Origin: a virus
Virus record (IMG/VR): IMGVR_UViG_3300045988_120604
Reading direction: 5' to 3' (one strand)
Length of the DNA stretch: 64,000 bases
Shown: positions 1-64,000 of the stretch, one piece after another
Layout of the letters: the number at the start of each line of letters is the position of its first letter
How positions within the stretch are numbered: the first letter of the stretch is position 1
Notes under the pieces: generated by a model
Seen by the model: the letters and a program-made list of their open reading frames with translations, nothing else
Told to the model about the DNA's origin: nothing
Database searches by the model: none
Program-made: the position numbers and the translations under genes

Positions 1-126
1 GGAGACGATGGTAATGTAAATATCTATCCTAATTACCCATATAATGACCTATCACAAGATCAATATAATTATACGTCTGGCAAAAGAGACGAGTTTATAT
101 CCCATCCTTTCGACAAAGGAGGAAAC

Positions 127-3030
127 GTGTGGTATTCATTTTGTTCGCCTGATATTTATTTCAACAAGCCCGAACTTCCAAATGAAGTATGTATAGACGG
201 GTTTCAAAGAGGAATGTCTGTAGGCAGTTTTATACCTGTCGAAGATCATCCAAAATGGACTATCTTAGGTCCTGCCGCTTATACGATGGCTGCGTCACTT
301 GCCGCAGTTGAATCAAGTGCCACAATAGCCGCTATGATAGCAGAAGAGCTTCAGGTAAGGGCTCAGTCTGGATACATAGGAGGGTCGGCTGGTCTTACCG
401 GAGGAGGATTCCTAACGAATTTAAGTGTGGCCATGCTGTTTTCTTCAATGGTGTCAACCATTAGTCAAACTCTTGCTAAGGGCCCGATATTGTACGGTAA
501 GTACCGTTATGATTGGCTTAATACGTTTATAAACAATGGACCAAGACGTAATCATGCATGGTATTATACTTCTGTAGGATTATATAATTCAATGATAGGT
601 ATAACGGACCAGGATAAGTATGAACGAAATTTTGCTCGTGGTTTATCTTCTGTTAAGTACATGAAGTCCGGTGTATATCCTATGATGGATGCCAGTATGT
701 CATCTAAATGGGGAACCGGTAAAAACGATAATGAGGGACGATTCTTATTTGTTAATAATATAGATCGTGAATCTTCGTTATTTTTATCATTTGGTGATCC
801 AGGTGAAAAGGGAGATGGTAAATCGAAATATTTATTGGAATATCCGAACTATGTCTACAACTACGACAGTAGCCGTATAGATGATTCGGTTATTGCTGGA
901 AGAGATGTTGTAGCAGGAAGAACATTCGAGCAATCCAAATCAGTTTCATACATCTGTTCTCCGTATATGAGGCTTATGCGATATAGGCCGGATCAATATG
1001 GTCAAATAGAAGATATAAAATGGATTTCCATAGGTGGATGTGGATTTTTCACTAATGAAAAGAAACTGATGTTCGGTGGTGATACGGTGATAACCAGATT
1101 TTCATTAAAGAGAAAATTTCCTGTTTTTTATAATAGTGCTTTTGGTATTGGAGATATGATACCTTTCCCTTACATGGATTATAGAAATGTAGGATATCCA
1201 AGATATTTTGTTAATTATGATACAGGGGAAGATGCGCTTGAAACCACGGATAACGAACGTTTCAATAGTTGGACATCGTCTAATAAAGGAAGATATGCTT
1301 TTTACCCAAATAGGAAGAGCTTGTATGAATTGAACGGTGACACCTCCGGTAAGTATGTAGATGGCAGATTTTATACATGGTTCTATGGTATTCCTCAGTT
1401 CCTTGTAGAATCTGAAATAAATTGTAATTTCAGATTAGAGGGCCCTCAGCCTCATGAATTATTCTATCCAAAAGTAGGAGATTTTGTTTGGTGGACACAA
1501 GAAAAGAACGTATCTATCCATAGGGACAATGATTACAAGATAAGTCCTATCTATTCATCAAGAATGACATTGACACCTAATGTATTGCCGGCAACATACG
1601 AACGTCGTTTTTATGATTGTGCTTACCAGCGACCTAATGGTGTTATATGGAGTAGGGCTGACGTATCTGAAAACAGTCAAACAGATCCGTGGCTAACGTA
1701 CAAGCCTATGGACTATCATGAGTTTCCAACCAGCAACGGGAAGCTTATTCACATGAAGCGTATTGAATCCGATCAGATTCTTGTCAGGTTCGAGGATCAG
1801 GTTTCACTCCATAACGCCATAGACGTAATCAAGGAGCGCACCTCCCCGGGGCAGGCTGAGATGGGCACCGGCGGTCTGTTCGCGTCCCGTCCTCTGGAGT
1901 ACAACACGACCGACCTCGGTTATTCTGGAACCCAGAGCACTGAAATAATTAGTTCAGAATTTGGTCACTTCTGGGCAGATACTAAAAGAGCACAGGTGTT
2001 TATGACCGACCCGAACGGACGTAATCTTAAGGAACTTAGTGTAGGTGTCAGACATTGGCTTAAGCGTCATCTTCCGTTTAAGATTCTTAGATACGGAATA
2101 ACTAATATCTTAACCGGTACGGAGATGACAGAAGAAGATACGGATAATAAATTTATTGGTCTTGGTCTGTCTCTTGGATGGGATAACAGGTATAAGAGGG
2201 TGTTTATTACTAAAAAAGATTATATACCAGTACAGAATCCGGCATATTATAAATATGATGGTGGTAGGTTTTTGTACAATGATACAGAGATATCATTAAA
2301 GGATGAGCGATATTTCAAGGATGTGTCATTCACTATCGGATATTCTTGTTTGAAGCAAGAATGGATTTCTTATTATTCGTTTTGTCCCGATTATTATATA
2401 GAACAGCAACAATATTTCCAGACAGGAATAAACTTCCCGGCATTAGACGAGGAAGGTGGCTTATGGAGTCATTTGTTGACGAATAAGAGCTTCCAGACAT
2501 TCTACGGAACAACATATCCGTTTATATTAGAAGTGCCGATAAAAGAGAAATATAATGGCTCTACGCTGGCTTCTGTAGAATACGAGCTTGATGCAAGGAA
2601 ATACGTCGATGATGTGAATTACACTCTTGATAGAAAAGTAGGTTTAGATACGATAACTATCTACAACGACACAAACAACTCAGGTGAAATTCATCTTGTT
2701 CCAGAAGAAAAGAATAATTTAGCGCAACGTATATCGTATCCGAAGATCGTAGGCGACCATACCGAGGTTCTGGATACTGAAGTATATAGAAGACATAAGT
2801 TAAACGACTTCTTTAATAGGGTTGACGATGACCGATCTGAAACACCTATCTGGATCAAGGACGATGACGATATAAATAAGTCAGTTAATCCTGATTCTCT
2901 TAATTTTAGACGGTCATGGCTTGATAGGTTGCGTGGTAGTTGGATGCTGATGAGGATAAAGAAAGTAATTAGCAACCGGAAAATTATATTCCAGTGGTTG
3001 ATTTCTGAAGATAAGATTAAGAATAGATAA
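127..3030 (+). CDS. Large virion/structural protein (967 aa). The frame is open back to window position 1, so the true start may lie upstream; GTG at 127 is preceded by aaaggagg.
   Basis: Long uninterrupted ORF. SD-like aaaggagg lies 6-13 nt upstream of GTG 127. Composition is Y/W/N/D-rich and beta-type. No recognisable catalytic motif. Confidence 0.6.
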   Translation: MWYSFCSPDIYFNKPELPNEVCIDGFQRGMSVGSFIPVEDHPKWTILGPAAYTMAASLAAVESSATIAAMIAEELQVRAQSGYIGGSAGLTGGGFLTNLSVAMLFSSMVSTISQTLAKGPILYGKYRYDWLNTFINNGPRRNHAWYYTSVGLYNSMIGITDQDKYERNFARGLSSVKYMKSGVYPMMDASMSSKWGTGKNDNEGRFLFVNNIDRESSLFLSFGDPGEKGDGKSKYLLEYPNYVYNYDSSRIDDSVIAGRDVVAGRTFEQSKSVSYICSPYMRLMRYRPDQYGQIEDIKWISIGGCGFFTNEKKLMFGGDTVITRFSLKRKFPVFYNSAFGIGDMIPFPYMDYRNVGYPRYFVNYDTGEDALETTDNERFNSWTSSNKGRYAFYPNRKSLYELNGDTSGKYVDGRFYTWFYGIPQFLVESEINCNFRLEGPQPHELFYPKVGDFVWWTQEKNVSIHRDNDYKISPIYSSRMTLTPNVLPATYERRFYDCAYQRPNGVIWSRADVSENSQTDPWLTYKPMDYHEFPTSNGKLIHMKRIESDQILVRFEDQVSLHNAIDVIKERTSPGQAEMGTGGLFASRPLEYNTTDLGYSGTQSTEIISSEFGHFWADTKRAQVFMTDPNGRNLKELSVGVRHWLKRHLPFKILRYGITNILTGTEMTEEDTDNKFIGLGLSLGWDNRYKRVFITKKDYIPVQNPAYYKYDGGRFLYNDTEISLKDERYFKDVSFTIGYSCLKQEWISYYSFCPDYYIEQQQYFQTGINFPALDEEGGLWSHLLTNKSFQTFYGTTYPFILEVPIKEKYNGSTLASVEYELDARKYVDDVNYTLDRKVGLDTITIYNDTNNSGEIHLVPEEKNNLAQRISYPKIVGDHTEVLDTEVYRRHKLNDFFNRVDDDRSETPIWIKDDDDINKSVNPDSLNFRRSWLDRLRGSWMLMRIKKVISNRKIIFQWLISEDKIKNR

Positions 3031-3166
3031 ATTACAATATTTAATAAGTTGAAAATAAGTAGTTTTTATTTTGTGATTTAATAATAGTTGAATGTATTTG
3101 TAGCGCCTATCTGTCCGAGATGGATCGATAGGCGCTTATTTATTAACAATAAAATGATGTAAAATT

Positions 3167-3916
3167 ATGAAAAGTAACGTGTTATTGCAATCAGAAAGCA
3201 GAGAATTGTTGGGTAGAAACATCTCTGTTATGTCAAAAGACGGTTTTGTGTGTATAACAGAGGTAATGGAAGCTTTGACTGAAAAGAGGGAAAAACATGG
3301 TTTGGCTCCAAAAAGATTAGATGATTTAATGAGTACAAAAGGATTTCAAGAGAAAATGTATGCTTTAGTTAAGAGACTGAATATAAACAATATATGTACT
3401 GCGGTAAAAATCGCAGTACAAAAAAACGATCTGTGTATTAGCAAGCCATATGATCTTAAAAAATATCATATGGCTTACAGAAAAGGAAAAGGAAAAGATC
3501 AGAAATGGTTTGTGGATCCTTATTTCTTTGTAATGGTTGCATTGGAATTAGATCCAGATATATATGCGAGTGTGGTTATATGGCTTACTAATGGCCTTAT
3601 CAAGAATAGAAATATGGCAGGTGATGCTTATATAAGAACATGTAAATCTGTAGGATCACTTGTAAAAAATAAAAGCGAATTATCCGATAAGATAAAAAGG
3701 ATAGCAAAGGCTATTAATTTTATTGTATTCAATAAACATGAGGATGGGATAAGAAATATGGCAACGGAAGAACAACTTAATGATATAACAGAATTAGAAA
3801 TAGCCATAAGTTCAATAATAGACGGAGGATTTATAGCAAATTACAATGATCTTATATCCTATTTAGGTAAAGAGTGGAAAAAGAAATGGGGTAATCCGAT
3901 TATGGCTCTAAATTGA
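3167..3916 (+). CDS. KilA-N (APSES-type) DNA-binding domain protein
   Basis: N-terminal ~100 aa looks KilA-N-like. The C-terminal half is paralogous to ORF 41160..41927 (shared ...MVALELDP.IYA.VV.WLT..LI.NR...GD.Y / NFIVFNKHE..IRN.AT.EQL). Confidence 0.5.
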   Translation: MKSNVLLQSESRELLGRNISVMSKDGFVCITEVMEALTEKREKHGLAPKRLDDLMSTKGFQEKMYALVKRLNINNICTAVKIAVQKNDLCISKPYDLKKYHMAYRKGKGKDQKWFVDPYFFVMVALELDPDIYASVVIWLTNGLIKNRNMAGDAYIRTCKSVGSLVKNKSELSDKIKRIAKAINFIVFNKHEDGIRNMATEEQLNDITELEIAISSIIDGGFIANYNDLISYLGKEWKKKWGNPIMALN

Positions 3917-4029
3917 CATGCTTTTTCTTACGCAAGAAGGTCTTCGTAAGAACTTAAATAAAATAGCCGAAGGACGAGTAGCATCATTCTTCGGCTATTT
4001 TATTTACCTTTGTTGAAAAACAGATTGTT

Positions 4030-4443
4030 ATGAAACAGGTATCGTATAAAAATGACATATATCCTTACAATATAAGGGTATTGCTTGGAGCAGATGAAGA
4101 GTATATAGTTAAGACGTTCGCCAACCTGGAAGTAGAAGATCAGAGCTGGGAGGGATGGACTGATGATTATGGTGGCAGAACTATTTTCGTAGGAAACCGA
4201 ACCAATCACAGGAAAGAAATATGTTTCTTATTTCATTCACTGTCTGATATGGATGTGAGAACCATAGGGCACGAATGCCTGCATGGTCTTTCTATTTATT
4301 GTAAGTATCTTAATATGGATTACAGTTTTGAAGTAGGAGGAGATGAGCATGCCGCCTGCCTGATGGGATGGTTAGTTGATAAGGTTTGTGATGCTTACCA
4401 TAAGTTCAAGAAGGAGGAAGAGAAAGATGACAAAGAAGAGTAA
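4030..4443 (+). CDS. Small putative Zn-metallopeptidase-like protein (HExxH)
   Basis: Motif HECLHG (HExxH) with a downstream GGDEH; acidic C-terminal tail. Its 3' end overlaps the next gene. Confidence 0.4.
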   Translation: MKQVSYKNDIYPYNIRVLLGADEEYIVKTFANLEVEDQSWEGWTDDYGGRTIFVGNRTNHRKEICFLFHSLSDMDVRTIGHECLHGLSIYCKYLNMDYSFEVGGDEHAACLMGWLVDKVCDAYHKFKKEEEKDDKEE

Positions 4444-7399
4444 GTCAGATTGGAAACCTTCAGAAAATATTCTTAAATATTTGAAGTCGTGGGAAAAATT
4501 TAGGTCAAAACCGTATGACGATGGTGAAGGAAATATTACTGTCGGATACGGATTTAACTTGCCTCACCTTCTTAAAAAATACAAGAAGGGTATAACGGAA
4601 GAGCAGGCGGACAAAGAATTTGCAGGCGTAGTAAATACGTTCGTTCCTGAGTTTAGGAAACTTACTCCAAACTTTGATAGTTTAAATAATAATCAGCGTG
4701 ATGCTCTTTTCAGTTTATACTACAATGCCGGTGCTGATACTTATATGAAAAGTCCTATGCTATTCAAATATCTTAAAGAAGGAGATTTTGATAAGGCGGT
4801 TAAGGAAATAAATCATGACGAATGGAAAGACGACATGGAAGGCCAGAAGAAGCGCCGGGCCTTCGAACGCCGTGTGTTCTCTACGCCGACAGACCAGCCT
4901 TGGACGGTGGATGACGACAGTAACTACGTCCTGGTTGAAAACAAGCCCGTAGAGGACAAATCTGTAGGAGAAGGTACTGATGATCCAAAATACGAAGACG
5001 CTCGCCATGTGGAAGCTAAATATGGTTATACAGGTTATGTGGGTAGAGGATATGACGGAAATAAGGTCAGGGTATCTGATTCGAATATGAAATCAGTTGG
5101 CATATCCAATAACGCTGATCCTGATAAGTGGTATGAATCCGTTAATCCAATATTAGACACTGATCCTATTAGTTTGATTGCCGATTTTATTCCTACTGTA
5201 AAACGAATGTTGGATCCTAATAGGGAGCGATCAGGGGAAGATACAGCCACAGATTTTGAAGAAAAAATGTGGAAGGCTTACACTGACGGAGATATAAGTA
5301 GGCTGCCGGCAAGCAAGTATCGTTTTGATGATGATGATGATAATGCTCAGTACGTGGGATTGCCTCAAGAACAAGCCATTTTGATACAATCTTTATTAGA
5401 TAAAGAATATATAAACAACATGCTTGACGAGGCATATAAGGATGCTGATGAAAAAAGTAAACGAAAAATAAGAGATTATAAGAAGGTCCTTGATAAACTA
5501 AATAAAAATATATTTGAAAATCCAGGAAAATGGATTTTAGTAAATGAAGGTGTAAGTCCATTTAGAGAAGAAGTATATGGTGACAATTTTGAAAAAGTAA
5601 ACGAAGCTTCCGGATTAGGTGCGTTGAAGAATTTCAGTGTAAGATGGGATCCTGATGCCGGTATGTTAGATGTGAAGGATGATTATGATTTTAGTCGAAA
5701 GAAGATAGCGGAAGACATCATACCGGAAAGGGATGTCCCTCTTAGAATAAGGGAACGTATCAAATACGATCCTAAGAAAGGTAGTGTGCTTCGAAATAAT
5801 GACAAGGCTTTACCTAAAAGGTTTGTAAGGAAATACGAAGAAGGTGGAGAAGCTAAGTATTGGTGGAGCAATCCAGACAAGAGAGATGAGGTTATAAAAA
5901 GACAAGATGACAATGGGGAGTGGCAAGAAAAGAGGAGGAGATTACTTGAACAAGCTCATTCAGATCTTGAAAAAGGTGAAATTGATGAGGACGAATTTAG
6001 AAGAATAGCCGGGTTTTCAAATAGTGAAATAGGAAATTTGATAATATCCAAAGATGGAAACGGGGAAGAAATAGGAGCTATTATAAATAATCTTTTAGAT
6101 TCCATAGATATAGATAAGGTAAAAGAGGGAATTGATGATGCTAAAGAAGAGAGGGAGAACAAGAGCAGGGAGGATGCTTACCCTTATAAGTTAATGGCCG
6201 AATCTTTGCTTACACTTGCGGACGTTGCTTCTTCTACACCAGGAATGCTCAGATTATATAACAAAATGGGATTAAGGTTGATGCCGATTCTTAAGACAAT
6301 AGCAGAAAGTAGCAAAATACAAACCATAGCTGGATTGTCTAATGTGGGTGTTGACGGAAGCCAGATTGCCTTAGATCCAGAAGGAGATAATACTTTTAAC
6401 TACGCCGGCATACTTGGTGGAGCCGCCGAGGCAATAGGAGGAACGAATGTGATAAGGAATATGTCTTTTATGGGAAGATATGGGAATAGGGTAGATGATG
6501 TACTTGATATTGCAAATCCTATTATATCAACATTAGGTGTAGTAGATGATGTAAGTAAGATGAAAGAAGGTGGAGTAATTGGCAAGCAGCGTGAAGCATA
6601 TGAATACTTTACTAATAAGAGAGGTATGTCCAAGATACAGGCGCTTGCTATCATAGGTAATCTCATGGCTGAATCCGGTCTTAAAGATGACATATATGGA
6701 GACAATAGAACATCATACGGCATACAGCAATGGCATAATGAACGCATGGATAAGTTATTCAAGCATGCCAAAAAGAAAGGTCATTCTACACCCACATTCA
6801 AAGACCAACTTGAGTTCTTGGCTGACGAATACGAAGGGAAAACCGGATATTCTAATTTCTTATACACAAGAAAAGGAAAAGAAGGACCAGGGTATTACAA
6901 CTACAGCCGGCAGGATTTTATGAACGCCGATAACCTTAAAGATGCTGTAGTAGCTTGGAACCAAGGAGCAGGACGTCCTCATAAAAGCGTGATACGAAAC
7001 GATGACCGTTATAACTATGCTATGGAGGTTGCTAAAAATCTTGGTTTGGATATTGAAGAAAATCCCGTATCTTCGTATGGTCAAATGGGATTCGGAGATG
7101 ATGCTGAAATAGCAGCATCAGTAACACTTCCAGAGGTAGAAGTGGCAGCCGCCCTCCCTAACCCGGAAGCCCCGTCCCAGGAGGAACAGTCCGAGGAAGA
7201 GAGATTCCGTACATGGACTGAAACGTATGGTAAGGACATCATAAATCATTTACTGACGTTAGACGGGAAAAAGGACAGTGATTACAGCATGATGTATAAA
7301 CAGCATGAAAAAGAAAGCGAAGAGGATAAGAAAATGGCTTTGATTAATGCCGTGCTTCCCAATATACAGCTTCGCATTAAAGGCGTCACTGATAATTAG
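4427..7399 (+). CDS. Virion-associated peptidoglycan hydrolase: N-terminal GH24 lysozyme-like domain, acidic/coiled middle, C-terminal phage-tail-lysozyme-like domain
   Basis: N-terminal WEKFRSKPYDDGEGNITVGYGFNL aligns with T4 lysozyme [24 protein letters not shown] (Glu/Asp/Thr positions conserved). C-terminal IQALAIIGNLMAESGL...SYGIQQW matches the phage tail lysozyme signature. The likely start is ATG 4427, preceded by aaggagg (the ORF track starts at 4376). Confidence 0.65.
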   Translation: MTKKSKSDWKPSENILKYLKSWEKFRSKPYDDGEGNITVGYGFNLPHLLKKYKKGITEEQADKEFAGVVNTFVPEFRKLTPNFDSLNNNQRDALFSLYYNAGADTYMKSPMLFKYLKEGDFDKAVKEINHDEWKDDMEGQKKRRAFERRVFSTPTDQPWTVDDDSNYVLVENKPVEDKSVGEGTDDPKYEDARHVEAKYGYTGYVGRGYDGNKVRVSDSNMKSVGISNNADPDKWYESVNPILDTDPISLIADFIPTVKRMLDPNRERSGEDTATDFEEKMWKAYTDGDISRLPASKYRFDDDDDNAQYVGLPQEQAILIQSLLDKEYINNMLDEAYKDADEKSKRKIRDYKKVLDKLNKNIFENPGKWILVNEGVSPFREEVYGDNFEKVNEASGLGALKNFSVRWDPDAGMLDVKDDYDFSRKKIAEDIIPERDVPLRIRERIKYDPKKGSVLRNNDKALPKRFVRKYEEGGEAKYWWSNPDKRDEVIKRQDDNGEWQEKRRRLLEQAHSDLEKGEIDEDEFRRIAGFSNSEIGNLIISKDGNGEEIGAIINNLLDSIDIDKVKEGIDDAKEERENKSREDAYPYKLMAESLLTLADVASSTPGMLRLYNKMGLRLMPILKTIAESSKIQTIAGLSNVGVDGSQIALDPEGDNTFNYAGILGGAAEAIGGTNVIRNMSFMGRYGNRVDDVLDIANPIISTLGVVDDVSKMKEGGVIGKQREAYEYFTNKRGMSKIQALAIIGNLMAESGLKDDIYGDNRTSYGIQQWHNERMDKLFKHAKKKGHSTPTFKDQLEFLADEYEGKTGYSNFLYTRKGKEGPGYYNYSRQDFMNADNLKDAVVAWNQGAGRPHKSVIRNDDRYNYAMEVAKNLGLDIEENPVSSYGQMGFGDDAEIAASVTLPEVEVAAALPNPEAPSQEEQSEEERFRTWTETYGKDIINHLLTLDGKKDSDYSMMYKQHEKESEEDKKMALINAVLPNIQLRIKGVTDN

Positions 7400-7432
7400 A
7401 ACAATTATTTTATTTCTCATATTAATAAAGCG

Positions 7433-7506
7433 AAGCCGGATTTGAGACTCGTTATGCGGATACCAAAGGTTGAAGAACGATATCAAGATAATCCGGCTTT
7501 TTTATA
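7433..7506 (+). terminator. Long hairpin (stems aagccggat/atccggctt, 49-nt loop) followed by a TTTTTT run; terminator or small structured RNA
   Basis: 9-bp perfect stem arms at 7433-7441 and 7491-7499, then ttttttat, immediately downstream of the stop at 7399. Confidence 0.4.
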
Positions 7507-7535
7507 CTTCGTAACGATTACAATTTGCAATGATA

Positions 7536-7879
7536 CGAGCTAATGATCCGAACCTACGCTTGGGCTAACGCTATCCTGCCTCACAACACACGACGGCCTC
7601 TCCTACCCGCCTGCCTGCTTATCTCGTGGCTACTCGTGAAACTGTTATCGCTTCTCTCAACCTCACTCCCTTCGGTCGATTCGGTTTCAATCGCTTTATA
7701 TAGATATCGAGCTAATGATCCGAACCTACGCTTGGGCTAGCGCTGTCCTGCCTCACAACACACGACGGCCTCTCCTACCCGCCTGCCTGCTTATCTCGTG
7801 GCTACTCGTGAAACTGTTATCGCTTCTCTCAACCTCACTCCCTTCGGTCGATTCGGTTTCAATCGCTTTATATAGATAT
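7536..7879. repeat. Perfect tandem direct repeat, 2 copies x 172 bp (2 mismatches, both A->G), relatively GC/pyrimidine-rich, non-coding
   Basis: Unit cgagctaatgatccgaacctacgcttgggcta(a/g)cgct(a/g)tcctgcctcacaacacacgacggcctctcctacccgcctgcctgcttatctcgtggctactcgtgaaactgttatcgcttctctcaacctcactcccttcggtcgattcggtttcaatcgctttatatagatat occupies 7536-7707 and again 7708-7879. Confidence 0.95.
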
Positions 7880-8026
7880 TGAAAATATAAAAATATATTT
7901 TCGTTCTTTCGTATATCTCCCTCCGGTCGATATACTCAATCACTTTTAATATCAATCAGGCTAAAAAGTAAATAGTCGTAATGATAAATTATTAATTGTT
8001 TCGAAATCTCACTCCCTTCGGTCGAT
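7662..8026. repeat. Iteron-like motif ctc(a/c)ctcc(c)ttcggtcgat in four copies (7662, 7834, ~7916 degenerate, 8008) set in AT-rich DNA
   Basis: Direct reading. Copies 3 and 4 lie outside the 172-bp units, in the AT-rich stretch 7880-8160. Confidence 0.8.
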
Positions 8027-8247
8027 TCGATTCCGAAACTATAAAAGTATATTTAAAACAGTATTTATATTTAAAAAATATGAATAACATATAAATATAT
8101 AAAATGAATACGACTGAATGGAGTATGAATGGAATATATAATAGGGGAAATTCATTTATCCTATTATACCTTTAGATAACTTGTCCCACCACTGATGTTC
8201 AGTGACTTACGGGTACGGTACGAATCGGTTACGTTTACCATGCCTAT

Positions 8248-9384
8248 ATGAAACAAAAATCCCTGTATCCTATTTTTCTCAAACCGGATACAGGGTCGTG
8301 CAATTTCTTTACCGTCAGTATGAAAACTTTTCGTATATTTGCACAAAAAAAACAACCAATGGCAAAGATAGTAGAAATGACATATTGCGACAAGCTTCAC
8401 AAATCACTCCTTAAAAAGGAGGCGGTTTCACCCCTTGAGGTTATCTATAATAATCACAATCAGTTAGGCTATAATGTAGTACGCAGACCAGCCGGTCAAT
8501 GTTTAGGCAATTTAAAGTATTTTAATCTATTTTATAACGGGAGATTTGATAGGTGGTACAAAGTTGATGAGAAACAAAGGGTTGGTAAATACTTTGTCAT
8601 CACCGACTACTGGAAGGATCGTGTGCGTTGCTTCATGGTCTGGAACTACGGATTTGGTCGTTATTTCCCGTACAATGATTTTGTAGAGGCTATGGTTTAT
8701 GACTACCGTCGTTTTGGTCGTCTTTGTAATCCTCGTAGCAAGAAAGTTCAAGAAGCTGAAGAAAAGTGTGTTAGGTTTTATGTTAGGTCTCAGATAGACT
8801 TGATGAGAAAGGGTGGATATCAGTCTTTTAGGGCTCAATTCGCAGAAGAGCATCCTGAATATTTCATTGGAAAAGAACGTACCACATTTAGATGTCTTAA
8901 TGGAGCTCTTAGTAGAAATGAGAAGATAGCCGCTTGCCATGCTCATAAAAGAGATCTCAGAACCAACATATTGGATAGCTTTGCTGATAGGATTGCCAAA
9001 CACCCAAGCACGGCATGGTCCTGGTTTTCACATGTAACAGATAAACAAGGTAAAAATCGAATGTGCTTCTCGGAGAAAGCTGTTGCATTTTTAAATAGAA
9101 GGCTCAAGAATAACGGTCTCAAGGAATTGTCTGATTCTTATCTCTATAGATCATTTAGGATTAGGTTATTAAAGCGATTTGATGGGAAATACAATTCTGT
9201 TCGTTCGTTCCTCAATGCGGTGGTGATGTCTGTCTTATCATCAGATGTTATTGCTAAGGCTATGAAGAAAATCCAGAGCCCGGTTGTGTTATCTATATAC
9301 AGGAAAGTTCTCAAGTTGTACAAGAAGAAAGAAAAGGCTGTCAACGCTCCTATAACCAAAGAGGCTCCACCTCTATCATCTTGA
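8248..9384 (+). CDS. Hypothetical basic protein (378 aa; alternative starts at 8320 or 8359), sited immediately downstream of the repeat/AT-rich region
   Basis: Long ORF, basic, Cys/His scattered. No RT, HNH or LAGLIDADG motif. A Rep-like role is speculative. Confidence 0.5.
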   Translation: MKQKSLYPIFLKPDTGSCNFFTVSMKTFRIFAQKKQPMAKIVEMTYCDKLHKSLLKKEAVSPLEVIYNNHNQLGYNVVRRPAGQCLGNLKYFNLFYNGRFDRWYKVDEKQRVGKYFVITDYWKDRVRCFMVWNYGFGRYFPYNDFVEAMVYDYRRFGRLCNPRSKKVQEAEEKCVRFYVRSQIDLMRKGGYQSFRAQFAEEHPEYFIGKERTTFRCLNGALSRNEKIAACHAHKRDLRTNILDSFADRIAKHPSTAWSWFSHVTDKQGKNRMCFSEKAVAFLNRRLKNNGLKELSDSYLYRSFRIRLLKRFDGKYNSVRSFLNAVVMSVLSSDVIAKAMKKIQSPVVLSIYRKVLKLYKKKEKAVNAPITKEAPPLSS

Positions 9385-9431
9385 TTTTTAAATGGATTCG
9401 ATTCCGTTGGATTTTCTCGTTCGTTTCTCTT

Positions 9432-9439
9432 ATCTTTGT
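9432..9439 (+). promoter_or_regulatory. TAtcTTTG, matching the Bacteroidetes -7 promoter consensus TAnnTTTG, 14 nt upstream of ATG 9453
   Basis: Sequence match only. A similar TAccTTTG at 31212-31219 precedes ATG 31242. Confidence 0.25.
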
Positions 9440-9452
9440 GAAAAAAGATAGT

Positions 9453-12293
9453 ATGAAATTACGAATCATAAAAAATCGTCCGATATTCGCTCCTGGCGGT
9501 AGTGTTCAGGATAAGAAACAGGATATTAATGTATCCTCTACTCAGCCTATTCTTGATTATGGAACGCCTGTTAATAAATGGGGTGAATCTGATATTCAGA
9601 ATATATATATGCCTTCTGATGTGATTTTAGAAACAGAGGAGGGGGAGATAAATCCATTTAGTAGTATGCCTACATCCGATCCGTTTTTTGAAAATCATGA
9701 TGCAGGATATGCAGGATATCTCGCTGATAATAGGGGTATGGTTAAAAACGTAGAGAAATCAGTCGTTGATAATGCAATGAATGTAGGTGGTGTTGATGCT
9801 GATTCCTCTAAAGAAAAACGTTCCCAAGATGGTAATCCTCTTGATCCTATGACTACCCCATATTATTCACCCGATCTAACCGGCAGAGCTCAAATGTTCG
9901 GTACAAGTCTTGGCCGGATAAGAGCCGGTAATAAGATCGGTGCTAATGTGGCTCAAGCTACCTTGTCTGGTGTTAGTTTAGGATTAGGTCTTACCCGTAA
10001 TATCATGGGAGCTTCATCTGCTGCGTATGCAGCCAGCAGAGACGAGCAGGCAGCGAGGGAAAAACTTGCCAAGGAGCGCCGGCAGCAATTCATCAAGTGG
10101 GAACGTGAAGGTGGTGGCGTGAATTTAGGTAACGGTCAGAAGATAGATACGTCTGATATGACCGGCGAATATATTTATCCTCTTCCCAAGTCTATGGAAG
10201 ATGCTGCGAATGTAGAGATAGAGAAAGGCGAGTACGTGCTGACTCCTGACTCCGTAGGGCCTATGGAAGCCAAAGGGAACAGACATGAAAATGGTGGCAC
10301 TCCGGTTGATTTGCCAGAGGCTTATATTGTTTCCGATTATCGTAAGATAGATGATGAGTTTGCCTCTTACGTTAGAGAAAATTATGGTATTAAGGCAACG
10401 TCAAAAGATACATACGCTACACTCCTTGATCGATATAAGAAGAAGATTGGTTTGTCTGATAAGTACGAAGATCAGGAGCGTGTATATAAGAGATTAGAGA
10501 AAAATGAAGATGTAAAAGACAAAAACACATCTAATCTTAATGCTTCTATTCTTTCCAAGTACGTCAATGAAAACCAGAAAGAGATAGACGAGCTTGAAGC
10601 ACAATTTCGTTCTTTCGCTGAAATCGTTTATGGCAAACAGGAAGAATCTAAGCGTAACGAGAAGATGGATGCTTTTTTCAGGGATGGCGGGGTTGTTGAT
10701 CTGAATCAGGTAAAGAAACAAGCTAAGGCTTTTAATATTGCAGAATCAGATGCTAAGAACTGGATATATGACGAGTATGTTAAGCAAACCAGAAAAATGG
10801 CTGAAGGTGGACCTACTCAGAAGGAGCTGGAGGAGCTTAGAAAGAATGCTATCGGCTACAATAAGCTTATCAATCAGTTATTTGGACGAACTCTTAATAT
10901 GACTGTATCTGATGTTAGTGGTCGTGAGCAGATTCTTAATCCTGATTCCAGTGTCAATGCCAACCAGAATCTCCAACATAGAAGCAATTTAGGATACGGC
11001 AGGGTAAATGATAAGGCGGTATCTAATTTGCTCGACGTAAACCGATGGGCTAACAAGTACAATACGGATGGTGATTTTGATACAGAAGGTTTCCAGAAAG
11101 GATACAACAGGCAATTAAATGCATTGTGGGCGTTAGCTGATGTAGGCGCTATTACGAATGCTGATGCAGCCAAGAAATTCAGAGATGAATACGGATTCTG
11201 GGGCCAGGACGCCGGAAGCTACGGAGGGAATCAGGCTTATAATTCATTTGCCGTAGATGATAAGTTTGGTCAGACAACAGCTACTCGTTCTTATTATGGG
11301 TTGGACGTTGTTTCGGCAGAGCAAAAAAGATTGTTAAACGAAAAAGGAATAAAGAATTATGTTGACTTATTTGGTGATAAATCTGATGCCGCTAAGAAGA
11401 TTCTGGGCTCCGATTATAATAAGTTTGTTGCTTTAAGAGATAGTGGGTTAATGCCGGAAATAGACTTCGTTCTTGAGTCTGTTAAACCAGAAATGAAGCC
11501 TATTGAGGCCGGTCCCATAGCACCAGGCCTTACACCGCCTAAGATTGGATCTCCTGGAAGGATAGAGGTAAAACCGAAAGCAAGTACGCCTACGACTGCA
11601 ACCGACACCGATACAGAGGAGGTGGTTGAAGACAACGGACCTAAAGGACAGGGCAGACCGGCGGCGTTCGGTCCTATCTTCCCGGAGATGCTGAGAACGC
11701 TCGATACAGGCTTGGAGATAGAGGGATTGGAAAGGCATCAGGCTCCGAGAATAGATCCGGTTCTGCAATCTGCTGATCAGTATATCAACGAGCTCAACCG
11801 CGCGACATCGGCTCAGTTGGACGCAGTAGGTGACGTGCCCGACTCCCAGCGCTCTGCTATTCTGGCTAATATGAACGCCATAGCCGGAAGCAATATAGCC
11901 AAGTACATTAACGAAGTAAATTTCAATAACGCAAGGCAAATAAACGAAGCTGATAGATTCAATGAAATGGCTTATGTTCAGACAGACGATAAGAACATAG
12001 CGGAAAGGCAACGTTATGAATCTGGGTTATTGAAGGCTATGGCTATAAGGGATGAAAATCTTGCTCGTTATTATGATAGCATAAACAGCGAAATACAGAA
12101 TAAGTTCAATGTTCGTACATCGTTGAATACCATAGCTTCCATAGCTCCGAATATGAGAATGCTTCCAAGTGGCCAAATTATTTACGTTCAAGGTAATCAG
12201 GATGTGATGAATATGGGTGATTATTCTACACCTTACTTGAGAAGTTTAAATGAAGAAGATGACGAAAATAAAAGAAGAAGGAGGACCAAATAG
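9453..12293 (+). CDS. Large virion/structural protein (~947 aa)
   Basis: Long ORF with a likely start at MKLRIIK (ATG 9453); the track starts at 9381. Confidence 0.6.
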   Translation: MKLRIIKNRPIFAPGGSVQDKKQDINVSSTQPILDYGTPVNKWGESDIQNIYMPSDVILETEEGEINPFSSMPTSDPFFENHDAGYAGYLADNRGMVKNVEKSVVDNAMNVGGVDADSSKEKRSQDGNPLDPMTTPYYSPDLTGRAQMFGTSLGRIRAGNKIGANVAQATLSGVSLGLGLTRNIMGASSAAYAASRDEQAAREKLAKERRQQFIKWEREGGGVNLGNGQKIDTSDMTGEYIYPLPKSMEDAANVEIEKGEYVLTPDSVGPMEAKGNRHENGGTPVDLPEAYIVSDYRKIDDEFASYVRENYGIKATSKDTYATLLDRYKKKIGLSDKYEDQERVYKRLEKNEDVKDKNTSNLNASILSKYVNENQKEIDELEAQFRSFAEIVYGKQEESKRNEKMDAFFRDGGVVDLNQVKKQAKAFNIAESDAKNWIYDEYVKQTRKMAEGGPTQKELEELRKNAIGYNKLINQLFGRTLNMTVSDVSGREQILNPDSSVNANQNLQHRSNLGYGRVNDKAVSNLLDVNRWANKYNTDGDFDTEGFQKGYNRQLNALWALADVGAITNADAAKKFRDEYGFWGQDAGSYGGNQAYNSFAVDDKFGQTTATRSYYGLDVVSAEQKRLLNEKGIKNYVDLFGDKSDAAKKILGSDYNKFVALRDSGLMPEIDFVLESVKPEMKPIEAGPIAPGLTPPKIGSPGRIEVKPKASTPTTATDTDTEEVVEDNGPKGQGRPAAFGPIFPEMLRTLDTGLEIEGLERHQAPRIDPVLQSADQYINELNRATSAQLDAVGDVPDSQRSAILANMNAIAGSNIAKYINEVNFNNARQINEADRFNEMAYVQTDDKNIAERQRYESGLLKAMAIRDENLARYYDSINSEIQNKFNVRTSLNTIASIAPNMRMLPSGQIIYVQGNQDVMNMGDYSTPYLRSLNEEDDENKRRRRTK

Positions 12294-15200
12294 TGGCTTC
12301 ACAGTATAGTATTTTAAGGCAATATGCCCCGTATGTTAGTCCTTACAACATAGATCTTGTTAAGGACGTCATGATGTACAAACAGCAGAAGGTTGATGCT
12401 GCTCGTGAAAAGATCTATACCCAGGTAGATTATCTTATGGGTCAAGAGATAGATAAGCCTGAAGCCCGCGCTTATATGGAAGATAAGATGTCAGGTGTGA
12501 TTGCTAACATCAATCAAAAATTCAAAGGCGTGGATCTTTCTTCTGATGGTGTTACGAGAGCTATACAAGGAGAGATCAGTTCAGTGTTGGATGATACGGT
12601 CATTAACGCGATTGCCGGCACAAAAGAAGGCAGGAGAATGCATAAAATGCTATCTGATTTACAAATAAATAATCCAGAACTTTATTCTGCTGCGAATGCT
12701 TATGCGGCTTTAAAGCCGTATAATGAATGGGTGAATGATGGAAAGGCTGGTTCCCGTCTTGCTCCTCTTCAATATACTCCTTATACTGATTATAATAAGG
12801 AATTAAAAGATAGGATAGATTTTATAAGCAAGCTTCATAAAGGAGCTAAAGTTCAGATTCCTATTCTTGACAAGGATGGTCATCCTACCGGGGCAGTACA
12901 AGAAGTAACTGAGGATATGCTTACTCCTGAACAGATAGCTTCTTTCGCATTGTCAGGGTTATCAGATAAAGCAAGGCAGCAGATGCAGGTGGAGGCTATT
13001 TACATGGTAGACTCTAATCCCTCTTTATATTCGTATGATTCTGTTCTTGGTTTTATGAATAAGCAGATAAGTGATAAGCAGAGGTATGTTGATGCTCTTA
13101 CTGCCGATCTTTCCGGTTTGGGTTCTGATCCTGCAAAGAAAGAAATGGTTGAAAATGAAATAAAGAGAGCCAAATCTGAAATAGCTTCCATGAAATCTGA
13201 ATTTAGCAGAATGGATGAAAGGACTTACGATCCGTATCTTGGAGCGATGAATGTTATTGAAAATAATTTTATTAATAATGCTGCTGCTTCATATGCTTAT
13301 GATAATTCGTCTTTCATAATCAAAGCCGACGAGCTTTACTGGAAAACCAAAGAATATAATCAGAGGGAAAGATTAGCTAATTTGAATTTCGAAAAATGGA
13401 AGATAGAATTTGAATATGAAAGAAATAGGAATATTGCAGAGTTTGAATATGGTAAGAATAAGGATGAAGCCAGATTTGGATTAGACGAAGAACGTCTGAA
13501 GATGCAGAATAGGCTTAATGAAGCCAGAATAGCAAAACTTATGTCCTCTGGTGCAGGAGCGGCAGGCGGCAGAGCTGGAAGCCGAGCCATGCAGGTGGGC
13601 GTTGGCACAAACTCTGGTGGAACTATTTCAGCTAATCCTATCGAAACTAAAAATATTAGCATATCAGAAGAAACTCATAAGAAGTTTAATAAGGCATATA
13701 CAGATCTTGTAACATCCGGAAGTAGACTATCTACAGCCCTTGGTGCTGAAAACATGAAAAATATTCAAGCTGCCATATCAAGAAATATGACGGATGAAAC
13801 ATCAGGATACAAGTATCTTATGGATGAAGAAAAACTTCTTAAGTATATAAAGGACAATGGAGGTCTCTCTAATGATATGTTTGACAAGCTACCTATGGCA
13901 GAGAGAAAAGCTGCCACAGATGCTTATATGCAGCTTAATAGCGCTGTAGACAAGATGGATATAGAGAATGATAGAATTAAGAAGGAGAATAAGATTTATG
14001 ATAATATTGTATCTGAAATAGCAAATGCGATCGCGCAGAAGGAAGGAGGTAAACCCGAAGAATATATAGCCTATGCTACAGCGTTATCCCTTAATGATAT
14101 TTTAAGAAAAAATAGAGGTACAGTCGGCGATGTAGAATCTGGAGTAAGATATTATGGAAAAGGATTCTCGCCTGTTGATATAGTTACTATAAGAAAGAGG
14201 GTGAAAAATGATGGCATTGATTTATCTAAAGTATTTGAGAGGGATAGCAAAAGTGGCAGGTATTTCTTAAAAAAATACGATGATGTAAAAAATAGTTTCT
14301 CGGATGGTGAAGAAAATGTGTTTTTTAATACACTGTACTCTATTAGTGAAATGGAAGGTGCTGGATACTATGCGGTAACTGATATTAATATGGCTAATCA
14401 AATAACTAAGGTTCAGGATGATGCTATAAATGAGATACGTAAAGAATATCTCGAACTGTATTCACCTAATACAGTAACGTATTCAACCAAATTAACCTCC
14501 AAGGAGGCTGGTTATAGAGAGATGGGGGTTCTCAGGGATCTATTTACTAAGAAAATGGCAGAGCATCCTGTTGGTAAATATAAATCATCATCGGCAACCA
14601 TTGAATCATTTTCTTTGACAGAATCGGGAATAGCCGACAATGGAGAGAAGACTTACAGTTTGGTCGCTAATCATACCGGTAAAAGAGGAGAGACAGATAT
14701 TGTTGAGGTGTCTGAAACAGAGTTGATAAACAATGGTATAGATCCTGGTGTTAATACTCCTTCTGTCGATATAGGTGGATATGAAAGTGGTATTATAAGA
14801 CCTACATTTGGAAGTGATACTAATATGTGGTATCCGAAGATGCTTGAAAATTCAGGTATATCACCCGCTTATGCTTCTGTATCTTCAATGATGAAAGTGT
14901 TATCAGATATGATAAATGAATCTGGTAATAATTTAGATGATATGCCAGAACAAAAGGTTTGGCTTCTTAATGCAGCTAAAGATATATTGGATAACAGCGG
15001 AAAGCTTGGTGTAAAGGTTGAAGGTTATGATCCTAAGACAAGTTACGGTTATGGATATGAGACAAGGCTTTATCTTATGGAGAATGGTAAACCTGAGTTA
15101 ATAGATTCGTTTGATACTCCTAATGTATGGTTTGCGGATAATGTGTCTAAAGAACTTGCTGTTGCGCCTCAGAAAAAAATAGTTGATTTTGTTGGGCCAG

Positions 15201-15316
15201 CCATAACAGAAGAGATTAAGGATATGGTGACAGCAAAAGAAGGAGGTAATTTGCCTACGTCTTTGAATAAAAACGGCAAGTTGATGAAGTTGTTGAATAG
15301 TGTAAATAGGGAATAA
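12293..15316 (+). CDS. Large virion/structural protein (1007 aa)
   Basis: GTG start overlaps the upstream stop (taGTG) and is preceded by aaggagg, suggesting translational coupling. Function unknown. Confidence 0.65.
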   Translation: MASQYSILRQYAPYVSPYNIDLVKDVMMYKQQKVDAAREKIYTQVDYLMGQEIDKPEARAYMEDKMSGVIANINQKFKGVDLSSDGVTRAIQGEISSVLDDTVINAIAGTKEGRRMHKMLSDLQINNPELYSAANAYAALKPYNEWVNDGKAGSRLAPLQYTPYTDYNKELKDRIDFISKLHKGAKVQIPILDKDGHPTGAVQEVTEDMLTPEQIASFALSGLSDKARQQMQVEAIYMVDSNPSLYSYDSVLGFMNKQISDKQRYVDALTADLSGLGSDPAKKEMVENEIKRAKSEIASMKSEFSRMDERTYDPYLGAMNVIENNFINNAAASYAYDNSSFIIKADELYWKTKEYNQRERLANLNFEKWKIEFEYERNRNIAEFEYGKNKDEARFGLDEERLKMQNRLNEARIAKLMSSGAGAAGGRAGSRAMQVGVGTNSGGTISANPIETKNISISEETHKKFNKAYTDLVTSGSRLSTALGAENMKNIQAAISRNMTDETSGYKYLMDEEKLLKYIKDNGGLSNDMFDKLPMAERKAATDAYMQLNSAVDKMDIENDRIKKENKIYDNIVSEIANAIAQKEGGKPEEYIAYATALSLNDILRKNRGTVGDVESGVRYYGKGFSPVDIVTIRKRVKNDGIDLSKVFERDSKSGRYFLKKYDDVKNSFSDGEENVFFNTLYSISEMEGAGYYAVTDINMANQITKVQDDAINEIRKEYLELYSPNTVTYSTKLTSKEAGYREMGVLRDLFTKKMAEHPVGKYKSSSATIESFSLTESGIADNGEKTYSLVANHTGKRGETDIVEVSETELINNGIDPGVNTPSVDIGGYESGIIRPTFGSDTNMWYPKMLENSGISPAYASVSSMMKVLSDMINESGNNLDDMPEQKVWLLNAAKDILDNSGKLGVKVEGYDPKTSYGYGYETRLYLMENGKPELIDSFDTPNVWFADNVSKELAVAPQKKIVDFVGPAITEEIKDMVTAKEGGNLPTSLNKNGKLMKLLNSVNRE

Positions 15317-15319
15317 TAT

Positions 15320-18300
15320 ATGGAAAATAAGGAACAGACATTGGTAGAGAAATCAGGTTTCTTATCATCTACTGGATTAAGAGGGTATAATGCCGGAGTT
15401 CCTACGCGATATGAAGAAGAATCTTCTCTTATTGAGGGAGCAAAAAGAGAGATGGAGAGGATGAAAGTAGGTTCATATACTCCCCCGGTATCAGCCATAA
15501 ATCCTGATGATGATTCAGAAAAAGGGTCTGATATTAGCGGAATAGATACTTCTTTTGATGTAGACACATCTTTTTCTGGACTAAAATCGGCTCTGAATGG
15601 TGGAGATGATCCAAGAAAGAAGAAAGAGGAGTCTTATAATAAGTTAAATTCCATGATAAAATCTATTCAAGATAAATCAAGGAATACTTATTCTGGTAAA
15701 CGAACGTCTTATGGTGAGGTTATAGCTGGTGATCAACAGTCATCTGCTGTTGATTTTGGTGTATTTGGTAAAGGAAGAACTATTAAGTTAGATGAAGCAT
15801 ATGACTTTTTATCCGATGGGAACATCGGTCTTGCAAAGTTTAAAAGTTATATGCCAGGAAGGGATAATGAAGATTATTACGGAAGAAGGCAAACTACTTG
15901 GGATAAGGCTGTTAATGGTATGGGGAAATTTGTCACAAAAACAGCATTATATGGTGTATCAGGAGTAGTAGGTATTATCCCGGCTGCGTATAATCTTATA
16001 AAGACTGGTACGTTATCTTCTGCATTTGACAATGATTTTATACGGACCATAAATGATATAGATGAAAGAATAAACCACTCTCTTCCTCATTATTATACAA
16101 GAGAAGAGCGTGATATGGGATTTTTGCAGAGTCTTGGAACTGCAAATTTTATTTTTAATGATGTTATTGGAAATGGTCTATCGTTTATGGCAGGAGCTCT
16201 TCTGTCTGTCTACTTTACAGGTGGGTTGGGCGTGTCAAGTCTTGGAGCTATTGGCGCTAAAGTAGGGATGAGAGTGGCCGGGAAGATGGCGGCGTCTAAG
16301 ATTGCGGCAAGTGCTGTAAAATCAGCTTTTGGAGCGTATAGAGCAGGAGCGATGTACGGCAGGGCTATAGGTAATATGGCCAAGGTAGGAGTAAATACGT
16401 TCGTGGGCGCCGGCTGGGAGTCTGCCGTGGAGGCTCAGTCCTTCATGAAAGACTCTGAAAGTAAATACAAGGAATATTTTAAAAATATGTATGGTCGGAA
16501 TCCTAATCAGTCTGAGACGGCTGAATTTAAGAGTTCTATTTCCGATACGGCAAATAGCATATTTTTAGCTAATATGGGTATAGTTGGATTATCCAATTAT
16601 CTTCTTCTGGGAAAATATCTTGGAGTAGACACTGGTTTTGCTTCTAAATACATACCTGGATTAAAGGGTGTATCAAACACATATAGGGAATCAAAGAGTT
16701 TTGTAGATCGCTATTTGTTTGGATTAGGGACTAAGAAGGTAGCGGGTGATGCTGGAAGATTACAGACGATAAAAGCAAATTTATTCCAGAAATCCTTAGC
16801 TACTGTTTGGAATGTATCTAAAAGACCCATATCTGAAGGTGTATGGGAGGAAGGCATGCAAGGTGTTGCTCAGCGCATGGGGGAAGATTTTATTAGATCA
16901 AGATATGATAAGACGTATCTTGATGCTACGTCTTCTATAGTTGATTCTTTTTCTAAGGCCATAGCTGAACAATTTACAACCAAAGAAGGATTGAAAGAGA
17001 TTGGCATAGGAGCCCTGATTGGTGGTTTATTTGGAGCCAGAAATGGTGCTTTTGGTTTATATGAAAGGAGAAATAAAGAGCGTACTATTAATACTGATGT
17101 TGAGGAATTTAATAGTAATAATGCTTTTACTTCTCAATCTGTAAAAGACTCTATGCGAAATTTAGCCGAATTTAATGCTCAAATGAATGATCCTGAATCA
17201 GATTATTATTCTAAATTTGAATTATCTGACAGAATGGGAATGTTAGAGGATACGGCTAACAATTTCAGGTCAATGGTTAAAAGCCTTGACGAAAGTGAGT
17301 TGGCTTCTGAAATGAAAGTAGATGAAGAAACTGTTAAAAAATACAAGGAAGATATTATAAAAGATTTTGATAAGAAGTTAGCCAATTATAAAAAAGCTTC
17401 TTCTTTTGCTGAGGTTATTACTGCTGAGACTTCATCTGATCTTTATCGATCTAATGTTGCTAATGCTGTGTTTAAGGGGTTGGATGCAGAGGATATGGCA
17501 ATGGAAGTATCAAATGATATTGCTGATTATGTAAATGACAATAATTTGTTTGATGATATAAATACGTTTTATTCATTATCAAGTCAAGCTTTTGATACAG
17601 CTAATCAGTTAAGGGAATTGCGTAATGAGATCAATGATCTGAATGCTGAAATAGAAAGGTTGGCTACAACTCCAAGAAGAGTAGAGGATGGCAATGATAT
17701 CGAAGCAGAGGCTATAAAACAAAAAACTATTAAATACGATAATCTTAATAAGGAATATAGAAGGTTGTCAGAAGATCTTCTTAGTAGTTATAAAGAAGTA
17801 TTTTATTCTTTTGATCCTGGAGTATTAGCTTTTGAGTTGTTTAAATCCGAAACAATAACTGCTGAAGATATATTGAAAGCTTATGACTCTGTAGCTTCTT
17901 TAAGTACTTATATTGAGAATAATAAAGGGAAGAAAGAAGCAGAGGATTTAAGAAATATGGTGGTGAAATACCAGCAAGCCATTACCCAATATAAGGTTTT
18001 ACGGTCATTTATGAACTCCATACAGGATAAGAAATTCATGAGACATGATTTTTCTTTATTTTCTAAGTTCTTAAATGATATGGTATCTTCTAATACTAAA
18101 TCTATAGAAAGTGATCGTTTTTACCAGACAGAGGATAATAATATCAGTTTGGATGAAAAAATAGATGAGCTTCTGAATAATGGAGAAATAAATTCAGATG
18201 AAGCATTTACCATGAAAGTATTTGGTCATCTAAACGATGGTATAACTCAGAAGCCGAAAGAAGATATATTGTCTGATTTTGATTATGAGTCGGCAATGGA

Positions 18301-21300
18301 AGATCTTTTGTCTGCACCTATAGAGGTTAAAGAACGTATCGTAGATAAGATATATACAGGTAATCAAGATCTTTTATCTCCAAGGGAGAAGGAGATATAT
18401 GAAAAGTATAAACAGGATATTGATGATTATATATCAAATCTTGGTGATAGTCCGGCTAAGATGATAAAAGATTTATCAGATAAAGTTAAGAGACTTACTG
18501 AACCTCGATCTGTGTATGAGGATAATAATATCATTATTGATATGGCTAAATCAAATTTGGAACCAGATCAAAGGCAGGAACTTGATGATGCTATTTCTTC
18601 GTATGTGGATATAATGAACAGACGGGACAAAGGGGAGAAAGTTGATGAAGATAAGCTTGCTGATTCGGTATTTACCATAGAAGATCTTGGCCAAGTTGGA
18701 AACATCACAGATCTCCTTCCTTATATCGAACAAAACAGGATTATTGATAAAGGTCGTATTTCCGAATCTACGTTAAGTAATTTTGGGGAGGATGATGCTA
18801 ATATAGATTCTCTTGTAAATGAGTTAGACGAATCCGATAATACGCCGGGAGCTAACATAGATAGTGCCCAGAATCCAGAGACGTTGATGGTTAGAAGAAT
18901 ATCCAACGATGGCAACGAAAGGTATGAAATTGCGGGTCTTAGAGCCGATAAATTTATATCTTCTATAAAATCATTGGTTCCTATTCAAATAAGCTCTGAA
19001 ACGAACGCTAATGGTACTAAAAGGTATTCTCTTAACATAGGTGGAGAAACGGCTACTATAATGGAATTACCTTATCATGCGAGATGGTCTATAGATAAAG
19101 AATCGGCTCGTGTTCTTAATCGCTACACAGACGTGTCTATTCAGGACGTGGGTAATTCATATTCTTTGGTTTATAAGCGTCTTGATTCAGATGAGTTGGT
19201 TCCGTACAGAACAGGTGTCGGATTCGGAGAGAATGAAGTAGATAAAATAGATCAGGAAGCATTATCTTCTTTGAAAAAAGGAGATAAGGTGAATCTCGAA
19301 ATAGATGTAAATGATACCTATAATCAGTCTCTTTTTACCGAATACAATAACGCTGTTCAGTCCGGCGATAGAAATAAAATAGAATCTGCTGAAAATAAGC
19401 TGGTATCCAATATGGTTATTAAGGTTATGAGTGGGAACAGATTCGTTTCTGTTGTAAAAGCTGATACAGGAGGCATAGATGGTATAAGTAAGATAAGAAG
19501 AACGGCTTTCAACAAGTGGAAGAAGGACGCCGGCCGGTCGGCTACCGTCGGCGTCGGCACGCATGTTGTTGCCCAGACCCTTCCCGGAAGACCGGTGTTT
19601 AACATGAAGGTGAACGGTCAAGGATATGGCCAGGTAGAAAATCTCCCTATTACCGAAAAAGGTGCTGAAAAAGTATCTGATGTCGGATATGTATTAAATG
19701 GCAAAGTCGTGCTTAAGAACGGATCTAAATACACAGGCTTCCCATTTGCTTATTCTATATTAAATGACAAGGGGAATAATTACAAAAATGTAAGAGTTCC
19801 GGTAGTTGTCATCAAAGGTAAAAACGGTCTTAATTATCTTTTCCCAGTTAGCCTACGTTCTGTAGAATCAGAGGAAGGGCAGAAATGGATGTCTTTTATA
19901 GATATGCTGCTTGAATCTGGTGATTCTGAATTGCTACAGATGGGTCAAGATGATATACAAGATCTTAATGCGTATCTAACCAAGTTAGACCTTGATCCGG
20001 CTTCGTATCAAGTATCGTATTTGAATCCTATTTCAGGGCTTAGAAAAGCTCGTGAGGCTATAGAGAAATTATCTACGGTTCCTGATGTTGTTAAGTGGGT
20101 AGAAGATGGAAGTAGGAGCGTGAAAGACATTGTGACGTCTGAAGTAGAATCTGGAATAGATTTCGAAGGTGAGATGTTTGTTGCTCCTAAGATCAGGATC
20201 CAGTTTGGTAAATCATCTTCCAGGCCTAAATCACTTATAGAGGATGATCTTCCTTTCTCTGATGAGGGTAAGACCGTTACTTCTAAAGAAGATGTGGATG
20301 TTTATGAAGAGGAAATGCCAGAGGAAGGAGCTGTCCGGGGGACTCAGCCGGCGCCACCGGCTCAACCAGCTCCTGCGGCACAAGCTGCGCAGTCTTTACC
20401 TGGCAAGAAGCGTACCTCCAGGAAAAACTTCTCTCTTATGTTAAACGAAATAGAATCTCATATAGAAAAAGAGGGATTGCCGCCTTATGCTAATATTTTT
20501 GATTTTATAGCAAGGAAGATTGTAGGAGGTGACTTGAGGTTTCTTCGTGAGAGAGGTAATCCTAAAAGCCTTAAGGAGGAAATGGGATTAGAACCTAAAG
20601 GAACAGTAGGTGATAAGATATCCACTCCTTCCAGTAAAGGTGGTAAGACTTTAGAAGAATACGTTTCTTGGCTTCGTTCTCAAACAGATCAGGTGGTGGT
20701 GGATTATGTTGGGCCAAGATCTGATGAACAAATTATATCAGAGTTGGAAAACTTTTTGAAATATATTAATTTTGTTCCGAGTAAGGCTTTGAATTATTCT
20801 CTTAGAGTCAATGGCATGGATACCCTAAAAGAATATGGCACAAAAGAGGAAGTAGAAAAAATGGAATCTGATATCAATAGTTTGGTTTCTAAAGTTTTGC
20901 CTACGGTGGATAACCAAACTATAGAAGATGTTTCTACTGCAATAGAATCAAACAACTTGCCTGCCATATGGGAGCCCGTGGAAAGCCTTGATATGACAAA
21001 CGAGGGAAAAATAGAGTTTTTGAATAACGTAGCAGATTTCCTTAGCGGCATACCAGAGTATGATGCTGTTGTGGAGTCTATAGAGTCAGAATCAGATAAT
21101 ATTTTAAATGATGGAAAAGAAGGAAGTGCAGAAGGCGGTGCAGTACGCGCTGAGGAAGATGGCGATAAAAAGGGAGATGGAGAAGGCAAAGGACAATCCA
21201 GAACAAATGTCGAAGTTAAAGGAAATGTCGAATTACCTGGATATACAAAAGGAGAAATAGAAAAAGACGAACCTCGTATATCCGAAGAACCGCTTACTCA

Positions 21301-21727
21301 CATATCAAGGGTAACAACCCCTTATTTTCTGTACGGCGGTGATGAAGCATATACATCTGTTCCGGCTAAGGTAGAACAGATACCTGAGAAGATAATGGGT
21401 CGTAATGGCATTAAATTTGGTATGAGTGTAGTCGAGTTAACCAAATTAGGGTACAAAAAAGCTGGTGGAAACTGGATATATAAATTCTATATGAACTCAG
21501 GTGTGTATGATTTGTATAATATCAGTACCGGTGAAGCGTTTAGGGCAAAACCGGATCTTGGAGTTAAGATAAGTTCCAGTGCATTCATCCGCTCTTTATC
21601 TCAATCTGGTAGAAAAATACAAAATATGATGAGTAATATGAGCCAGGAAGAGATAGATAGGAATAAGAATCTCGTAGAAGGGTCTGATAATTCGGATTCG
21701 ATAAATGAGTTAAATAAGGAGTGTTGA
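15320..21727 (+). CDS. Giant virion protein (2135 aa); candidate ejected/cargo protein
   Basis: N-terminal region has Gly/Ala-rich hydrophobic segments (ALYGVSGVVGIIPAAY, GGLGVSSLGAIGAKVGMRVAGKMAASKIAASAV, IGIGALIGGLFGA). Long coiled-coil middle; Pro/Ala linker (QPAPPAQPAPAAQAAQ). No DxDGD motif found. Confidence 0.7.
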   Translation: MENKEQTLVEKSGFLSSTGLRGYNAGVPTRYEEESSLIEGAKREMERMKVGSYTPPVSAINPDDDSEKGSDISGIDTSFDVDTSFSGLKSALNGGDDPRKKKEESYNKLNSMIKSIQDKSRNTYSGKRTSYGEVIAGDQQSSAVDFGVFGKGRTIKLDEAYDFLSDGNIGLAKFKSYMPGRDNEDYYGRRQTTWDKAVNGMGKFVTKTALYGVSGVVGIIPAAYNLIKTGTLSSAFDNDFIRTINDIDERINHSLPHYYTREERDMGFLQSLGTANFIFNDVIGNGLSFMAGALLSVYFTGGLGVSSLGAIGAKVGMRVAGKMAASKIAASAVKSAFGAYRAGAMYGRAIGNMAKVGVNTFVGAGWESAVEAQSFMKDSESKYKEYFKNMYGRNPNQSETAEFKSSISDTANSIFLANMGIVGLSNYLLLGKYLGVDTGFASKYIPGLKGVSNTYRESKSFVDRYLFGLGTKKVAGDAGRLQTIKANLFQKSLATVWNVSKRPISEGVWEEGMQGVAQRMGEDFIRSRYDKTYLDATSSIVDSFSKAIAEQFTTKEGLKEIGIGALIGGLFGARNGAFGLYERRNKERTINTDVEEFNSNNAFTSQSVKDSMRNLAEFNAQMNDPESDYYSKFELSDRMGMLEDTANNFRSMVKSLDESELASEMKVDEETVKKYKEDIIKDFDKKLANYKKASSFAEVITAETSSDLYRSNVANAVFKGLDAEDMAMEVSNDIADYVNDNNLFDDINTFYSLSSQAFDTANQLRELRNEINDLNAEIERLATTPRRVEDGNDIEAEAIKQKTIKYDNLNKEYRRLSEDLLSSYKEVFYSFDPGVLAFELFKSETITAEDILKAYDSVASLSTYIENNKGKKEAEDLRNMVVKYQQAITQYKVLRSFMNSIQDKKFMRHDFSLFSKFLNDMVSSNTKSIESDRFYQTEDNNISLDEKIDELLNNGEINSDEAFTMKVFGHLNDGITQKPKEDILSDFDYESAMEDLLSAPIEVKERIVDKIYTGNQDLLSPREKEIYEKYKQDIDDYISNLGDSPAKMIKDLSDKVKRLTEPRSVYEDNNIIIDMAKSNLEPDQRQELDDAISSYVDIMNRRDKGEKVDEDKLADSVFTIEDLGQVGNITDLLPYIEQNRIIDKGRISESTLSNFGEDDANIDSLVNELDESDNTPGANIDSAQNPETLMVRRISNDGNERYEIAGLRADKFISSIKSLVPIQISSETNANGTKRYSLNIGGETATIMELPYHARWSIDKESARVLNRYTDVSIQDVGNSYSLVYKRLDSDELVPYRTGVGFGENEVDKIDQEALSSLKKGDKVNLEIDVNDTYNQSLFTEYNNAVQSGDRNKIESAENKLVSNMVIKVMSGNRFVSVVKADTGGIDGISKIRRTAFNKWKKDAGRSATVGVGTHVVAQTLPGRPVFNMKVNGQGYGQVENLPITEKGAEKVSDVGYVLNGKVVLKNGSKYTGFPFAYSILNDKGNNYKNVRVPVVVIKGKNGLNYLFPVSLRSVESEEGQKWMSFIDMLLESGDSELLQMGQDDIQDLNAYLTKLDLDPASYQVSYLNPISGLRKAREAIEKLSTVPDVVKWVEDGSRSVKDIVTSEVESGIDFEGEMFVAPKIRIQFGKSSSRPKSLIEDDLPFSDEGKTVTSKEDVDVYEEEMPEEGAVRGTQPAPPAQPAPAAQAAQSLPGKKRTSRKNFSLMLNEIESHIEKEGLPPYANIFDFIARKIVGGDLRFLRERGNPKSLKEEMGLEPKGTVGDKISTPSSKGGKTLEEYVSWLRSQTDQVVVDYVGPRSDEQIISELENFLKYINFVPSKALNYSLRVNGMDTLKEYGTKEEVEKMESDINSLVSKVLPTVDNQTIEDVSTAIESNNLPAIWEPVESLDMTNEGKIEFLNNVADFLSGIPEYDAVVESIESESDNILNDGKEGSAEGGAVRAEEDGDKKGDGEGKGQSRTNVEVKGNVELPGYTKGEIEKDEPRISEEPLTHISRVTTPYFLYGGDEAYTSVPAKVEQIPEKIMGRNGIKFGMSVVELTKLGYKKAGGNWIYKFYMNSGVYDLYNISTGEAFRAKPDLGVKISSSAFIRSLSQSGRKIQNMMSNMSQEEIDRNKNLVEGSDNSDSINELNKEC

Positions 21728-21729
21728 GT

Positions 21730-22260
21730 ATGAGAAGGAGATTTTTTAATGCTGCGGATAATTTCGTGGGAGGATGTTATAATAAGTTATCCAATGAAGA
21801 TATAAAAAGGCTTGGAGGAAAAAGACCTTATGTATGTCAGTTTAATAAAATTCATATACATATAGGACCTGTATTAAAAGATCATGATTCTGATGTTAGT
21901 TACATAATGTTTAATAGTAATTGGAATTATGGTGGTTATGAATCTATGGTTTATAATCATAGCAATAATGGTATTTTTATATTAGGTGAAAACAAAATTG
22001 GTAACATAGAAGATCATATACAAGATCTAACATATTGGTACGAATATGATCCAAGCATTAATGAAAATTATTGTTATTTTTATTATGAGGCTAATAACAG
22101 CGGAAATGCTATCAAGTTGAATGGTGAGTTTGGTGATACCAGTACTGTTTTCAACATTCCCAGCTTGGAAGTCACCACTCTTCGTGATGGCAGTTTGAGT
22201 TTTCCGGAGATTTATATAGAAGGAATTTGGGATCCGTCATTGTATAAGTCGGTTTTATAA
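21730..22260 (+). CDS. Hypothetical protein (177 aa)
   Basis: ATG 21730 sits 3 nt after the upstream stop, with taaggag 9 nt upstream. Confidence 0.5.
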   Translation: MRRRFFNAADNFVGGCYNKLSNEDIKRLGGKRPYVCQFNKIHIHIGPVLKDHDSDVSYIMFNSNWNYGGYESMVYNHSNNGIFILGENKIGNIEDHIQDLTYWYEYDPSINENYCYFYYEANNSGNAIKLNGEFGDTSTVFNIPSLEVTTLRDGSLSFPEIYIEGIWDPSLYKSVL

Positions 22261-22285
22261 TTAACTTTGCAAAAAAGTTAATTAT
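22257..22285. promoter_or_regulatory. Perfect 11-bp-stem palindrome ataattaactt-tgcaaaa-aagttaattat spanning the stop codon, 2 nt before the next ATG; no T-run
   Basis: Direct reading; the reverse complement of ataattaactt is aagttaattat. Confidence 0.5.
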
Positions 22286-22286
22286 A

Positions 22287-24545
22287 ATGGGTGTCAAATG
22301 TCAGATAGAAAAAAAGGAAAATGAAATAAAACGGGTTAAGGCTCCTAACGGGGAGCCTTCCGTTCTTTACGAAAGTGCTTTAAAAGTATTAGGAAACAGC
22401 GAGCGGGCCCTTCAGGTATGGGCTAAGGCTTACACTCCTGGTTTTTTGTCGTATTATGGTCATTGGAATAACCCGGCTCCAGGGGAGATGTTTAATACCG
22501 ATCCCAATGGCGAACCTCTTTTAGAAGACGTGCTGTCGTATATGAAGCGTCAGACTTATTTTGCTGATCCTTTAACGGCTCAGGACATTAAGGATGTAAG
22601 GGATTTCCTTTTGTCTACTCATTATTTTTTTAATGCGTCTTCATTGTCTAATGCTATTCTCTTCGATTTTTATGTAGATGGCAGTTTGATACTGAATGAG
22701 CAGAAATTAAGGAGATCCGGTTTGTATGATGAAACAGAGATAAGTCGTATTTTATCCGATCCTTCTGTTTTAAATGAGGTTTCGACTTCCATGAGAAAGT
22801 TAATAGATTATTCTATTAACGAACATGATAGGGAAAAGGATAATTATTTTATGTCTGTTGACTATCAGTATGGTCCTATTGTTTACAAGGAGGGAGTGTT
22901 TAACCAATTTGGTAAAAAAGTACCATATAATCCTTCTGAGCTTTATTGGGCTATGGGCAAAACAGTAGCCGGCATAAAAAACTTTTCTGAATTTTCATCT
23001 GCTTTTGAATCGTTGAGAAACTCATACCCTGAACTGGTTGAGAAATTCGTTTCTGATAAAGAATTTGCCGAATCTATGTTTGATGAGTTCTCATCTACGA
23101 ATAAGATTCCGGTAATAAACATAGAAGGGGATGATGTGGTAGAAGGCAAGAGAAGATCCTTGTCTAAGCTACAAGATCTGTCTTATTACAATCCTGGCAA
23201 AATAGAGTTCCTAAGAGCTCGTATATCAGCTTATTTACATAGGGCTAATGCCGACACCGAATCCGACTTAAGAAGCATGATATGGGATATAGAAGAGGCT
23301 TGTACGTGGTTTGGCATAGATATAATAGGGACATCGGAAACTTATGATGGCACAGAAGAATCTTTGAATAAGATAGATAATTTGATGCTGGATCTTGATA
23401 TTTATGTGGCCAGGCATAATGATGTAAATTATGCTCCAACGCTGGCATCTTCTATAGATGATATTCTTGGTGATAGCACAGATTATTATTTTGGATTATT
23501 ACCGGAGTATATGGATAATTTGAATATCGTTTATTCTGAATCCGATATAGACCCAGTAGAGGCATTTGAGAAACATTCATTGCTTAAGGTAGGAGATAAT
23601 CTATATCAAAGGATCAGCAAAGATGATCTTAACGAGATGTATCAAATATCAACAGTATTAGCCAAGCACAACCTAACTCATTTTTCTACTAAAATATATC
23701 CTGAATCTTGTTTTAAGAACGGCGTTTTGGATAAAGAGAAAGTACGGAACGTAGATAATAATACGCTCATGGATTCCATTAAAAAATACGTCAGATCGTT
23801 CATGGATTCTCAAAACACAGAGGACATGATAATGACCAGGATGGCGTTTGGGCACCCGGCGGTACTTGACATTTCTTACGCGGATATGGATCGGGAGTAT
23901 AGTCGATACATGAACAAAAAACAAGATAGCGAAAACCCATTATCCTTATTCGATTTATACCAATCTTACCTTGACAACAAACTCCATAAAACAAAATTAT
24001 ATGATAATGCCTATAAGTATCTTGACTTCAAACCTGGTTCATCTTTGGGCCTTATTTCTGATGATCCTGATATTCTGAAATCAATAGAATTATCTTTATC
24101 TGGAAAAGACAGGTTGATGTTGTTTGATTATAGCATGACCAGCACCGATCCTTCTTTATCAAAATTGTTTTATTTGGATAGGTATGACCCTTCGTATGCC
24201 GATAATGATTTTGAACATTATTTTTACACCAGGCACCCGTATCTGTTAAAAGAAAAATCGGGTCCTAATATCGTAGAGCAAGATGGTGTTATAACAGCCG
24301 AAGGTATTTATGATAATTTTATAAGAGTAGGTAATAAGATATGGTCTAAAGTAAGCGAAAGTAGTTCCGGCTCTATCTACCAAAATCTGACAGGAACCGA
24401 ATCGGAGGTGAAATACGATTCTACTCAGAAGGTTAAGACGGTAGAAACCGATTACGCTCCATACCAAAACAGATCTGGCCTGACGCAAGATATGATCGTA
24501 AGCAAGTCTGAATTGGATGATCTTAACAAATTAGAATGCAGGTAA
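22287..24545 (+). CDS. Large hypothetical virion protein (752 aa)
   Basis: Long ORF with no recognisable motif. Confidence 0.6.
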   Translation: MGVKCQIEKKENEIKRVKAPNGEPSVLYESALKVLGNSERALQVWAKAYTPGFLSYYGHWNNPAPGEMFNTDPNGEPLLEDVLSYMKRQTYFADPLTAQDIKDVRDFLLSTHYFFNASSLSNAILFDFYVDGSLILNEQKLRRSGLYDETEISRILSDPSVLNEVSTSMRKLIDYSINEHDREKDNYFMSVDYQYGPIVYKEGVFNQFGKKVPYNPSELYWAMGKTVAGIKNFSEFSSAFESLRNSYPELVEKFVSDKEFAESMFDEFSSTNKIPVINIEGDDVVEGKRRSLSKLQDLSYYNPGKIEFLRARISAYLHRANADTESDLRSMIWDIEEACTWFGIDIIGTSETYDGTEESLNKIDNLMLDLDIYVARHNDVNYAPTLASSIDDILGDSTDYYFGLLPEYMDNLNIVYSESDIDPVEAFEKHSLLKVGDNLYQRISKDDLNEMYQISTVLAKHNLTHFSTKIYPESCFKNGVLDKEKVRNVDNNTLMDSIKKYVRSFMDSQNTEDMIMTRMAFGHPAVLDISYADMDREYSRYMNKKQDSENPLSLFDLYQSYLDNKLHKTKLYDNAYKYLDFKPGSSLGLISDDPDILKSIELSLSGKDRLMLFDYSMTSTDPSLSKLFYLDRYDPSYADNDFEHYFYTRHPYLLKEKSGPNIVEQDGVITAEGIYDNFIRVGNKIWSKVSESSSGSIYQNLTGTESEVKYDSTQKVKTVETDYAPYQNRSGLTQDMIVSKSELDDLNKLECR

Positions 24546-24587
24546 TTTTTGTACATATATATAGTTTTTTCATAGTTATAATTTGGG

Positions 24588-24617
24588 AAGTGAGGCTTGT
24601 GAAAGTCTCACTTTTCT
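24588..24617 (+). terminator. Rho-independent terminator (aagtgag/ctcactt stem, 12-nt loop, tttctc tail)
   Basis: Hairpin 24588-24613 followed by a T-rich run, 43 nt after the stop at 24545. Confidence 0.5.
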
Positions 24618-24767
24618 CATATATGTACGTATATCAATAACATACAAGAAAAGTTAGATTTTCATTGTTTATGAATTATTTTTATTAAGTTTGCAATATT
24701 AGTTTCAGGAAGGGATTATGGAAATAAGGAAAAAGTAAGAACCGAACGTAACTAATAACAGTAGGAA

Positions 24768-24965
24768 ATGAGAATCAGTACCATTAAACGTAACAACAGC
24801 ATTCATCTTATGTATAAAAACATTATGAATGATTTAGGTCAATTAAGAACTGTAGTTTCAAAATCCTATATTTATAATCTGATACAAAATCAAACCGGAT
24901 TAAGTATCAGAACTATATCCCATGTACTTAACCATACCAAAGAACAGGATACGGATTCTTTGTGA
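24768..24965 (+). CDS. Small putative HTH protein (65 aa) upstream of tnpB
   Basis: GLSIRTISHVLNH resembles a LacI/Xre-type HTH recognition helix. No HuH (TnpA) motif. Weak. Confidence 0.3.
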   Translation: MRISTIKRNNSIHLMYKNIMNDLGQLRTVVSKSYIYNLIQNQTGLSIRTISHVLNHTKEQDTDSL

Positions 24966-24969
24966 AAAG

Positions 24970-26545
24970 CATGTGTTTTCATACATTTGTGTGTTCTTTA
25001 GTTTTTAGATAGTCAAACTATTTGTTTATTTTATTAATAATGATCATATTTGTTATATAAATAATTAAAATGAAACTCGTTGAAAGACATATAGTTAAAG
25101 ACAATCGGTTTGAGGATATTTGCCTCAAATCAGGTTTGTTGTATAATTATGTTCTTTACAATATTCGTCAAGGAATTTTTTCTGGTAACTATCTTAAAGA
25201 GTTTGAGCTTTCAAGCAAACTTTGTAAAGAAAACCAATTTGACTTCAGGAATTTACCTAATCATGTTTCACAGCAGGTGATTAAACAGGTATTTAAAAAC
25301 ATAAAATCCTGGATGAAACTCAAGAAAGATTTTGAAAAGAATCCTTCAAAATACGGTAATCATCGTCCACATCTTCCTTCATACAAACGAGGTAAAAAAC
25401 AAAACATTTTTGTTTTTACTAATTGTGATTGCAGGATAAAAGATGATGGTTATATCCATTTTGTCAAAAACACAATTAAACCGATCAAAACGAATATAAA
25501 GAAAGATGAATTAAAACAAGTTAGAATCATACCTCAAGCCACCTGCTATGTAGTAGAGGTAGTTTATGAAAGAAAGGAAACTGATCTTAGTTTAGATAAA
25601 GACAATTTTCTTTCGATTGATTTAGGATTGAATAATTTATGTTCATGTATTAGTAATGTGGAAATCAGTTCTTTCATTATAAACGGACGGGTTATAAAAT
25701 CAGTAAATCAGTGGTACAATAAGAAGAAGGCTAAGTTGATGTCTTTTGTTGGTAATAAGGGAACTTCAAATAAGATTAAAAGGATTACTTTATTACGAAA
25801 CTGTTGGATAGAAGATAAGTTGCATAAGATCAGTAGATACATTGTAGACTTTTGTAAATCTAACAATATAGGAACAATCATCATTGGATTAAACAAAGAA
25901 TGGAAAAACAAGATAAATATTGGTAAACGAAATAATCAACATTTTGTTTTTATTCCTCATTCAAAGTTAATAGATAAGATTGTTTACAAAGCGAAGCTTT
26001 TAGGAATTAACGTTGTTATTCATGAAGAATCTTATACATCAAAGATCGATCATCTTGCTTTTGAACCTCTAAAGAAACAGGAATCCTACTTAGGAAAAAG
26101 GGAGAAACGTGGATTGTTCCAAAGTTCAGTTGGAAAGTTAATCAATGCAGATATCAATGGAGCTATTGGGATAGCAAGAAAAGTAATCGGTGATTCTTTT
26201 ATCAAAAAGATAATCGATAGTGGATTTGTGTTTAATCCAGTTAGATTAAATATTTTGTAATATAAGATTGAATCTAATAAATAAAATGAGTAATTTTAAT
26301 AACATTTAAGTTTTTCATGGTATTAGTTTATATTAGTGTAGATCAGGGTTCGCAGTGATGCGGGCCCTGGTTTGATTTAAAAAGTATTAAAATATTTGCT
26401 ATTTAAGATCCTGTTCCTATCTCTGTTCCAGAAACAATGAACAACGAGATCCCACCTCTGGTTGTTTGATGTTGAAAGATATTTTTGGCTCATTAGGGTT
26501 TGTCATAGTGGAATCTGACATTCTCTTTTGGGCCTATTTTTTTTA
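24970..26545 (+). mobile_element. IS605-like tnpB-only element; boundaries not resolved
   Basis: tnpB plus a 287-bp structured non-coding tail. No terminal inverted repeats detected for this copy. Confidence 0.4.
25070..26260 (+). CDS. tnpB: IS200/IS605-family TnpB (OrfB) RNA-guided nuclease homolog, tnpA-less
   Basis: RuvC-I SIDLGLNNL (D), RuvC-II HEESYTSK (E), RuvC-III NADINGAIGIARK (D). The Zn-finger cysteines normally found between RuvC-II and RuvC-III are absent. Confidence 0.85.
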   Translation: MKLVERHIVKDNRFEDICLKSGLLYNYVLYNIRQGIFSGNYLKEFELSSKLCKENQFDFRNLPNHVSQQVIKQVFKNIKSWMKLKKDFEKNPSKYGNHRPHLPSYKRGKKQNIFVFTNCDCRIKDDGYIHFVKNTIKPIKTNIKKDELKQVRIIPQATCYVVEVVYERKETDLSLDKDNFLSIDLGLNNLCSCISNVEISSFIINGRVIKSVNQWYNKKKAKLMSFVGNKGTSNKIKRITLLRNCWIEDKLHKISRYIVDFCKSNNIGTIIIGLNKEWKNKINIGKRNNQHFVFIPHSKLIDKIVYKAKLLGINVVIHEESYTSKIDHLAFEPLKKQESYLGKREKRGLFQSSVGKLINADINGAIGIARKVIGDSFIKKIIDSGFVFNPVRLNIL

Positions 26546-26547
26546 TT
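26200..26547 (+). ncRNA. Candidate omega-RNA (reRNA) scaffold / right-end region of the tnpB element
   Basis: By established TnpB biology, the guide RNA derives from the 3' end of tnpB plus the right end. The region has GC-rich hairpins such as cagggttcgcagtgatgcgggccctg (26345-26370). No homology check is possible here. Confidence 0.3.
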
Positions 26548-27426
26548 ATGGATAAAGTTTCTGTTTTTGAAAGTTCAGATTTTGGAGAAATTCGTGTCAT
26601 GGTTATAAACGATCAGCCTTGGTTCGTGGGTAGTGATATAGCATCAGCCCTTGGTTATTCAAATGCTTCTAAAGCTGTTTCTGCTCATGTTGATGAAGAA
26701 GATATCGACAGGATATTACTCACTGATTTAGAGCGCTTTACCCAAAATGGGAAAAGCAGAATAAATAATTCTAAAGTAATGATAATCAACGAGTCAGGTG
26801 TTTATAGCTTGATATTATCATCTAAGCTTGATTCAGCAAAGAAATTTAAGAAATGGGTAACATCTGAGGTTCTTCCTTCTATTCGTAAAACAGGAGGATA
26901 CAAAACAAGTCCAGGCGGCAAGGGGATTTTGGTTCCTGATTTTTCCAATCCAGCAGAGGCAGCAAGGGCCTGGGCTGATCAGTACGAAGCTGCCCAAAGA
27001 GCTATAGCTGAAAAGTCGCAGGCAGAGGCAGAGAAGCAACAAGCTTTGAAAACAATAGAAGAGCATAAGCCTGATGTGGAATTTGCCGAGTCTTTTAGGA
27101 AGGTAGCCCATAATAATATGTGGTTGATTCGTGATATTGCTAAAAAGTTAGAACAGAATGGAATCATCATCGCCGAAAAGAATCTTCGATCATTTCTTGA
27201 AGAAGCTAAGTTTATGTTTAGAAACGGTCTTGGAAAATGGGAACTATATAGTAATGTTGTAGCTAAAGGATATGGAGTATATAGATCTTATTTTGTTGAT
27301 AAATATTCTGGTGAAAGAGTTAATCAACAAACTATCTACATGACAGGATCTGGATACGAAGTGACCCTCAATGGCATAAAAGGAAAACTCAAAAATGTGT
27401 TTCTAAAATATGGCAAGTTTGCTTAA
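26548..27426 (+). CDS. Bro-N domain antirepressor-like protein with a KilA-C/ANT-like C-terminal region
   Basis: N-terminal FGEIRVMVINDQPWFVGSDIASALGYSNASKAVSAHVDEED closely matches the Bro-N consensus (compare P22 Ant). Confidence 0.8.
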   Translation: MDKVSVFESSDFGEIRVMVINDQPWFVGSDIASALGYSNASKAVSAHVDEEDIDRILLTDLERFTQNGKSRINNSKVMIINESGVYSLILSSKLDSAKKFKKWVTSEVLPSIRKTGGYKTSPGGKGILVPDFSNPAEAARAWADQYEAAQRAIAEKSQAEAEKQQALKTIEEHKPDVEFAESFRKVAHNNMWLIRDIAKKLEQNGIIIAEKNLRSFLEEAKFMFRNGLGKWELYSNVVAKGYGVYRSYFVDKYSGERVNQQTIYMTGSGYEVTLNGIKGKLKNVFLKYGKFA

Positions 27427-27455
27427 GTTTATTTACAGGTAGTGTTTTAAAAGAA

Positions 27456-28711
27456 GGTGATTATATACCACTTTACACCAAAAGCGTAAAGTAATACACA
27501 TTTATACGGAAATTCGTACCGGGTTACACCAAAACCCTCTACCTTCTGGTAACATCGTTACATCAAAGGATTCTTTTTCCGATTTACGGATGATGTTAAA
27601 AGCACCATTGATATCAGCATTAATTGTCTTACCAGAAGAGGTTTTAAACAATCCTCGTTTAATCCTTCTTCCTTTGTAAGATTCATGTTTGCAAATCCGT
27701 TCATTATCTAAAAAGCTACATTTTGAAGTATAAGATTCTTCAACGATCTTAACATTTATTCCTTCTAATGTTGCTTTATAAGATATCATTGAAATAAACA
27801 TATTAAAAGGAATAGATACAAAGTTCTGATTATTTCGTTTTCCGATATTGATCTCTTGTTTCCAGCATTTGTTATGACCGATTATGATCGTATTAATACC
27901 ATTGGAAACTACATGATTAACCAATATTCTACTTGCTTTATGCAGATAGTCTTTGATCTTGTTATTCCTTTTGTCGGTTAATGACCTTATTTGTTTTGAA
28001 ATCTGTTTATTGTCTTTTAACTTAGATTTTAAGAATGCTAACCTTTTGTTATAATATTGGTTAATAGACTTTAGTGGTCTACCATTGATGATAAAACAAG
28101 AACCGTTGTTAGAAACACAAGATGCTAAATTATCTAATCCTATGTCGATGCCAAGATAGTTTCCATTATCTGACATAAGATTCTTTTCCTTCTTGTTGTA
28201 AACTATTTCAAGAACAATATACCCATTCTTAGGAATGAATCTAAGTTGTTGAATATTTTGTTTATTGGTTCTTGTGGTGAAAGAAAATTGCTTTGGTAAC
28301 TTAACAATGCCTTGTTTTATCCATTTTTGAGAAAAAGCATTTGTTGCAAAAACAGCAGGAAACAAACCACCCTTGTTGAGCAACCGGTGCTGGTAAAGCA
28401 CGATAGTCAACATCATTTTCTGTTCTTAACTTCTTTTCAAGAGAATAGTAGTTTAGGTACTTATACTTTACAGTATTATCATCCTTGTATTGAAAATAAT
28501 ACTGTCTAACAACATATAACCCTTTATTGTATAAGTTTTTACACTTATGCAATAGATCATAAAGTTCATTGTAATAAACAGAACTTGGTTTGATCGTATG
28601 TTGTTCGACTAATCTCATGACACAAATATAGAAATTATTATTTATAAAATTATTATTTATATATGAAAACAAATTGGCGTATTTGTGGTGTAAAGTTGTA
28701 TATAATTACCT
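27456..28711 (-). mobile_element. tnpB element bounded by ~24-bp imperfect inverted repeats (IR-L 27456-27479 ggtgattatataccactttacacc; IR-R 28688-28711 ggtgtaaagttgtatataattacc)
   Basis: 22/24 identity between the reverse complement of IR-L and IR-R. Similarity extends into flanking ttttggtg/tttgtggtg. Confidence 0.65.
27502..28672 (-). pseudogene. tnpB: IS200/IS605-family tnpB split by a +/-1 frameshift near 28385-28400 (N-terminal 123-aa ORF 28301..28672 plus C-terminal 304-aa ORF 27502..28416)
   Basis: The N-terminal ORF (MRLVEQH...DYRALPAPVAQQ) and the C-terminal ORF (...AVFATNAFSQKWIKQ...LGIDIGLDNL...EESYTSK...NADINGAFNIIRK) align co-linearly with the plus-strand TnpB but sit in different frames. 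The RuvC D-E-D triad is present; two Cys remain in the Zn-finger region. Confidence 0.65.
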
Positions 28712-28880
28712 AAAGATGTTAAAAATTGGCTCGAATCTCTACCAAAGATCTGAACCTATTTTTTTTAATACCAGGCCCGATTCGATTTTAACGTATCGGG
28801 TTTTTATTTTAATTCATATTGTTTTATTTTAAATCTAATTAATTCATGAATGTCGTACTTTTGTTGAAAAAGTATTCTAT

Positions 28881-29108
28881 ATGGAAAATAAGGAAGATTA
28901 CGTTGGTTACGAAGATCAAGAACTGTGTAACCGGTATTACAAAGAGGCTGAAGCCATGAGGCAAAAGCAGGACTGGTCTCGGCTTAGGGCTGTCCCTGCT
29001 CCGGCCAAGGGAACGCCTTCGCCCGGCTGGGGTCAGCTTGGACGTGGAAATGATGTCCGTGTTAAGTACGTTAGCATCAATTCAGGATTAGGAGGGGACA
29101 GATTATGA
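28881..29108 (+). CDS. Hypothetical small protein (75 aa) containing a GC-rich patch
   Basis: ORF ends in an ATGA overlap with the next ORF. Confidence 0.35.
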   Translation: MENKEDYVGYEDQELCNRYYKEAEAMRQKQDWSRLRAVPAPAKGTPSPGWGQLGRGNDVRVKYVSINSGLGGDRL

Positions 29109-29320
29109 CTGTAGAAGAATTGGCTAATAAAAGATACAGTGGCGAATTTGTTTTCATGCTTGGTCATTTGGAAGGTATAACAAGATTCGTTTTTGAATGT
29201 TTTGATCCCAGGCCTGATCACGAAGGTAAAAATACTTATATGGTTTCCTATTTTGATAAGGGACTTCGTAGAAGAGATGTGGTAGATGTGCCATGTTATA
29301 TGAATGTTTTAGCAAAATAA
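29105..29320 (+). CDS. Hypothetical small protein (71 aa)
   Basis: ATGA start/stop overlap with the upstream ORF. Confidence 0.4.
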   Translation: MTVEELANKRYSGEFVFMLGHLEGITRFVFECFDPRPDHEGKNTYMVSYFDKGLRRRDVVDVPCYMNVLAK

Positions 29321-29378
29321 ATTAAAATATTGTAAATATCGTGGTTAGAATCGCATATTTCGGAAGGTATTTGACGTC

Positions 29379-29876
29379 ATGCGTTTTAAGATAGCTGAGT
29401 TTAAAGGATGGACGATATTGGGGATCCCGGCAAGCTTAGACGATCATAGACCTGGAAGCAAAACCGTTATCTTCATAGAGGGTGAAGCTAACGAAGCTGA
29501 TTTTATAGAAGTCACACAAGAGTATTCTTTTCTTAAAAATAAGGTAAAGAAACTTGCCGAATTGTATCATGATGGAGAATGGCTTGCGACTGGTAAATTG
29601 AATCAAGATCCGCCTACTAACAAGGAGCGGTTTCAATTTACGTTAGACAAGGATGATATTATTAACATGATTAGGGGAGTCGATTTAGATCCTTATTCTG
29701 ATGTGGCGAATGAAATGGAGAAAATCGGATTGGGATCATCATCTGATTCTTCATATGAGGGTCCCACATGGTCTTGGTTTGTTAACAAAGTAGAACTTTG
29801 GCAGAAGAATAATGTATGGGATAGTTTCTCCGCTGAGTTTTTGTGGGGTTTGTATTGTAGGATAAAGAAAGTATAG
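29379..29876 (+). CDS. Hypothetical protein (165 aa)
   Basis: ORF only. Confidence 0.5.
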   Translation: MRFKIAEFKGWTILGIPASLDDHRPGSKTVIFIEGEANEADFIEVTQEYSFLKNKVKKLAELYHDGEWLATGKLNQDPPTNKERFQFTLDKDDIINMIRGVDLDPYSDVANEMEKIGLGSSSDSSYEGPTWSWFVNKVELWQKNNVWDSFSAEFLWGLYCRIKKV

Positions 29877-29921
29877 TAACAATTAATTTAAAACAAATCA
29901 ATTAAAAGATTTTAAAGATGT

Positions 29922-30083
29922 GGTTAGAGTAATGACAAAAGAAGAGTTCGAATCAACAATCGAAGAAGATATTAAATTCGTTGAGGGATTCAAGAATTTC
30001 TTAAAACATGATGATGCCACGAGGATAGTAGAGCATATCAAGTCTGTGTTAGAAGCATCAGTAGATTACTGCGCAGAATATAT
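29922..30083 (+). CDS. Small hypothetical ORF (~53 aa; MTKEEFESTIEEDIKFVEG...)
   Basis: Below the ORF-track threshold but fills an inter-ORF gap. Confidence 0.25.
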
Positions 30084-30330
30084 ACTCCGATAATTATAGG
30101 CTTAAGGTTTATACTGGTAATTGCATAATTCAATTGAACGTAAATCCAAAGGACCCCAGTGAATCCTTTTTTGACGTATATGATAGAGATGAGATGAAAT
30201 TGATATACGGAATAAAGATCAGTATTCTGAAAGAAATGTTTATCATATGATTACCAAGCAGGACATACAAGCAGCAGCATCGTATATTTTCCGAAGCAGT
30301 TTTGTCTCGTAGGACCAGGCAAGGAAAGCA

Positions 30331-30564
30331 ATGGTAAGAGTCGGCAATAACGCTACCAAGATCCTCGTCAAGACCTTTAGAGGCAAGTTGTTCAAGAAAG
30401 CTTTTGAAAGAGCCCGTAGAGGAAAGGATATCAGTTCTTTTGAAAGACAGGAAAAAGAAAGTGGTTTCAATTTTCTACACAATCCTAATAATGGTCGTAT
30501 GCAAAGCGGTCATATTATAATAGATGGAATTGGTCTGTTTAAACAAATAATTCATGAAAGGTAA
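30331..30564 (+). CDS. Hypothetical basic small protein (77 aa)
   Basis: ORF; the antisense ORF 30243..30482 is probably a shadow. Confidence 0.35.
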   Translation: MVRVGNNATKILVKTFRGKLFKKAFERARRGKDISSFERQEKESGFNFLHNPNNGRMQSGHIIIDGIGLFKQIIHER

Positions 30565-30724
30565 AAAAGTTGATATTCGTTTAGGTAGAGGTCTGGCGAA
30601 TCAGATTAAGATAAACAAAACCATTCCAGTGTCTCATAAACCAAAAGAAGAACGTCGAATGATGTTTATTTGTGGTGATGATATTGCTTCTATTATAAAG
30701 CGGTTTGAAAACGAATCAAAGTAA
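30554..30724 (+). CDS. Small hypothetical ORF (56 aa; MKGKKVDIRLGRG...) overlapping the upstream stop
   Basis: Start overlaps the end of the previous ORF. Confidence 0.25.
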   Translation: MKGKKVDIRLGRGLANQIKINKTIPVSHKPKEERRMMFICGDDIASIIKRFENESK

Positions 30725-30775
30725 TATAAAGTCGGACATATATCTTGTCCGATTTTTTTTTTATATATTTGTGGC

Positions 30776-31099
30776 ATGGCAAGAGGTTATTATTGGATAC
30801 CACAAACAGATGAAACGTTAAATGGCAGAAGCTATTACGTGGCTAAGATAGTAGGAGATATCACGTTTGATACTAAACGAAAAAGAATCGTATTTCAAGC
30901 TGATAGGTATTTCCCTGTAGGATCTGTTTTCCATTTTACGCACAATTGCTTCAATTATATCATAACTTGCCTAATTCGTAAGCCGGGGCTTTGGTTTGAA
31001 GCCAGGAGAGAGGATTCGGGCTCTATTTGCCCTGAAGATATTGAGCGCTTTGAATCGGGAAGGTTTATACACCGAGATGGGTACATGCATTACATGTAA
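30776..31099 (+). CDS. Hypothetical protein (107 aa)
   Basis: ORF followed by two terminator-like hairpins. Confidence 0.45.
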   Translation: MARGYYWIPQTDETLNGRSYYVAKIVGDITFDTKRKRIVFQADRYFPVGSVFHFTHNCFNYIITCLIRKPGLWFEARREDSGSICPEDIERFESGRFIHRDGYMHYM

Positions 31100-31107
31100 G
31101 CTGAACT

Positions 31108-31139
31108 TGACGATTTTTCGTCAGATTATAATTTTTTTT
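31108..31139 (+). terminator. Rho-independent terminator (tgacga-tttt-tcgtca hairpin, then T8 run)
   Basis: Direct reading. Confidence 0.5.
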
Positions 31140-31151
31140 CATATTATTTTT

Positions 31152-31188
31152 AAGCCATTAGACTGAGAAGTTAGATGGCTTTATTTTC
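31152..31188 (+). terminator. Second hairpin (aagccat...atggctt) plus tattttct
   Basis: Direct reading. Confidence 0.35.
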
Positions 31189-31241
31189 TATGATATGCTT
31201 GATTTTTAACTACCTTTGTCTCATAACAAAAATGTTTTACT

Positions 31242-34200
31242 ATGACATCAACGTGTATTATTAAAAGAGATAATAAAAAGAAAGTTGTTTCTGTCTCTAC
31301 CAGATCAGGGGACAGGTCTATGTTGTTTGATAAAATAGCATCTGTTCCCCTTATGGAGAATAGGGAACGGGCTACTACTGTTTTTAAAACCGTATTTTCT
31401 AATAAGTTCTTAAAGGCTTTTGGCGACTGGAGAAAGAGAGTGCCTATCAACAAACAGGCTTATAATAAGGTAAAATCCAACATCGATCTTATCCCAGAAG
31501 CCTATATAGAAAGGGTGCTGGATAAGGCTTCTAAGATGAGTAACCCTGTTCTTGTGTCAAAATCAGATGCACCTTATGGGATTCAAGAATCGGGCTTTGG
31601 ATTCTACAGCCAAGATCTGGGTGATAATATTATGTTGGTGGATGCTATGGTTCCGTCAAGTATTTCCGTACCGGAAGGACCGGGAATAGACGCCGGGCAG
31701 TATCTACAAGATGCTATATCTTCGGACTTCACTCCCGTATCTATGGTACAGGATAAGGGTGTTAATTATATGGTTATAAAAGACGGTCTTAAGATATTTA
31801 GCCCAGAGGAGTTACCAGAAACAGATTCTAATCCTGTGGGTGTAACGTATCAGACCGGAGAGCCTCGTTTGTTTTTCATGAACGATCGTAATCAATTATT
31901 TGAAGATTACGGAGAAGCTCTTCGCTCTGGCGGGAATGATATTAGAATAGGATTCTTATCCGGCACCGTTCAAGAATCTACCGTGGATGGCGTGGCAGAC
32001 ATTACTTACAAGGCTGGAAAGTATGTTCTTAATAATCCCAAGTCTTTTATACCGGTCATGACCGCTTCTGCTTCTACTTCTTTATCAACGAAAGGCGGGA
32101 TAATTAACTACCTTATAAAGAAAGGTCTTTTGTCAGGATCTAAGATATTCGATCCTGAAACAAGAAGCTATTATCTTACAGGAGAAGGTCATACAGGACA
32201 AATTAGACTTTTCAATTCAGCCTTATCCTACACCGAGCTCCGTAATCATTTTGGTTCAGATGTTTCCATGAACGACCAGGGTATGATAACCATAAGCTCG
32301 TTGGATAATAGTAAGGTAACTATGAGACTCGCTACCGGAGGGACGGAAAGGGTTAGTAGGGAACAGATAAAGAACGATCTCAAGTCAGGAAGATACAATG
32401 AATTGGATGCTAAGTACGATCATTTTGATGCGCTTGTAGTTTCATTCATATTAGAAGACAACGATCTTTATGCTGATGCTAAAGCTAAGATCGTATCAGA
32501 TTATAGCAGGCAGGAACGTGACCAACGAAATTCTATTGTCGAGATACTGAAAACGCTGGGCGTTAGTGTCATAGGTATGACCGACTATATAGAGAAGTAC
32601 CAAACCAAATACGGGCATGAACCTTCTGCTAAGGCATTGGCGGATATTGCCAATAACGTAATAGCAGTTGGTGAAGATGCTACTTTATCTGATTTAGTAG
32701 AAGAAACAGCCCACTTCCTTGTAGAGGCATACAGAGATCAGAATGCTGTTGAGGCTGTTCTGCAAGATGTAGAAGGTACGGAAGAGTGGAACCAATATGC
32801 AGGTCAGTATTATAATACATACGGTAAGGTATATGAAGGAGCTGAGCTTGATAATGCTGTTAGGAGAGAAATTCTTGGAAAGATCCTCGCCAGGGAGATG
32901 CAGACCGGCACAGCACAGGCGCCGGTAGAGCCCACCTCCTTCCTGGGGCGCGTCCGGCAGCTTCTCTCTGGAATCGTAAGCTGGCTTAAATCAGCTTTAT
33001 CAACCCAAAGACAAGATTTGAATAACGTTATTAAAAACATTCGTGATCTTGCCATTACTGACATAGATAAAGGATTTGACACCTCTCTGTTAAAGGATAA
33101 TGACTTTACATTATATTCCCTTTCTTCTATGAACAAGAACAAGTTTCTTGAGTCTAAAATCCGGGCATTAAGGAAAACATTAAGAGACTTACGTCAGATA
33201 AGCTCTGATAGGGCTGTAACTACGTCTATGACCCTTGCGCAGCTTAAGACCATAGAAGATAAGATAAATAAAGTAGAGACCGAAATAGACAAGAATGAGA
33301 TGGCGGCTGCCATGAACAGCATGATCTCCACAGCCGAAGCTCAGGTCAGATACTTAAGTAATGTGGTGAACATCATCCTTCATGGTGATACCAAAGACGG
33401 TAAGCTTCACTTCAATACCAATGATCGAAAGAACGTAGATATTATCAACAATCAGGTTCTTCCGATCATGAACGATCTTCGAGGATATATCCGTAACAGA
33501 AGTACCGAATTTGATGAACGTGAAAAGCAGGATTATACAAATAGGATCAATACCGTCATTGCCGACATCAATGGTATTCAGTCTGATATTAAATCAGTAC
33601 AAGACCTTGATGAAAGTACGTTGCTTGATAAGTTAATGAACGAACTTCATGTGCCGGCAGATAAGGTAAAGAGAGTAAAAGAATTTTTCGACAAGGTTCA
33701 ACACGATGTTTCTTGGATAAGTAGGTGGTTTGGTATATTAGAGCATTCTTCCAGTCCGTTCAATAACGCTCTTGGAGCTATGATTGCCAAAGACAATTAC
33801 AATGCGATGGTGAATGCCCAGCCCGCCATATCCGACTTCCTGGCATATGCGAAAAAGCATGGTTTTAACAAATCTGAATTTGAAAAACTGCTTCAGAAAG
33901 TAGACAGCAAAACTTCTAATTACCTTCGTAGTGCTCTTGATATGGCTAAATACGATCGTAATAAGAAGCTGGCGCAGATGCGAGCGTTTGCGACTGCCAT
34001 GAACATAGAGATATCAGAAGAAGAAATTGGTGATGTGGTTGACAATAACCGTAATTACGTATTTAAAAGAGAAGTAGTTGACAAGGATGGAAATACGGTT
34101 ACTGAAAACGCTAAATTCAAACCATCGTCTGATAGAGTTAATACCGATATTTTTACCATCGAGCAGGAAAAGATCTATACAGAGCAGATGGAAAAGTGGG

Positions 34201-37200
34201 ATGCTGAAAATTCGGAACTGGAATTTAGCGAAAGTTATGCCACAAGAATGGAATCCATATACAAAAAGGCTGAAGAAGAATTAGGGCATCCGGTTTCTCA
34301 AACAACCAAAGAATACCTTAATGCTCTATCCCGGCAAAAACGGATATTGAGGCAGCCTTTTATTGATAGCGGTGGTAATTTTGATGAAGTTGCCTATTTT
34401 AAAAGCAGCAATTACGAAGAAGAAGGACTGCTTCGTAAACAACGTAAGGAAGCAGCTTCAGAATACATATATGTAGGAACCAGGAGAGTGGAAAAAACCG
34501 GCGACCAACTTAAGATGGCCAAAGAAATACAAGCTATAAATGAAGTTTGGAGAAAGGAATCAAATAATGTTACTAATGCCGTATCAGAATCGTTTTTGCA
34601 AAAATTGAGAGCGATTCAGAGCGAGTCAGGAGGGGAAGCTGCATTGAGAACGCTTATGTTGGGTGGTCACCTGTCATTCAACGATCGGTTTTGGAATGAT
34701 ATAGAATCGGAACAGTCAGCGCGTACCGAATCAAATAACAAGGCTTCGTATCTCAAAATGGCGCATGATATCATTAGTTCTACGACAAGTGATAGAGATG
34801 CGACTGACGTGGATTCTATTGTGAAAGATATAGAAAAAAATAAGGCCATTATCAAGGAAATAATCGGAAACAATCGCGATGTGGCTGATATCGGAGAGAT
34901 TAACGAAGCGACATTTACCTCATCTGAAAGAGATGCTTTTAGGGCCGCATCTGAAGCTATTGAAGCCGATTACGCTATTTTGATAGATTATGTTAAGATG
35001 GTGGGTCTTGAAGATATTGATAAGTACCTTACTAAAAGCAGTAAGGCTGAAAACGAAGTAAATCAGTCTTATTTAAATGCTCTTGCTGACTCCAAGGAAG
35101 TGGAATGGAAGTTCGTACAACGTCATACTACGGCGAAGAAAGCAAGAAGGATTCAGGCTTTAAGGGATAAGCTGTTTAAGGCTGCTGATAACCGATATTT
35201 GTTTACCGTATCTGAAACCAACTACCTGTCAGAAAAGCTTGGTATAAGCAAAGAATTAGACGGTAGAGATTTTAGGAATGCTGTTAATGCTAAGATGGCC
35301 AGCTTATTTTTAAATAATACAAGGGAAGAGGGCATAGAAGAGGCCAATGCTATTGTTAATGAATTTGCCAGGAGCCAGGTTTTTTCGTACTATAAACGCA
35401 TGGCTCCTACCGGATATGCGGCTATGATCGACAAAATCGGTCGAGGTGAGATAGATGTGGCGCAGATGGTTAAGGACGTACAAAACGGTACATCCACCCA
35501 AGATTATGGCATGGACATATCGTACCTGTCTTTCGATCCTGCAAGGGCATGGGTGGCTGAATCTGAAGCCGAAAATAGCGGCCGTAATCCTGATTATGTA
35601 AAAGATCATGGGTATGGTCATCGCATGCCTAAGAAAAGCCTGTATCGTGACGAATCGTATTTCAATGACTTTGGTATCAAGTATGATGCTGACGGTAATG
35701 AAGTTGCTACTAAAAACGTAGAGCAGTGGAATATGATTCAAAAACTCAAGGAAATAAAAAGACAATCCCTTGATCTATACAAAGAGCAGAGCCCGAACCT
35801 GTATGCTATTCCACAGATATCAAAACAAGACATAGAACGTATGGAAGGATTGGGTATTAACTTCAAAAATACGGTTCGTAATTTTGTATCAGATCTGTGC
35901 CTGGACAGAGTAGACGATTCTCTATACGGTAAAACCAGGCAAGGAGAAGTATATGATCCGGAAGATAGACTTAGGTCTATACCTAAATACTACATATATG
36001 AATTGGAGAACCAAGATGATGTATCTCACGATTTTGGCTACTCTTATTCGATGCTTATGATGCAGTCATCGTTATACAACGAAAAGCAGAAGTCTATAGA
36101 GCTCGCTCAAGGACTGGAGCAGATGTTGCTGAATAAGCAATTTGAAGGCGGGAAGAAAGCTGAAGCGACTCAAGCATATCAGATGTTTAGGGACTTCTTC
36201 AACGATCATTATTATGGCATTAGGATGAACACCAAAAAACTTACGGTGAACATCGGAGGATATACGGTAGACCTTACAAGAATTATGATGGCTGTTGAAA
36301 GATTTATGTCGGTCATGAACTTGGCACTGTCTCCGTTTGTGGCAGCTACCGGCGCCTTAACAGGTCATATCAACCTCATCATGGAATCTGCCGTAGGACA
36401 GTATATAAGCAAAGACTCCCTTAAATACGCATCGGCTGAATTTTCACGCCTTGCTCCGTCTTGTATAGCAGAAACCGGAGACATAGATAGGAAAAGCAAA
36501 TTATATGTCATAGGTGAGAGAATGGGGATATTCAATATCCGAAATCGTATGTATGGTGCCGGATACAATAGAGCGGCCAGGACCTTAATGCGTTCGCCTA
36601 TGTATGCTTTTATGGAAATCCTGAACTACCCTCTTGATCCGCAGGTTATGATTGCTACTATGGACAATGTTCGTTATTACAAAGGCCGGTTCTACACGTT
36701 CCAAGATTTCAAGATGGAAAAAGAACGTAATAAAGAACAGAGTACCATAAAAAGAGAATGGAATGCATTAAAAGATCGTACTTTATGGAGTATGGTAGAC
36801 GTCGTGGATGGGAAGGTGGTTGTAAAGCCAGGATCGGGTGTTACTGTTGAGGAAGTAGAAACCCAGATGGCTATAACCAGGAATCAAGTCCGTAGCTTGT
36901 CGCAGATATGTAACGGATCTTTGAATGAAGAAAACCGAACTGCCGCATCGCGCAACTGGATAGCCAGGTTCATGACCGCCCACCGAGGGTGGTTGGTGCT
37001 GGCGGCTCAACGTCTGTGGAAAAGACGTGGCTTCAATTTCCAGACAATGCAAGAAGAGGAAGGGTTGTCAATTACGTTAAAGAATATGATAGCCAAAACA
37101 TTTAGCCTGGCTTCCGAGTCTGGTATGAAAAACATCATAGATGCCTGGAACGAAAATAAAGACAATATGGATGAGGTAGAGAAAACTAATCTCAAACGCC

Positions 37201-37664
37201 TCAGTGTCTATGCCGGCACGTTCCTTATCATGCAAGCCGTATCCATGCTTCTTGCCGGATGGCGTGATGATGATGAAAACGAAGAAAGTTGGCTTACTCA
37301 ATTTGGATCTTACGTTGGATTCAGAACCATAAACGAAATAGCTTCACAGATGCCGTTTATTATGGAGCTTAACGTGGTAGATATCATTAACGATCCGTTT
37401 GTTATGGGGCGGAAACTGAAGGATCTTACCGATCTTAGGAATTATTCACTTGATGAAGTAACATCCGGCACATACAAAGGAGAGTCTAAGTTATTTAGGC
37501 AACTCGCCAAACAGACGTTTATCAAACAATGGTATAATATCAAGACGCCGGAAGACGTAGCGCGCGCCTATAATTGGTGGCAGCAGACAAACAACAAGTC
37601 AATGATGTTCTTCATCGGCGCTACTCCTGATTCGGAAGGAGACGATGACGTTAGTTACAAATAG
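31242..37664 (+). CDS. Giant virion protein (2140 aa); candidate cargo protein. A virion-RNAP-like role is possible but unproven.
   Basis: Last gene of the plus-strand block, the position occupied by giant cargo/RNAP proteins in crAss-like phages. It contains YDADGNE, which only partially matches the DxDGD catalytic motif. Confidence 0.7.
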   Translation: MTSTCIIKRDNKKKVVSVSTRSGDRSMLFDKIASVPLMENRERATTVFKTVFSNKFLKAFGDWRKRVPINKQAYNKVKSNIDLIPEAYIERVLDKASKMSNPVLVSKSDAPYGIQESGFGFYSQDLGDNIMLVDAMVPSSISVPEGPGIDAGQYLQDAISSDFTPVSMVQDKGVNYMVIKDGLKIFSPEELPETDSNPVGVTYQTGEPRLFFMNDRNQLFEDYGEALRSGGNDIRIGFLSGTVQESTVDGVADITYKAGKYVLNNPKSFIPVMTASASTSLSTKGGIINYLIKKGLLSGSKIFDPETRSYYLTGEGHTGQIRLFNSALSYTELRNHFGSDVSMNDQGMITISSLDNSKVTMRLATGGTERVSREQIKNDLKSGRYNELDAKYDHFDALVVSFILEDNDLYADAKAKIVSDYSRQERDQRNSIVEILKTLGVSVIGMTDYIEKYQTKYGHEPSAKALADIANNVIAVGEDATLSDLVEETAHFLVEAYRDQNAVEAVLQDVEGTEEWNQYAGQYYNTYGKVYEGAELDNAVRREILGKILAREMQTGTAQAPVEPTSFLGRVRQLLSGIVSWLKSALSTQRQDLNNVIKNIRDLAITDIDKGFDTSLLKDNDFTLYSLSSMNKNKFLESKIRALRKTLRDLRQISSDRAVTTSMTLAQLKTIEDKINKVETEIDKNEMAAAMNSMISTAEAQVRYLSNVVNIILHGDTKDGKLHFNTNDRKNVDIINNQVLPIMNDLRGYIRNRSTEFDEREKQDYTNRINTVIADINGIQSDIKSVQDLDESTLLDKLMNELHVPADKVKRVKEFFDKVQHDVSWISRWFGILEHSSSPFNNALGAMIAKDNYNAMVNAQPAISDFLAYAKKHGFNKSEFEKLLQKVDSKTSNYLRSALDMAKYDRNKKLAQMRAFATAMNIEISEEEIGDVVDNNRNYVFKREVVDKDGNTVTENAKFKPSSDRVNTDIFTIEQEKIYTEQMEKWDAENSELEFSESYATRMESIYKKAEEELGHPVSQTTKEYLNALSRQKRILRQPFIDSGGNFDEVAYFKSSNYEEEGLLRKQRKEAASEYIYVGTRRVEKTGDQLKMAKEIQAINEVWRKESNNVTNAVSESFLQKLRAIQSESGGEAALRTLMLGGHLSFNDRFWNDIESEQSARTESNNKASYLKMAHDIISSTTSDRDATDVDSIVKDIEKNKAIIKEIIGNNRDVADIGEINEATFTSSERDAFRAASEAIEADYAILIDYVKMVGLEDIDKYLTKSSKAENEVNQSYLNALADSKEVEWKFVQRHTTAKKARRIQALRDKLFKAADNRYLFTVSETNYLSEKLGISKELDGRDFRNAVNAKMASLFLNNTREEGIEEANAIVNEFARSQVFSYYKRMAPTGYAAMIDKIGRGEIDVAQMVKDVQNGTSTQDYGMDISYLSFDPARAWVAESEAENSGRNPDYVKDHGYGHRMPKKSLYRDESYFNDFGIKYDADGNEVATKNVEQWNMIQKLKEIKRQSLDLYKEQSPNLYAIPQISKQDIERMEGLGINFKNTVRNFVSDLCLDRVDDSLYGKTRQGEVYDPEDRLRSIPKYYIYELENQDDVSHDFGYSYSMLMMQSSLYNEKQKSIELAQGLEQMLLNKQFEGGKKAEATQAYQMFRDFFNDHYYGIRMNTKKLTVNIGGYTVDLTRIMMAVERFMSVMNLALSPFVAATGALTGHINLIMESAVGQYISKDSLKYASAEFSRLAPSCIAETGDIDRKSKLYVIGERMGIFNIRNRMYGAGYNRAARTLMRSPMYAFMEILNYPLDPQVMIATMDNVRYYKGRFYTFQDFKMEKERNKEQSTIKREWNALKDRTLWSMVDVVDGKVVVKPGSGVTVEEVETQMAITRNQVRSLSQICNGSLNEENRTAASRNWIARFMTAHRGWLVLAAQRLWKRRGFNFQTMQEEEGLSITLKNMIAKTFSLASESGMKNIIDAWNENKDNMDEVEKTNLKRLSVYAGTFLIMQAVSMLLAGWRDDDENEESWLTQFGSYVGFRTINEIASQMPFIMELNVVDIINDPFVMGRKLKDLTDLRNYSLDEVTSGTYKGESKLFRQLAKQTFIKQWYNIKTPEDVARAYNWWQQTNNKSMMFFIGATPDSEGDDDVSYK

Positions 37665-37801
37665 ACAAAGAATATCGGACTTGCATTGTTTTTGTATGAT
37701 TCCAATATGTTATATTGGCATCGTCAAAGAGTAGATTGTACGTTTTTTGTTCTTACTTGAAAGATTATGTAGGTTTAATTTTTTTCTGAAATTGTTTTCT
37801 T

Positions 37802-37843
37802 ACCGGTTCTCAGTCAGAGATGATAGGGAACCGGTTTCTTTTA
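37802..37843 (+). terminator. Rho-independent terminator (accggttc...gaaccggt 8-bp stem, then ttctttt)
   Basis: Direct reading, 140 nt after the stop of the giant gene. Confidence 0.6.
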
Positions 37844-38040
37844 TGTTGTCAATTATTGCTATCTTGCAAACAAAAAATCATGAGACGAAGATTTCAAATA
37901 GGGAGGGGGGTAAATCCCTCGCTTATAATCAATAAAGGCATATACATCCAACATGTAGATGGAGGATTTATACAAAAGAAAATTGGTCTAATAAAGGATA
38001 TTCCAATGATCTATGCAATGGAATAGCTCTTGTAGATAAA

Positions 38041-38631
38041 GTGTGTTTTGTTATAGCCACCGAATATATTGGCACATTTCGTTGGGGTAAGGATGGAAAA
38101 ATAGACAATATATTGGCACAAGATAGTTCTCATATTGGAACTATTAAAAAGGATTATTGGGGGCGTGAAAATCAGAATGCGTATCTTGAATATGATACCA
38201 GTAATACAGATTACGCTTTTAATAAAGCTAATAGCTATTTATTTAAAAATGGTCAAAATGGATATGTAGGTGGCGCCGGAGAGTTTTTTTTGATATCATT
38301 GTATGCGAATGAAATAAACGAATGCCTTTTAATGGTAGGAGGTACGATAATGAGTAATAGAATGTGGACATCCACTCGAAATACAAAATTTTCTATATAC
38401 CAATCTTCTAAAAAACGGTTGGATACTGTGTATATTCGAGGAGGTGTTCCAATGGAAGATAGGCAAGAGATCGATAGTCAGGTTGATACGATAAAGGAAT
38501 TGCTTGAACAGGATTCGGTGGTTCTTGCTATTGCTTTAACAACCTCTCCTTATTATGGATTTAGAGTAAGTGTGATAGCACCACCCACGTTCTTCCATAA
38601 TGGTCCTAATGTCCCCTTCTATGAAATCTGA
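38041..38631 (+). CDS. Hypothetical protein (196 aa)
   Basis: ORF; its 3' end overlaps a candidate minus-strand small ORF. Confidence 0.4.
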   Translation: MCFVIATEYIGTFRWGKDGKIDNILAQDSSHIGTIKKDYWGRENQNAYLEYDTSNTDYAFNKANSYLFKNGQNGYVGGAGEFFLISLYANEINECLLMVGGTIMSNRMWTSTRNTKFSIYQSSKKRLDTVYIRGGVPMEDRQEIDSQVDTIKELLEQDSVVLAIALTTSPYYGFRVSVIAPPTFFHNGPNVPFYEI

Positions 38632-38703
38632 GGCATTCATTGAATGTGTAGAGTTGGGATTGTGCTTGGCACCACACTTAGGACATACGAGTTGGTAATT
38701 CAT
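38536..38703 (-). CDS. Small zinc-ribbon ORF (55 aa, MNYQLVCPKCGAKHNP...), ATGA-coupled to the upstream gene
   Basis: caaggaggaagtatcATGA: a strong SD lies 7 nt upstream of an ATG that overlaps the TGA of gene 38700..39413. Confidence 0.3.
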   Translation of the reverse strand: MNYQLVCPKCGAKHNPNSTHSMNASDFIEGDIRTIMEERGWCYHTYSKSIIRRGC

Positions 38704-39413
38704 GATACTTCCTCCTTGTTTTTAGATTCTGCCTCTTCAAGTATGCTGATTACTTTATCGACGATATCTGAATCTGACATTTTCTCAATAAAAACATCCA
38801 TTGCCTTAGTTATGTCATTGGCTTCTTTTTCTTCAAGAGCTATTTCTCCACCGGTAATAGCATCAGATAATGATGTAGATAAGTGTCTTATCTTATCAAT
38901 GCTCATAAACGTAAATGGGTTACCACCCCAGCCTCCACCCATTTCTTTCATGATCTGATATCCACCTGAAATAAGTCTGCCTGATGTCGTAGCCAAGGAG
39001 GATACGATTAGGGACAGTACCGCCGCTTCCGTCCGCTCCTCGGACACGCCCTTCGACCACACGGCTGCCCTTATAGCGCCGGCCAGGTCGTCTATGTATG
39101 GCATGAGACAATCTTCCATTGCTTGTGTTATATCAGCAATAACCTCACTACGTTCTTTGTTTATGTAATATATAGAGGCATTGTATCTTTTTATCTCCTT
39201 ATCCATATCATTCAAAAATCGTTTGACATTATGTTTGTACATAGGACCACCCTTAATTACTTCCTTTAGCTTAAGAATGTAATTATAAGCCTGGTCATTT
39301 ACGAACAACGTCATGGTTTCAACCGTTGAATGAAGCGTGTTGAGGCTGTTAAGAATCTTATCGAAATTGTTTATCAAATAAGCTTTTCTGGCTTTTGCTG
39401 CATAGTTAATCAT
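38700..39413 (-). CDS. Hypothetical protein (237 aa)
   Basis: ORF in a co-directional operon. Confidence 0.6.
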   Translation of the reverse strand: MINYAAKARKAYLINNFDKILNSLNTLHSTVETMTLFVNDQAYNYILKLKEVIKGGPMYKHNVKRFLNDMDKEIKRYNASIYYINKERSEVIADITQAMEDCLMPYIDDLAGAIRAAVWSKGVSEERTEAAVLSLIVSSLATTSGRLISGGYQIMKEMGGGWGGNPFTFMSIDKIRHLSTSLSDAITGGEIALEEKEANDITKAMDVFIEKMSDSDIVDKVISILEEAESKNKEEVS

Positions 39414-39948
39414 CGCATTCGAATTTTAGATTTTCAAGTTCATGTATTTGTAACCTAAGAGACTTAATTAAATTCGTTCTCTGTTCCTCTGCATGTTTTA
39501 AAGCCTCTTCCTTGCTTTCAAAAGCACAATCCCCTATCTGATAAGGGGTGTAACGACCAGGAGTGTCGGCTAATAAAAGACCACCACAATCTTCTATTCT
39601 GGCTTTTACCTTTCTTATTTTCCCATCTTTTAGACACATGTCTGTAACCCATACGAATTTACCATATAATTTATCATACTCTTCTGATCTCTCTTCTTGC
39701 AATTCATACCATTTAGGCTTAGGAAATCTTAATGTGAATTTAACCTCAGTATCTTTTTCTAAGACATTAATATCGTATGCTTCCGGCCACAGCTCTTTTA
39801 TGCTGTCTTCGTCTTCGGCATACGCTACAAGTATGAATGAATCATCGGATTCACCACTACACCAATATGGATATTTTATAGGCCATTTGACTGGACGGTA
39901 GTCGTTACCGCAGTCGGATTTTTTAATGTAAAATCTTGCTCTAATCAT
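39406..39948 (-). CDS. Hypothetical protein (180 aa)
   Basis: ORF. Confidence 0.6.
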   Translation of the reverse strand: MIRARFYIKKSDCGNDYRPVKWPIKYPYWCSGESDDSFILVAYAEDEDSIKELWPEAYDINVLEKDTEVKFTLRFPKPKWYELQEERSEEYDKLYGKFVWVTDMCLKDGKIRKVKARIEDCGGLLLADTPGRYTPYQIGDCAFESKEEALKHAEEQRTNLIKSLRLQIHELENLKFECDD

Positions 39949-39955
39949 ATCGTTA

Positions 39956-40267
39956 TTAATCTGATAATTTTTCTATTTTAATTAATTTTGATGATAGATA
40001 CATATTCCATTTCCCTCTGCCTCTGTCACCTTTTTCGTTTTGTTTTTGGATTGTCAAGTACAGATCTCCGTCTTCACATACTTCAACTTTTTTCAAGAAG
40101 CCTATCATTTCATCTCCTGCTTCGTGTAAAATACGGATCTTATCTCCTTCTTTTAACCCATAATTGGAATCAAAATATTCTTTTTTGATTCTATCAATGT
40201 TGTCTTTATGGTTTTTTATAGCATAAAGCTCTTTTCTTAATAAATAATTTAGTTGTTCTATTGTCAT
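39956..40267 (-). CDS. Hypothetical protein (103 aa)
   Basis: ORF. Confidence 0.5.
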   Translation of the reverse strand: MTIEQLNYLLRKELYAIKNHKDNIDRIKKEYFDSNYGLKEGDKIRILHEAGDEMIGFLKKVEVCEDGDLYLTIQKQNEKGDRGRGKWNMYLSSKLIKIEKLSD

Positions 40268-40809
40268 TTCTTTTCCTCCTTATTTAATGGTATTAATCCT
40301 TTCCCGTGCTTATCATACCACAGCATAGCTATACAATTCCATGCACATTGTGCAAGATGAAAAGCTCCTGTATCTGAGTCTATTCTTTCCCCTTTCATGT
40401 ATTCCATTAGGTGTCTGGCAGCCGCAGCACGATACCGTTCAAACCCGTTGTCAAGGTTCTGCCATTTATTGGGTCCGTACTTCTTTGCACCAGCATGATA
40501 GACTCTTACAATATCCTCAATCTCTTCCATTGGAAGCAAATCCCATCGTAGTTTGTCGTCAATGATGTCATTCTTTACCGACTTACTTTCTTTATTTTCA
40601 AAAAGAGTATTATCACTCTTAGATATATATTCAACTGGTACATCGAACTCCATACGACCTTCGTATGACAGTGTAACTTCTGTATCTCCTTTTTTGATAT
40701 CCTTTTCACATGCAACCTTAAGTCCTTTTCTGGCTACTGTTACTTCACGAACATTAAGATCTCTGTTAAGAACTACATCGGTTCCTTTTTTAATAATAAT
40801 ATCGTCCAT
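40264..40809 (-). CDS. Possible dATP/dGTP diphosphohydrolase-like (DUF5664-type) domain protein
   Basis: C-terminal LRWDLLP...VRVYHAGAKKYGPNKWQNL...RYRAAAARHLMEY...GAFHLAQCAWNCIAMLWY resembles a family I recall from phage nucleotide-metabolism proteins. This rests on memory only. Confidence 0.35.
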   Translation of the reverse strand: MDDIIIKKGTDVVLNRDLNVREVTVARKGLKVACEKDIKKGDTEVTLSYEGRMEFDVPVEYISKSDNTLFENKESKSVKNDIIDDKLRWDLLPMEEIEDIVRVYHAGAKKYGPNKWQNLDNGFERYRAAAARHLMEYMKGERIDSDTGAFHLAQCAWNCIAMLWYDKHGKGLIPLNKEEKK

Positions 40810-40870
40810 CTTTTATTTTGTTTTATCGTTGTTTTACCATATTTAGATAGTAATATAATTCATCTTCGTC

Positions 40871-41158
40871 CTATACCCTATCATTCCTGTTTTTCTCAAA
40901 ATACTGTCTTACGGCTTCAATCGCCTTATCGTCATCAAAAACCTCTACAAATTCCTCATAGAATCTATTTCGTTCCATAGAGAACGTGTTGCTTCCTTCC
41001 GGAATGGTCCTGAATACAACTACTTTCTCTCCGTCTACGTTCGTTCCTATTATGTTATTGTGAAGAATAATAGAATAGCGCCCAGAGCTTTTGTTTTGGA
41101 CGACACTATGTTCGAGATTGTAGAGTCTAAGTAGTTCTCTTATTTCTTTTACTCCCAT
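40871..41158 (-). CDS. Hypothetical protein (95 aa)
   Basis: ORF. Confidence 0.5.
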   Translation of the reverse strand: MGVKEIRELLRLYNLEHSVVQNKSSGRYSIILHNNIIGTNVDGEKVVVFRTIPEGSNTFSMERNRFYEEFVEVFDDDKAIEAVRQYFEKNRNDRV

Positions 41159-41159
41159 A

Positions 41160-41927
41160 TTATTTTACTTTTTTAGAGGTTACAGTCTCTTCTCCCCATT
41201 TCTTTACATATATAGATCTCATCATGTTCATTAAATTAGAGAAAGAAGAGATGGTTCCCATCTCTATGCAGAATGCAAGATTAGACTGTAGGGTTTCAAG
41301 TTCTTTCAACTGCTCCTGTGTAGCCCTATTTCTTATCATGCTTTCATGCTCATTAAATACAATCCAATTTAAGCCTTTAGCCATCTTGGAGTAATCGGCA
41401 TCCGGAAATCTTGATATAGCTCTTGATAAGACATTGTATTTATCACCTGCCTCTATTCGGTTTAAGATAAGCTTATCTGTCAACCACGTAACAACCTCAG
41501 CGTACAACATAGGGTTCAGTTCCATAGCTACAAGCACCCATATATATGGATTACACATAGTCCTTCTATTCTCTCCTCTACCCATTGTTTTATAGGCTCC
41601 CATCTTTTTCATCACTTTTATAAGTGATTCTTTTTCAACAGATTGTATAAAACCAGGAAATCCTGATTCTATCTTATATCCCTGTTTTTCAAGGATATAG
41701 TAAACCCGTTCCGCACTCTCCTTATTAGATAGGATATTCTCTATTCTCTTTTCATTCCACCCCATCTCAACCCTCTTCTTCGTGTAGGCTTCCTGAAGGT
41801 CTGTTAAGGACATAAACGAAGTTTTAGTGTCCTGCTTAATTATTACGCCAAATAATTCTCGGTCTTTTGATACCATTGTGACATTCGTTTTCATAAAATA
41901 TAACACATAAAAAATAATACGATACAA
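41160..41927 (-). CDS. KilA-N domain protein, paralog of 3167..3916 (true start probably at 41894 or 41876)
   Basis: Shared motifs with 3167..3916, as listed for that gene. Confidence 0.5.
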   Translation of the reverse strand: MYRIIFYVLYFMKTNVTMVSKDRELFGVIIKQDTKTSFMSLTDLQEAYTKKRVEMGWNEKRIENILSNKESAERVYYILEKQGYKIESGFPGFIQSVEKESLIKVMKKMGAYKTMGRGENRRTMCNPYIWVLVAMELNPMLYAEVVTWLTDKLILNRIEAGDKYNVLSRAISRFPDADYSKMAKGLNWIVFNEHESMIRNRATQEQLKELETLQSNLAFCIEMGTISSFSNLMNMMRSIYVKKWGEETVTSKKVK

Positions 41928-41993
41928 AAATATGTATCGTATTATACCTATACAAATATACTGTGTTAAATTTTATTATTGTATTTTTTTATA

Positions 41994-42356
41994 CTATGCG
42001 CCTATGGCTGCCTCTAAATTTCCTATAATATCAGTTTCTATCTCATCGATTTTATCATCAATGGTTGAAACCGCATTCTCTAAATCCCCTACAATACTTT
42101 CCATATCATCAACAACCGCCTCCATATTAGCTACAGCCTCATCTGATTGATAATATCTTTCTGTATCTTGTAACGGCTCCGGCATATTGTCTCTTGCTTC
42201 TGTCTCTTCGTCTAAAATCATATCAACATCATCCTTGGCTGAATCCAGATTATGCCTAACCTCTGACAGCTTTGATTTGATAAACTCAAGATCTGTTTTA
42301 TGCTTTTCCAAATTGGAAATAATATCCTCTATTTTCTTACGTCTTTTGCTGTTCAT
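41994..42356 (-). CDS. Acidic coiled-coil protein (120 aa)
   Basis: ORF with an E/D-rich heptad-like sequence. Confidence 0.5.
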   Translation of the reverse strand: MNSKRRKKIEDIISNLEKHKTDLEFIKSKLSEVRHNLDSAKDDVDMILDEETEARDNMPEPLQDTERYYQSDEAVANMEAVVDDMESIVGDLENAVSTIDDKIDEIETDIIGNLEAAIGA

Positions 42357-43774
42357 GCTTTTATTCTATTATAATATTCGATAATCTTTTCTTTCCTGTC
42401 TCCTGGTTTTACTGCCATATTCTCAGCCAAGAACCTAAAATACGACACTGGTATGTCCTTGAATCTAATTCCTTCATATTTTCCAAACCACATTATTATG
42501 CTGTCAAGATCGTCTTCTCTCCTACCATCTCCATTCACAGATTTAAGCGAGGCTGCCCGACGAAGGATCTCGTCTTTGGTAATAATATCACCCATCCTTA
42601 TATTAGACAGAAGTTGATCGCCGGCAAACATACACCAGCCCTTAGAAGGGAATTGCTCGATTGTCAGGTCTTCTATCCGACCAAAGCGTCTCATGTTGTC
42701 GCAGCAATCAACTATCAGCGCCTCTTTCTTGTCAGGATGGATGCGGACGGCGCGGCCTAATATTTGGTAATAAGTTGAATATGAGAAAGTTGGTCGACCA
42801 AACATCACACAATCAAGTTCAGGAAAATCAAATCCGGTAGCAAGCGTTGAATAATTAAAAACCACCTTCAACTTACCTTCTTTGAAATCGGATATGATTT
42901 GCTCTCTTTTCTTTTTGGTTGTTAGCGATGTTACGACACCGGTTATGGCTCCCATCCTGGCATTCATGAACTCTGATATTCTATTACATGATTCGATAGA
43001 ATCCATGCAAACCAAAATGGCTTTACGCTCGTTCATAAGTTGAAGAAGGCGCTTGTAGATAGAGTTGTTTAAGCCGTTTCGTACAATACTTTCTTTAATA
43101 GATTCGTTGGTGTATTCGGCTCCGGTACTGTTTAACATCAGAGCCGATTCATCAAACGACCATCGTTCGTACTTAAGTGGACACCAAAACCCTTGAGAAG
43201 TTAGTTCTTGTATTTGAGTCACATGAACTATTTTCTTGAAGAAGTTATGCTCGTCTTTCGTCAGCATATTGAGCTTGCTATAGTTCCCTTCCAGCATGGA
43301 ACTGTAGGTTCGGAGGCGGCAGGGAGTGGCGGTGAAGCCCAGTACCTTCGCCTCTGGGAACCTGTTCATAAACTCCATAAATTCAGAACCTTCTTCAGGA
43401 GAATATCCTGAATGACATTCGTCTATCAATAAGGTATCTATCCCTATATCCTTCAACCTCGCTACATCTTTCTTTATGCTCTTTAATGTTGCATAAGTCA
43501 TAGCCGACAGCTCCTTTATACCACATGAAGCAGAATATATAGTAGGTTTAGAACCGAATGATACGGCCTTTGCATAATTCTGCTCCAGAATCTCTTTTGA
43601 GGGCTGTAATACTAATGTCGGTCTATTTATTTCATGTGCTATCTTGGATATCAGAAGGCTCTTTCCACATCCGCATGGGGCTACGATTATGCCAGGCTTC
43701 TTAGATCTTCCTGTAAGAAACTTAAGCCCGGCATCTACTGCTTCTTTTTGGTAAGGTCTAAGTTCAAAGCCCAT
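42353..43774 (-). CDS. Superfamily-2 DEAH-box helicase
   Basis: Q-motif LRPYQKEAV, Walker A APCGCGKS, Walker B DECH, motif III GFTATP, and a helicase C-terminal domain. Confidence 0.8.
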   Translation of the reverse strand: MGFELRPYQKEAVDAGLKFLTGRSKKPGIIVAPCGCGKSLLISKIAHEINRPTLVLQPSKEILEQNYAKAVSFGSKPTIYSASCGIKELSAMTYATLKSIKKDVARLKDIGIDTLLIDECHSGYSPEEGSEFMEFMNRFPEAKVLGFTATPCRLRTYSSMLEGNYSKLNMLTKDEHNFFKKIVHVTQIQELTSQGFWCPLKYERWSFDESALMLNSTGAEYTNESIKESIVRNGLNNSIYKRLLQLMNERKAILVCMDSIESCNRISEFMNARMGAITGVVTSLTTKKKREQIISDFKEGKLKVVFNYSTLATGFDFPELDCVMFGRPTFSYSTYYQILGRAVRIHPDKKEALIVDCCDNMRRFGRIEDLTIEQFPSKGWCMFAGDQLLSNIRMGDIITKDEILRRAASLKSVNGDGRREDDLDSIIMWFGKYEGIRFKDIPVSYFRFLAENMAVKPGDRKEKIIEYYNRIKA

Positions 43775-44150
43775 CGCAATCTATTATATTATTTTTTGAA
43801 AGTTCTATTATCGCCTCTTTCAACATCTCCCTTGCTTTATTCTCATTATCTTCAAACAGGCATACACTGCATGTAACACCTTTGGAGGGGTAGTCTCTGT
43901 AGGCTTCTGCTCTTTCTACAACGTACGCACAACAATAGTCGTGACTCATGTCTTTTGCTATACTTATAAAATGATCTTCTCCATTCATCAACACGCAATA
44001 TTCAGCATCGTTTTCGCATGCAATAACACCTTTGTTTTTTAAAATGGATAGCACTTTATTTCCAAAAAGTCCAATATAGACCCATATATCTTTCCCTGCA
44101 TTTTTGTAAAAAATATCCATTCCTTCTTTGATTGTGACTTTCTTTTCCAT
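43764..44150 (-). CDS. Hypothetical protein (128 aa)
   Basis: ORF. Confidence 0.5.
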   Translation of the reverse strand: MEKKVTIKEGMDIFYKNAGKDIWVYIGLFGNKVLSILKNKGVIACENDAEYCVLMNGEDHFISIAKDMSHDYCCAYVVERAEAYRDYPSKGVTCSVCLFEDNENKAREMLKEAIIELSKNNIIDCDGL

Positions 44151-44156
44151 AATCCC

Positions 44157-44507
44157 TTATTTTATATCAGTAATTAAAACATATATTTTAGCAATATCTT
44201 CAAGACTCACAGAAGAACGTATATATAGTTTTTCTTCGTACTCATATAGAGCGTACCCTTCTTTTATGTCTAATATCTTAATCACATGCTTGCCTCTTTC
44301 AAATGGATCCTCAAAGTAGCTCTTATGTTCGTATCTTTGACCTACTTTGATTTTGTCAGTTTTCTTCTTCATCTTATAACGCTCTACTGCTCTACCTGTT
44401 TTTATGAAAGCTGTCGTGAGTAAGTATAATAAAACTAAATACAAAAGGATCGCTACTCCACATATTAGATCTTCTTTCATTACACTCCTTTTAAATAGTT
44501 GAACCAT
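44157..44507 (-). CDS. Hypothetical protein with an N-terminal transmembrane helix (116 aa)
   Basis: ORF with hydrophobic N-terminus LICGVAILLYLVLLYLL. Confidence 0.45.
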   Translation of the reverse strand: MVQLFKRSVMKEDLICGVAILLYLVLLYLLTTAFIKTGRAVERYKMKKKTDKIKVGQRYEHKSYFEDPFERGKHVIKILDIKEGYALYEYEEKLYIRSSVSLEDIAKIYVLITDIK

Positions 44508-44646
44508 ATATCCTCCAGCTTCTCCTGAAGCTCAAACGCTTTCTTGAAATTCCCGCATCTTACAGCAACGTCTCTCATGTATTCTACGTTTATAACTTCC
44601 GGATCTTGCCGGTATTTCGTTCTTAACTTTTGAACATCCTCGTATT

Positions 44647-45666
44647 TCATCGTTTTATCTTTTTAGACGGATCCCAATCTGAAGAGAAAGGGCATTCGTT
44701 TTTGTTATGTAATCCAAAGTCACAATAATAACACAGCGCCGACGGGCAGGGTAGCTTGTTTTGCGAAACAGGCTGGCTTAGGGTGGCGCGCCGCTTGCTA
44801 TACCTGGCTTCTTCTGCTCCCTGGATGTACGCTTGAAATGTTTTTACACTATTATCTTCAAAATCATACATTTTAGACAAAGTGTCATTTAGCATTTCTA
44901 TAGATTTTGTTTTACGCTCTTCATCTATCTTAACCTTTTGGTACTGCCTGGTTCTGGTAAAGAAATAGATGTTCATATCTGGCAGAACTCCACCATATTT
45001 TCTATAGATGTAAAATGAATATATAGGATGCTGTAAATTCGTTTCCAACTTCTTAGAATCAAAAATCTTATTCCCTGATTTCCAATCTATGACATAATGG
45101 TGAACTACGTTCTTGCTCTTTATAGCCAGATGAAGGTCTACCGATCCTACTATGTACACATGAGTATGAATTACTCCATTTATATCAACAGGCTTAGGAA
45201 GACGGTACGGCAGCACAAAATCTTCTTCGACTCCAACTATAGCGCCGTGTCTGATAAGTTTCTCACAGGGATTAAGATCACTATCAGCTATCATAAACCT
45301 ATTCCCGTCTTTTTTAAACAGATCCACAATCCAAGCAAGAAGCTCCCCAGATTGTTTCATGGCTATCATCATATTTTCCGGTGATAGCCAAGGTATGTCT
45401 TCTTGGTAAGCATAGTAACTTATTGCTTCTCCAAGGTCTTTACCAGAAGGCTGTCTTCCGTTCTTAAAGAAGTATTCCAGTGTCTTATGGATAACCGTAC
45501 CATAAGATGTAGCTTCTTGTTTTTCTGTAGACCTTTTGCCCTCTACGTAAGTCTTATACCATTTCATTGGACAGGTAAGAAACGTATCTATCTGGGAATA
45601 AGATATGGCAAGACGTTTCACACCATTAAACTCCTTATATAGCAAATGCGTTTCCGGGACCTTCAT
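44647..45666 (-). CDS. PD-(D/E)XK nuclease of the Cas4/RecB type with a 4-Cys cluster
   Basis: VDLHLAIKSKNVVHHYVIDWKSGNK gives a D...D-x-K core. One N-terminal Cys (FLTCPMKWY) and a C-terminal CPSALCYYCDFGLHNKNECP fit the 1+3 Cys Fe-S arrangement of Cas4/AddB nucleases. Confidence 0.6.
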   Translation of the reverse strand: MKVPETHLLYKEFNGVKRLAISYSQIDTFLTCPMKWYKTYVEGKRSTEKQEATSYGTVIHKTLEYFFKNGRQPSGKDLGEAISYYAYQEDIPWLSPENMMIAMKQSGELLAWIVDLFKKDGNRFMIADSDLNPCEKLIRHGAIVGVEEDFVLPYRLPKPVDINGVIHTHVYIVGSVDLHLAIKSKNVVHHYVIDWKSGNKIFDSKKLETNLQHPIYSFYIYRKYGGVLPDMNIYFFTRTRQYQKVKIDEERKTKSIEMLNDTLSKMYDFEDNSVKTFQAYIQGAEEARYSKRRATLSQPVSQNKLPCPSALCYYCDFGLHNKNECPFSSDWDPSKKIKR

Positions 45667-46022
45667 AAGTCATTGTCTTTAAATCCTTCTGGGTAATATA
45701 CGACATACTTCTTACCGTCTTCTGGTGTCATGGCAAACTGCATATAGTTATTACGATTACGATGCTTGCCCTCCAATCCTCGTTTCCAATACAGGATACC
45801 GTCTATATCCACATAAGATCGGCCGCGGTCGGCTCTAACCACGTCCGTGTGTAGCAGATACCCGTCGGAAGACACAATCCACACTTTATCCCCTTTGCTT
45901 AAATAAGATATTCTTTTTCTTACAACAACCCTTTTCTTATTATCCAATACAAATTCCTCGTCAGTCATACTCTTCATCCTCCTCTTCTTCTGTTTCAAAA
46001 TCAATTCCATAATACTGATCAT
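45663..46022 (-). CDS. Hypothetical protein (119 aa)
   Basis: ORF. Confidence 0.5.
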   Translation of the reverse strand: MISIMELILKQKKRRMKSMTDEEFVLDNKKRVVVRKRISYLSKGDKVWIVSSDGYLLHTDVVRADRGRSYVDIDGILYWKRGLEGKHRNRNNYMQFAMTPEDGKKYVVYYPEGFKDNDL

Positions 46023-46175
46023 AATGCTTGGTCAGTTCTTCTGGTTCTAAATCTTGTCCAAAATCCATGTTAAAAATATCGTAATTAGTAAAGCACTGTT
46101 CCTGCCGGCAGGAAATCTATGAATGCTGCTTTTATTTCTTCAATTAGGCCCAAGTGTAACCTTGGGCCATTGTAT

Positions 46176-47876
46176 TTATTTTTTGTCATCTCCTTTTAGC
46201 TTCTTTAAAGTATCTGCAATCGGAAGCTGATCAATGACTCCCAATGCCGGAGCGACGGTCTTGACAACATTGTTAAGGAAATTACCGGTACTGTTCTGAC
46301 CGCCGTCAAATACTGTGATATTTCCGAGGTTAATGTGCTCAAATGCCTTAACCTGTTCTCCGGCAATTTCTTTCCACTGATTAACCATCTTGTACTGGAT
46401 AGCGATCTGAGGATTGGATTCTGCTGCTTCCACCATGGCCTTAAATCCGTCGGCTTCTGCCATTAACGACTTTTTCTTACCTTCGGCTTCTGCCTCCAGC
46501 TTCATCTGAATAGCTTTTGCCTCCGCCTCAGCTTTTGCCAAATGTGCTGCTGCCTCAGCCTCAGCCCGGCGTTTGATCTTCTCGGCCTCGGCATCAGCTT
46601 GCAAGATAGCCTCTTCCTTCTGGGTTTCAGCCGGCACAATCTTTTCAGCCTTAAGCGCAGCCTGAACTTTCTTAGCCTTAGCTTCTTCCACTTCTTTGTC
46701 GGCAAGCTCTTTTGCTGTTTTTACAGCCGCTTCCGATTTAACTTTTTCTTCTCCGGCCTTCTTCTCTGATTGAGCTTTGATGATCTGTAGTTCTGATACT
46801 GATACAGCAACCTCCTTCTGGGCATTGTTGTATCCTATAGACGCATTTTTCTCAGCCTCAGCCTTCTTAATCTGAGCTTCAGAGTCTTGTATTGCTATAG
46901 CTGCTTCCTTGTCAGCTTCAGCCTTATTCTTTCCGACTTCTTCCATTCTTTCAGCCTCGGCTTTATTTACTTCAAGTTCTGCCTTAGATCTTACGATCGC
47001 CGATTCCTTGTCGGTTAAAGTTTTTGCGATAACCGCAGCCCTGTCTCTATCTGCTTGAGCTACACCGATCTGTTTCTCTTTGTCGGTTAAAGCTAAAGCT
47101 ATTTCTTTTTCTTTCTTCGTTTCAGCTACTATTGTCTCCTTTTCTTTTTCAGTACAAGCAATTTGAATCTCTTGTTCTTTTTTGGTATTAGCCACAGCCG
47201 TTTCTTTTTCCTTCTGCTGTACAGCAATTTTAATAGCACCCAGCTTCTCCTGTTCTTCGATATTAGCCTGTGCCTCGTTCAGAGCCCTACTTTCAGCTTC
47301 CTTACCAAGGTTCATAATATAACCGGCTTCGTCTCTGATGTCACTGATGTTGATGTTCAGGAGGTAAAGACCTAACTTGTTAAGCTCGTTATCAATGTTC
47401 TTTCTCGCCTTATCCAAAAACTCATCCCTGTCAGAATTAAGTTTTTCGATTGTCATTTCAGCAATAATCAAACGCATCTGACCGTAAACGATGTCCGTAA
47501 TAAGATTTTCAGTAGATTCGGTATCCATCCCCAAAAGTCTTTCTGCCGCATTTTGCATGATTTCGGGATTTGTACTGATAGCTACTGTAATGGTCGTAGG
47601 TACATCTACTCTAATATTCTGAGATGACAAAGCACCGGTAAGCTTGCAATCTATTTGCATAGGCTCCATTGACAAAACATCATAGCTTTGAATAATAGGC
47701 AAGACAAATGCCGCTCCACCATGATATAATTTCGCCGATTTCTTTTCCCCACCTGTCTTACCGTAAACGACCAAGACCTGATTAGGTTTACATCTACGAT
47801 ACCTTGATAAGACTCCGATGATTGTCAAAATAATCACTACAGCTAAGATAGCTGACACGTACATGATTGTTGTCAT
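46176..47876 (-). CDS. Flotillin-like SPFH/band-7 membrane protein (FloT/YuaG-like)
   Basis: N-terminal TM helix, SPFH domain (NQVLVVYGKTGG...VLPIIQSYDVLSMEPMQID...), and ~250 aa of A/E/K-rich coiled-coil (flotillin domain). Confidence 0.8.
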   Translation of the reverse strand: MTTIMYVSAILAVVIILTIIGVLSRYRRCKPNQVLVVYGKTGGEKKSAKLYHGGAAFVLPIIQSYDVLSMEPMQIDCKLTGALSSQNIRVDVPTTITVAISTNPEIMQNAAERLLGMDTESTENLITDIVYGQMRLIIAEMTIEKLNSDRDEFLDKARKNIDNELNKLGLYLLNINISDIRDEAGYIMNLGKEAESRALNEAQANIEEQEKLGAIKIAVQQKEKETAVANTKKEQEIQIACTEKEKETIVAETKKEKEIALALTDKEKQIGVAQADRDRAAVIAKTLTDKESAIVRSKAELEVNKAEAERMEEVGKNKAEADKEAAIAIQDSEAQIKKAEAEKNASIGYNNAQKEVAVSVSELQIIKAQSEKKAGEEKVKSEAAVKTAKELADKEVEEAKAKKVQAALKAEKIVPAETQKEEAILQADAEAEKIKRRAEAEAAAHLAKAEAEAKAIQMKLEAEAEGKKKSLMAEADGFKAMVEAAESNPQIAIQYKMVNQWKEIAGEQVKAFEHINLGNITVFDGGQNSTGNFLNNVVKTVAPALGVIDQLPIADTLKKLKGDDKK

Positions 47877-47907
47877 AACTTTTAAAATTTAATTGTTGAT
47901 AAAAAAA

Positions 47908-48402
47908 TTAGATACTTAATTCTCCTTCTTCATATTTTATATTCACCTTGTCACCGTTTTTGTAGGTTTTTCCAGACAAGCATCTTACTCTCATTTGCTC
48001 CTGTCTTCCATTTTTCGAAATATTTACCATATAATGATTCTTCCCTGATCTAAACACTATCTCCACTTCTCTTCCATTTAAATCTTCCGGACATTCGTAC
48101 ACCATTTCTTGCTTTAACTTAAGAAGTAACTTATATACGTAAAACAAAACGATAAAGAAAAGCGACCCTATCACAACCCCTACTAAATGGGAACCCGAAA
48201 AGTAGGTAGTCCAGCTATATCCAAGAATAAAATGTGTTATGCCCTTGAATGATATGATGTCCGACAAAGACATGCTTAAATCAGAAGCACTGTCAATGTC
48301 AATATCCGTATCCAGATCAGATCCTAATATCGACAACAAAAACTGTATAACAAAAGCAAATGACGCTATTAAAGCCATGCATAAAATTATGTCACTTCCC
48401 AT
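47908..48402 (-). CDS. NfeD-like membrane protein (YuaF-like short form) in an operon with flotillin
   Basis: N-terminal TM helices plus a C-terminal beta-barrel segment (NGREVEIV...GKNHYMVNI...SGKTYKNGDKVNIKYEEG). It lies upstream of flotillin, as in the canonical nfeD-floT operon. Confidence 0.55.
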   Translation of the reverse strand: MGSDIILCMALIASFAFVIQFLLSILGSDLDTDIDIDSASDLSMSLSDIISFKGITHFILGYSWTTYFSGSHLVGVVIGSLFFIVLFYVYKLLLKLKQEMVYECPEDLNGREVEIVFRSGKNHYMVNISKNGRQEQMRVRCLSGKTYKNGDKVNIKYEEGELSI

Positions 48403-48462
48403 ATCCTTCTGTTATTATTTTGTAAACAAGATCAGTCATATCTTTTATTATCTTTCTGATTC

Positions 48463-49176
48463 TTACTTTTTCCATTGCTTTCTAATTTTGTTAAATAAGT
48501 ATGTTTTTATGTTTTTCAATCTCTCTTTGTCTGTTTCAGAACTTCCGGTAAATAAATAATCCGGATTGCCTTTAGCCGGCGGCGTAGGCAATTTAGATAC
48601 GGCAAACAACCAATCCATTTCCTTATTCTTCTTAGGCTCCAAATAAGGCTCGGTAGCGATCTTAAATTTTTCAGCTATTAAGTCAAAGAGCTTTGAATTT
48701 TTAAGGTTCATATGAACTGAAAAAGCTTGAGAAGGCGGTTTCCATATGAAGTTACATAAGCTCATTGTATAATCTCCTGACTCTGCTATATAAGATTCCG
48801 TTACCTGAAGTATGACCTCTTTCTTGAATGAGGTGTTACCCATAAACCAACACAACCTGGATTCTGCTTCTTTTCTGCTGACACCTATGTCTTTTGAATA
48901 CGATTCGTACATTCCTATCATAATCTTCAACGTTTCCAGAACCTCGTCTGTCATTTCCGGTGTCTCTATATAATTCACAAAAGACGTTCCTTTGTTGGTC
49001 AATCTCATCACGCCTGATTTTAATTTCTCAACCAGGCCAAGCTCTATATACCTCCCAGCATCTTCTTCCGGCATGGCTTCGGTCATAACCGAATCCTTCT
49101 GTCTTATGGCAAGAAGATTGGCAAGATCATTAGGAGTCATGTCTGATGCTGCAAGTTGTCTGAAATTGATGTACAT
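48463..49176 (-). CDS. Hypothetical protein (237 aa)
   Basis: ORF. Confidence 0.5.
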   Translation of the reverse strand: MYINFRQLAASDMTPNDLANLLAIRQKDSVMTEAMPEEDAGRYIELGLVEKLKSGVMRLTNKGTSFVNYIETPEMTDEVLETLKIMIGMYESYSKDIGVSRKEAESRLCWFMGNTSFKKEVILQVTESYIAESGDYTMSLCNFIWKPPSQAFSVHMNLKNSKLFDLIAEKFKIATEPYLEPKKNKEMDWLFAVSKLPTPPAKGNPDYLFTGSSETDKERLKNIKTYLFNKIRKQWKK

Positions 49177-49178
49177 TC

Positions 49179-49376
49179 TTAATCAGCTTTAATGAAAATA
49201 ACATCCTTGTTATCTTGTCTATCAATATGTTCACATGGACCAATAATCATGTCTGTACATGAACAATAATTGTATTTTTCGAATATACACCTATCGCATG
49301 TATCACCTTCCACACATTTTAATCTTACAAGTCCGGCAGTAAATACTTCTCCTACTTTAAATTCCTTCTTTTCCAT
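49179..49376 (-). CDS. Small Cys-rich protein (65 aa; CVEGDTCDRCIFEKYNYCSCTDMIIGPCEH)
   Basis: 8 Cys in 65 aa. Confidence 0.4.
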   Translation of the reverse strand: MEKKEFKVGEVFTAGLVRLKCVEGDTCDRCIFEKYNYCSCTDMIIGPCEHIDRQDNKDVIFIKAD

Positions 49377-49391
49377 ATTCCCTCCTTGTTT

Positions 49392-49994
49392 TTAACTGTT
49401 GTACCCTTCTTTAATAATCGAATTTCTACCGGTAGATACCGACTGGCGAAGATCGTCATGTACAGAATCTACCGTAGAATACTTGTTTCTGGTTGTAAAA
49501 ATCACTTCCAGCATCTCCTTGTAATCACCTAAAGCTACTTCGTATCTCGGATCTACTTTGGCTTTTCTTTCGGCCTCGGCATTACTTTTAGCCAGTTCTC
49601 GGTCGAGGAGGTCTTCTTTGATTCGGTCAGCAATCATATCAAGTTCTTTTTTAATAACTTCTCCTGCTGCCCGAAGTTGACCTTCTACGTCACCAAGCTG
49701 GTCTTGGACGGTTCCTATTTCTTTCTTTAAACGATCGTATTCGTTAATCATACCCATATCACCTGCATATCCGGAAAAGTCCTTGATTATTCTGGTTCCT
49801 TCTTTAAGGAGCTCAATGACTCGTCTTTTACGTTCTCTGCTTATTAAAGACGGAAGACGATAATTCATATCCGCCACCGCCTTATCATGTATGGAGTTGA
49901 TTAAAAACATCTCTCTTTCATCTCCTGCAAACTCAGTAAGAACCAAAAGGAACTTACTTATCAGGTATTCGTTTTCTTCTACTGTCAGTCTCAT
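49392..49994 (-). CDS. Hypothetical protein (likely start MRLTVEE at 49994; the track start at 50147 overlaps DnaB)
   Basis: ORF; the start was adjusted to remove a 140-nt overlap. Confidence 0.5.
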   Translation of the reverse strand: MRLTVEENEYLISKFLLVLTEFAGDEREMFLINSIHDKAVADMNYRLPSLISRERKRRVIELLKEGTRIIKDFSGYAGDMGMINEYDRLKKEIGTVQDQLGDVEGQLRAAGEVIKKELDMIADRIKEDLLDRELAKSNAEAERKAKVDPRYEVALGDYKEMLEVIFTTRNKYSTVDSVHDDLRQSVSTGRNSIIKEGYNS

Positions 49995-50008
49995 GGTTCT
50001 TATTTTTT

Positions 50009-51142
50009 TTAATACAATGACTGTTCTTCTTTTGTCTCTTGTTCTTGTTCCTGATTGTCCGTAACGTCTTCCACAGTATAGAGCTTGGGCGGCGTCGGCG
50101 GCTGGTTGGGGTTCACGAACTTCGTCCCGCCCTCCCCGTACATCCACCCATACCCCGGCAGAATCTCTGGGTGGATTGTATTAGTAAGCTCTTCCATACT
50201 AACTTGCCTTACCTTCAGTATATGATGAAACACCAGTCCGGCTGTCCTGAATGATGTTTTGTTTTCAGTTTTAAACCTATCAAGAGTCTGATACCAATCT
50301 TTCCCAAATATCATATACTTATCCAGCCCGTACCTACGAGGATTGTGCAAACCTATCATTAACGTACATAACTGACCCAGCGTATCAGATTGGTAAAAAT
50401 CAGAAAGACGCGGAGGCTGCTCTTGTGGGCTTTTTATCCTTCCTTCTATCTCTCTGTTGAATTGTGATATGATGAGGAAAAATATGTTTTTATATACTAA
50501 TTTAGCTTCGTTCATAACCGCCACCAAATCATCTATAGCCGACTTAGGATCTAACCCCATTCTTTTTATCAAAGCAATATGATCGACTTTAAATATTATA
50601 AGACGTTTGTCTTTGTGTTTGGTAGCTATATGATACACAGCCGCCTCAAACTCTTTTACCGTACACGGAGCATCGATGTATATTATATTATTCCTGATTT
50701 CACCTTGAAGGATTTCAAACATCCTCATCTCTTCCACTGTATTAGAATCTTGCCTTCTTAATATTTCAGGAGCCCGCTTTTTCATATCCCGGCTCATTCT
50801 ACGAAGAAGAAGATCTTGAGGATTCATTTCGAACTCGCAATTAACAAGAAAATAATCTTCTGCTTGCGGGTTGATCATCGGATTCATCACATTTTCCAAT
50901 ATCTTTTGGGCCACATACGATTTACCTACAGAGGGCCGGGCTCCTATGGCAATAGCATGCTGAGGGAAAATACCTCCAAGCAAAGCCTCATCAATATAAT
51001 CGTATCCGGTTTTAGCGGGGATAAGCTCTCCCCGCCTGTATTTCAAGATATTCTCATACGCCTCTTCCATGACCTGTTTAGAGGTCTTGAATATCCTTCT
51101 TATATCTATCCTATTTGCTATCTCCTCGTGCATTTTTGTCAC
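50009..51142 (-). CDS. DnaB-family replicative helicase (RecA-like C-terminal domain)
   Basis: GYDYIDEALLGGIFPQHAIAIGARPSVGKS (Walker A), IIFKVDHIALIK (H2/Walker B-like), IISQFNRE. Confidence 0.7.
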   Translation of the reverse strand: MTKMHEEIANRIDIRRIFKTSKQVMEEAYENILKYRRGELIPAKTGYDYIDEALLGGIFPQHAIAIGARPSVGKSYVAQKILENVMNPMINPQAEDYFLVNCEFEMNPQDLLLRRMSRDMKKRAPEILRRQDSNTVEEMRMFEILQGEIRNNIIYIDAPCTVKEFEAAVYHIATKHKDKRLIIFKVDHIALIKRMGLDPKSAIDDLVAVMNEAKLVYKNIFFLIISQFNREIEGRIKSPQEQPPRLSDFYQSDTLGQLCTLMIGLHNPRRYGLDKYMIFGKDWYQTLDRFKTENKTSFRTAGLVFHHILKVRQVSMEELTNTIHPEILPGYGWMYGEGGTKFVNPNQPPTPPKLYTVEDVTDNQEQEQETKEEQSLY

Positions 51143-51431
51143 CTTTTGTATCCGATTTGGATCCCCTATTGGCTTTTACTGATTTATACCTAAGACCGTT
51201 CTTGGTATGAGAACAATCCTTGCCTTTTCTCCAGCCCTTACCCTTCTTCTTGTCCGTTTCGTAGTTTTTACGACCAAGCTCCCGGCGTTTGGCTTTCTGT
51301 TCCGGTCTGGCATTTATCTCCTTGTCTTTTTTAGCCTTTTTCTTCCTGGCTTCGGGATGAGTCCTGTAGTACTCTGTTGATCTGCCCATCTTCTTACATT
51401 TTTTGATTGATAATAGCACAAAGATAGGCAA
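51111..51431 (-). CDS. Very basic Lys/Arg-rich small protein (106 aa); possible DNA-binding protein
   Basis: About 40% K/R. Overlaps the DnaB start by ~30 nt. Confidence 0.35.
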   Translation of the reverse strand: MPIFVLLSIKKCKKMGRSTEYYRTHPEARKKKAKKDKEINARPEQKAKRRELGRKNYETDKKKGKGWRKGKDCSHTKNGLRYKSVKANRGSKSDTKGDKNARGDSK

Positions 51432-51439
51432 TTCTCGCC

Positions 51440-52006
51440 CTATTTCAACCTGCCGTAACTCATATCAGGATCACACCAGACATACCCGTCTTTCTCATCA
51501 TGAAGATACTCAGGACATCCTCTACATGCGCTACTTCCTGACACTATTTGATTGTTTTTATTAGGGCACTTATCTCCAGGTTTATGCCATTCTATTCTCG
51601 AACCTGATCGCTCTTTGTTTACATGACAGAACTGAAAGATTTTCCCCATCGTCTTCTCGCCGAACATACCTATATGTGTGTACTCTTCCGGTATAGAGAG
51701 AAATTCAGATAACTCTTTATACATCCTTTCCCGTTCCTCTGGCGTAGACCATAGTCTATCAAGTTCGGCATGGACTCTTATCTTAAGAGACCTCAGTGAT
51801 GCCCCCGCAAGCCGGCCTTTAGCTTTTCCCTTATTCGGCCCTGATTCATGAACACCGACATAAGCATTGCATGGTTTGCACATCATAACCATACCTAAGC
51901 CTTTTCTGCTATATATTTTATCGGCGTTGACCAGCTCGGTTTCCCTTCCGCAATAAGGACAAATTTCGCCTCTTAAAACCCGTTGTTGGAGCTCATTAAG
52001 TTCCAT
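51440..52006 (-). CDS. Zinc-ribbon protein (188 aa)
   Basis: CPYCG...CKPCNAYVGVH plus CRGCPEY. Confidence 0.5.
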   Translation of the reverse strand: MELNELQQRVLRGEICPYCGRETELVNADKIYSRKGLGMVMMCKPCNAYVGVHESGPNKGKAKGRLAGASLRSLKIRVHAELDRLWSTPEERERMYKELSEFLSIPEEYTHIGMFGEKTMGKIFQFCHVNKERSGSRIEWHKPGDKCPNKNNQIVSGSSACRGCPEYLHDEKDGYVWCDPDMSYGRLK

Positions 52007-52248
52007 ACCCTATTCTTTTGTTTTTCTTTAAACTTTTCATACAAACTGCTTTCAGTTTCCATTTCTGAGATCTCTACCTCTACGTCCTCTCTTTTGAAAA
52101 TTACTTTCTTGGCTGTCGGATACGCACATTTAGAGATACGAATAGCATTACGAATAGCGTAAACAAAATACGTTTCTGGCGACGATTCAATCACCACTAC
52201 CTCGTTTAAAGTGTTTTTGTAATTTTCCATATTATCTACTTGCTTCAA
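51973..52248 (-). CDS. Hypothetical protein (91 aa)
   Basis: ORF. Confidence 0.45.
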   Translation of the reverse strand: MKQVDNMENYKNTLNEVVVIESSPETYFVYAIRNAIRISKCAYPTAKKVIFKREDVEVEISEMETESSLYEKFKEKQKNRVWNLMSSNNGF

Positions 52249-52582
52249 TTATATAACCCGGATGATCTTCACACGCCTCTTTATATTCGATAAGAAACTT
52301 AAGAAATGAATCATAAGACCCCCATTCGTTTTCCGGCTCGTATCTCAAAAGACTTTTTCTCTTAGAGATCATAATACATATGCCTTTTGTAAGTACATTC
52401 TTCATCTCATCGGTATCTATTTCCCTACCCAATTCTTCTGGTCTCCAAACATAATCGTACAGCGTTTCTTTATTTTCTGATACGAATATTCTTTGTGCCA
52501 TCTTGTTCATGTTGTGGGTGATGTTCGCAACCCATTCACGATCTTCTTTCTTCTTGTTCTTAATATAAACATCCAGGCTCAT
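52232..52582 (-). CDS. Hypothetical protein (116 aa)
   Basis: ORF. Confidence 0.5.
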   Translation of the reverse strand: MSLDVYIKNKKKEDREWVANITHNMNKMAQRIFVSENKETLYDYVWRPEELGREIDTDEMKNVLTKGICIMISKRKSLLRYEPENEWGSYDSFLKFLIEYKEACEDHPGYIIEASR

Positions 52583-53573
52583 GATATTTTTCTTTTACCT
52601 TGTTATTGATTATCAAATCTGCCACATCATCTCCGTCTCCTACATTTTCAACATTTTGAAGATAGTTCGATACTTTTATCCTTGACTTCATCATCATCCC
52701 ATCTATCTTTTTACTCCATGTCTCAAATGCTTGTCCTTTGTCCGGAAAAGCTACGGTCTTTCTATCTTTTAAAACATCTATCACTTCCGGTCTTAGATTC
52801 TGCAACCCACCGGTAGCTACAAATAACTCATCCGGTTTATTCACAGCGCATATAATAGCCGTCTTTTCTGATTCCACCAAATTAACCACCTTATCCGGAT
52901 ATTGGCTTAGAAGATGTTCTCCGAACAGGCATTGTCTAAACAAGAAGTCTCTTGCATGCAACGAGTGATAAAACATAACATGAGGCCGCTCATTGTCACC
53001 GTCTTTTTCTTTCACTCTTTTTACATCAATCTCATTCCCCTGGCTGTCGGTCTTTATATAAAAGTCCATGATCTTGCCGGTTCTACATACAAAATCTTTG
53101 TCTATCTGCCAGAATATACAACACCCTTTCCATCCCCATAAGTCCATTGTTCCGACATGATACCTTCTGAACACATCAGATACCCTTTCTTTTCCCCATA
53201 GAGACGATAAAAATCTAAATACGGTGTTTCTATCGTCTGGAACCACAGTCCTCTCAAACTCGCTAAAAGGTATGTAATTTACAACGTCAGGATTTACAGG
53301 AGGACGATAAGCTCTTATACACTTGTTTCCCGAGATCCAAAGATCTTTGTCACCTACATCCTTACCAGTAGGTCGTTTATCGTAACCGCAAGTCCGTTCA
53401 TGATCGCATCTTCCGAACTCGTTGCCAACAACCTGGCCTGTTGCCACATCAATATAAGGGGTGAGACACCGGCTTCTCCCGCAAGCTGGGCAGGTTAGCT
53501 TCAGTCGGCTCCTTCCGGGCCTGCGGTCAAGTTGAAACCGGGGTACGTTTTCGTATCTTCTGAAATCAAGCAT
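52560..53573 (-). CDS. DNA primase (N-terminal zinc ribbon plus TOPRIM domain)
   Basis: TCPACGRSRC...CDHERTCGY zinc ribbon. TOPRIM-like LVESEKTAIICAV...FVATGGLQNL...AFPDKGQAFETW. Confidence 0.55.
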   Translation of the reverse strand: MLDFRRYENVPRFQLDRRPGRSRLKLTCPACGRSRCLTPYIDVATGQVVGNEFGRCDHERTCGYDKRPTGKDVGDKDLWISGNKCIRAYRPPVNPDVVNYIPFSEFERTVVPDDRNTVFRFLSSLWGKERVSDVFRRYHVGTMDLWGWKGCCIFWQIDKDFVCRTGKIMDFYIKTDSQGNEIDVKRVKEKDGDNERPHVMFYHSLHARDFLFRQCLFGEHLLSQYPDKVVNLVESEKTAIICAVNKPDELFVATGGLQNLRPEVIDVLKDRKTVAFPDKGQAFETWSKKIDGMMMKSRIKVSNYLQNVENVGDGDDVADLIINNKVKEKYHEPGCLY

Positions 53574-53916
53574 TTTTAACTCCTCTCATTGCTTCTATGA
53601 TTCTATCCGCTATAGTTATAGACCATGACACCACATCTGGTATATATACTCCGCAATCTATTTCTCCTTTTCTATCTTGCATTTTAATGAACTCAATAGA
53701 ATAAGCCTTAACAAGATCGAATCTACGTTGTTCCCAGTCTACATCTTTGTTCTCATCATCCACAGGAAGGGTATCGAGATAATAATTTAAACTCTCATTT
53801 ATCACACTTCCGTTGCTGTCATAGAATTGTATTTTGTCATAGTCTCTTCTTATAGTTGAACCATTGAAGGTGATTACGTCTATTATCTCCCCGGTTCTTC
53901 TAATTTTTCTTTTCAT
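53566..53916 (-). CDS. Hypothetical protein (116 aa)
   Basis: ORF. Confidence 0.5.
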   Translation of the reverse strand: MKRKIRRTGEIIDVITFNGSTIRRDYDKIQFYDSNGSVINESLNYYLDTLPVDDENKDVDWEQRRFDLVKAYSIEFIKMQDRKGEIDCGVYIPDVVSWSITIADRIIEAMRGVKNA

Positions 53917-54146
53917 ACTCTTCTTGTGTTTCTAACCAGTATAGGCATTGTCACATTAACAGTCTTGCCATATTTCTCGTAAGATGTGAGTATGCATATT
54001 GCATACTTATCCCCTATTTTCAAATCTTTCGATAATCTTAATCTTGAACCCCTTTTGATGTTAATAAAATAATCACCAAAAGGATTGATACATATCGGTT
54101 TTACGATTTCCACATAATCTCCTTTAGGAATAACAATATCACTCAT
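53913..54146 (-). CDS. Hypothetical protein (77 aa)
   Basis: ORF. Confidence 0.45.
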   Translation of the reverse strand: MSDIVIPKGDYVEIVKPICINPFGDYFINIKRGSRLRLSKDLKIGDKYAICILTSYEKYGKTVNVTMPILVRNTRRV

Positions 54147-55459
54147 ATTACGAATCTTTTAGACATTTCCTCAGCAATATCATATACGACAATATGATCC
54201 TCTTCATTGTACGGCTTATTGATATTCAGCACTCCTTTTCTCACTTTAAACCTCTTATCTTTTCTGATATGATTCAACATCCCTTGTTGGAACACACAGT
54301 CCGCTTTCTCCATAGCAGCATTTTTATCAGACCATTCTTTTAGCGTATAACCTTTACTGTTCGTGCTTTTTGGAGAAAAATTCATAATACGTGCATCAAT
54401 TCCGTACCAGTTTTTAACCATTCTCCTTTCAGCCTCCAATTGAAAAGCATGTTCATTTCGTATGTCACCTGATTTAAAATCTAAGATAACAATCTCTTCT
54501 TTCTCCACTTCTCTTACTTCCTTCTTCGGATCTCCTTTTTTGAACTGCCCCGTAGCCCTTTGATACACGGCTCCAAAATAACCTTCTTCTTTGTATTTGA
54601 ATGTCATTTTAACCATCGCATCTATCGGCGTAGCTACCAAATAATCTTCTAATGACAATATTCTTTCAATCATCATCGGCTTAACCTTATACTCCGAACA
54701 AAACTTAGCAAACTTCATAACTCTGACAATCATATCGTCAAGATCATCTATGCTACCAAAGAATTTGTCAAGATTCTTTTTTGATATTTTAAGCTTGCCT
54801 TCTTGCACTGTCTTAACTATAAAACTTCGATTTAAGACCATATCTCTACCTGTCAAGTACAATCCATATAGGTAGTGCATGATCGTTCCTTTATCTGCAT
54901 CATATTCTGATACTTCTTCCGGGTTGCGACCAATCATCCTCATCTCCTGTCTCCATTCTTGAAGAGCCGTCTTGTCATCTACGAATCCGTCTCTTATCAT
55001 GGTTGTTACCGAAGCATATATCTTGGCTGTCCCATCGTCCATCTTTCTTACATAAAAACGATTACCGTCTAATGTCAATCTTACGAACTTGGGAGTCTCG
55101 ATCTTCTTTAACTCATCACAGATATAAAACGGCTCTAACGTTTCCTGATTTTCTGTAAACAGATTCGAATCCTCTTCTCCAGGGTTAGGAGCGGCTTCCT
55201 CCGCCGGAGCTTTCGGTTCCTCCTTCTGGGCCTGCTCTGTCTCAGGCGCCGGCTCTTTAACTACTGGAGCCTGTCCGCCTCTTTCTGCTATGTCTTTATT
55301 CTTTATCAAAGACATAACTTCTTTTTTTAACTGCTCCGGTGTTTGATTGGGATCTGATACCGACATCACAACATCGTTCATTCTAAACAACGTATTTCCT
55401 TCTCCTTCCACCATAGGCACAAACCCTAAATCTGTCAATATTTTTATTTTCTCTTTCAT
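54143..55459 (-). CDS. Protein with an acidic Pro/Ala/Glu-rich N-terminal linker and a possible PD-(D/E)XK nuclease-like core
   Basis: EIVILDFKSGD...QLEAERRM gives a D-x-K followed by an acidic pair. Weak. Confidence 0.3.
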   Translation of the reverse strand: MKEKIKILTDLGFVPMVEGEGNTLFRMNDVVMSVSDPNQTPEQLKKEVMSLIKNKDIAERGGQAPVVKEPAPETEQAQKEEPKAPAEEAAPNPGEEDSNLFTENQETLEPFYICDELKKIETPKFVRLTLDGNRFYVRKMDDGTAKIYASVTTMIRDGFVDDKTALQEWRQEMRMIGRNPEEVSEYDADKGTIMHYLYGLYLTGRDMVLNRSFIVKTVQEGKLKISKKNLDKFFGSIDDLDDMIVRVMKFAKFCSEYKVKPMMIERILSLEDYLVATPIDAMVKMTFKYKEEGYFGAVYQRATGQFKKGDPKKEVREVEKEEIVILDFKSGDIRNEHAFQLEAERRMVKNWYGIDARIMNFSPKSTNSKGYTLKEWSDKNAAMEKADCVFQQGMLNHIRKDKRFKVRKGVLNINKPYNEEDHIVVYDIAEEMSKRFVI

Positions 55460-55619
55460 GATCTTCCTCTAATCAATTCTTCTTTAATACAATGTAACAC
55501 TGTTTCCACTTCATCTTTATCTCTATCTTTCACTGCGATAGCTATATCCTTACCATAACTCTCTCTCTCTCTGTATGTGAGCATAAAAGATAGTTTCATC
55601 GTCAGCTTCTATTCTTATT

Positions 55620-56144
55620 TTATAAAGTTTTCTCATATCTGTCAATTATTTCAATAATTAATCTACCTCTTTCTTTAATCATTCCCCTGCTTTCCATATC
55701 CAGTACCTTCTTTACCGCATACTTCCACACGAAAGGAAATTCTGTTTCAAGTTTATCAAATTCCATCCGGTCAAGATACATGTCGAATACCGTATGCTCT
55801 GATTCATGAAGGAAAACTATATTATCCCTGCAAGTAGCAACCGACTTATATATCCTTTTCGGAAGTATGTGACAGACGTTACATACTGTAGGAAAATGAA
55901 TAGCCTTACCAGTCATAGACATTCGAATGCTACCCAACTCCTCCAACATAAGACGAAAGAACCCGGATAAATCCGGGTTCTCTAACTTTTTCTTCTTGCT
56001 GCTGTTTTTAATGGATGTAATTCTGTTTTTTTTCTTCGGAGTCAACTCTTTGCTCCTGCAAGCCTGGCATAAGCCATGACTTCTTATCATCACTTTTCGT
56101 CCGCATCGTTCGCAGACGTATAGCTTCTTTTCCTTGCTTTCCAT
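55620..56144 (-). CDS. Zn-finger protein, possibly NinG/Rap-like
   Basis: N-terminal CERCG...CQAC, a basic linker (KKKNRITSIKNSSKKKK), then CNVCH...H..H. The arrangement is reminiscent of lambda NinG. Confidence 0.3.
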   Translation of the reverse strand: MESKEKKLYVCERCGRKVMIRSHGLCQACRSKELTPKKKNRITSIKNSSKKKKLENPDLSGFFRLMLEELGSIRMSMTGKAIHFPTVCNVCHILPKRIYKSVATCRDNIVFLHESEHTVFDMYLDRMEFDKLETEFPFVWKYAVKKVLDMESRGMIKERGRLIIEIIDRYEKTL

Positions 56145-56329
56145 TCGAATAATAATGATATTATTGAAAAGAACAATCCCGCTGAAGCCAGTAGATAAGG
56201 TACGTTCATTAATAATTTAGATACCTCGTCTGTCTTAATCACTATCAGAAGGAAAGCGCCTGCTGAAAGCAATGATATTATCGCCACAACAAGCGCTATG
56301 TTGGAAACTACATCAGCCTTACTCTTCAC
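56090..56329 (-). CDS. Small membrane protein (79 aa)
   Basis: Two hydrophobic helices. Confidence 0.4.
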   Translation of the reverse strand: MKSKADVVSNIALVVAIISLLSAGAFLLIVIKTDEVSKLLMNVPYLLASAGLFFSIISLLFEWKARKRSYTSANDADEK

Positions 56330-56789
56330 TCTTCTTCTCGCCTAATTTTTCAGCTCCCTTCTGAAGATCATATTTGAATACGTCAATGATCTTCGTTTCA
56401 GCAATAGCTTCGCAATTCCAGTCGCCCAACGTACCCTGCATGCCTTTAGTCAACACAGCTTCGGCATCCTTGGGATTGCCGGCCTGGACATACATATAGC
56501 ATGGTGTTTTCTTTTCTTTACCTTTCTTTTCATCCAGTGTAATGTAATTCACCTTACACTTATACCAGTACTCAGCTTCTCCGTTGAAGAAGATTTCCGA
56601 CACTTTAATAGGATTAATTTTTACAACCTCGAAAGAATTGTACAAATCCTTAAAGATCTCCAACGATCTTGATTCTGCCTCTGTGTAAGACAAGGCATCT
56701 ACCAAATACTTTTCAGTTACTTTCTTTTTTTTGCCGTTCTCGATATTATCAATCTCGGCTTTTACTGTGATTTCAAACCAACGATTCAT
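56319..56789 (-). CDS. Hypothetical protein (likely ATG start MNRWFEI at 56789)
   Basis: ORF. Confidence 0.5.
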   Translation of the reverse strand: MNRWFEITVKAEIDNIENGKKKKVTEKYLVDALSYTEAESRSLEIFKDLYNSFEVVKINPIKVSEIFFNGEAEYWYKCKVNYITLDEKKGKEKKTPCYMYVQAGNPKDAEAVLTKGMQGTLGDWNCEAIAETKIIDVFKYDLQKGAEKLGEKKSEE

Positions 56790-57120
56790 GTCTATATTTT
56801 TATTCAAATTAATCAATCCATTTCCTTTTGTACCATAAAGCGTTTACACCTTGATTATTTACTATCGTGGCCACGAAATACTTACACCCCTCTAAGTGCG
56901 TCAGGGCTTCAATCATAGCTTCTTTTATCTCTTTTTCTTCCATTCTGTTTGTTTTTTTGGACAAAGATATGCCTTTTGATAATAAAAAAGATTCAAAATG
57001 ATTTAATTTAGCTTAATTACTGCTCTTTTGATTCGTCCGGTATAGGCATGTCAAACTTTTTTCTGATAAACGACTCTGTTTCTTCGTTGAATGGATAGGC
57101 CTCCTTGATAAAATTCATAG

Positions 57121-57216
57121 CTACCTCCATGTCACAATACGACCTGCTATTTCCCCTATGTTTATTTTTTTCGCCGTTTCTAAATCAAACGGGATTGTTA
57201 CCATTTTCTGTTCCAT
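57121..57216 (-). pseudogene. 31-aa fragment paralogous to the N-terminus of the adjacent gene 57221..57961 (MEQKMVTIPFDLETAKKINIGEI vs MENAIIVPFDLNTARKIKSGEI)
   Basis: Direct protein-level similarity; a truncated duplicate. Confidence 0.4.
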
Positions 57217-57220
57217 AATT

Positions 57221-57961
57221 TTATTTGTTTTTATTAGTTCCTAAAAGATATTCGTTCCCTTCGTATGGGATACACTGACTAAATCCTATCCCTCCTAAGC
57301 ATTCGTATTTATTATCTCCTACTGATTCTCTGGAAAATAGATGCAATTTCCACCTCTCTTGGTTAGTTCTTCTCACCAGCACTCGTTCAAATGGTTTGAA
57401 GTCATATTTCGGCATCTCATCTAATAGATACTCATATTCACTTAAATATCGTTTTATTATATCTATTTTTCTACTGTCTTCGGCTTTTATAATCTTTTCT
57501 GCTAAAAATTTCTTCTCTTCTTCTATAGCCTTTCTTACATACCGATTTTTATCTCCGTTATACACATTAGTCCATGTTTTGATATAATCAAACACAATAT
57601 CTCCAGATGTTACCATTCCACATATACTTCCCATTACCCCTTTGGTAATAAGTCCATCATATATGAATTGATATCCATTAGCGCTTGTTAATACATCTCC
57701 TTTCTTGAAATACGCTCCAGCCTCTACCCTCAATCCCAGAGTGGTGCCGCCAATAATACAACCTTCCGTGTTGGCATATATAGCACTTATCCCATATCCA
57801 TCTTTTTTTACAAAAAGCAAATTATAAGGACCTGCACAGTCTTTCGACTCATATACAAATTCTATTTCAATATTATCAATTAATACCGAACCTTCTATTT
57901 CTCCGCTTTTAATTTTTCTCGCCGTATTTAAATCAAACGGAACAATAATTGCATTTTCCAT
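57221..57961 (-). CDS. Hypothetical protein (likely start MENAIIVPFD)
   Basis: ORF. Confidence 0.55.
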   Translation of the reverse strand: MENAIIVPFDLNTARKIKSGEIEGSVLIDNIEIEFVYESKDCAGPYNLLFVKKDGYGISAIYANTEGCIIGGTTLGLRVEAGAYFKKGDVLTSANGYQFIYDGLITKGVMGSICGMVTSGDIVFDYIKTWTNVYNGDKNRYVRKAIEEEKKFLAEKIIKAEDSRKIDIIKRYLSEYEYLLDEMPKYDFKPFERVLVRRTNQERWKLHLFSRESVGDNKYECLGGIGFSQCIPYEGNEYLLGTNKNK

Positions 57962-57990
57962 ATTTTTCTTGTTTTTAGTTGTTATAAAAT

Positions 57991-59052
57991 TTAAACCCAT
58001 CCCAGTTGTTTTGCTATTCTCTCCATTTCGTTATATGCTATCCTATGACATCCAGCGGTTAGCAAATCGTTTTCGTACCGATTTAGACTCCACTGGTGAC
58101 CGGTGATGTCCTCCACCAGACCGTGCCGAAACTCGGCGCCCCGGTGCATTGCCGACACAGCCCGCCACAGTTTTCTGGCTTCTGCTATTCCAATCTTTAT
58201 CTGTTTACTTGTCTCAATAATATTTCCTTTTATACGAATCCAGGCGTTAGGTTTTTCACTAGGAATATAGAAAGGTGTATTCAAGAAATTGATTTCTCCT
58301 GACTTCCACTCTTCCAGTTTTTCATCAAAATCCTTGTAACGGGCTTCTTCTTCCTTTCTTAATCTCTCTAATTTTATTCTTTCTCTTTCTTCCTCACCCT
58401 TTCTCCATCTTTCAGATCTTTCTGAATACTTAATCCATGTACCTTCCCCGCAAACTTCATCAACAATCACATTTACGGTCCCTAACACTTTTAATCCTTG
58501 ATGATCTAATAAAATTTGAAAGATGCGTTTTAATTCATGTACGTGCTTACGCTTGATACTATCTCCGCTCTTGGATAATTCATGATTGGTTCCAAGCCAA
58601 TCATTAGCACTCTTTTTAAGGATACTCTTAGCAGTCCCCATGTTAAAGAACTGAATGTAATCCATCATATTCCCAAAAGCGCCCCAAATATCTGTATAAG
58701 ATAATTCTGTTTTAGCTCTTTTGTATTTTTCAATAGACTTCTTAATTGATTCCAGTTTGCTGGCAACAAACCTCATATTACCAGTATCCGATATATTATC
58801 CCCTACACTGAAAACCATTGCCCAAGTTGGTATCGCATTACGAACATAGCATTGATGTTTGCTCGTGGTAGCAGAATAATAATCTTCATTTATCAGGTAT
58901 GCTTTCTTCCCTTGTTTGTTTTTTACTATTCTCCCGACTTCAAAGTGATGCCCATAAGAATAAATACTTGTACCTTCAAAGAAGAAATTGCTCCCTGATG
59001 CTGATTCTCCTTGTTCATGAGCCCACAAGTGAGCGACCATTGAATTGTTCAT
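57991..59052 (-). CDS. Hypothetical protein (353 aa)
   Basis: ORF. Confidence 0.55.
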   Translation of the reverse strand: MNNSMVAHLWAHEQGESASGSNFFFEGTSIYSYGHHFEVGRIVKNKQGKKAYLINEDYYSATTSKHQCYVRNAIPTWAMVFSVGDNISDTGNMRFVASKLESIKKSIEKYKRAKTELSYTDIWGAFGNMMDYIQFFNMGTAKSILKKSANDWLGTNHELSKSGDSIKRKHVHELKRIFQILLDHQGLKVLGTVNVIVDEVCGEGTWIKYSERSERWRKGEEERERIKLERLRKEEEARYKDFDEKLEEWKSGEINFLNTPFYIPSEKPNAWIRIKGNIIETSKQIKIGIAEARKLWRAVSAMHRGAEFRHGLVEDITGHQWSLNRYENDLLTAGCHRIAYNEMERIAKQLGWV

Positions 59053-59064
59053 ATAAATATCTTT

Positions 59065-59472
59065 TTAATTGTTTAACTTACCTTTATCATATGACATTCT
59101 CTTTTCGTATTTTTCAATACGTTCGGTTATCATATCGCAGAAGACTTGCCCCTCTTTTTCGGAACCTCTGAAGTAACCAACCATCTTCAGAATATTTCCG
59201 TCAAATTCATGGACAAACTTGTTATAATAATGTTCACCCATTACCCGTCCGTATTTTTCTACGAACAAATCCTTGTCCAGTGATTCATCCTTAAAGCAAC
59301 GGTTGTAATCCCATCTTACGATACGAAACAATGTTTCAAAATTCAATCTTTCCATATCTTGTATTTTATAGATTTCCTCACATTCTTCATCCGTTAATCC
59401 AGTGTAATCATCATTGATTAACGGACAAGCCCAACAAGATAGCAACCTGTATCTTATTACTTTTATGCTCAT
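59065..59472 (-). CDS. Hypothetical protein (135 aa)
   Basis: ORF. Confidence 0.5.
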   Translation of the reverse strand: MSIKVIRYRLLSCWACPLINDDYTGLTDEECEEIYKIQDMERLNFETLFRIVRWDYNRCFKDESLDKDLFVEKYGRVMGEHYYNKFVHEFDGNILKMVGYFRGSEKEGQVFCDMITERIEKYEKRMSYDKGKLNN

Positions 59473-59861
59473 AGTTTTATTAATCTACAGTTACTATCTT
59501 CAAATACCGGAACCTTCCCTTGTTCTCTAAAATAAGCAGTGGCCACCTTGAAAGCATAAAGCGGATTTACTTTCTGGATTTCTTGTTGTGATTTATAGAA
59601 AGATACTGGCTGGCATACATAGAAGTTTTCATTGCCAAGGCAACCGAAAAGCCAATCCATATTGGATCCACTGCAATTAGTACCTCCAAGTACGATCATA
59701 TCGCACCCGGTCTTTCTTGTTCCCAAAATAAATGCCTTGTTCTTATTCTCTGGCTGCATAAATATCTCCTTGTCGATTATAAACCAGTCACTCTGGCAGT
59801 TCTCTACATCCCGGCGAACGATTTCGTCAATTTCATGGGCATATTCTTCTTGTGTTTTCAT
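59469..59861 (-). CDS. Hypothetical protein (likely start MKTQEEY)
   Basis: ORF. Confidence 0.45.
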   Translation of the reverse strand: MKTQEEYAHEIDEIVRRDVENCQSDWFIIDKEIFMQPENKNKAFILGTRKTGCDMIVLGGTNCSGSNMDWLFGCLGNENFYVCQPVSFYKSQQEIQKVNPLYAFKVATAYFREQGKVPVFEDSNCRLIKL

Positions 59862-59899
59862 AAGATATGTTATTAAAAAATGATAACTGAATGTATTTC

Positions 59900-60313
59900 T
59901 TAAAAGAAACTCCAACAAAATGTTACGATAAATTCTCCCATCCCGTATTCAGCAAGTTGCTTAAATGATTCTATCCCATTACAATAATAAAAAACATCAT
60001 CATTATCATCATCGTTGATACTCAGCGATAGTTTGATTGTCGCTCTTTTATCGTCTCCTGTCTCCTTCCATACAATCTGACATTCTACGTATTCAGGCTC
60101 CTTACCTGTTCTTTCTACAAATTCATGAAATCTTAAATCAATTTCATGTTTGACTTCTTCAACGTTAGATATTATTACCTCATTTTCACAATCCCCGCAA
60201 ATAGCATGCGCGAAAGATCCATCAAAATAATCTATTATTTCTCTGGTATTCGGATTTACTATGGCTTCACAAGCAACCTTTGTTCCACCACATCTTGTAC
60301 ATATATATCCCAT
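59900..60313 (-). CDS. Zinc-ribbon protein (137 aa; CTRCGG...CGDC)
   Basis: Cys pairs. Confidence 0.5.
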   Translation of the reverse strand: MGYICTRCGGTKVACEAIVNPNTREIIDYFDGSFAHAICGDCENEVIISNVEEVKHEIDLRFHEFVERTGKEPEYVECQIVWKETGDDKRATIKLSLSINDDDNDDVFYYCNGIESFKQLAEYGMGEFIVTFCWSFF

Positions 60314-60348
60314 AATTATCTTCTTTTAAAATGTTCAATAATTTCATC

Positions 60349-60516
60349 TACTGTAACCTTACGCCATGTGATGCAGCCCGCGTCTCCCCTGAACCGGAGC
60401 TCTTCGCACTTTACCCCACCTGTCTCCTGTGGCGTCCGTCACTATCAGCCGTTGACCTGAATCAGTATTATTTGTAATTCTTTGGTGTTCTTTCTGATAA
60501 TACACCCTCATGATCC
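60349..60516 (-). CDS. Small ORF (55 aa; MRVYYQKEHQRI...) containing a GC-rich patch
   Basis: Strong SD aaggagatgggggg upstream of the ATG; fills a 213-nt gap. Confidence 0.3.
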
Positions 60517-60526
60517 CCCCATCTCC

Positions 60527-61327
60527 TTATTTTTTCAGATTATGTTTTTTCATTATTTCTTCTATCAATTCGTCTGTTTCCATATAATAATCCCAACAGG
60601 AATCAACCTCTTCCCATTCTTCTCCCTCTTCATCCTCCCTGGATTTATCTTTGTATTTCTTGACAAATTTCACTTTCTTTTCAAGCACGTACCCCTTTAC
60701 ATCTCCCCATATCCACATACCTATGGATTTCACTTCATCATCAATCAATTTGTCAATTTTGGTTTTCCAATCGGAAGTATTATTACTAACCATTTTTGTG
60801 TACCTCTCCTTTGTACAGAAAGCTATACCTTTAACATAATCCCCTTGACTGTATCCTGTTGTGGACCATTCTTTGACAAATATATCCTTGCCTAAGTCTG
60901 AAAGAATCTGAATCAATTCTTCACATCCTAAGTCTTCTGTAAATTCATACGTATAATCATACGTGTAAAGATCTAATGGAGAAATGCTAAAAATTTCTTT
61001 ATAATACCACATTTTATCATGGTTATCATATCTCAGTCGACAACCGTCAATCTTGCCTTTCTTAAAATAATTCAGCAAGTCTTTCCATTTAACATATTCA
61101 CTAATAAGTTCATGTAGTGCATCTATAAGTGAGTGCCGACTATCTCCGTATTTACCAAACACTTCTCTCCAATCGCACACATCTTGCAGTCGAGGTAAAT
61201 AGATACATTCCCATAAGAAACATGCTGCCATATCCCAACTTTCACAAGGACATATACTGTCGGTATCATAGTATATTTTTATACGATAATTCCCTACTTC
61301 TTTTGTTGTAATAAGTCTGTCTTCCAT
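60527..61327 (-). CDS. Hypothetical protein (266 aa)
   Basis: ORF. Confidence 0.55.
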   Translation of the reverse strand: MEDRLITTKEVGNYRIKIYYDTDSICPCESWDMAACFLWECIYLPRLQDVCDWREVFGKYGDSRHSLIDALHELISEYVKWKDLLNYFKKGKIDGCRLRYDNHDKMWYYKEIFSISPLDLYTYDYTYEFTEDLGCEELIQILSDLGKDIFVKEWSTTGYSQGDYVKGIAFCTKERYTKMVSNNTSDWKTKIDKLIDDEVKSIGMWIWGDVKGYVLEKKVKFVKKYKDKSREDEEGEEWEEVDSCWDYYMETDELIEEIMKKHNLKK

Positions 61328-61339
61328 GTTTTTTATATT

Positions 61340-61831
61340 TTAAATAGTTTTTAACTTCTCATCAATAAATGCATCTATTACATCATAGTATGAACCATTA
61401 AAATCATAATTTTCATATTTTTCCGTAAACTCTTTAGCCCACTCTTGAATGATGTTAAATGACTCTTCTCTGCTACATTCTTTTAGTCCTGATAGATAAT
61501 CCACAGCTTCCACCGATAACTCTTGTAGATTTCGTAAGTAATTCAAATCTATGCTATATGGTAGCTTACCTACTTCTATGCATACATAATGACCTTGTTT
61601 AAAGGCATCCTGCAAGTCTTCAAGATTCTCTATTAATGACTCATACTCATCATCTACCCTCACCTTGTATAACTCAAAATCTTCATTTTCTGCCGACACC
61701 CATATCTTGTAGGCTTTTTCGTTGGACAATCTTTTCCAAACAAATCCGTCACTGAATATTATCAAGTTGTCTGTTACAATCGTGTTTTTCATAACCATTT
61801 TACTCATTGACTCCACATATTTCCATATCAA
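61340..61831 (-). CDS. Hypothetical protein (163 aa)
   Basis: ORF. Confidence 0.5.
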   Translation of the reverse strand: MIWKYVESMSKMVMKNTIVTDNLIIFSDGFVWKRLSNEKAYKIWVSAENEDFELYKVRVDDEYESLIENLEDLQDAFKQGHYVCIEVGKLPYSIDLNYLRNLQELSVEAVDYLSGLKECSREESFNIIQEWAKEFTEKYENYDFNGSYYDVIDAFIDEKLKTI

Positions 61832-61981
61832 TCACCTTACTCTCATGATAAACCGGAATGGAAAAATTATAACCCATGTCGTTTACCAGTTCTTCTACTT
61901 CTGAATATGTCATATCAGAAGGGCATTCTATGTCGATTTTGACGGTTACATATACACTTTCTGTTTTCATACACATTTAAA

Positions 61982-62257
61982 TTACAAAGTAAATACTATG
62001 TATCTGACACCATAACTGTTATGTTTGTATGATACCGAGAAACCCTCAGAACGAGCAAAATCAATTGCCACCTGTTCATGTGCCATACGAATCGTGTTAC
62101 CGTTAGGCGATACATCGGTTTCTCGAATATGCTTGTCGCAAATAAAACTTGCATATCCATACGCCTTAATTAGACGAGAGATTTTACTAATAAATTCGTC
62201 CTTACTAAATGGTGCTTCTTGCGCTATTTCCATACGCAATTTTTCTGCTGCTGTCAT
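61982..62257 (-). CDS. Hypothetical protein (91 aa)
   Basis: ORF. Confidence 0.45.
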   Translation of the reverse strand: MTAAEKLRMEIAQEAPFSKDEFISKISRLIKAYGYASFICDKHIRETDVSPNGNTIRMAHEQVAIDFARSEGFSVSYKHNSYGVRYIVFTL

Positions 62258-62261
62258 AATA

Positions 62262-62576
62262 TTAATCTGTTATTTTATAATAATAATCAAGTTCCTCTCC
62301 CTTAAAGTTGTTCATGGCATACTCGTCAGCTTCCCGCCACAACCGGTCATACAATGCAGCCAGTTCACGATTGCTTTCATAATGCTGCCAGATTTTATGA
62401 TTCAATATCATCGTCAATTCTGTAAAGAACTTATAATCGTCTTTCCATTCATTAAACGCTCTTTTGTAGGTATCTTTGACACCTGCTATACCATACTTGT
62501 CGGCTATGCTGAAATCTTCCCAAAAGGTAGTTATCAGGTCATAGCCTATTTCTTTCATAAATTCTTTGAATGTCAT
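62262..62576 (-). CDS. Hypothetical protein (104 aa)
   Basis: ORF. Confidence 0.5.
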   Translation of the reverse strand: MTFKEFMKEIGYDLITTFWEDFSIADKYGIAGVKDTYKRAFNEWKDDYKFFTELTMILNHKIWQHYESNRELAALYDRLWREADEYAMNNFKGEELDYYYKITD

Positions 62577-62579
62577 ATC

Positions 62580-63185
62580 CTAATCATTATCGTTGTAAAA
62601 GAACTCTTCAAAATCTTGTTCCCAATCACAACATGGATGTTTTTGTATTGATTCAAAGAAATCAAAAACCTCTTCACATAATTCATATTCTTCATTCTTT
62701 TTCTCTACAGGAGTCACACATACGCTATATGTGCAATACCCCGCCATTCCTTCTGCTATCTGACATCTGTATGGCAACGGATACGTATCACTCTTCCCTG
62801 TTATAGCTTTGTTCATCTTATGTATGGTAGGCCTCGTATCTACGCCATGTTTTTGTTTTATTGTTCCTTCAAACATGATAGCTTCGCATAATCCATACTG
62901 AAGAGTCAGACTTCCACTTGTATTAGTTATGCTGTCTGGATAAATCCAATTCCATAACAGTTTATTTAGTCCTTCTAAATTGATACGCCCTACATAATTA
63001 TGTTCTACGCACCCATTATCACTTTCTTCTAAAGGTATTACGTCTCTACTTGAACATTTATCTATGAAGTATTTGCCCTTTTTCAAATCTGATATAGCTT
63101 CAGATGAATATGTCTTATCTGTTCCTATACCAAACTGGAAAGATATCAAGACTATAAAACTTAGGTTTTCTATCTTTGTTTTCAT
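62580..63185 (-). CDS. Predicted secreted Cys-rich protein (signal-peptide-like N-terminus)
   Basis: MKTKIENLSFIVLISFQFGIG h-region; more than 8 Cys. Confidence 0.45.
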   Translation of the reverse strand: MKTKIENLSFIVLISFQFGIGTDKTYSSEAISDLKKGKYFIDKCSSRDVIPLEESDNGCVEHNYVGRINLEGLNKLLWNWIYPDSITNTSGSLTLQYGLCEAIMFEGTIKQKHGVDTRPTIHKMNKAITGKSDTYPLPYRCQIAEGMAGYCTYSVCVTPVEKKNEEYELCEEVFDFFESIQKHPCCDWEQDFEEFFYNDND

Positions 63186-63423
63186 GTTATTTTGTTTTTG
63201 TCCAACACCAAAAATTCACAGCATATTTCCCAGTAGTTATAAATATCTTACCTCCTCCTATCTCCGCAAGTATGTTCTTTCCAAATATCCTTGTAAGAAG
63301 TGGTATGTGCTTTGCATCTATAGGTAAATCCTGGGTTTCTTTTATAGGTCTATATGGCACAGAAGACAAGAAACTTCGATTCTCCCGACTCCACTAAGTA
63401 TAATAGCTTCATGATTTATCTCT

Positions 63424-63903
63424 TTAGATGTAAGTTATGCTGCCAACATTAATCTGCATTATATCATTTTCCAGCGTAATGAAATTATTTTGTTTTATGG
63501 GTCCAAACATCAATCCATATACACTTACTGTATTAAACAGCCTAACAGTGTGAAAATCTTCATTTGGCTCTACCCTGTTTTTATCCCAATATCCCAAATC
63601 GTTGATAGTTGCCGGGAATCCTCCTACGTCGTTATACTTATAGTAATCGTTTTGATTGAAAACGATTCCCTTTATTAACAGGTTCCCGATGCTTTTCGTG
63701 TTGAATCCGGACAACGCGATCTGCTCTGAGATATAACTAATCAAACAGTTATGATACGTGTTTGGCTTATCTCCTCTCTCGTTAATAATTTTCTTCCATT
63801 TCTTCGTTAATGGAACCCTAATATCCATATATGTACCAAATACGACTATGTTAGGACATTCTCCTTCAAACTTCGTTAAATCTTCTACTCTCATAATTAA
63901 CAA
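63424..63903 (-). CDS. Hypothetical protein (159 aa)
   Basis: ORF. Confidence 0.5.
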   Translation of the reverse strand: MLIMRVEDLTKFEGECPNIVVFGTYMDIRVPLTKKWKKIINERGDKPNTYHNCLISYISEQIALSGFNTKSIGNLLIKGIVFNQNDYYKYNDVGGFPATINDLGYWDKNRVEPNEDFHTVRLFNTVSVYGLMFGPIKQNNFITLENDIMQINVGSITYI

Positions 63904-63928
63904 ACATTTGTATTGTTTTCGTCGTTCA

Positions 63929-64000
63929 CTATCTGACTAATGTACGGTCCTGGCCACAGACAGCCAGGCCGACCTCATGGCAGGGCAGGCGCCGCCTTAC
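63929..64000 (-). CDS. 3' end of a minus-strand gene entering from beyond the window; GC-rich
   Basis: Open frame from the window edge down to a stop at 63929-63931. Confidence 0.3.
   Translation of the reverse strand, partial: VRRRLPCHEVGLAVCGQDRTLVR

Follow-up and report, generated by a model that had tools for sequence, protein, structure and literature searches.

Yeast mitochondrial GC clusters and Rickettsia palindromic elements are mobile repeat families, which are found as insertions and carry palindromic hairpins. CpG islands and AT-rich DNA unwinding elements are recognised not through a motif but through their length and base composition, and are flexible in position over evolution. 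Here, we analysed a 64-kb window (the whole stretch of DNA under study) from an Epsilon-group crAss-like phage that shares 94-96% identity with crAssE-Sib and belongs to a lineage abundant in the human gut. This phage group carries genes for a helicase, a primase, a clamp, and an SSB of its own. A DNA polymerase gene is missing from the group (PMC11054128). Within the window, we identified 27 short GC islands of 60-76% GC against a background of 37.7%, and comparable blocks appear not to have been reported before in phages.

Detection, shape, and spacing of the islands

The islands were located with two independent scans, one using 60-bp windows with a GC cut-off of at least 0.62, and the other being a log-odds maximal-segment scan with first-order Markov simulations as the null. 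In the latter, 27 segments of the window scored at least 14, as against 2.2 in the simulations, and 21 scored at least 18, as against 0.07. All 18 intervals listed in an earlier note on this DNA match GC-rich segments in both scans, and nine islands were absent from that list (Table 1). The same steps are visible in the composition profile, with 0.66 GC at 19520-19599 and 20320-20399 and surroundings of 0.31-0.42. By a smoothed-GC definition, island length is 68 ± 17 bp with a maximum of 93. The block profile holds about 0.64 GC over some 70 bp and falls to background within 10-30 bp, the sharpness of these edges being in part an artefact of alignment on the segment boundaries. The blocks are about 70-90 bp long and occur roughly once per 3 kb. 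GC skew in the islands is close to 0, as compared with ±0.17-0.22 in the coding background, and the islands are strand-symmetric.

Island spacing in the whole crAssE-Sib genome is over-even (CV 0.63, P = 0.0008; by the Greenwood statistic, 0 of 4000 simulations were equally even), and this regularity runs across gene borders. A similar value was found for the window (CV 0.62, P = 0.013), and eight of nine other loci lean to even spacing, which is only a trend outside the crAssE-Sib type.

The earlier note had described the patches as in-frame segments inside genes whose ORFs stay intact. Indeed, the ORFs run uninterrupted across the islands, and the example given at position 1843, which reads RTSPGQAEMGTGGLFAS, agrees in frame with ORF 127-3030. 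Location inside genes holds for most islands, though not universally, since the centres of three of the 27 lie outside ORFs; with 7% of the DNA being non-coding, this is the rate expected from genome share.

Table 1. GC islands in the 64-kb window, with window coordinates, G+C content, inclusion in the earlier list, and context
Position	Strand	GC	Listed earlier	Context
1833-1919	.	70%	yes	inside ORF 127-3030 (+), muzzle-protein homolog; kept in crAssE-Sib at 71183-71269
4841-4910	.	66%	yes	inside ORF 4376-7399 (+), gene part without crAssE-Sib counterpart
7144-7196	.	72%	yes	inside ORF 4376-7399 (+)
7548-7618	.	63%, C-rich on + strand	no	intergenic; copy 1 of 172-nt tandem repeat
7720-7790	.	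66%	no	intergenic; copy 2 of 172-nt tandem repeat
10007-10086	.	62%	no	ORF 9381-12293 (+), residues ~209-235, predicted helix; missing from 53%-identical ortholog L120
11200-11228	.	76%, short, weak	no	ORF 9381-12293 (+), loop; closest alleles only
11587-11703	.	60%	yes	ORF 9381-12293 (+), hypervariable disordered linker; only some alleles
11789-11857	.	67%	no	ORF 9381-12293 (+), covers conserved motif NELNRATSAQLDAVGDVPDSQRSAI; motif AT3-coded in L120
13545-13606	.	71%	yes	ORF 12293-15316 (+), Gly/Ala-rich segment, GC3 only 0.45
16402-16441	.	75%, short	no	ORF 15320-21727 (+); islands placed elsewhere in diverged crAssE-Sib ortholog
19525-19595	.	72%	yes	ORF 15320-21727 (+)
20317-20422	.	66%	yes	ORF 15320-21727 (+), Pro/Ala/Gln-rich segment
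28967-29047	.	69%	yes	small ORF 28881-29108 (+)
32885-32961	.	73%	yes	ORF 31242-37664 (+)
36935-37019	.	65%	no	ORF 31242-37664 (+)
39011-39090	.	70%	yes	ORF 38700-39413 (-)
43311-43358	.	71%	yes	helicase ORF 42353-43774 (-); sole island with marked hairpin signal, z -2.9 and -3.7
44736-44824	.	63%	yes	PD-(D/E)XK nuclease ORF 44647-45666 (-)
45820-45868	.	67%, weak	no	ORF 45663-46022 (-)
46519-46635	.	60%, weak	no	ORF 46176-47876 (-), flotillin-like gene
50087-50174	.	68%, GC3 0.86	yes	C-terminal extension of DnaB-like ORF 50009-51142 (-); overlaps start of ORF 49392-50147
53458-53526	.	68%	yes	close to 5' end of primase-like ORF 52560-53573 (-)
55179-55279	.	64%	yes	ORF 54143-55459 (-)
58090-58166	.	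69%	yes	ORF 57991-59052 (-); crAssE-Sib ortholog colinear, only 48% GC
60362-60451	.	63%	yes	between ORFs 59900-60313 and 60527-61327; covered by 50-aa ORF only
63945-63996	.	75%	yes	window edge, outside ORF 63424-63903 (-)

Codon usage, turnover, and polymorphism

The elevated GC3 claimed for the patches was confirmed. In islands, it amounts to 0.68-0.70 against about 0.35 expected given the amino acids that the islands encode and the codons used outside them (0.675 versus 0.347 in the window). Every amino acid takes part in this rise, which is repeated in three other lineages. Codon positions 1 and 2 and the amino-acid content are likewise shifted, with Gly, Ala, Pro, and Arg being 1.6- to 3.2-fold enriched.

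Such windows are lacking in control phages of comparable GC, namely T4, a Cellulophaga phage, and a further crAss-like phage, which have 0-0.6 islands per 10 kb as compared with 2.9-3.6 here. The islands are lineage-specific. In the 970-aa gene (ORF 9381-12293), their positions differ among lineages at 53%, 51%, and 36% identity, and their density across those lineages stays at 1.8-4 per 10 kb. For island 13545-13606, the crAssE-Sib ortholog, at 29% identity, has its island in the same alignment column. In the window phage, the conserved motif ADQYINELNR...GDVPDSQR is written with GC3 codons, and in the 53%-identical ortholog L120 it is AT3-coded. Relatives thus use AT-rich codons for the same conserved peptide, which is the opposite of the outcome that the earlier note had set for composition-driven patches. 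In island 58090-58166, 34 of 77 positions are changed from the colinear ortholog versus 22% in the flanks, with no indels; since the crAssE-Sib ortholog is colinear but has 48% GC, this island arose via substitutions. Taken together, a process or nucleotide-level constraint, and not chance or protein composition, is supported, as had been suggested.

Islands are retained in every one of 51-80 sampled genomes. Mismatch is 5.3% in islands versus 6.0% in flanks, such that islands are not more conserved, and the nonsynonymous/synonymous ratio is equal inside and outside; therefore, there is no classical constrained-element signature. Island polymorphisms comprise 315 S-to-W versus 129 W-to-S changes, giving an equilibrium GC of 0.43 as compared with an actual 0.65. 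Outside islands, these counts are balanced (equilibrium 0.371, actual 0.377). Per W site, W-to-S changes are 1.6 times as common in islands as outside (P = 1e-5), and S-to-W variants are at lower frequency, the latter signal being weak (P = 0.036) and obtained by majority-rule polarisation of variants from a sample that recombines heavily. The islands are far above mutational equilibrium, with a fixation bias toward G/C.

Possible selection and its alternatives

Our tentative reading, to which we give a probability of roughly 0.4, is that the islands are composition-defined DNA-level elements held by weak per-site selection. Blocks of about 70-90 bp and 65-75% G+C, without shared sequence, strand preference, or secondary structure, would arise in place through AT-to-GC substitutions, most of them synonymous, together with amino-acid changes toward Gly, Ala, Pro, and Arg. 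Epsilon-group crAss-like phages maintain a block roughly every 3 kb, with exact locations drifting among lineages, and a weak per-site G/C fixation bias would keep each block far above mutational equilibrium. Selection would favour a GC-rich, high-stability duplex at regular intervals and act on DNA, not on RNA or protein. The favoured function may be genome replication or organisation, for example as zones that stably hold lagging-strand primers or a DNA-binding complex. Protein-binding or modification sites, a further candidate of the earlier note, may play a part; as there is no shared motif, any binding would read composition and not sequence. The link to replication is circumstantial, combining the absent polymerase with a 3-kb spacing near the Okazaki-fragment scale.

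The main rival, which we consider rather unlikely, is GC-biased gene conversion at transient recombination or repair hotspots, with the islands being non-adaptive scars. Here, heteroduplex repair favouring G/C would produce clusters of AT-to-GC changes, synonymous and non-synonymous, that decay once the hotspot moves. The W-to-S fixation bias and non-equilibrium composition, the shift at both synonymous and amino-acid-changing sites, the turnover of positions, and the absence of motif and structure are all in keeping with this, and the same signature is documented for rodent hotspot episodes (PMC12290510). Moreover, population recombination is extreme (mean r2 of 0.13 over 90-400 bp, with the four-gamete test failed by 75% of site pairs), the window encodes a PD-(D/E)XK nuclease, and the crAssE-Sib annotation includes recombination genes of the RuvC-like and NinG-like kinds. 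However, over 15 islands, LD does not drop relative to control spans matched to them (mean percentile 0.39, P = 0.17), we saw no cis determinant of hotspots, and the islands are stable in all sampled genomes. Nor is over-even spacing predicted, and a ~70-bp plateau with a hard upper limit of ~93 bp looks more like a footprint than like a conversion gradient that decays. Because selection and biased conversion predict the same frequency-spectrum shift, nothing in these data tells the two apart; we tentatively infer that the fixation bias reflects selection.

Degenerate binding or modification sites are improbable. Each island would then contain one or more copies of a short GC-rich site, such as CCGG or GCCGGC, that a protein of the phage or its host recognises, candidates being a methyltransferase, nuclease, primase, or partition protein. 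That many islands contain CCGG or GCCGGC, as remarked earlier, is true but weak (32 CCGG in islands versus 19 expected). In the window lineage, the in-island excess over first-order expectation is 1.7-fold for CCGG, 3-fold for GCCGGC, and 5-fold for CGCCGG; genome-wide, CCGG outnumbers GGCC by a factor of 2.6, and crAssE-Sib has a cytosine-5 methyltransferase. Yet the window phage is without this methyltransferase and still keeps its islands, and only 32 of its 185 CCGG sites in the window fall within them. CCGG is present in 75% of crAssE-Sib islands versus 62% of shuffled ones, and is depleted in those of the L120 lineage (3 versus 9 expected). No island position in the population sample is invariant beyond ordinary codon constraint. 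The earlier impression of no common motif stands, with islands sharing no sequence with each other beyond chance. The note's proposal of embedded RNA or DNA structures is not supported, as folding z-scores average about 0 for either strand, and Rfam and tRNA searches returned zero matches.

Lower still in probability are rare-codon clusters that slow ribosomes. Since G/C-ending codons are rare in an AT-rich genome, about 25 in succession would pause translation, for example for co-translational folding. Most islands do lie in frame within ORFs and use codons rare elsewhere (GC3 of 0.68 versus 0.35). Nonetheless, non-coding islands occur at the expected rate, including a tandem intergenic repeat; codon positions 1 and 2 and amino acids are shifted too; density tracks DNA length and not gene number, with a uniform position within genes; and the regular spacing ignores gene borders. 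A structural model of the 970-aa protein places islands in helices as well as in loops and in a disordered linker.

Imported patches, whether tracts from a GC-rich relative, as the earlier note had proposed, or in-frame mobile mini-elements of the Rickettsia or yeast mitochondrial type, are very improbable. The islands are short, sharply bounded, and scattered, and LD decay points to very short recombination tracts in the population, but island-bearing and island-free orthologs align colinearly with no indels, no terminal repeats or hairpins were found, and the islands share no more sequence with one another than by chance. No relative reaches island GC at the homologous position; at 65-75% GC, islands far exceed every relative found, and the highest-GC locus found (L171, 47.7% GC) is nearly island-free. 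Just as improbable is that islands merely encode Gly/Ala/Pro/Arg-rich disordered linkers, as the enrichment of these residues and the linkers at 13545-13606, 20317-20422, and 11587-11703 might suggest, given that GC3 is doubled for all amino acids, one island covers a conserved helical motif with AT-rich codons in relatives, and non-coding islands exist; as a general account, this is refuted and fits few islands at most, such as 13545-13606 (GC3 0.45).

Comparison with described systems

Like the GC-biased conversion tracts of mammals, birds, and yeast (e.g., PMC12290510), the phage islands are local AT-to-GC clusters, synonymous and non-synonymous, that lie above mutational equilibrium, have S-to-W variants at lower frequency, and turn over in position. 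Unlike these kilobase-scale gradients, they are ~70-90 bp blocks with a plateau, over-evenly spaced and with no local LD drop detected, in a phage without known hotspot machinery. With rare-codon clusters serving as translational pause sites, they share in-frame runs of genome-rare codons, but they are also found in non-coding DNA, change amino-acid content, and are spaced along the genome and not by genes. The yeast mitochondrial clusters and the Rickettsia elements are similarly short segments of GC-rich or atypical composition across an AT-rich genome, some of them in-frame within protein genes; in contrast, the phage islands are unique, colinear with island-free orthologs, and non-folding, this comparison being one of features. 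Against CpG islands and DNA unwinding elements, those of the phage differ in lying inside coding sequence with a regular kilobase-scale spacing and, for the unwinding elements, in having the opposite composition. With both, however, they have in common that they are defined by composition and are flexible in position over evolutionary time.

GC-rich islands along the genome

Over ~70% of its length, the window is 94-96% identical to crAssE-Sib (OR575929.1, 151,256 bp, human gut), a crAss-like phage of the Epsilon group, whose members have no DNA polymerase gene, in contrast to other Crassvirales (PMC11054128). Near-identical Epsilon crAss-like contigs were present by the hundreds in each collection searched. 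Large virion genes lie on the plus strand in the left 38 kb of the window, and replication genes and small genes lie on the minus strand in the right 26 kb. Encoded in this right part are, among others, a DnaB-like helicase, a superfamily-2 helicase, a PD-(D/E)XK nuclease, and a primase-like protein with DUF6371 and a zinc ribbon. With genes called by a simple longest-ORF rule, the GC content at codon positions 1, 2, and 3 is 0.45, 0.34, and 0.35, the overall value being 37.7%.

To locate short GC-rich blocks (islands), we used a 60-bp sliding window, which gave 25 peaks with a GC of at least 0.62, and a log-odds maximal-segment scan, which gave 27 segments at a score of at least 14 and 21 at a score of at least 18, as compared with 2.2 and 0.07, respectively, in first-order Markov simulations. 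The same GC steps appear in the composition profile. The earlier note had listed 18 recurrent GC-rich in-frame patches, all of which were recovered by the segment scan together with nine further islands, and the example that it quoted at 1843 is indeed in frame. The profile of the islands shows a GC of ~0.64 over ~70 bp with background levels regained within 10-30 bp, an edge sharpness that is partly due to aligning on segment ends. In crAssE-Sib, the islands, as defined by smoothed GC, are 68 ± 17 bp long, with none exceeding 93 bp. When the same segment scan was scaled to the GC of each genome, no islands were found in 50 kb of either T4 or Cellulophaga phage phi17:2, which is closest by DnaB among cultured relatives, and the density per 10 kb was 0.6 in the crAss-like phage cr115_1, 3.6 in the window, and 2.9 in the whole crAssE-Sib genome. 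Given the excess over Markov simulations and the near-absence in control phages, the islands are real and unusual.

The 46 islands of crAssE-Sib have a mean spacing of 3.3 kb with a CV of 0.63, an equal regularity being reached in 0.08% of uniform placements. None of 4000 simulations matched this evenness by Greenwood's statistic, and in 96% of simulations the maximum gap exceeded the observed 9.4 kb. The window alone gave a CV of 0.62 (P = 0.013), which is not independent of the crAssE-Sib result. Among nine loci of other lineages, eight spacing z-scores are negative, and one locus for each of three lineages of related phages (L239, L173, and L120) together reached a z of about -1.9, a value that is only suggestive.

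As for gene content, where crAssE-Sib encodes tRNA-Tyr, tRNA-Lys, and a Ro60-related protein, the window instead holds a 249-aa ORF without a Pfam match. A cytosine-5 DNA methyltransferase gene of crAssE-Sib is absent from the window, its neighbours there being abutted. Moreover, a TnpB-type (IS605 OrfB) gene, 92% identical in the two phages, differs in place and orientation, which means that the element has moved. A bacterial-genome scan also revealed an Epsilon-crAss-like virion protein and GC islands on a 16-kb contig (L251; NZ_JBHMEP010000020.1) in a Vibrio olivae assembly, most likely as assembly contamination that carries no information on the host.

Coordinates of the features discussed, in the window and in crAssE-Sib
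Feature	Window	crAssE-Sib
Counterpart of the window		roughly 69,351-144,200
First segment aligned to close relatives	500-21900	
Second segment aligned to close relatives	39966-57135	
Site of the tRNA and Ro60-related genes	3030-3988	72401-74808
249-aa ORF	3167-3916	
ORF before the 172-nt repeat	4376-7399	
172-nt repeat, first copy	7536-7707	
172-nt repeat, second copy	7708-7879	
172-nt repeat, partial third copy	near 8005-8032	
Single GC island at the repeat		77833-77882
970-aa ORF	9381-12293 (+)	
Islands in the 970-aa ORF	10007-10086; 11200-11228; 11587-11703; 11789-11857	
Gly/Ala-rich island	13545 (start)	
TnpB-type gene	27455-28380 (-)	64535-65460
Site of the methyltransferase gene	39948-39967	113296-114423
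Island with hairpin	43311-43358	
ORF overlapping the DnaB-like ORF	49392-50147	
DnaB-like ORF	50009-51142	
Overlap of these two ORFs	50009-50147	
Island missing from crAssE-Sib	58090-58166	

Coding content, motifs, and structure of the islands

Inside the islands, the GC at codon positions 1, 2, and 3 rises to 0.71, 0.59, and 0.68 in the window and to 0.67, 0.60, and 0.70 in crAssE-Sib. From the encoded amino acids and the codon usage outside, the expected third-position value (GC3) is 0.35 (in the window, 0.675 observed vs 0.347 expected), and choosing islands by their GC raises GC3 slightly, which is no explanation for such a doubling. GC3 is raised for every amino acid with a codon choice, such as Asp (0.87 vs 0.24) and Leu (0.74 vs 0.36), and the shift is also seen in three other lineages (0.79 vs 0.45, 0.56 vs 0.30, and 0.51 vs 0.22). 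The encoded amino acids are enriched in Gly, Ala, Pro, and Arg and depleted in Lys, Asn, Ile, Phe, and Tyr. The plainest individual example is the last island of the 970-aa gene (island 11789), which overlies a motif conserved in all homologs down to ~30% identity. Here, the window reads CAG TAT ATC AAC GAG CTC AAC CGC GCG ... GAC GTG CCC GAC TCC CAG CGC, and the 53%-identical ortholog of L120 has, at the same residues, CAA TAT ATA AAT GAA TTG AAT AGA GTT ... GAT GTT CCT GAT TCT CAA AGA. In the AlphaFold model of the 970-aa protein (mean pLDDT 59, a rough guide only), helices hold two of the four islands, and the other two lie in a loop and a disordered linker, respectively. Low-complexity or disordered protein linkers are rejected as a general cause by the GC3 excess, the AT3-coded motif in L120, and the two helical islands.

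Island density is independent of gene length, and the position within genes is uniform. Three of the 27 island centres are non-coding, as compared with 7.1% of non-coding DNA in the window; islands are thus not confined to translated sequence, as rare-codon pause clusters would be. Two of these non-coding islands sit in an intergenic 172-nt tandem repeat, which is C-rich on the plus strand, has two copies that are 99% identical, and gives no Rfam match. crAssE-Sib apparently has one copy, judged from a single GC island, and the unit may act as a regulatory repeat or encode a non-coding RNA. Elsewhere, a GC island lies on a 139-bp overlap between the DnaB-like ORF and its neighbour, which are in different frames and whose counterparts are both retained in the crAssE-Sib annotation. 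This overlap may be real, or it may be an artefact that arose because stop codons are scarce in the GC-rich stretch and a start was mis-called.

No shared motif was found by k-mer counts, island-against-island BLAST, or shuffle-controlled counts in four lineages, and per-position polymorphism profiles revealed no invariant core inside any island. In an all-against-all blastn-short comparison of 46 islands, the best matches were 11-18 nt long and resembled those of shuffled islands (best E of 0.001 vs 0.03 after shuffling), although weak pairs were more numerous (531 vs 299 in shuffled islands). CCGG-type words are moderately enriched in the islands of this lineage and depleted in those of the L120 lineage, and the excess of CAGCAG and GCWGC (W, A or T) is accounted for by Gln/Ala/Ser codon repeats. 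Arrays of motif-defined sites (Chi, restriction/modification, parS-like, or primase sites) are rejected, as no motif is common to most copies or lineages. A Rho-utilisation-like bias of C over G is ruled out by the GC skew of the islands, which is ~0 vs ±0.17-0.22 in the coding background. Window-wide, CTGCAG (PstI site) is absent vs 7.5 expected, and is also absent from the 151-kb crAssE-Sib genome, CGCG is 2.7-fold below expectation (22 vs 59), and CCGG outnumbers GGCC 2.6-fold (185 vs 71). This pattern looks like restriction-site avoidance plus a CCGG-favouring process, e.g., methylation protection or very-short-patch repair.

Embedded RNA or DNA structures, another suggestion made from the sequence alone, found no backing. 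There was no Rfam match at gathering score across the whole window, ARAGORN gave no tRNA or tmRNA in the 64 kb, and the mean folding z-score of the 27 islands vs dinucleotide shuffles was 0.01 on the plus strand and -0.15 on the minus strand. The only strong predicted hairpin is in an island of a helicase gene (island 43311), with a z-score of -2.9 on one strand and -3.7 on the other. Mobile mini-elements (RPE, mitochondrial GC clusters, or MITEs) are rejected since codon alignments of orthologs with and without an island are colinear and indel-free at islands 58090, 10007, and 11789, the islands share no sequence beyond the level of shuffled islands, as a repeated family would, and, with regard to palindromes, hairpins, or terminal inverted repeats, the mean z is ~0 with only one island below -2. 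Island 58090 is missing from the crAssE-Sib ortholog (48% GC there), both genes being colinear with no indel. Here, there are 34 substitutions in 77 bp, as compared with 22% divergence in the flanks, and these are transitions and transversions, synonymous and non-synonymous, and nearly all toward G/C. The mixture of transitions and transversions rules out a deaminase-type mutational signature.

Turnover between lineages and fixation bias within populations

Searching 50%-clustered proteins with the 970-aa ORF yielded a graded series of full-length homologs, whose loci were taken from viral and metagenome collections (a 54%-identical homolog, P0121, had no contig in the viral contig collection). 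A search with the 2135-aa ORF matched only variants of 97-100% identity, which are of no use for distant comparison. Among 970-aa alleles of 76-99% identity, islands at residues ~210-235 and 800-825 are common and the linker island differs. Lineages L120 and L190 (53%), L173 (51%), and the L239 type (36%; contigs of 155-159 kb, plausibly the second Epsilon genus) have 1.8-4 islands per 10 kb at other places in the gene, and the more distant relatives L172 and L171 have almost none. Positions in this gene thus differ among four lineages, a turnover expected of the hotspot tracts of GC-biased gene conversion (gBGC). Island placement likewise differs between the window and crAssE-Sib where the 2135-aa protein has diverged, in its N-terminal half. 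As position differs between lineages and density is similar, islands are gained and lost while density is kept. The Gly/Ala-rich island 13545 is common to the window and crAssE-Sib at 29% protein identity; its GC3 is only 0.45, and it is probably partly protein-driven. At the island columns of the window in the 970-aa gene, none of eight aligned lineages is GC-rich, except at one shared hypervariable linker, and hence no donor appeared among them for the conversion tracts from a higher-GC relative that the earlier note had entertained. On inspection, the boundaries of mosaic blocks in the comparison of the window with crAssE-Sib did not match island positions.

For polymorphism, we aligned close relatives to the window in two sets of 80 (~28 kb covered) and polarised alleles by majority rule. 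Outside islands, 3764 S-to-W (G/C to A/T) vs 3671 W-to-S polymorphisms imply an equilibrium GC of 0.371 (actual 0.377), and inside islands, 315 vs 129 imply 0.43 (actual 0.65). Island variants are at lower frequency when S-to-W (0.118) than when W-to-S (0.146; P = 0.036), and W-to-S changes per W site are 1.6 times as frequent as outside (P = 1e-5). This fixation bias toward G/C, with a composition above mutational equilibrium, is what gBGC tracts show. By a back-of-envelope calculation, inferred and not fitted, a scaled per-site coefficient as low as about 1.4 would account for the island equilibrium. Islands are at similar GC in every covering genome sampled (51-80). Their mismatch to crAssE-Sib is 5.3% vs 6.0% in flanks, and islands as conserved recombination linkers are rejected because this conservation is not above that of the flanks. 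The nonsynonymous/synonymous ratio is 0.74 in islands vs 0.67 outside, which we took as equal. Linkage decay is extremely fast (mean r2 of 0.13 at 90-400 bp; 75% of site pairs fail the four-gamete test), which, together with the mosaic alleles of virion genes in the population (76-99% protein identity), indicates very frequent short-tract recombination. Across 15 islands, r2 was not significantly below that of matched spans (mean percentile 0.39, P = 0.17), with background LD already near its floor.

Selection, biased conversion, and known parallels

Here, a fixation bias for G/C acts in blocks of ~70-90 bp that are strand-symmetric, sequence-unspecific, evenly spaced, positionally fluid, and clade-restricted. 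We prefer to view this as weak per-site selection on a composition-defined DNA element (a probability of roughly 40%), the evidence over gBGC not being decisive. What favours selection is that even spacing and bounded block length fit a required footprint and not conversion gradients, that no recombination excess is seen at the 15 islands (LD near floor), and that the blocks persist across all sampled genomes. The other mechanism that fits is gBGC at moving hotspots, as described for mammals (PMC12290510), which would predict the fixation bias and turnover and which we consider somewhat less probable. Linkers, pause clusters, RNA structures, mini-elements, motif arrays, and GC-rich imports each fail at least one defining feature.

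If selection is at work, a role in replication or genome organisation is the most attractive guess, because of the kilobase spacing, the strand symmetry, and the lack of a phage polymerase. Epsilon crAss-like phages might need a sequence-independent GC 'clamp' of 70-90 bp roughly every 3 kb, which selection would re-create wherever the encoded proteins tolerate GC-rich codons, and which would serve a DNA-level process peculiar to polymerase-less phages. Candidate roles include stable lagging-strand priming, hand-off to the host polymerase, or a footprint or binding platform for a genome-organising protein that reads GC content. We hold this particular requirement to be doubtful. If true, the clamp would represent a new class of element in phage genomes, one that takes precedence over codon usage and protein composition.

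More generally, a regular series of GC blocks that prevails over codon usage, and even over the choice of amino acids, implies a force on DNA that current annotation misses, be it a functional requirement or a strong conversion drive, and this in phages very common in human guts. Confirmed DNA-level selection would make the islands a new kind of phage genome element and a simple compositional marker for the clade, and would point to an unseen step in the replication or organisation of DNA in uncultured polymerase-less phages. Biased conversion would instead make the islands an exceptionally clear viral instance of gBGC at fine scale, of use for measuring conversion tract length and the cost to proteins. 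Under either reading, islands that are ignored distort analyses of codon usage, host prediction, and selection. We found no description in the literature of GC islands or patches, either in phages at large or in the crAss-like group, and the crAssE-Sib paper does not mention base composition or GC content. Among known phenomena, gBGC tracts come nearest, together with elements defined by their composition, such as CpG islands.

Follow-up and report, generated by a model that had tools for sequence, protein, structure and literature searches.

A discrete cassette of structured noncoding DNA and a basic orphan protein in an epsilon crAss-like gut phage

Results

The locus lies within a 64,000-nt stretch of DNA (the window; IMG/VR record IMGVR_UViG_3300045988_120604) from an epsilon crAss-like gut phage, and it consists of a long noncoding gap followed by the gene for a basic protein, p341 (Table 1). 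Conservation applies to the gap as a whole (7506-8358) and not to the 172-bp repeat that it contains, and gap and gene together make up a discrete cassette of ∼1.9 kb (7506-9384). The left border is marked by a terminator-like hairpin that belongs to the tail-lysozyme gene upstream, with arms at 7433-7442 and 7490-7499 and a T-run after them; its stem variants depart only by G.T, which corresponds to the + sense. At the right, the end of the p341 gene and the beginning of the next structural gene (9381) overlap. Identity with the phage csAssE-Sib is 98% up to 7503 and collapses there, and divergence between the two phages begins and stops at the cassette borders. In seven phage contigs there is a second copy, a clean 1.83-kb insertion at a different site, and at both genomic sites the gap, which measures 0.75-1.1 kb in its conserved extent, always lies directly upstream of p341. 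The cassette therefore has sharp borders, is present once or twice per genome, and keeps the same internal plan down to a homologue with 23% protein identity. No group-D-like loci were found in a search of IMG/VR.

Table 1. Features of the cassette and its left border (window coordinates).
Feature	Position	Strand	Remarks
Terminator-like long hairpin of upstream tail-lysozyme gene	7432..7505	+	Inverted repeat; cassette left border
172-bp unit, copy 1	7536..7707	-	GC-rich core and first small hairpin
GC-rich core motifs, copy 1	7571-7578, 7598-7616, 7626-7633		CTATCCTG, CTCTCCTACCCGCCTGCC and GTGGCTAC, respectively
Small hairpin 1	7662..7683	-	TCAC-insertion variant; apical motif 7667-7677
172-bp unit, copy 2	7708..7879	-	Private duplication; differs at 7740 and 7745
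Small hairpin 1'	7834..7855	-	Duplicate
Small hairpin 2	7908..7938	-	Canonical; covariance-model match 48.3 bits
Small hairpin 3	8008..8029	-	TCAC variant
AT-rich centre	8040..8170	.	Direct TGAAT(A/G) repeats; AT palindrome 8137-8168
Block E	8181..8250	+	Conserved box TTGTCCCACCACTGATGTTCAG 8181-8202, then hypervariable hairpin
A-run and hairpin F	8251..8295	-	Arms 8261-8270 and 8286-8295; loop TATTTTTCTCAAACC 8271-8285
Bacteroidetes-type -7 promoter box for p341	8334..8341	+	TATATTTG; present in every lineage
p341	8359..9384	+	341-aa basic orphan protein (pI 9.9); coding half of cassette

An earlier reading made from the sequence only had assigned a 378-aa protein to ORF 8248..9384. The ORF exists, but its start is almost certainly ATG 8359, giving 341 aa, because all homologues begin there and TATATTTG is conserved just upstream, and the noncoding gap therefore spans 7400-8358. 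The -7 box is usually accompanied by a -33 TTTG, and a scan for sigma-70-type promoters gave matches at chance level. The p341 family comprises only 22 clusters among 1.84 billion representatives, and no relative was found in 185,579 species genomes. A PDB sequence search returned no match at E ≤ 1, PADLOC and Pfam gave none, and no Asp, Glu or His is invariant across the family. Fold matches are weak and winged-helix-like, and include the DNA-binding domain of ColE2 Rep. An HUH/rolling-circle Rep, considered from a CHAHKR motif, was rejected since conservation does not extend to its first His and the segment is helical, and a defense or anti-defense role was dropped on the negative PADLOC result.

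The tandem 172-bp units on which the sequence-only reading had centered are present as described. Tandem Repeats Finder returned a single array (7532-7879; period 172, 2.0 copies, 98% matches, score 675), a repeat search aligned 7536-7707 with 7708-7879 at 99% identity, and two A>G changes, at 7568 and 7573, are the sole differences. The contrast drawn between GC-rich units (GC 0.49-0.57, with strongly negative GC skew) and AT-rich DNA at 7880-8160 (0.19-0.31) likewise holds. The duplication is not a conserved property of the locus, since it is missing in all 22 close IMG/VR relatives and in the other group-A contigs seen. One copy of the unit is present in each of ∼180 related upstream regions, and no second locus for it was found within the window. 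Microhomology of 3-4 nt (GATA/ATAT) is present at the junction, and the G allele of 7573, seen in 31 of 47 relatives, is the one in copy 2, which fits a genuine slippage or recombination event, and a two-strain assembly chimera could also have produced it. Independent core duplications with boundaries that differ from those of the 172-bp unit are seen in two further loci, L247 and L283. We tentatively regard the repeat as a recent private duplication of the core and first hairpin without iteron function and, with the same reserve, as one case of recurrent copy-number change in the gap region. ORFs of 65 aa (7543-7740) and 55 aa (7715-7882) exist in the gap only because of the duplication, and coding potential was rejected, as their ATG and frame are not kept in group B, where there are indels.

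Repeats in noncoding DNA can mark genome termini, the duplication itself could be the chimera just mentioned, and the sequence-only reading had offered a packaging site as one alternative. A pac/DTR site, or an assembly artefact at a terminus, is nevertheless extremely improbable here, given that in csAssE-Sib the PhageTerm-defined start is ∼78 kb away and the terminase genes lie at ∼20 kb, and that relatives carry a single copy mid-contig. A DGR template repeat, suggested by the A>G differences and the presence of a DGR in the clade, was also rejected: the 64 kb contain no VR copy, p341 lacks a YxDD motif and is not an RT, and the DGR annotated in csAssE-Sib is ∼30 kb away.

The left arm of the gap contains a GC-rich core, the motifs of which are kept across groups A-D, and a series of small hairpins. 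The motif TCCCTTCGGTC is found at 7667, 7839 and 8013, with a one-mismatch occurrence at 7918 (four matches against 0.64 expected, and zero further matches within 64 kb), and its reported recurrence in AT-rich DNA is borne out by the occurrences at 8013 and 7918. It had been taken for iteron-like; the 19-nt recurrent motif is instead the apex of a hairpin with covarying stems. The canonical hairpin 2 has the order UGA, 7-bp stem, G.A/A.G, CC/GG, GGA triloop, stem, GAA, with an RNA MFE of -10.4 kcal/mol on the minus strand compared to -7.9 on the plus strand, and the small hairpins as a group have covarying 7-bp stems and an apex that is structured on the minus strand. For the internal hairpin of the unit, conserved in position, the minus strand also gives the more stable fold in groups A and C. 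The 172-nt unit as a whole folds no better than shuffles on either strand (z +1.24 and -0.82), the value of +1.24 being that of the C-rich, unstructured plus-strand RNA; structure is thus local to the hairpins and not global over the unit. Natural variants lack one to three small hairpins and L247 also lacks the whole AT-rich centre, so that either these parts can be dispensed with or the contigs concerned are defective. A tandemly duplicated structured ncRNA had been another of the alternatives offered, and against Rfam 15 there was no gathering-score match in the window and none at E ≤ 10 for 7380-8260, while ARAGORN found no tRNA or tmRNA.

The hairpins resemble the extruded ssDNA hairpin promoters of phage N4 and the initiation hairpins of phiX174/G4 and rolling-circle plasmid sso elements in having strand-specific short stems, a 3-nt purine loop and three copies, and by analogy with N4 they might be template-strand DNA promoters for a virion-packaged RNA polymerase. 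Geometry and strand are compatible with this, as three hairpins with 7-bp stems lie on the strand that templates plus-sense RNA, and the crAss-like virion RNAP, for which no promoter motif is known, transcribes ssDNA and not dsDNA. However, the covariance model finds the hairpin nowhere else in 151 kb, and so, being confined to one cassette, it could not serve early genes, upstream of which it does not lie. Moreover, it is located in the structural module, some genomes lack it, it adds a tandem G.A and two C-G pairs, and the N4 and crAss-like polymerases are unrelated, which together make such promoters very improbable.

To the right of the hairpins, TGAAT(A/G) direct repeats in the AT-rich centre start at 8081, 8105, 8115 and 8126 (spacing 24, 10 and 11 bp). 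Groups B-D and the distant clade have an equivalent AT-rich stretch, related short repeats are visible in groups B-D, and the distant relative at 23% identity has six (T)GAGCG repeats. In block E, alignments pair 8211-8220 with 8236-8244, and departures from the helix are 12 G.T and 3 A.C, counted once per variant and not per independent event, which corresponds to the + sense. Hairpin F has four unrelated stems around a single conserved loop, with compensatory pairs at 7/10 and a score reached by 0/500 shuffles. Read on the minus strand, it is a hairpin with a T-run behind it, and an F-like hairpin is also found beside the 23% homologue. Several base-paired elements are therefore maintained by compensatory substitutions, and the AT-rich centre with its phased direct repeats is flanked by elements of opposite strand polarity. 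G.T pairs and GNA triloops are stable in single-stranded DNA too, so the polarity signal suits ssDNA equally well.

Discussion

The sequence-only reading had proposed a theta-type replication origin with its initiator. What stands of this is the AT-rich element, a stretch of the kind expected for unwinding being present nearby (GC 0.19-0.31 over 8000-8150). Conserved direct repeats of ∼17-22 bp in at least three copies, as expected of iterons, are absent, with only the 6-7 nt TGAAT candidates left, the 172-bp unit is single-copy in relatives, and the suggested skew check gave no support, as the extremes of cumulative GC skew in csAssE-Sib fall at 17 and 110 kb, with a monotonic profile at 78 kb, a measure confounded with gene orientation. 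The locus shares with iteron theta origins (lambda ori/O, plasmid RepA-iteron, ColE2 ori/Rep) a cis-element and basic protein exchanged as a module, phased short direct repeats set in AT-rich DNA and a weak winged-helix-like hint. Unlike in such origins, the large repeat lacks conservation and what recurs is a covarying hairpin instead of a duplex iteron; in addition, no homology to Rep was found, and the locus lies inside a structural module in up to two copies per genome. Hence, it looks unlike a classical iteron replication origin.

A portable auxiliary origin with its initiator is a different matter and is the main rival to the interpretation given below, although we consider it unlikely. 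The AT-rich centre would then be an unwinding/iteron region bound by p341, and the strand-specific hairpins would prime single-strand initiation on the two lagging-strand templates of a bidirectional bubble. Consistent with this are the four TGAAT repeats within 52 bp and their 10-11 bp phasing, the change of the direct repeats with protein lineage, the exchange of a cis-site and a basic non-enzymatic protein as one unit, the ColE2 Rep match among the weak fold matches, and the arrangement of minus-strand hairpins on the left and plus-strand block E on the right, which is the geometry expected of lagging-strand templates. Mini-hairpins of the CGAAG-type GNA class are known from the origins of ssDNA phages.

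The gap could instead be a purely cis-acting DNA/RNA control region of a p341-led structural operon, combining an insulator/terminator, operator repeats and a regulated host-type promoter without a separate trans-acting RNA. Its constant position directly upstream of p341, the conserved -7/-33 promoter at its 3' end, the resemblance of hairpin F with its flanking A/T runs to a bidirectional terminator, and a C-rich unstructured plus-strand RNA that could load Rho all point in this direction. However, a phage promoter region of 750-1100 bp would be very long, every structured element lies upstream of the p341 promoter and is therefore absent from the p341 mRNA, and a minus-polarity structured apex repeated two to four times is left unexplained, so that we give this explanation little weight.

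The reading that we tentatively prefer is a region of structured, strand-specific ncRNA paired with its own nucleic-acid-binding protein. The left arm (core and two to four small hairpins) would be expressed as a minus-sense structured ncRNA, the near-identical apexes (tandem G.A, two C-G pairs and GNA triloop) would provide multiple sites for one partner, and the G-rich single-stranded motifs would likewise be binding sites for it. The most likely partner would be the co-inherited, basic and possibly winged-helix p341, whose binding to the hairpins is conjecture, as is the suggestion that the phased direct repeats, upstream of the p341 promoter, may be its own DNA operators. In the right arm, block E and hairpin F could form a short plus-sense element and a terminator/insulator before the host-type p341 promoter. 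Several observations run counter to this reading. The loop and T-run of hairpin F also resemble a minus-strand -33 TTTG and -7 GATTTTTG, but this sole minus-strand host-type promoter candidate is weak and overlaps hairpin F, which would place F outside the RNA that is supposed to include it. The opposite polarity of block E means that one long minus-sense RNA does not account for everything. For the distant relative, it is the gene's own strand that is G-rich in the GC-rich block, and there are the variants lacking small hairpins or, in L247, the AT-rich centre.

Known classes of element were compared with the cassette. In CsrB/RsmZ sponges and ToxI/ToxN, several copies of a purine-rich, AGGGA-containing hairpin or loop also lie beside a protein gene and differ in number between relatives, but the hairpins of the cassette and its gene are on opposite strands, the repeats have diverged and stand apart instead of being identical and in tandem, and p341 resembles neither CsrA nor ToxN. 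To our knowledge, CsrA is not known in Bacteroidetes. The same spacing, divergence and minus polarity, with the lack of a PADLOC or Pfam match for p341, led to rejection of a type III toxin-antitoxin (ToxIN-like) system. A Ro60/Y-RNA module was considered as csAssE-Sib has a Ro60 gene upstream, and was rejected since the window lacks Ro60 yet keeps the element, with no Rfam Y RNA match. An OMEGA-type (IscB/IsrB/TnpB) cassette is contradicted by the PDB search and the lack of invariant catalytic residues, and attP, prophage or host-derived ncRNA by the absence of p341 relatives from the species genomes and of the core pattern from bacterial genomes. In the crAss-like phage phi14:2, long noncoding gaps yield abundant transcripts of unknown function; the likeness is that of a long gap in a crAss-like genome, whereas the genomic position differs and the phi14:2 RNAs are co-directional with neighboring genes. 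Like morons and mobile gene cassettes, the present one is a discrete insertion with its own promoter between conserved genes and shows presence/absence polymorphism and mosaic exchange, but unlike morons it carries 0.75-1.1 kb of conserved structured noncoding DNA, and p341 has no nuclease or recombinase signature. The cassette thus looks like an undescribed nucleic-acid/protein module.

A stronger version of the preferred ncRNA-protein reading, possible but on the doubtful side, is a new portable two-component module in which a structured nucleic acid (two to four G.A/GNA-triloop hairpins and a G-rich core) would be recognised by a dedicated orphan winged-helix-like protein, the two partners spreading, being duplicated and evolving together. 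If true, the module could be an RNP, either packaged or serving to titrate a host factor, or else a mobile origin complete in itself. The tandem repeat, though eye-catching, is a secondary copy-number event, and such regions are best judged by population comparison and not from a single genome. What the comparison yields is a structured noncoding region with strong covariation and no Rfam family, tied to an orphan protein as a duplicable pair in a phage group abundant in the human gut. The 31-nt hairpin motif, the covariance model, the candidate binding protein and the borders are defined objects for testing, and may be of use for phage ncRNA biology and for replication or regulation in Crassvirales.

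Genomic setting

The window derives from an epsilon crAss-like gut phage whose sole deposited relative is csAssE-Sib (OR575929, 151 kb). The non-coding gap that carries the 172-bp unit is flanked by a tail-lysozyme gene (Pfam Phage_lysozyme2) and by the gene of an orphan protein, p341, the stop codon of which overlaps the start of a series of very large structural genes. The sequence-only reading had placed a 378-aa ORF at 8248..9384; this ORF exists, but its homologues all begin at ATG 8359, which is preceded by a conserved Bacteroidetes-type −7 box, and the protein is therefore 341 aa long and the gap extends up to it (see table). As had been stated, p341 is basic (pI 9.9, 66 K+R). Comparison with Pfam, PHROG, NCBIfam, PADLOC and PDB sequences gave no match for it, and its family comprises 22 clusters among 1.84 billion representatives. 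Because its alignment, distant members included, contains no invariant Asp, Glu, His or Cys, p341 is probably non-enzymatic. An OMEGA-type nuclease reading was excluded. A first structure model was poor (pLDDT 61); the next, built on an alignment of greater diversity, scored pLDDT 74.9.

Several neighboring features were observed in their own right. Two ORFs of ~2,135-2,140 aa run in the operon direction, one of which is presumably the virion RNA polymerase (RNAP) reported for this clade. Another cassette swap, with flanks 94-96% identical, gives csAssE-Sib tRNA-Tyr, tRNA-Lys and a Ro60-related (TROVE) gene, where the window instead has an amidase-like ORF. The csAssE-Sib structural module also contains two TnpB/IS605-OrfB RNA-guided endonuclease genes, and the genome encodes polynucleotide kinase/3′-phosphatase, NrnA-like phosphodiesterase, CCA-adding/polyA polymerase and Ro60, a set of RNA-repair/end-processing genes that, together with six tRNAs, suggests a counter-measure against host tRNA cleavage.

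Coordinates of the cassette and neighboring features (window positions unless csAssE-Sib is named)
Feature	Position	Strand	Remark
Gap	7400-8358		non-coding
Upstream "terminator"	7432-7505		10-bp stem, 47-nt interior
Repeat array	7532-7879		Tandem Repeats Finder
172-bp units	7536-7707, 7708-7879
Inter-copy A>G changes	7568, 7573
Most conserved core motif	7598-7616
TCCCTTCGGTC (11 nt)	7667, 7839, 8013; 7918		7918 with one mismatch
AT-rich DNA	7880-8160
TTTCGTATAT (10-mer)	7907-7916, 8329-8338		left flank/arm of small hairpin 2; start of p341 −7 promoter box
Third-hairpin region	8005-8032		equivalent degenerate in L018, L269
TGAAT(A/G) repeats	8081, 8105, 8115, 8126		one strand
−7 box TATATTTG	8334-8341
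p341 gene	8359-9384	+	341 aa
65- and 55-aa ORFs	7543-7740, 7715-7882	+	traverse units
~2,135-2,140-aa ORFs	15320-21727, 31242-37664	+
Other cassette swap	3031-3987		L001 2734-5139 (csAssE-Sib 72402-74807)
Amidase-like ORF	3167-3916		249 aa
TnpB genes, csAssE-Sib	58986-60125; 64190-65413	−; +	L227
RNA-repair genes, csAssE-Sib	2615-4409, 137063-137725, 73091-74725		L226, L228, L001

A discrete cassette

The gap and the p341 gene form one cassette. Between the window and csAssE-Sib the flanks are 95-97% identical and identity collapses exactly over 7504-9380, and in one of the four sequence groups described below (group C) the gap follows a different upstream gene. In seven metagenomic phage contigs p341 is present as two paralogues ~36 kb apart, each preceded by the complete set of gap elements (OBKV01000038.1, L233/L258; ERZ824978.78, L234/L267; OJSE01000052.1, L235/L278; ERZ827490.85, L237/L293; OROD01000034, L240/L283; OLFZ01000096, L241/L302; ERZ779855.10, L266/L296), and the paired copies are mutually diverged. 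At the second site, non-coding region plus p341 form a clean insertion of ~1.83 kb, with the last lysis gene on one side and a structural gene on the other; csAssE-Sib has no more than ~40 bp there, and identity in the flanks is 96.6% and 93.4%. A p341 homologue of 23% identity, P0027, likewise has a 1,095-bp gap upstream, lying between giant genes. This gap contains a terminator, a GC-rich block of ~330 nt whose motifs are related, the direct repeat (T)GAGCG in six copies and an AT-rich stretch; an A9 run stands ahead of a hairpin in which a new stem carries an F-like loop, and a TACCTTTG box comes after it.

The tandem repeat and its history

The 172-bp tandem repeat was reproduced with both units in place (period 172, 2.0 copies, 98% matches, score 675), as were its two A>G differences, the GC-rich and C-skewed composition of the units and the AT-rich DNA that follows. 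The recurring motif also held up: its 11-nt heart matches four times in the 64 kb, against 0.64 expected, always in this region. The duplication, however, is private to the window genome. A single unit is present in 22 of 22 close IMG/VR relatives and in the further group-A contigs seen; the junction shows GATA/ATAT microhomology, and the G allele at 7573 in copy 2 is that of 31 of 47 relatives. Independent core duplications of ~115 bp with other boundaries occur in L247 and L283, group C has an older, partial one, and one to three small hairpins are lost in L281, L286 and L247, the last also without the AT-rich centre, so copy number in this region is labile. The feature under selection is thus not the tandem repeat, and the original finding was real but mis-centred, on a private copy-number event within the non-coding half of the cassette. 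A DGR template-repeat reading of the unit was excluded.

Further copy-number and decay variation is seen in group A, where L018 and L269 have a degenerate third-hairpin apex, CTCACTCACTACGTTCGATTCG, and L018 an additional ~110-bp duplication of this region. The two short ORFs across the units are a product of the duplication, unconserved in group B and likely spurious, and could mislead gene callers.

Conserved layout of the gap

Comparison of ~180 upstream regions gave four sequence groups, A (the window), B (csAssE-Sib), C and D, whose p341 identities are 100, ~60, 58 and 43%, respectively. All share one order of elements: the terminator of the upstream gene; a GC-rich core with the conserved motifs CTGTCCTG, CTCGCCTACCnGCCTGCC and TGGCTAC; small hairpins, two to four in number, whose 11-nt apex is almost invariant; a stretch rich in AT and in purines that carries TGAAT-type direct repeats; block E, in which a hypervariable hairpin comes after a conserved box; an A-run with hairpin F; and a −33/−7 promoter with p341. 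The four TGAAT(A/G) repeats lie within 52 bp, the last three 10-11 bp apart (background, 80 per 64 kb on both strands), and nothing else in the gap is iteron-like. Groups B-D show related repeats, and the P0027 clade has a different one.

The core motif that is most conserved, like its equivalents in groups B-D, reads GGCAGGCnGGUAGG(C/A)GAG in minus-strand sense; its four GG tracts lie 1-2 nt apart in each of the four groups, and it could possibly form a two-tetrad G-quadruplex, with an i-motif opposite. The upstream "terminator" is unusual in that its interior is 98% conserved between phages with unrelated adjacent sequence, the left half being replaced in L189, and it may be more than a terminator. 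The recurrence of TTTCGTATAT has no group B counterpart and is possibly coincidence.

Hairpin covariation and strand polarity

Covariation indicates that the base-paired elements of the gap are under selection. Hairpin F presents one loop on four unrelated stems, with double compensatory changes in 7 of 10 pairs and 91% of cells pairing; its covariation score was reached by 0 of 500 shuffles, and sliding the register collapsed pairing. Compensatory changes affect 6 of 7 pairs of the small hairpins, the "loop" of which is itself structured on the minus strand, with tandem G.A/A.G, two C-G pairs and a GNA triloop (GAA, GGA, GUA). In this extended fold, which is the exact ViennaRNA minimum free energy (MFE) structure, pairing holds in 97.9% of cells, and compensatory changes are seen at 7 of 9 pairs; the inner pair is C-G (17), U.G (3) or U-A (1), one group C copy has a C-G to G-C flip, and both group D copies have GACGUGAGGA with a GNRA-type loop. 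Minus-strand MFE values run from −9.8 to −11.8 kcal/mol and plus-strand values from −5.0 to −7.9, and DNA parameters give smaller differences in the same direction. A positionally conserved hairpin inside the core favors the minus strand in groups A (−9.2 vs. −3.3 kcal/mol) and C (−15.0 vs. −10.2), the strands are about equal in group B, and the plus strand is more stable in group D. The whole 172-nt unit folds no better than shuffles on either strand. A covariance model run on the window and the whole csAssE-Sib genome found hairpin copies only inside the gap, in agreement with regular-expression scans, so that it does not represent a signal for promoters or terminators in general.

Which strand forms each hairpin was inferred from single-sided stem changes. 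Read on the plus strand, the small hairpins and hairpin F have 12 A.C variants, would-be G.U on the minus strand, and one G.T, while the upstream gene's own terminator, a control, has three G.T and no A.C, and the block E helices have 12 G.T and three A.C. Hence the left arm (core plus small hairpins) and hairpin F favor the minus strand and block E the plus strand, with the AT-rich centre between them. Fisher's exact test by hand gave ~0.007 and ~0.0002 for these contrasts, indicative only, as counts are per variant and not per independent event. No lineage has a strong host-type promoter other than that of p341, on the plus strand. A candidate of lesser strength on the minus strand takes its −33 TTTG from the loop of hairpin F and a −7-like GATTTTTG from the T-run beside it; it occurs in four of six lineages tested and would conflict with placing hairpin F inside a minus-sense RNA.

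Possible roles of the cassette

The cassette lies outside all known RNA and protein families. Rfam and tRNA searches excluded a known RNA as the identity of the gap, and Ro60/Y RNA, attP, prophage and host ncRNA readings were excluded as well. The theta-type origin proposed by the sequence-only reading, recast as a portable origin-initiator module, is improbable. In csAssE-Sib the cumulative GC skew rises monotonically through the locus (78 kb), its minimum (17 kb) and maximum (110 kb) being strand-switch points, and genes for a DnaB-like helicase, a primase and a "DNA replication factor" are encoded on the opposite strand at a distance of 35-50 kb. Neither the PhageTerm start nor the terminase genes lie close by, which speaks against a pac site or terminus. 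An auxiliary origin would be compatible with all of these results, and the bipolar hairpin geometry is that expected of the lagging-strand templates of a bubble, but none of these tests gave positive evidence for an origin at the locus. That the gap is purely cis-regulatory is unlikely. Extruded ssDNA hairpins serve as promoters in phage N4, and the virion RNAP of phi14:2 transcribes ssDNA without a known promoter motif, yet that the hairpins are virion-RNAP promoters is very unlikely. Long intergenic regions of phage phi14:2 are also a source of abundant long ncRNAs. Our tentative preference, held at somewhat less than even confidence, is that the gap encodes a structured RNA, specific to one strand, and that its repeated hairpins and its G-rich motifs would work together with the cognate basic p341. 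The conserved entity is a discrete cassette that can occur in duplicate, and the tandem repeat is a private event within its non-coding half.

Follow-up and report, generated by a model that had tools for sequence, protein, structure and literature searches.

Two giant proteins of an epsilon-group crAss-like phage are probable internal virion cargo proteins and not RNA polymerases

The two giant proteins encoded in the window (the whole 64,000-nucleotide stretch of viral DNA analysed here) are best explained as the first and last of three giant cargo proteins that a crAss-like phage of the epsilon group carries inside its virion (probability of about 0.85, which covers cargo-protein identity only). 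Neither protein is an RNA polymerase (RNAP). The two reading frames of >2100 aa, ORF-A and ORF-B, have exactly the positions and lengths given in an earlier note on this DNA, and both start with ATG on the + strand. The window shares ~95% identity with csAssE-Sib, a 151-kb phage of the human gut which is a relative of Cellulophaga phi17:2 in the "epsilon" crAss-like group; phi17:2 was assigned to the Epsilon group in Yutin 2021 (PMC7886860). The cargo block is syntenic with phi17:2 gp043 to gp036. ORF-B is its final + strand gene, in line with the terminal position ascribed to it in the earlier note; the cumulative GC skew has its maximum at ~36-38 kb, and beyond ~38.7 kb the genes lie on the - strand. 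The region is laid out as follows.

4376..15316, + strand: upstream part of the same cysteine-free block (Pfam, tblastn, phmmer)
4376..7399, + strand: 1007-aa protein with two lysozyme domains (Pfam Phage_lysozyme and Phage_lysozyme2)
8248..9384: Cys-rich 378-aa ORF (9 Cys), inside 4376..15316 but left out of the block
9381..12293, + strand: 970-aa homologue of phi17:2 virion protein gp041 (tblastn and phmmer against phi17:2 gp040-042)
12293..15316, + strand: 1007-aa homologue of phi17:2 virion protein gp040 (same searches)
15320..21727, + strand: ORF-A, 2135 aa, giant cargo protein of the crAss001 gp47 / phi14:2 gp67 type
21721..22260, + strand: 179-aa ORF of unknown function between ORF-A and the middle protein
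22287..24545, + strand: middle protein, 752 aa, in the slot of the phi14:2 virion RNAP (synteny)
24546..30775: ~6.2 kb of accessory genes interrupting the cargo block (Pfam and PHROG matches), small ORFs among them
25070..26260: TnpB within the accessory insert (Pfam/PHROG)
26548..27426: Bro-N/ANT antirepressor within the accessory insert (Pfam/PHROG)
30776..31099, + strand: conserved 107-aa gene directly upstream of ORF-B
31242..37664, + strand: ORF-B, 2140 aa, giant cargo protein of the crAss001 gp49 / phi14:2 gp65 type

ORF-A matches phrog_32390 (E 6e-67), and the gp47-family HMM matches its residues 183-957 (E 4e-17, where E-values of our local searches refer to small databases of tens to about a thousand sequences). 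By tblastn it matches phi17:2 gp039 and, in crAss001, the N-terminal part of gp47. The likeness to gp47 and gp67 is confined to aa ~180-960, and no counterpart of the C-terminal half was detected in Steigviridae. ORF-B matches phrog_37651 ('virion structural protein') nearly end to end (E 1e-74); the ORF-B family HMM matches gp49 (1e-71), cr52 gp35 (2e-96) and gp65 (1e-25), and in the reverse search the gp49 HMM matches ORF-B at 3e-46. The tblastn matches fall in the RNAP-flanking genes of cr128_1, IAS virus, cr85_1 and crAss001. We infer the virion location of ORF-A and ORF-B from these homologues: crAss001 gp47, gp49 and gp50 were found in virions by mass spectrometry and termed cargo (PMC10172136), phi14:2 gp65-67 are present in virions (10.1101/2020.03.07.982082), and in phi17:2 the annotation of the homologues as virion structural proteins derives from similarity to phi4:1. 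The reciprocal profile matches to proteins that are themselves detected in virions support the earlier suggestion that the giants are ejected cargo.

It is very unlikely that the giants are instead external or length-determining structural proteins (a tail fibre, tail needle or tape measure). Their great length, partial coiled coil and location amid a block of tail genes would fit such a role, and their PHROG families are labelled 'virion structural protein' or 'unknown'; however, no tail-fibre or tape-measure profile, the alternative named in the earlier note, was matched in PHROGs or Pfam. The crAss-like phages are short-tailed, and therefore no tape measure is expected. In the crAss001 cryo-EM atlas the tail and fibres are built from other proteins, and gp47 and gp49 are placed in the internal cargo zone (PMC10172136). 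The near absence of cysteine also separates the block (Cys frequency of 0.11%) from the other ORFs of the window (1.63%), including the muzzle protein fragment (8 Cys in 967 aa).

Four features are distinguished along ORF-A.

15785..17179, + strand: conserved N-terminal domain, aa ~156-620 (hydropathy scan, A3 consensus)
17177..18769, + strand: coiled-coil / helical spacer, aa ~620-1150
19037..20299, + strand: conserved α/β domain, aa 1240-1660
21722..21724, + strand: Cys2135, the sole cysteine and final residue

The N-terminal domain is the most conserved stretch of the family in the A3 consensus and is the region common to gp47 and gp67; it has no Pfam match. The hydropathy scan located the Gly/Ala-rich hydrophobic segments anticipated here at aa 209-227, 282-311 and 413-431, and from these we infer that the helices probably insert into the host envelope or membrane. 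The remaining ~1500 aa had been described as coiled coil or unknown sequence. The coiled-coil part of this description stands, as family profile positions ~650-1050 match only coiled-coil PDB chains (myosin, GCN4, spectrin and similar) and the spacer is low in Gly and Pro, but the description misses the α/β domain, which is widely conserved over aa ~1240-1650. A comparison of its AlphaFold model with the PDB found no solved structural relative. ORF-A thus resembles gp47 and gp67 in its homologous N-terminal domain with hydrophobic Gly-rich segments, in the lone cysteine at the extreme C-terminus and in preceding the gene for the middle protein. The differences are the α/β domain and the C-terminal tail, which have no significant match in gp47 or gp67.

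The features of ORF-B are listed in the same way.

31242..31541, + strand: N-terminal module, aa 1-100, common to the middle protein (alignment A1, phmmer, hhalign)
32529..32921, + strand: zincin-like region, aa 430-560
32700..32714, + strand: EETAH motif, aa 487-491
35439..37661, + strand: conserved all-α C-terminal domain, aa 1400-2140
35682..35702, + strand: YDADGNE, aa 1481-1487 (alignment A1, AlphaFold model)

The N-terminal module follows the pattern M-x2-3-C-x-I-K-R ... S-x-LF ... FGDW, with C5, V18, S26 and L28 invariant in alignment A1, and its start resembles the N-termini of gp49, gp65 and the gp66 RNAP (N-terminal alignment, phmmer). ORF-B matches gp49 and gp65, which are of the zincin-like 'RNA polymerase associated protein' type, along its length save for inserted helical parts. 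The shared features include Cys at residue 3-5, a conserved hydrophobic helix ~140 aa before the C-terminus, the position as end gene of the cargo block and the zincin-like motif in the same alignment column, where gp49 has EEFAH, phi14:2 gp65 has HEIMH and ORF-B has EETAH. In contrast to both, ORF-B is ~800 aa longer and has no adjoining RNAP gene. The gp65 orthologues have been described as zincin-like (10.1101/2020.03.07.982082). In ORF-B, E487, E488, H491 and F492 are invariant across 27 diverse homologues. The expectation of undetected enzymatic domains is therefore borne out to the extent of a zincin-like motif region, but in a variant form: catalytic activity appears doubtful because the motif lacks the first His (EExxH, as in gp49, rather than the HExxH of gp65) and the zincin-like fold is assigned from sequence. 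The C-terminal domain, common to crassvirus gp49-like proteins, includes two hydrophobic helices, aa 1688-1706 and aa 1987-2005. The positions of the hydrophobic helices in the giants are conserved.

Homologues of ORF-B carry extra N-terminal domains at the site where ORF-B varies (aa ~60-200), namely Methyltransf_23 (P0027), a NAS-like methyltransferase fold (P0098) and LPD23 (P0020; 'large polyvalent protein associated domain 23'), and the middle protein also varies by insertions, from 372 to 1349 aa among relatives. Proteins of the ORF-B type could accordingly be mainly injected 'polyvalent' carriers of counter-defence enzymes rather than primarily channel or ejectosome parts. We regard this as unlikely, since no effector domain is detectable in the ORF-B of the window and the conserved core (N-terminal module, zincin-like region and C-terminal helical domain) persists with or without inserts. 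It is also compatible with identification as cargo, as a cargo protein can bear effector modules.

The RNAP found between the two giants in other crassviruses is not detectable in this lineage, where a shorter middle protein replaces it. Homologues of the middle protein occupy the same position in related loci L011, L013 and L014 and in phi17:2 (gp038; phmmer E 1e-76 to 1e-6). Its N-terminus matches that of the ORF-B family (hhalign Prob 96%, E 1.4e-9) and gave no match to the RNAP profile with hhalign; the protein contains no DxDxD. In related loci the middle protein is followed directly by a small gene and the ORF-B homologue, with no accessory insert, and the 107-aa gene of the window is homologous to that small gene (L014, E 8e-15; L011, E 1e-5). 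The 179-aa ORF has no counterpart at its position in L011-L014.

The proposal that ORF-A or ORF-B is virion-RNAP-like finds no support. Neither contains DxDxD or DFDxD. A five-crassvirus RNAP profile, which recovers the crAss002 RNAP at 1e-42, found nothing at E<=1 in the window, the csAssE-Sib genome or 15-60 kb of phi17:2. AlphaFold models of the two confident segments, ORF-B aa 1400-2140 and ORF-A aa 1240-1660 (1162 of the 4275 residues of the two proteins), contain no β-barrel, including the double-psi β-barrel proposed as a check, and have no RNAP match in the PDB, where the two-barrel virion RNAP of the phi14:2 gp66 / crAss001 gp50 type is entry 6VR4. YDADGNE, put forward as an imperfect metal-binding loop, is present, but its alignment columns are variable, indel-prone and, in most members of the family, missing or different. 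In the model it joins strands 80-82 and 88-90 (segment numbering) in a hairpin, within an ORF-B segment that otherwise models as all-α. By alignment and predicted structure it is a non-conserved β-hairpin loop and not a catalytic site, so it lends no support to an RNAP.

A cryptic, highly diverged two-barrel RNAP with its loop and double-psi β-barrels outside the modelled parts (ORF-B aa 1-1399, ORF-A aa 1-1239 and 1661-2135) is extremely improbable. The genes do lie within the block that houses the virion RNAP in other crassviruses, Steigviridae homologues are labelled 'putative RNA-polymerase subunit' in GenBank, and very rapid divergence is a known property of crassvirus RNAPs (PMC7886860). 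Against this, besides the motif and profile results, ORF-A 1240-1660, the sole region seen to be clearly β-rich, has a confident non-barrel α/β fold. Moreover, the orthologues gp47 and gp49 occur alongside a separate catalytic gp50, and are therefore not the polymerase in those phages either. The gene block of gp66 and gp50 is that of ORF-A, ORF-B and the middle protein; ORF-B and the middle protein have a similar N-terminal Cys module, and the middle protein and these RNAPs each have a cysteine near either terminus; ORF-A, ORF-B and the middle protein differ from them in having no DFDxD, no profile similarity and, in the parts modelled, no barrel.

Two other systems invite comparison. Coliphage N4 gp50 is a 3500-aa ejected virion RNAP with an NTD, an RNAP and a CTD comprising an HExxH-bearing C1 and a large helical C2; the NTD is proposed to be part of an inner-membrane complex and the large helical domain has no structural relatives (PMC13434306). 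Its order of functions (NTD, polymerase, zincin-motif region, helical domain) is that of the cargo set, and it has no cysteine in 3491 residues, comparable to the Cys-poor cargo block. However, N4 gp50 is a single polypeptide with a T7-like RNAP, whereas the cargo set of the window is split over three proteins and lacks a polymerase, and no sequence or profile similarity to the giants was detectable. The likeness is one of analogy and does not make the giants members of that family. The podovirus ejection proteins (T7 gp14/gp15/gp16 and P22 gp7/gp16/gp20) are internal, are expelled before the DNA and span the cell envelope (PMC10172136). The giants would likewise be internal capsid proteins, and their block also encodes a protein with lysozyme domains, but they are several times larger and no sequence or fold similarity was found.

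The nearly cysteine-free cargo block with terminal Cys residues is a new observation. The three ~1000-aa proteins of the upstream part contain no Cys. In the ORF-A family (median of one Cys per protein) a Cys lies within the last 10 aa in 42 of 50 representatives; in the ORF-B family, which has one Cys at residue 3-5, 102 of 105 have a Cys within the first 8 aa, the other three being truncated gene calls. The two cysteines of the middle protein are Cys5 and the penultimate residue. In the triads of L011, L013 and L014 the cysteines sit exactly at the predicted ends, and the same pattern is seen in crAss001, phi14:2, cr85 and cr128 with the RNAP as middle protein. Many intermolecular disulfides are known in crAss001 virions. 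The lone terminal cysteines might link ORF-A to the middle protein and the middle protein to ORF-B in a head-to-tail disulfide chain, a tentative proposal to which we give somewhat less than even odds: the middle-position protein of L012 has no Cys, the first Cys of the crAss002 fused RNAP+gp49 protein is residue 35 rather than 3-5, ORF-B has three further cysteines, and the 752-aa protein has two.

Taken together, ORF-A, the middle protein and ORF-B would most likely reside inside the capsid and pass out through the tail when the phage infects, before or with the DNA. The N-terminal hydrophobic helices of ORF-A, which would enter the host envelope, precede its coiled coil and α/β domain, and ORF-B carries its short N-terminal module, the zincin-like (EExxH) region and the large all-helical C-terminal domain with the conserved hydrophobic helix. 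If linked by disulfides, the three proteins may exit the capsid as a single string that comes apart once in the reducing cytoplasm.

Both giant ORFs described in the earlier note exist, each on the + strand with an ATG start: ORF-A at 15320..21727 (2135 aa) and ORF-B at 31242..37664 (2140 aa). ORF-B is also the final + strand gene of its block, which fits the terminal position claimed there; the cumulative GC skew reaches its maximum at about 36–38 kb, and past about 38.7 kb the genes lie on the − strand. The genome of csAssE-Sib (OR575929.1), a 151-kb human-gut phage for which our literature search found no publication, is 95% identical to the window region over 68% of the length. The Cellulophaga phages phi17:2 and phi4:1 (145 kb) carry homologues of every large gene of the block, arranged in the same order, and phi17:2 has been assigned to the 'Epsilon' group of crAss-like phages (Yutin et al., 2021; PMC7886860). 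From the similarities to phi17:2, phi4:1 and csAssE-Sib we infer that the window comes from an epsilon-group phage. The features of the block are as follows.

Features of the gene block, in gene order
1..3030: muzzle protein, C-terminal part; matches phrog_37948, and the homologue in csAssE-Sib is annotated 'Muzzle protein'
second in order: 249-aa protein with an amidase-like match
4376..7399: 1007-aa lysozyme protein with Phage_lysozyme (aa 37–163) and Phage_lysozyme2 ('phage tail lysozyme'; aa 738–888) matches
fourth in order, after the lysozyme protein: 378-aa protein
within 9381..15316: 970-aa and then 1007-aa protein, fifth and sixth in order, before ORF-A
15320..21727, + strand: ORF-A
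21721..22260: 179-aa ORF with a GTG start and three Cys, sharing 7 bases with the end of ORF-A
22287..24545, + strand: 752-aa middle protein, after the 179-aa ORF
24546..30775: accessory insertion of about 6.2 kb inside the cargo block, between the middle protein and the 107-aa gene
25070..26260: IS605-type TnpB, in the accessory insertion
26548..27426: Bro-N/ANT antirepressor, in the accessory insertion
27502..28416, − strand: 304-aa ORF, in the accessory insertion, besides several small ORFs
30776..31099: 107-aa gene, homologous to the small gene before the ORF-B homologue in related loci
31242..37664, + strand: ORF-B

The frame of the muzzle gene is open from base 1 (an apparent stop 5' of ORF 127..3030 is a listing artefact), and the gene therefore extends beyond the window edge. 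Within the ejected set, the two-lysozyme protein at 4376..7399 probably serves to degrade the cell wall. The 179-aa ORF matches no family, and the other loci examined have no equivalent of it between their first and middle cargo genes; it may have been added in this lineage alone, or may not be a genuine gene. The insertion at 24.6–30.7 kb is missing from the same position in phi17:2 and in three related loci (L011, L013 and L014); related loci have the small gene and the ORF-B homologue directly after the middle protein. Matches were also obtained in a 125-kb cyanophage, Leptolyngbya phage Lbo-JY46 (PP438436.1), by tblastn with crAss001 gp49 (4e-27) and with the 1007-aa protein at 12293..15316 of the window (1e-9); the matched intervals are 62600..63982 and 77255..77797. 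Parts of the cargo block therefore seem to occur beyond the phages of Bacteroidota.

Judged by the profile similarity of its N-terminal domain, ORF-A is a member of the family of crAss001 gp47 and phi14:2 gp67. A profile of five gp47/gp67-type proteins has a single match in the window, to aa 183–957 of ORF-A (E = 4e-17), and in tblastn the hydrophobic stretch aa 188–309 matches the N-termini of crAss001 gp47, IAS gp058, cr128 gp051 and cr85 gp056. The Gly/Ala-rich hydrophobic segments that the earlier note had pointed out were located at aa 209–227, 282–311 and 413–431, and such segments are common to ORF-A, gp47 and gp67. A longer region (aa 157–1660) matches the 'structural protein' of phi17:2 and phi4:1 by tblastn, and phrog_32390 (function unknown; profile length 1957, which is the length of phi17:2 gp039) matches aa 156–619. 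A search with aa 1001–2135 gave 75 matches among 1.84 billion representative proteins. The widely conserved part is aa ~1240–1650, which proteins of 1,500–2,500 aa carry at a corresponding relative position, and the last ~480 aa are common to close relatives only. A homologue search with ORF-A returned at least 120 sequences of 97–100% identity, too uniform for a useful alignment.

ORF-B is covered almost end to end by phrog_37651, 'virion structural protein' (E = 1e-74, PHROGs), and a database search returned 105 homologues of 1,880–2,776 aa, the fully assembled ones on contigs of ~150 kb. A profile of 27 of these 105 matches cr52_1 gp35 (2e-96), crAss001 gp49 (1e-71) and phi14:2 gp65 ('RNA polymerase associated protein'; 1e-25) and does not match the catalytic RNA polymerases (RNAPs) gp50 and gp66. 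In the reverse direction, a six-protein gp49-like profile run against all six-frame ORFs finds ORF-B (3e-46), and the tblastn matches of ORF-B fall in the RNAP-adjoining gene of cr128_1, IAS virus and cr85_1. The two-way profile matches and the tblastn placement therefore make ORF-B the counterpart of gp49/gp65, with about 800 additional residues. No RNAP gene was found in the window or in csAssE-Sib; the neighbours of ORF-B are the 107-aa gene, the accessory insertion and the 752-aa protein. For gp036, the ORF-B homologue of phi17:2, the annotation as a virion structural protein derives from similarity to phi4:1. In phi14:2, gp65, gp66 and gp67 are all present in virions, their counterparts are fused as one polyprotein in some phages, and gp65 orthologues contain a zincin-like metalloprotease domain (Drobysheva et al., 10.1101/2020.03.07.982082).

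The earlier note had allowed for undetected enzymatic domains in both giants, and this suggestion survives in part for ORF-B. A zincin-like motif, EETAH, is present at aa 487–491, with E487, E488, H491 and F492 invariant in the aligned family, and it aligns with EEFAH in gp49 and HEIMH in phi14:2 gp65. The zinc-binding motif HExxH itself is absent from ORF-B, and from this alignment the first zinc-binding His has therefore been replaced by Glu in the epsilon-group family and in crAss001 gp49. By the presence of an EExxH motif at the homologous position, aa 430–560 of ORF-B is classed as a putative zincin-like region. Pfam searches gave sub-threshold noise only for both giants, and phi14:2 gp65 itself has only a sub-threshold SprT-like match (E = 0.016). 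Some homologues carry extra N-terminal domains at the site that is variable in ORF-B, namely LPD23 (a 'large polyvalent protein' domain) in P0020, Methyltransf_23 in P0027 and a NAS-like methyltransferase fold in P0098; effector or LPD domains were not detectable with Pfam in the ORF-B of the window. Polyvalent proteins of phages and conjugative elements, as Iyer and colleagues are said to have described in 2017, are giant injected proteins with strings of LPD or effector domains.

Two observations concern the genes of ORF-B homologues. That of csAssE-Sib is annotated as two overlapping CDSs of 846 and 5,658 nt (28737..35139 of the extracted locus, L001; 103085..109487 of the record), and tblastn against csAssE-Sib covers 100% of ORF-B in two pieces, which points to a frameshift, an error in the sequence or a faulty annotation of the record. 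In contig L010, genes for an RVT_1 reverse transcriptase and an HNH/RRXRR protein (699..3556) lie immediately upstream of the ORF-B homologue.

The earlier note had further proposed that the giants might resemble virion RNAPs and that YDADGNE in ORF-B was an imperfect match to the metal-binding loop of two-barrel RNAPs. This sequence (aa 1481–1487) falls in a column block that is variable, and deleted in many of the 27 aligned homologues, and is not conserved; DxDxD occurs in neither ORF-A nor ORF-B. A profile built from five crassvirus RNAPs, which as a positive control picks out the RNAP portion of crAss002 gp33 (1e-42), gave no match with E ≤ 1 in the six-frame window, the whole of csAssE-Sib, phi17:2 15–60 kb or five related contigs, apart from 66- and 80-aa ORFs (E = 0.13–0.18). 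The pattern [GSA][ST]?D[FY]DxD is found in no frame of the same sequences, and outside the structural block the ORFs of csAssE-Sib do not exceed ~950 aa. Structural models of ORF-B 1400–2140 and ORF-A 1240–1660 contain no barrel, and a structure search returned no RNAP; for the ~3,100 residues outside both models the RNAP negative is one of sequence evidence. Sequence searches of the PDB with ORF-A, ORF-B and the first ORF of the window gave no matches, and profile searches with the two family profiles returned only designed helical or coiled-coil proteins, those matched by the ORF-A family being coiled-coil proteins across its middle third. A profile of the ORF-A α/β domain matched crassvirus RNAPs with E = 0.02–0.14 in a 42-sequence database; these matches, which lie ~200–300 aa upstream of the DFDxD loop and in a helical part of the ORF-A domain, were treated as noise. 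With no DxDxD, no RNAP-profile match and no barrel in the modelled parts, the polymerase reading is not supported. The alternative in the same note, that the giants are ejected cargo, is supported by their orthology to virion cargo proteins and by the conserved gene order, and neither ORF matches tail-fibre or tape-measure families (PHROGs, Pfam). In themselves, ORF-A and ORF-B are typical of crassvirus cargo families that were already known.

The gene order is gp67, gp66 (RNAP), gp65 in phi14:2, and the corresponding crAss001 set is gp47, gp50, gp49; in the window the RNAP position is taken by the 752-aa protein. The same slot holds gp038 in phi17:2, a 517-aa protein with the annotation 'virion structural protein', and proteins of 737, 815 or 1349 aa in related contigs. 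These middle proteins form one family of 517–1349 aa (phmmer, 1e-76 to 1e-6), in which the 1349-aa member, from L011, has a ~560-aa insertion after its first ~60 residues. Over their first ~100 aa the middle proteins share homology with the ORF-B family N-terminus (hhalign Prob 96%, E = 1.4e-9); they do not match the RNAP profile, and the 752-aa protein has no Pfam or PHROG match. Its N-terminal ~90 aa show weak pairwise similarity to those of phi14:2 gp66 and cr52 gp35. A reading of the 752-aa protein as a reduced RNAP was rejected: the similarity is confined to those residues, DxDxD is lacking and the profile–profile comparison with RNAPs was negative.

A comparison of the protein termini drew attention to the cysteines of the cargo proteins. 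The cargo block, counted as the lysozyme protein, the 970-aa and second 1007-aa proteins, ORF-A, the 752-aa protein and ORF-B, contains nine cysteines in 8,011 residues (0.11%), compared with 148 in 9,089 (1.63%) for the remaining ORFs of 150 aa or more in the window. The three ~1000-aa proteins (4376..7399 and within 9381..15316) have none, and at the background rate the probability of at most one cysteine in 2,135 aa is 2e-14. The cysteines of the three consecutive cargo proteins are placed as follows.

Cysteines in cargo triads (first, middle and last protein)
Window, ORF-A (2135 aa): sole Cys is Cys2135, the last residue (...LNKEC), at 21722..21724
Window, middle protein (752 aa): four Cys, the terminal ones being Cys5 (MGVKC...), at 22299..22301, and the penultimate residue Cys751 (...LECR), at 24537..24539
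Window, ORF-B (2140 aa): four Cys, including Cys5 (MTSTC...), at 31254..31256; none near the C-terminus
L011: first, Cys 1673 of 1674; middle, Cys 5 and 1348 of 1349; last, Cys 3; no further Cys in 4,977 residues
L013: first, Cys 1745 of 1746; middle, Cys 3 and 814 of 815; last, Cys 3
L014: first, Cys 1668 of 1668; middle, Cys 5 and 737 of 737; last, Cys 4 and four more
phi14:2: gp67, one Cys, the last residue; gp66, two (MAC..., ...QECK); gp65, one (MSC...)

The triads of crAss001, cr85_1 and cr128_1 are similar, their RNAPs having one or two extra cysteines (3–4 in total). In crAss001 the terminal cysteines stand in the sequences ...LRCNS (gp47), MSKRC... and ...KICGAN... (gp50) and MAKKC... 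(gp49). Among 50 representatives of the ORF-A family, each from a distinct 50%-identity cluster, 38 have exactly one cysteine, which in 36 of the 38 lies within the last ten residues. Overall, 42 of the 50 have a cysteine in the last ten residues and six more within ~30 of the end; the two that lack cysteine are probably truncated. A single C-terminal cysteine is likewise found in gp47, gp67 and phi17:2 gp039, and at residue 2019 of crAss002 gp32 (2020 aa); this trait was noticed in the present analysis and is not a published family criterion. The ORF-B family has the opposite arrangement, with a cysteine in the first eight residues of 102 of 105 members (including all 18 single-cysteine members) and in the last ten residues of none of the 105; the remaining three are gene calls truncated at the N-terminus. 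Exceptions elsewhere are the 372-aa protein in the middle position of L012, which has no cysteine, and the fused RNAP+gp49 protein of crAss002, in which the first cysteine is residue 35. The pattern of lone cysteines at matching ends of consecutive cargo proteins holds from the epsilon phages to crAss001, phi14:2 and crAss002. Cargo-protein cysteines are mentioned neither in the Bayfield paper (PMC10172136) nor in the Drobysheva preprint (10.1101/2020.03.07.982082).

Proteins that have to unfold on their way through a phage tail would be selected to lack cysteine, and cysteine depletion may be a general mark of them; gp50 of phage N4, a polymerase that is likewise a giant ejected protein, has none in 3,491 residues. 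The terminal cysteines, for their part, could link the three proteins head to tail, as a disulfide equivalent of the crassvirus polyprotein fusions. The C-terminal cysteine of gp47/ORF-A may pair with the N-terminal cysteine of the middle protein (the RNAP, or the shorter protein in epsilon phages), and the C-terminal cysteine of the latter with the N-terminal cysteine of gp49/ORF-B. crAss001 virions hold many intermolecular disulfides. We put at about one in three the probability that crAss-like cargo is joined in this way, threaded out of the capsid as a single string and set free when the bonds are reduced in the cytoplasm.

In the sequence of events that we envisage, the cargo proteins would be packed in the capsid and exit before or with the DNA. 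The lysozyme protein would digest the cell wall, after which the N-terminal helices of ORF-A would enter the membrane and its coiled coil would cross the envelope. The middle protein and ORF-B would follow, possibly tethered by disulfides, and would be separated by reduction in the cytoplasm. In N4 gp50, an N-terminal domain proposed to be part of an inner-membrane complex precedes the polymerase, after which come an HExxH domain and a large helical domain without structural relatives (PMC13434306). The likeness to the present cargo set is one of the order of functions and is drawn as an analogy only: N4 gp50 has no detectable homology to these cargo proteins, and a relationship of ORF-B to its C-terminal domain, also considered, was not detected.

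The crassvirus cargo families were known, and a 95%-identical genome is in GenBank. The new elements are the finding that, of the three 'transcription block' giants, epsilon phages keep two and have a protein other than a polymerase between them, and the terminal-cysteine signature, which leads to a testable model of cargo ejection. The epsilon group was reported to be without the 'transcription gene block' (Yutin et al., 2021; PMC7886860), yet it does have two of the three giants of that block, in order, with another protein in the polymerase slot. GenBank labels homologues of both giants 'putative RNA-polymerase subunit'; that a lineage retains both while no polymerase is detectable in it speaks for a role in delivery or as cargo and against their being polymerase subunits. 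If the proposed disulfide chain exists, its retention in the epsilon group would suggest that the so-called 'RNAP subunits' serve delivery independently of a polymerase. With a delivery set that lacks a polymerase, early transcription would rely on that of the host. The near absence of cysteine from ~8,000 cargo residues, together with single cysteines retained at matching protein ends even between very distant relatives, makes a simple signature at the sequence level that may aid the recognition of ejected proteins in other phages, and a disulfide chain would offer an account of how megadalton amounts of protein leave the phage head in order.
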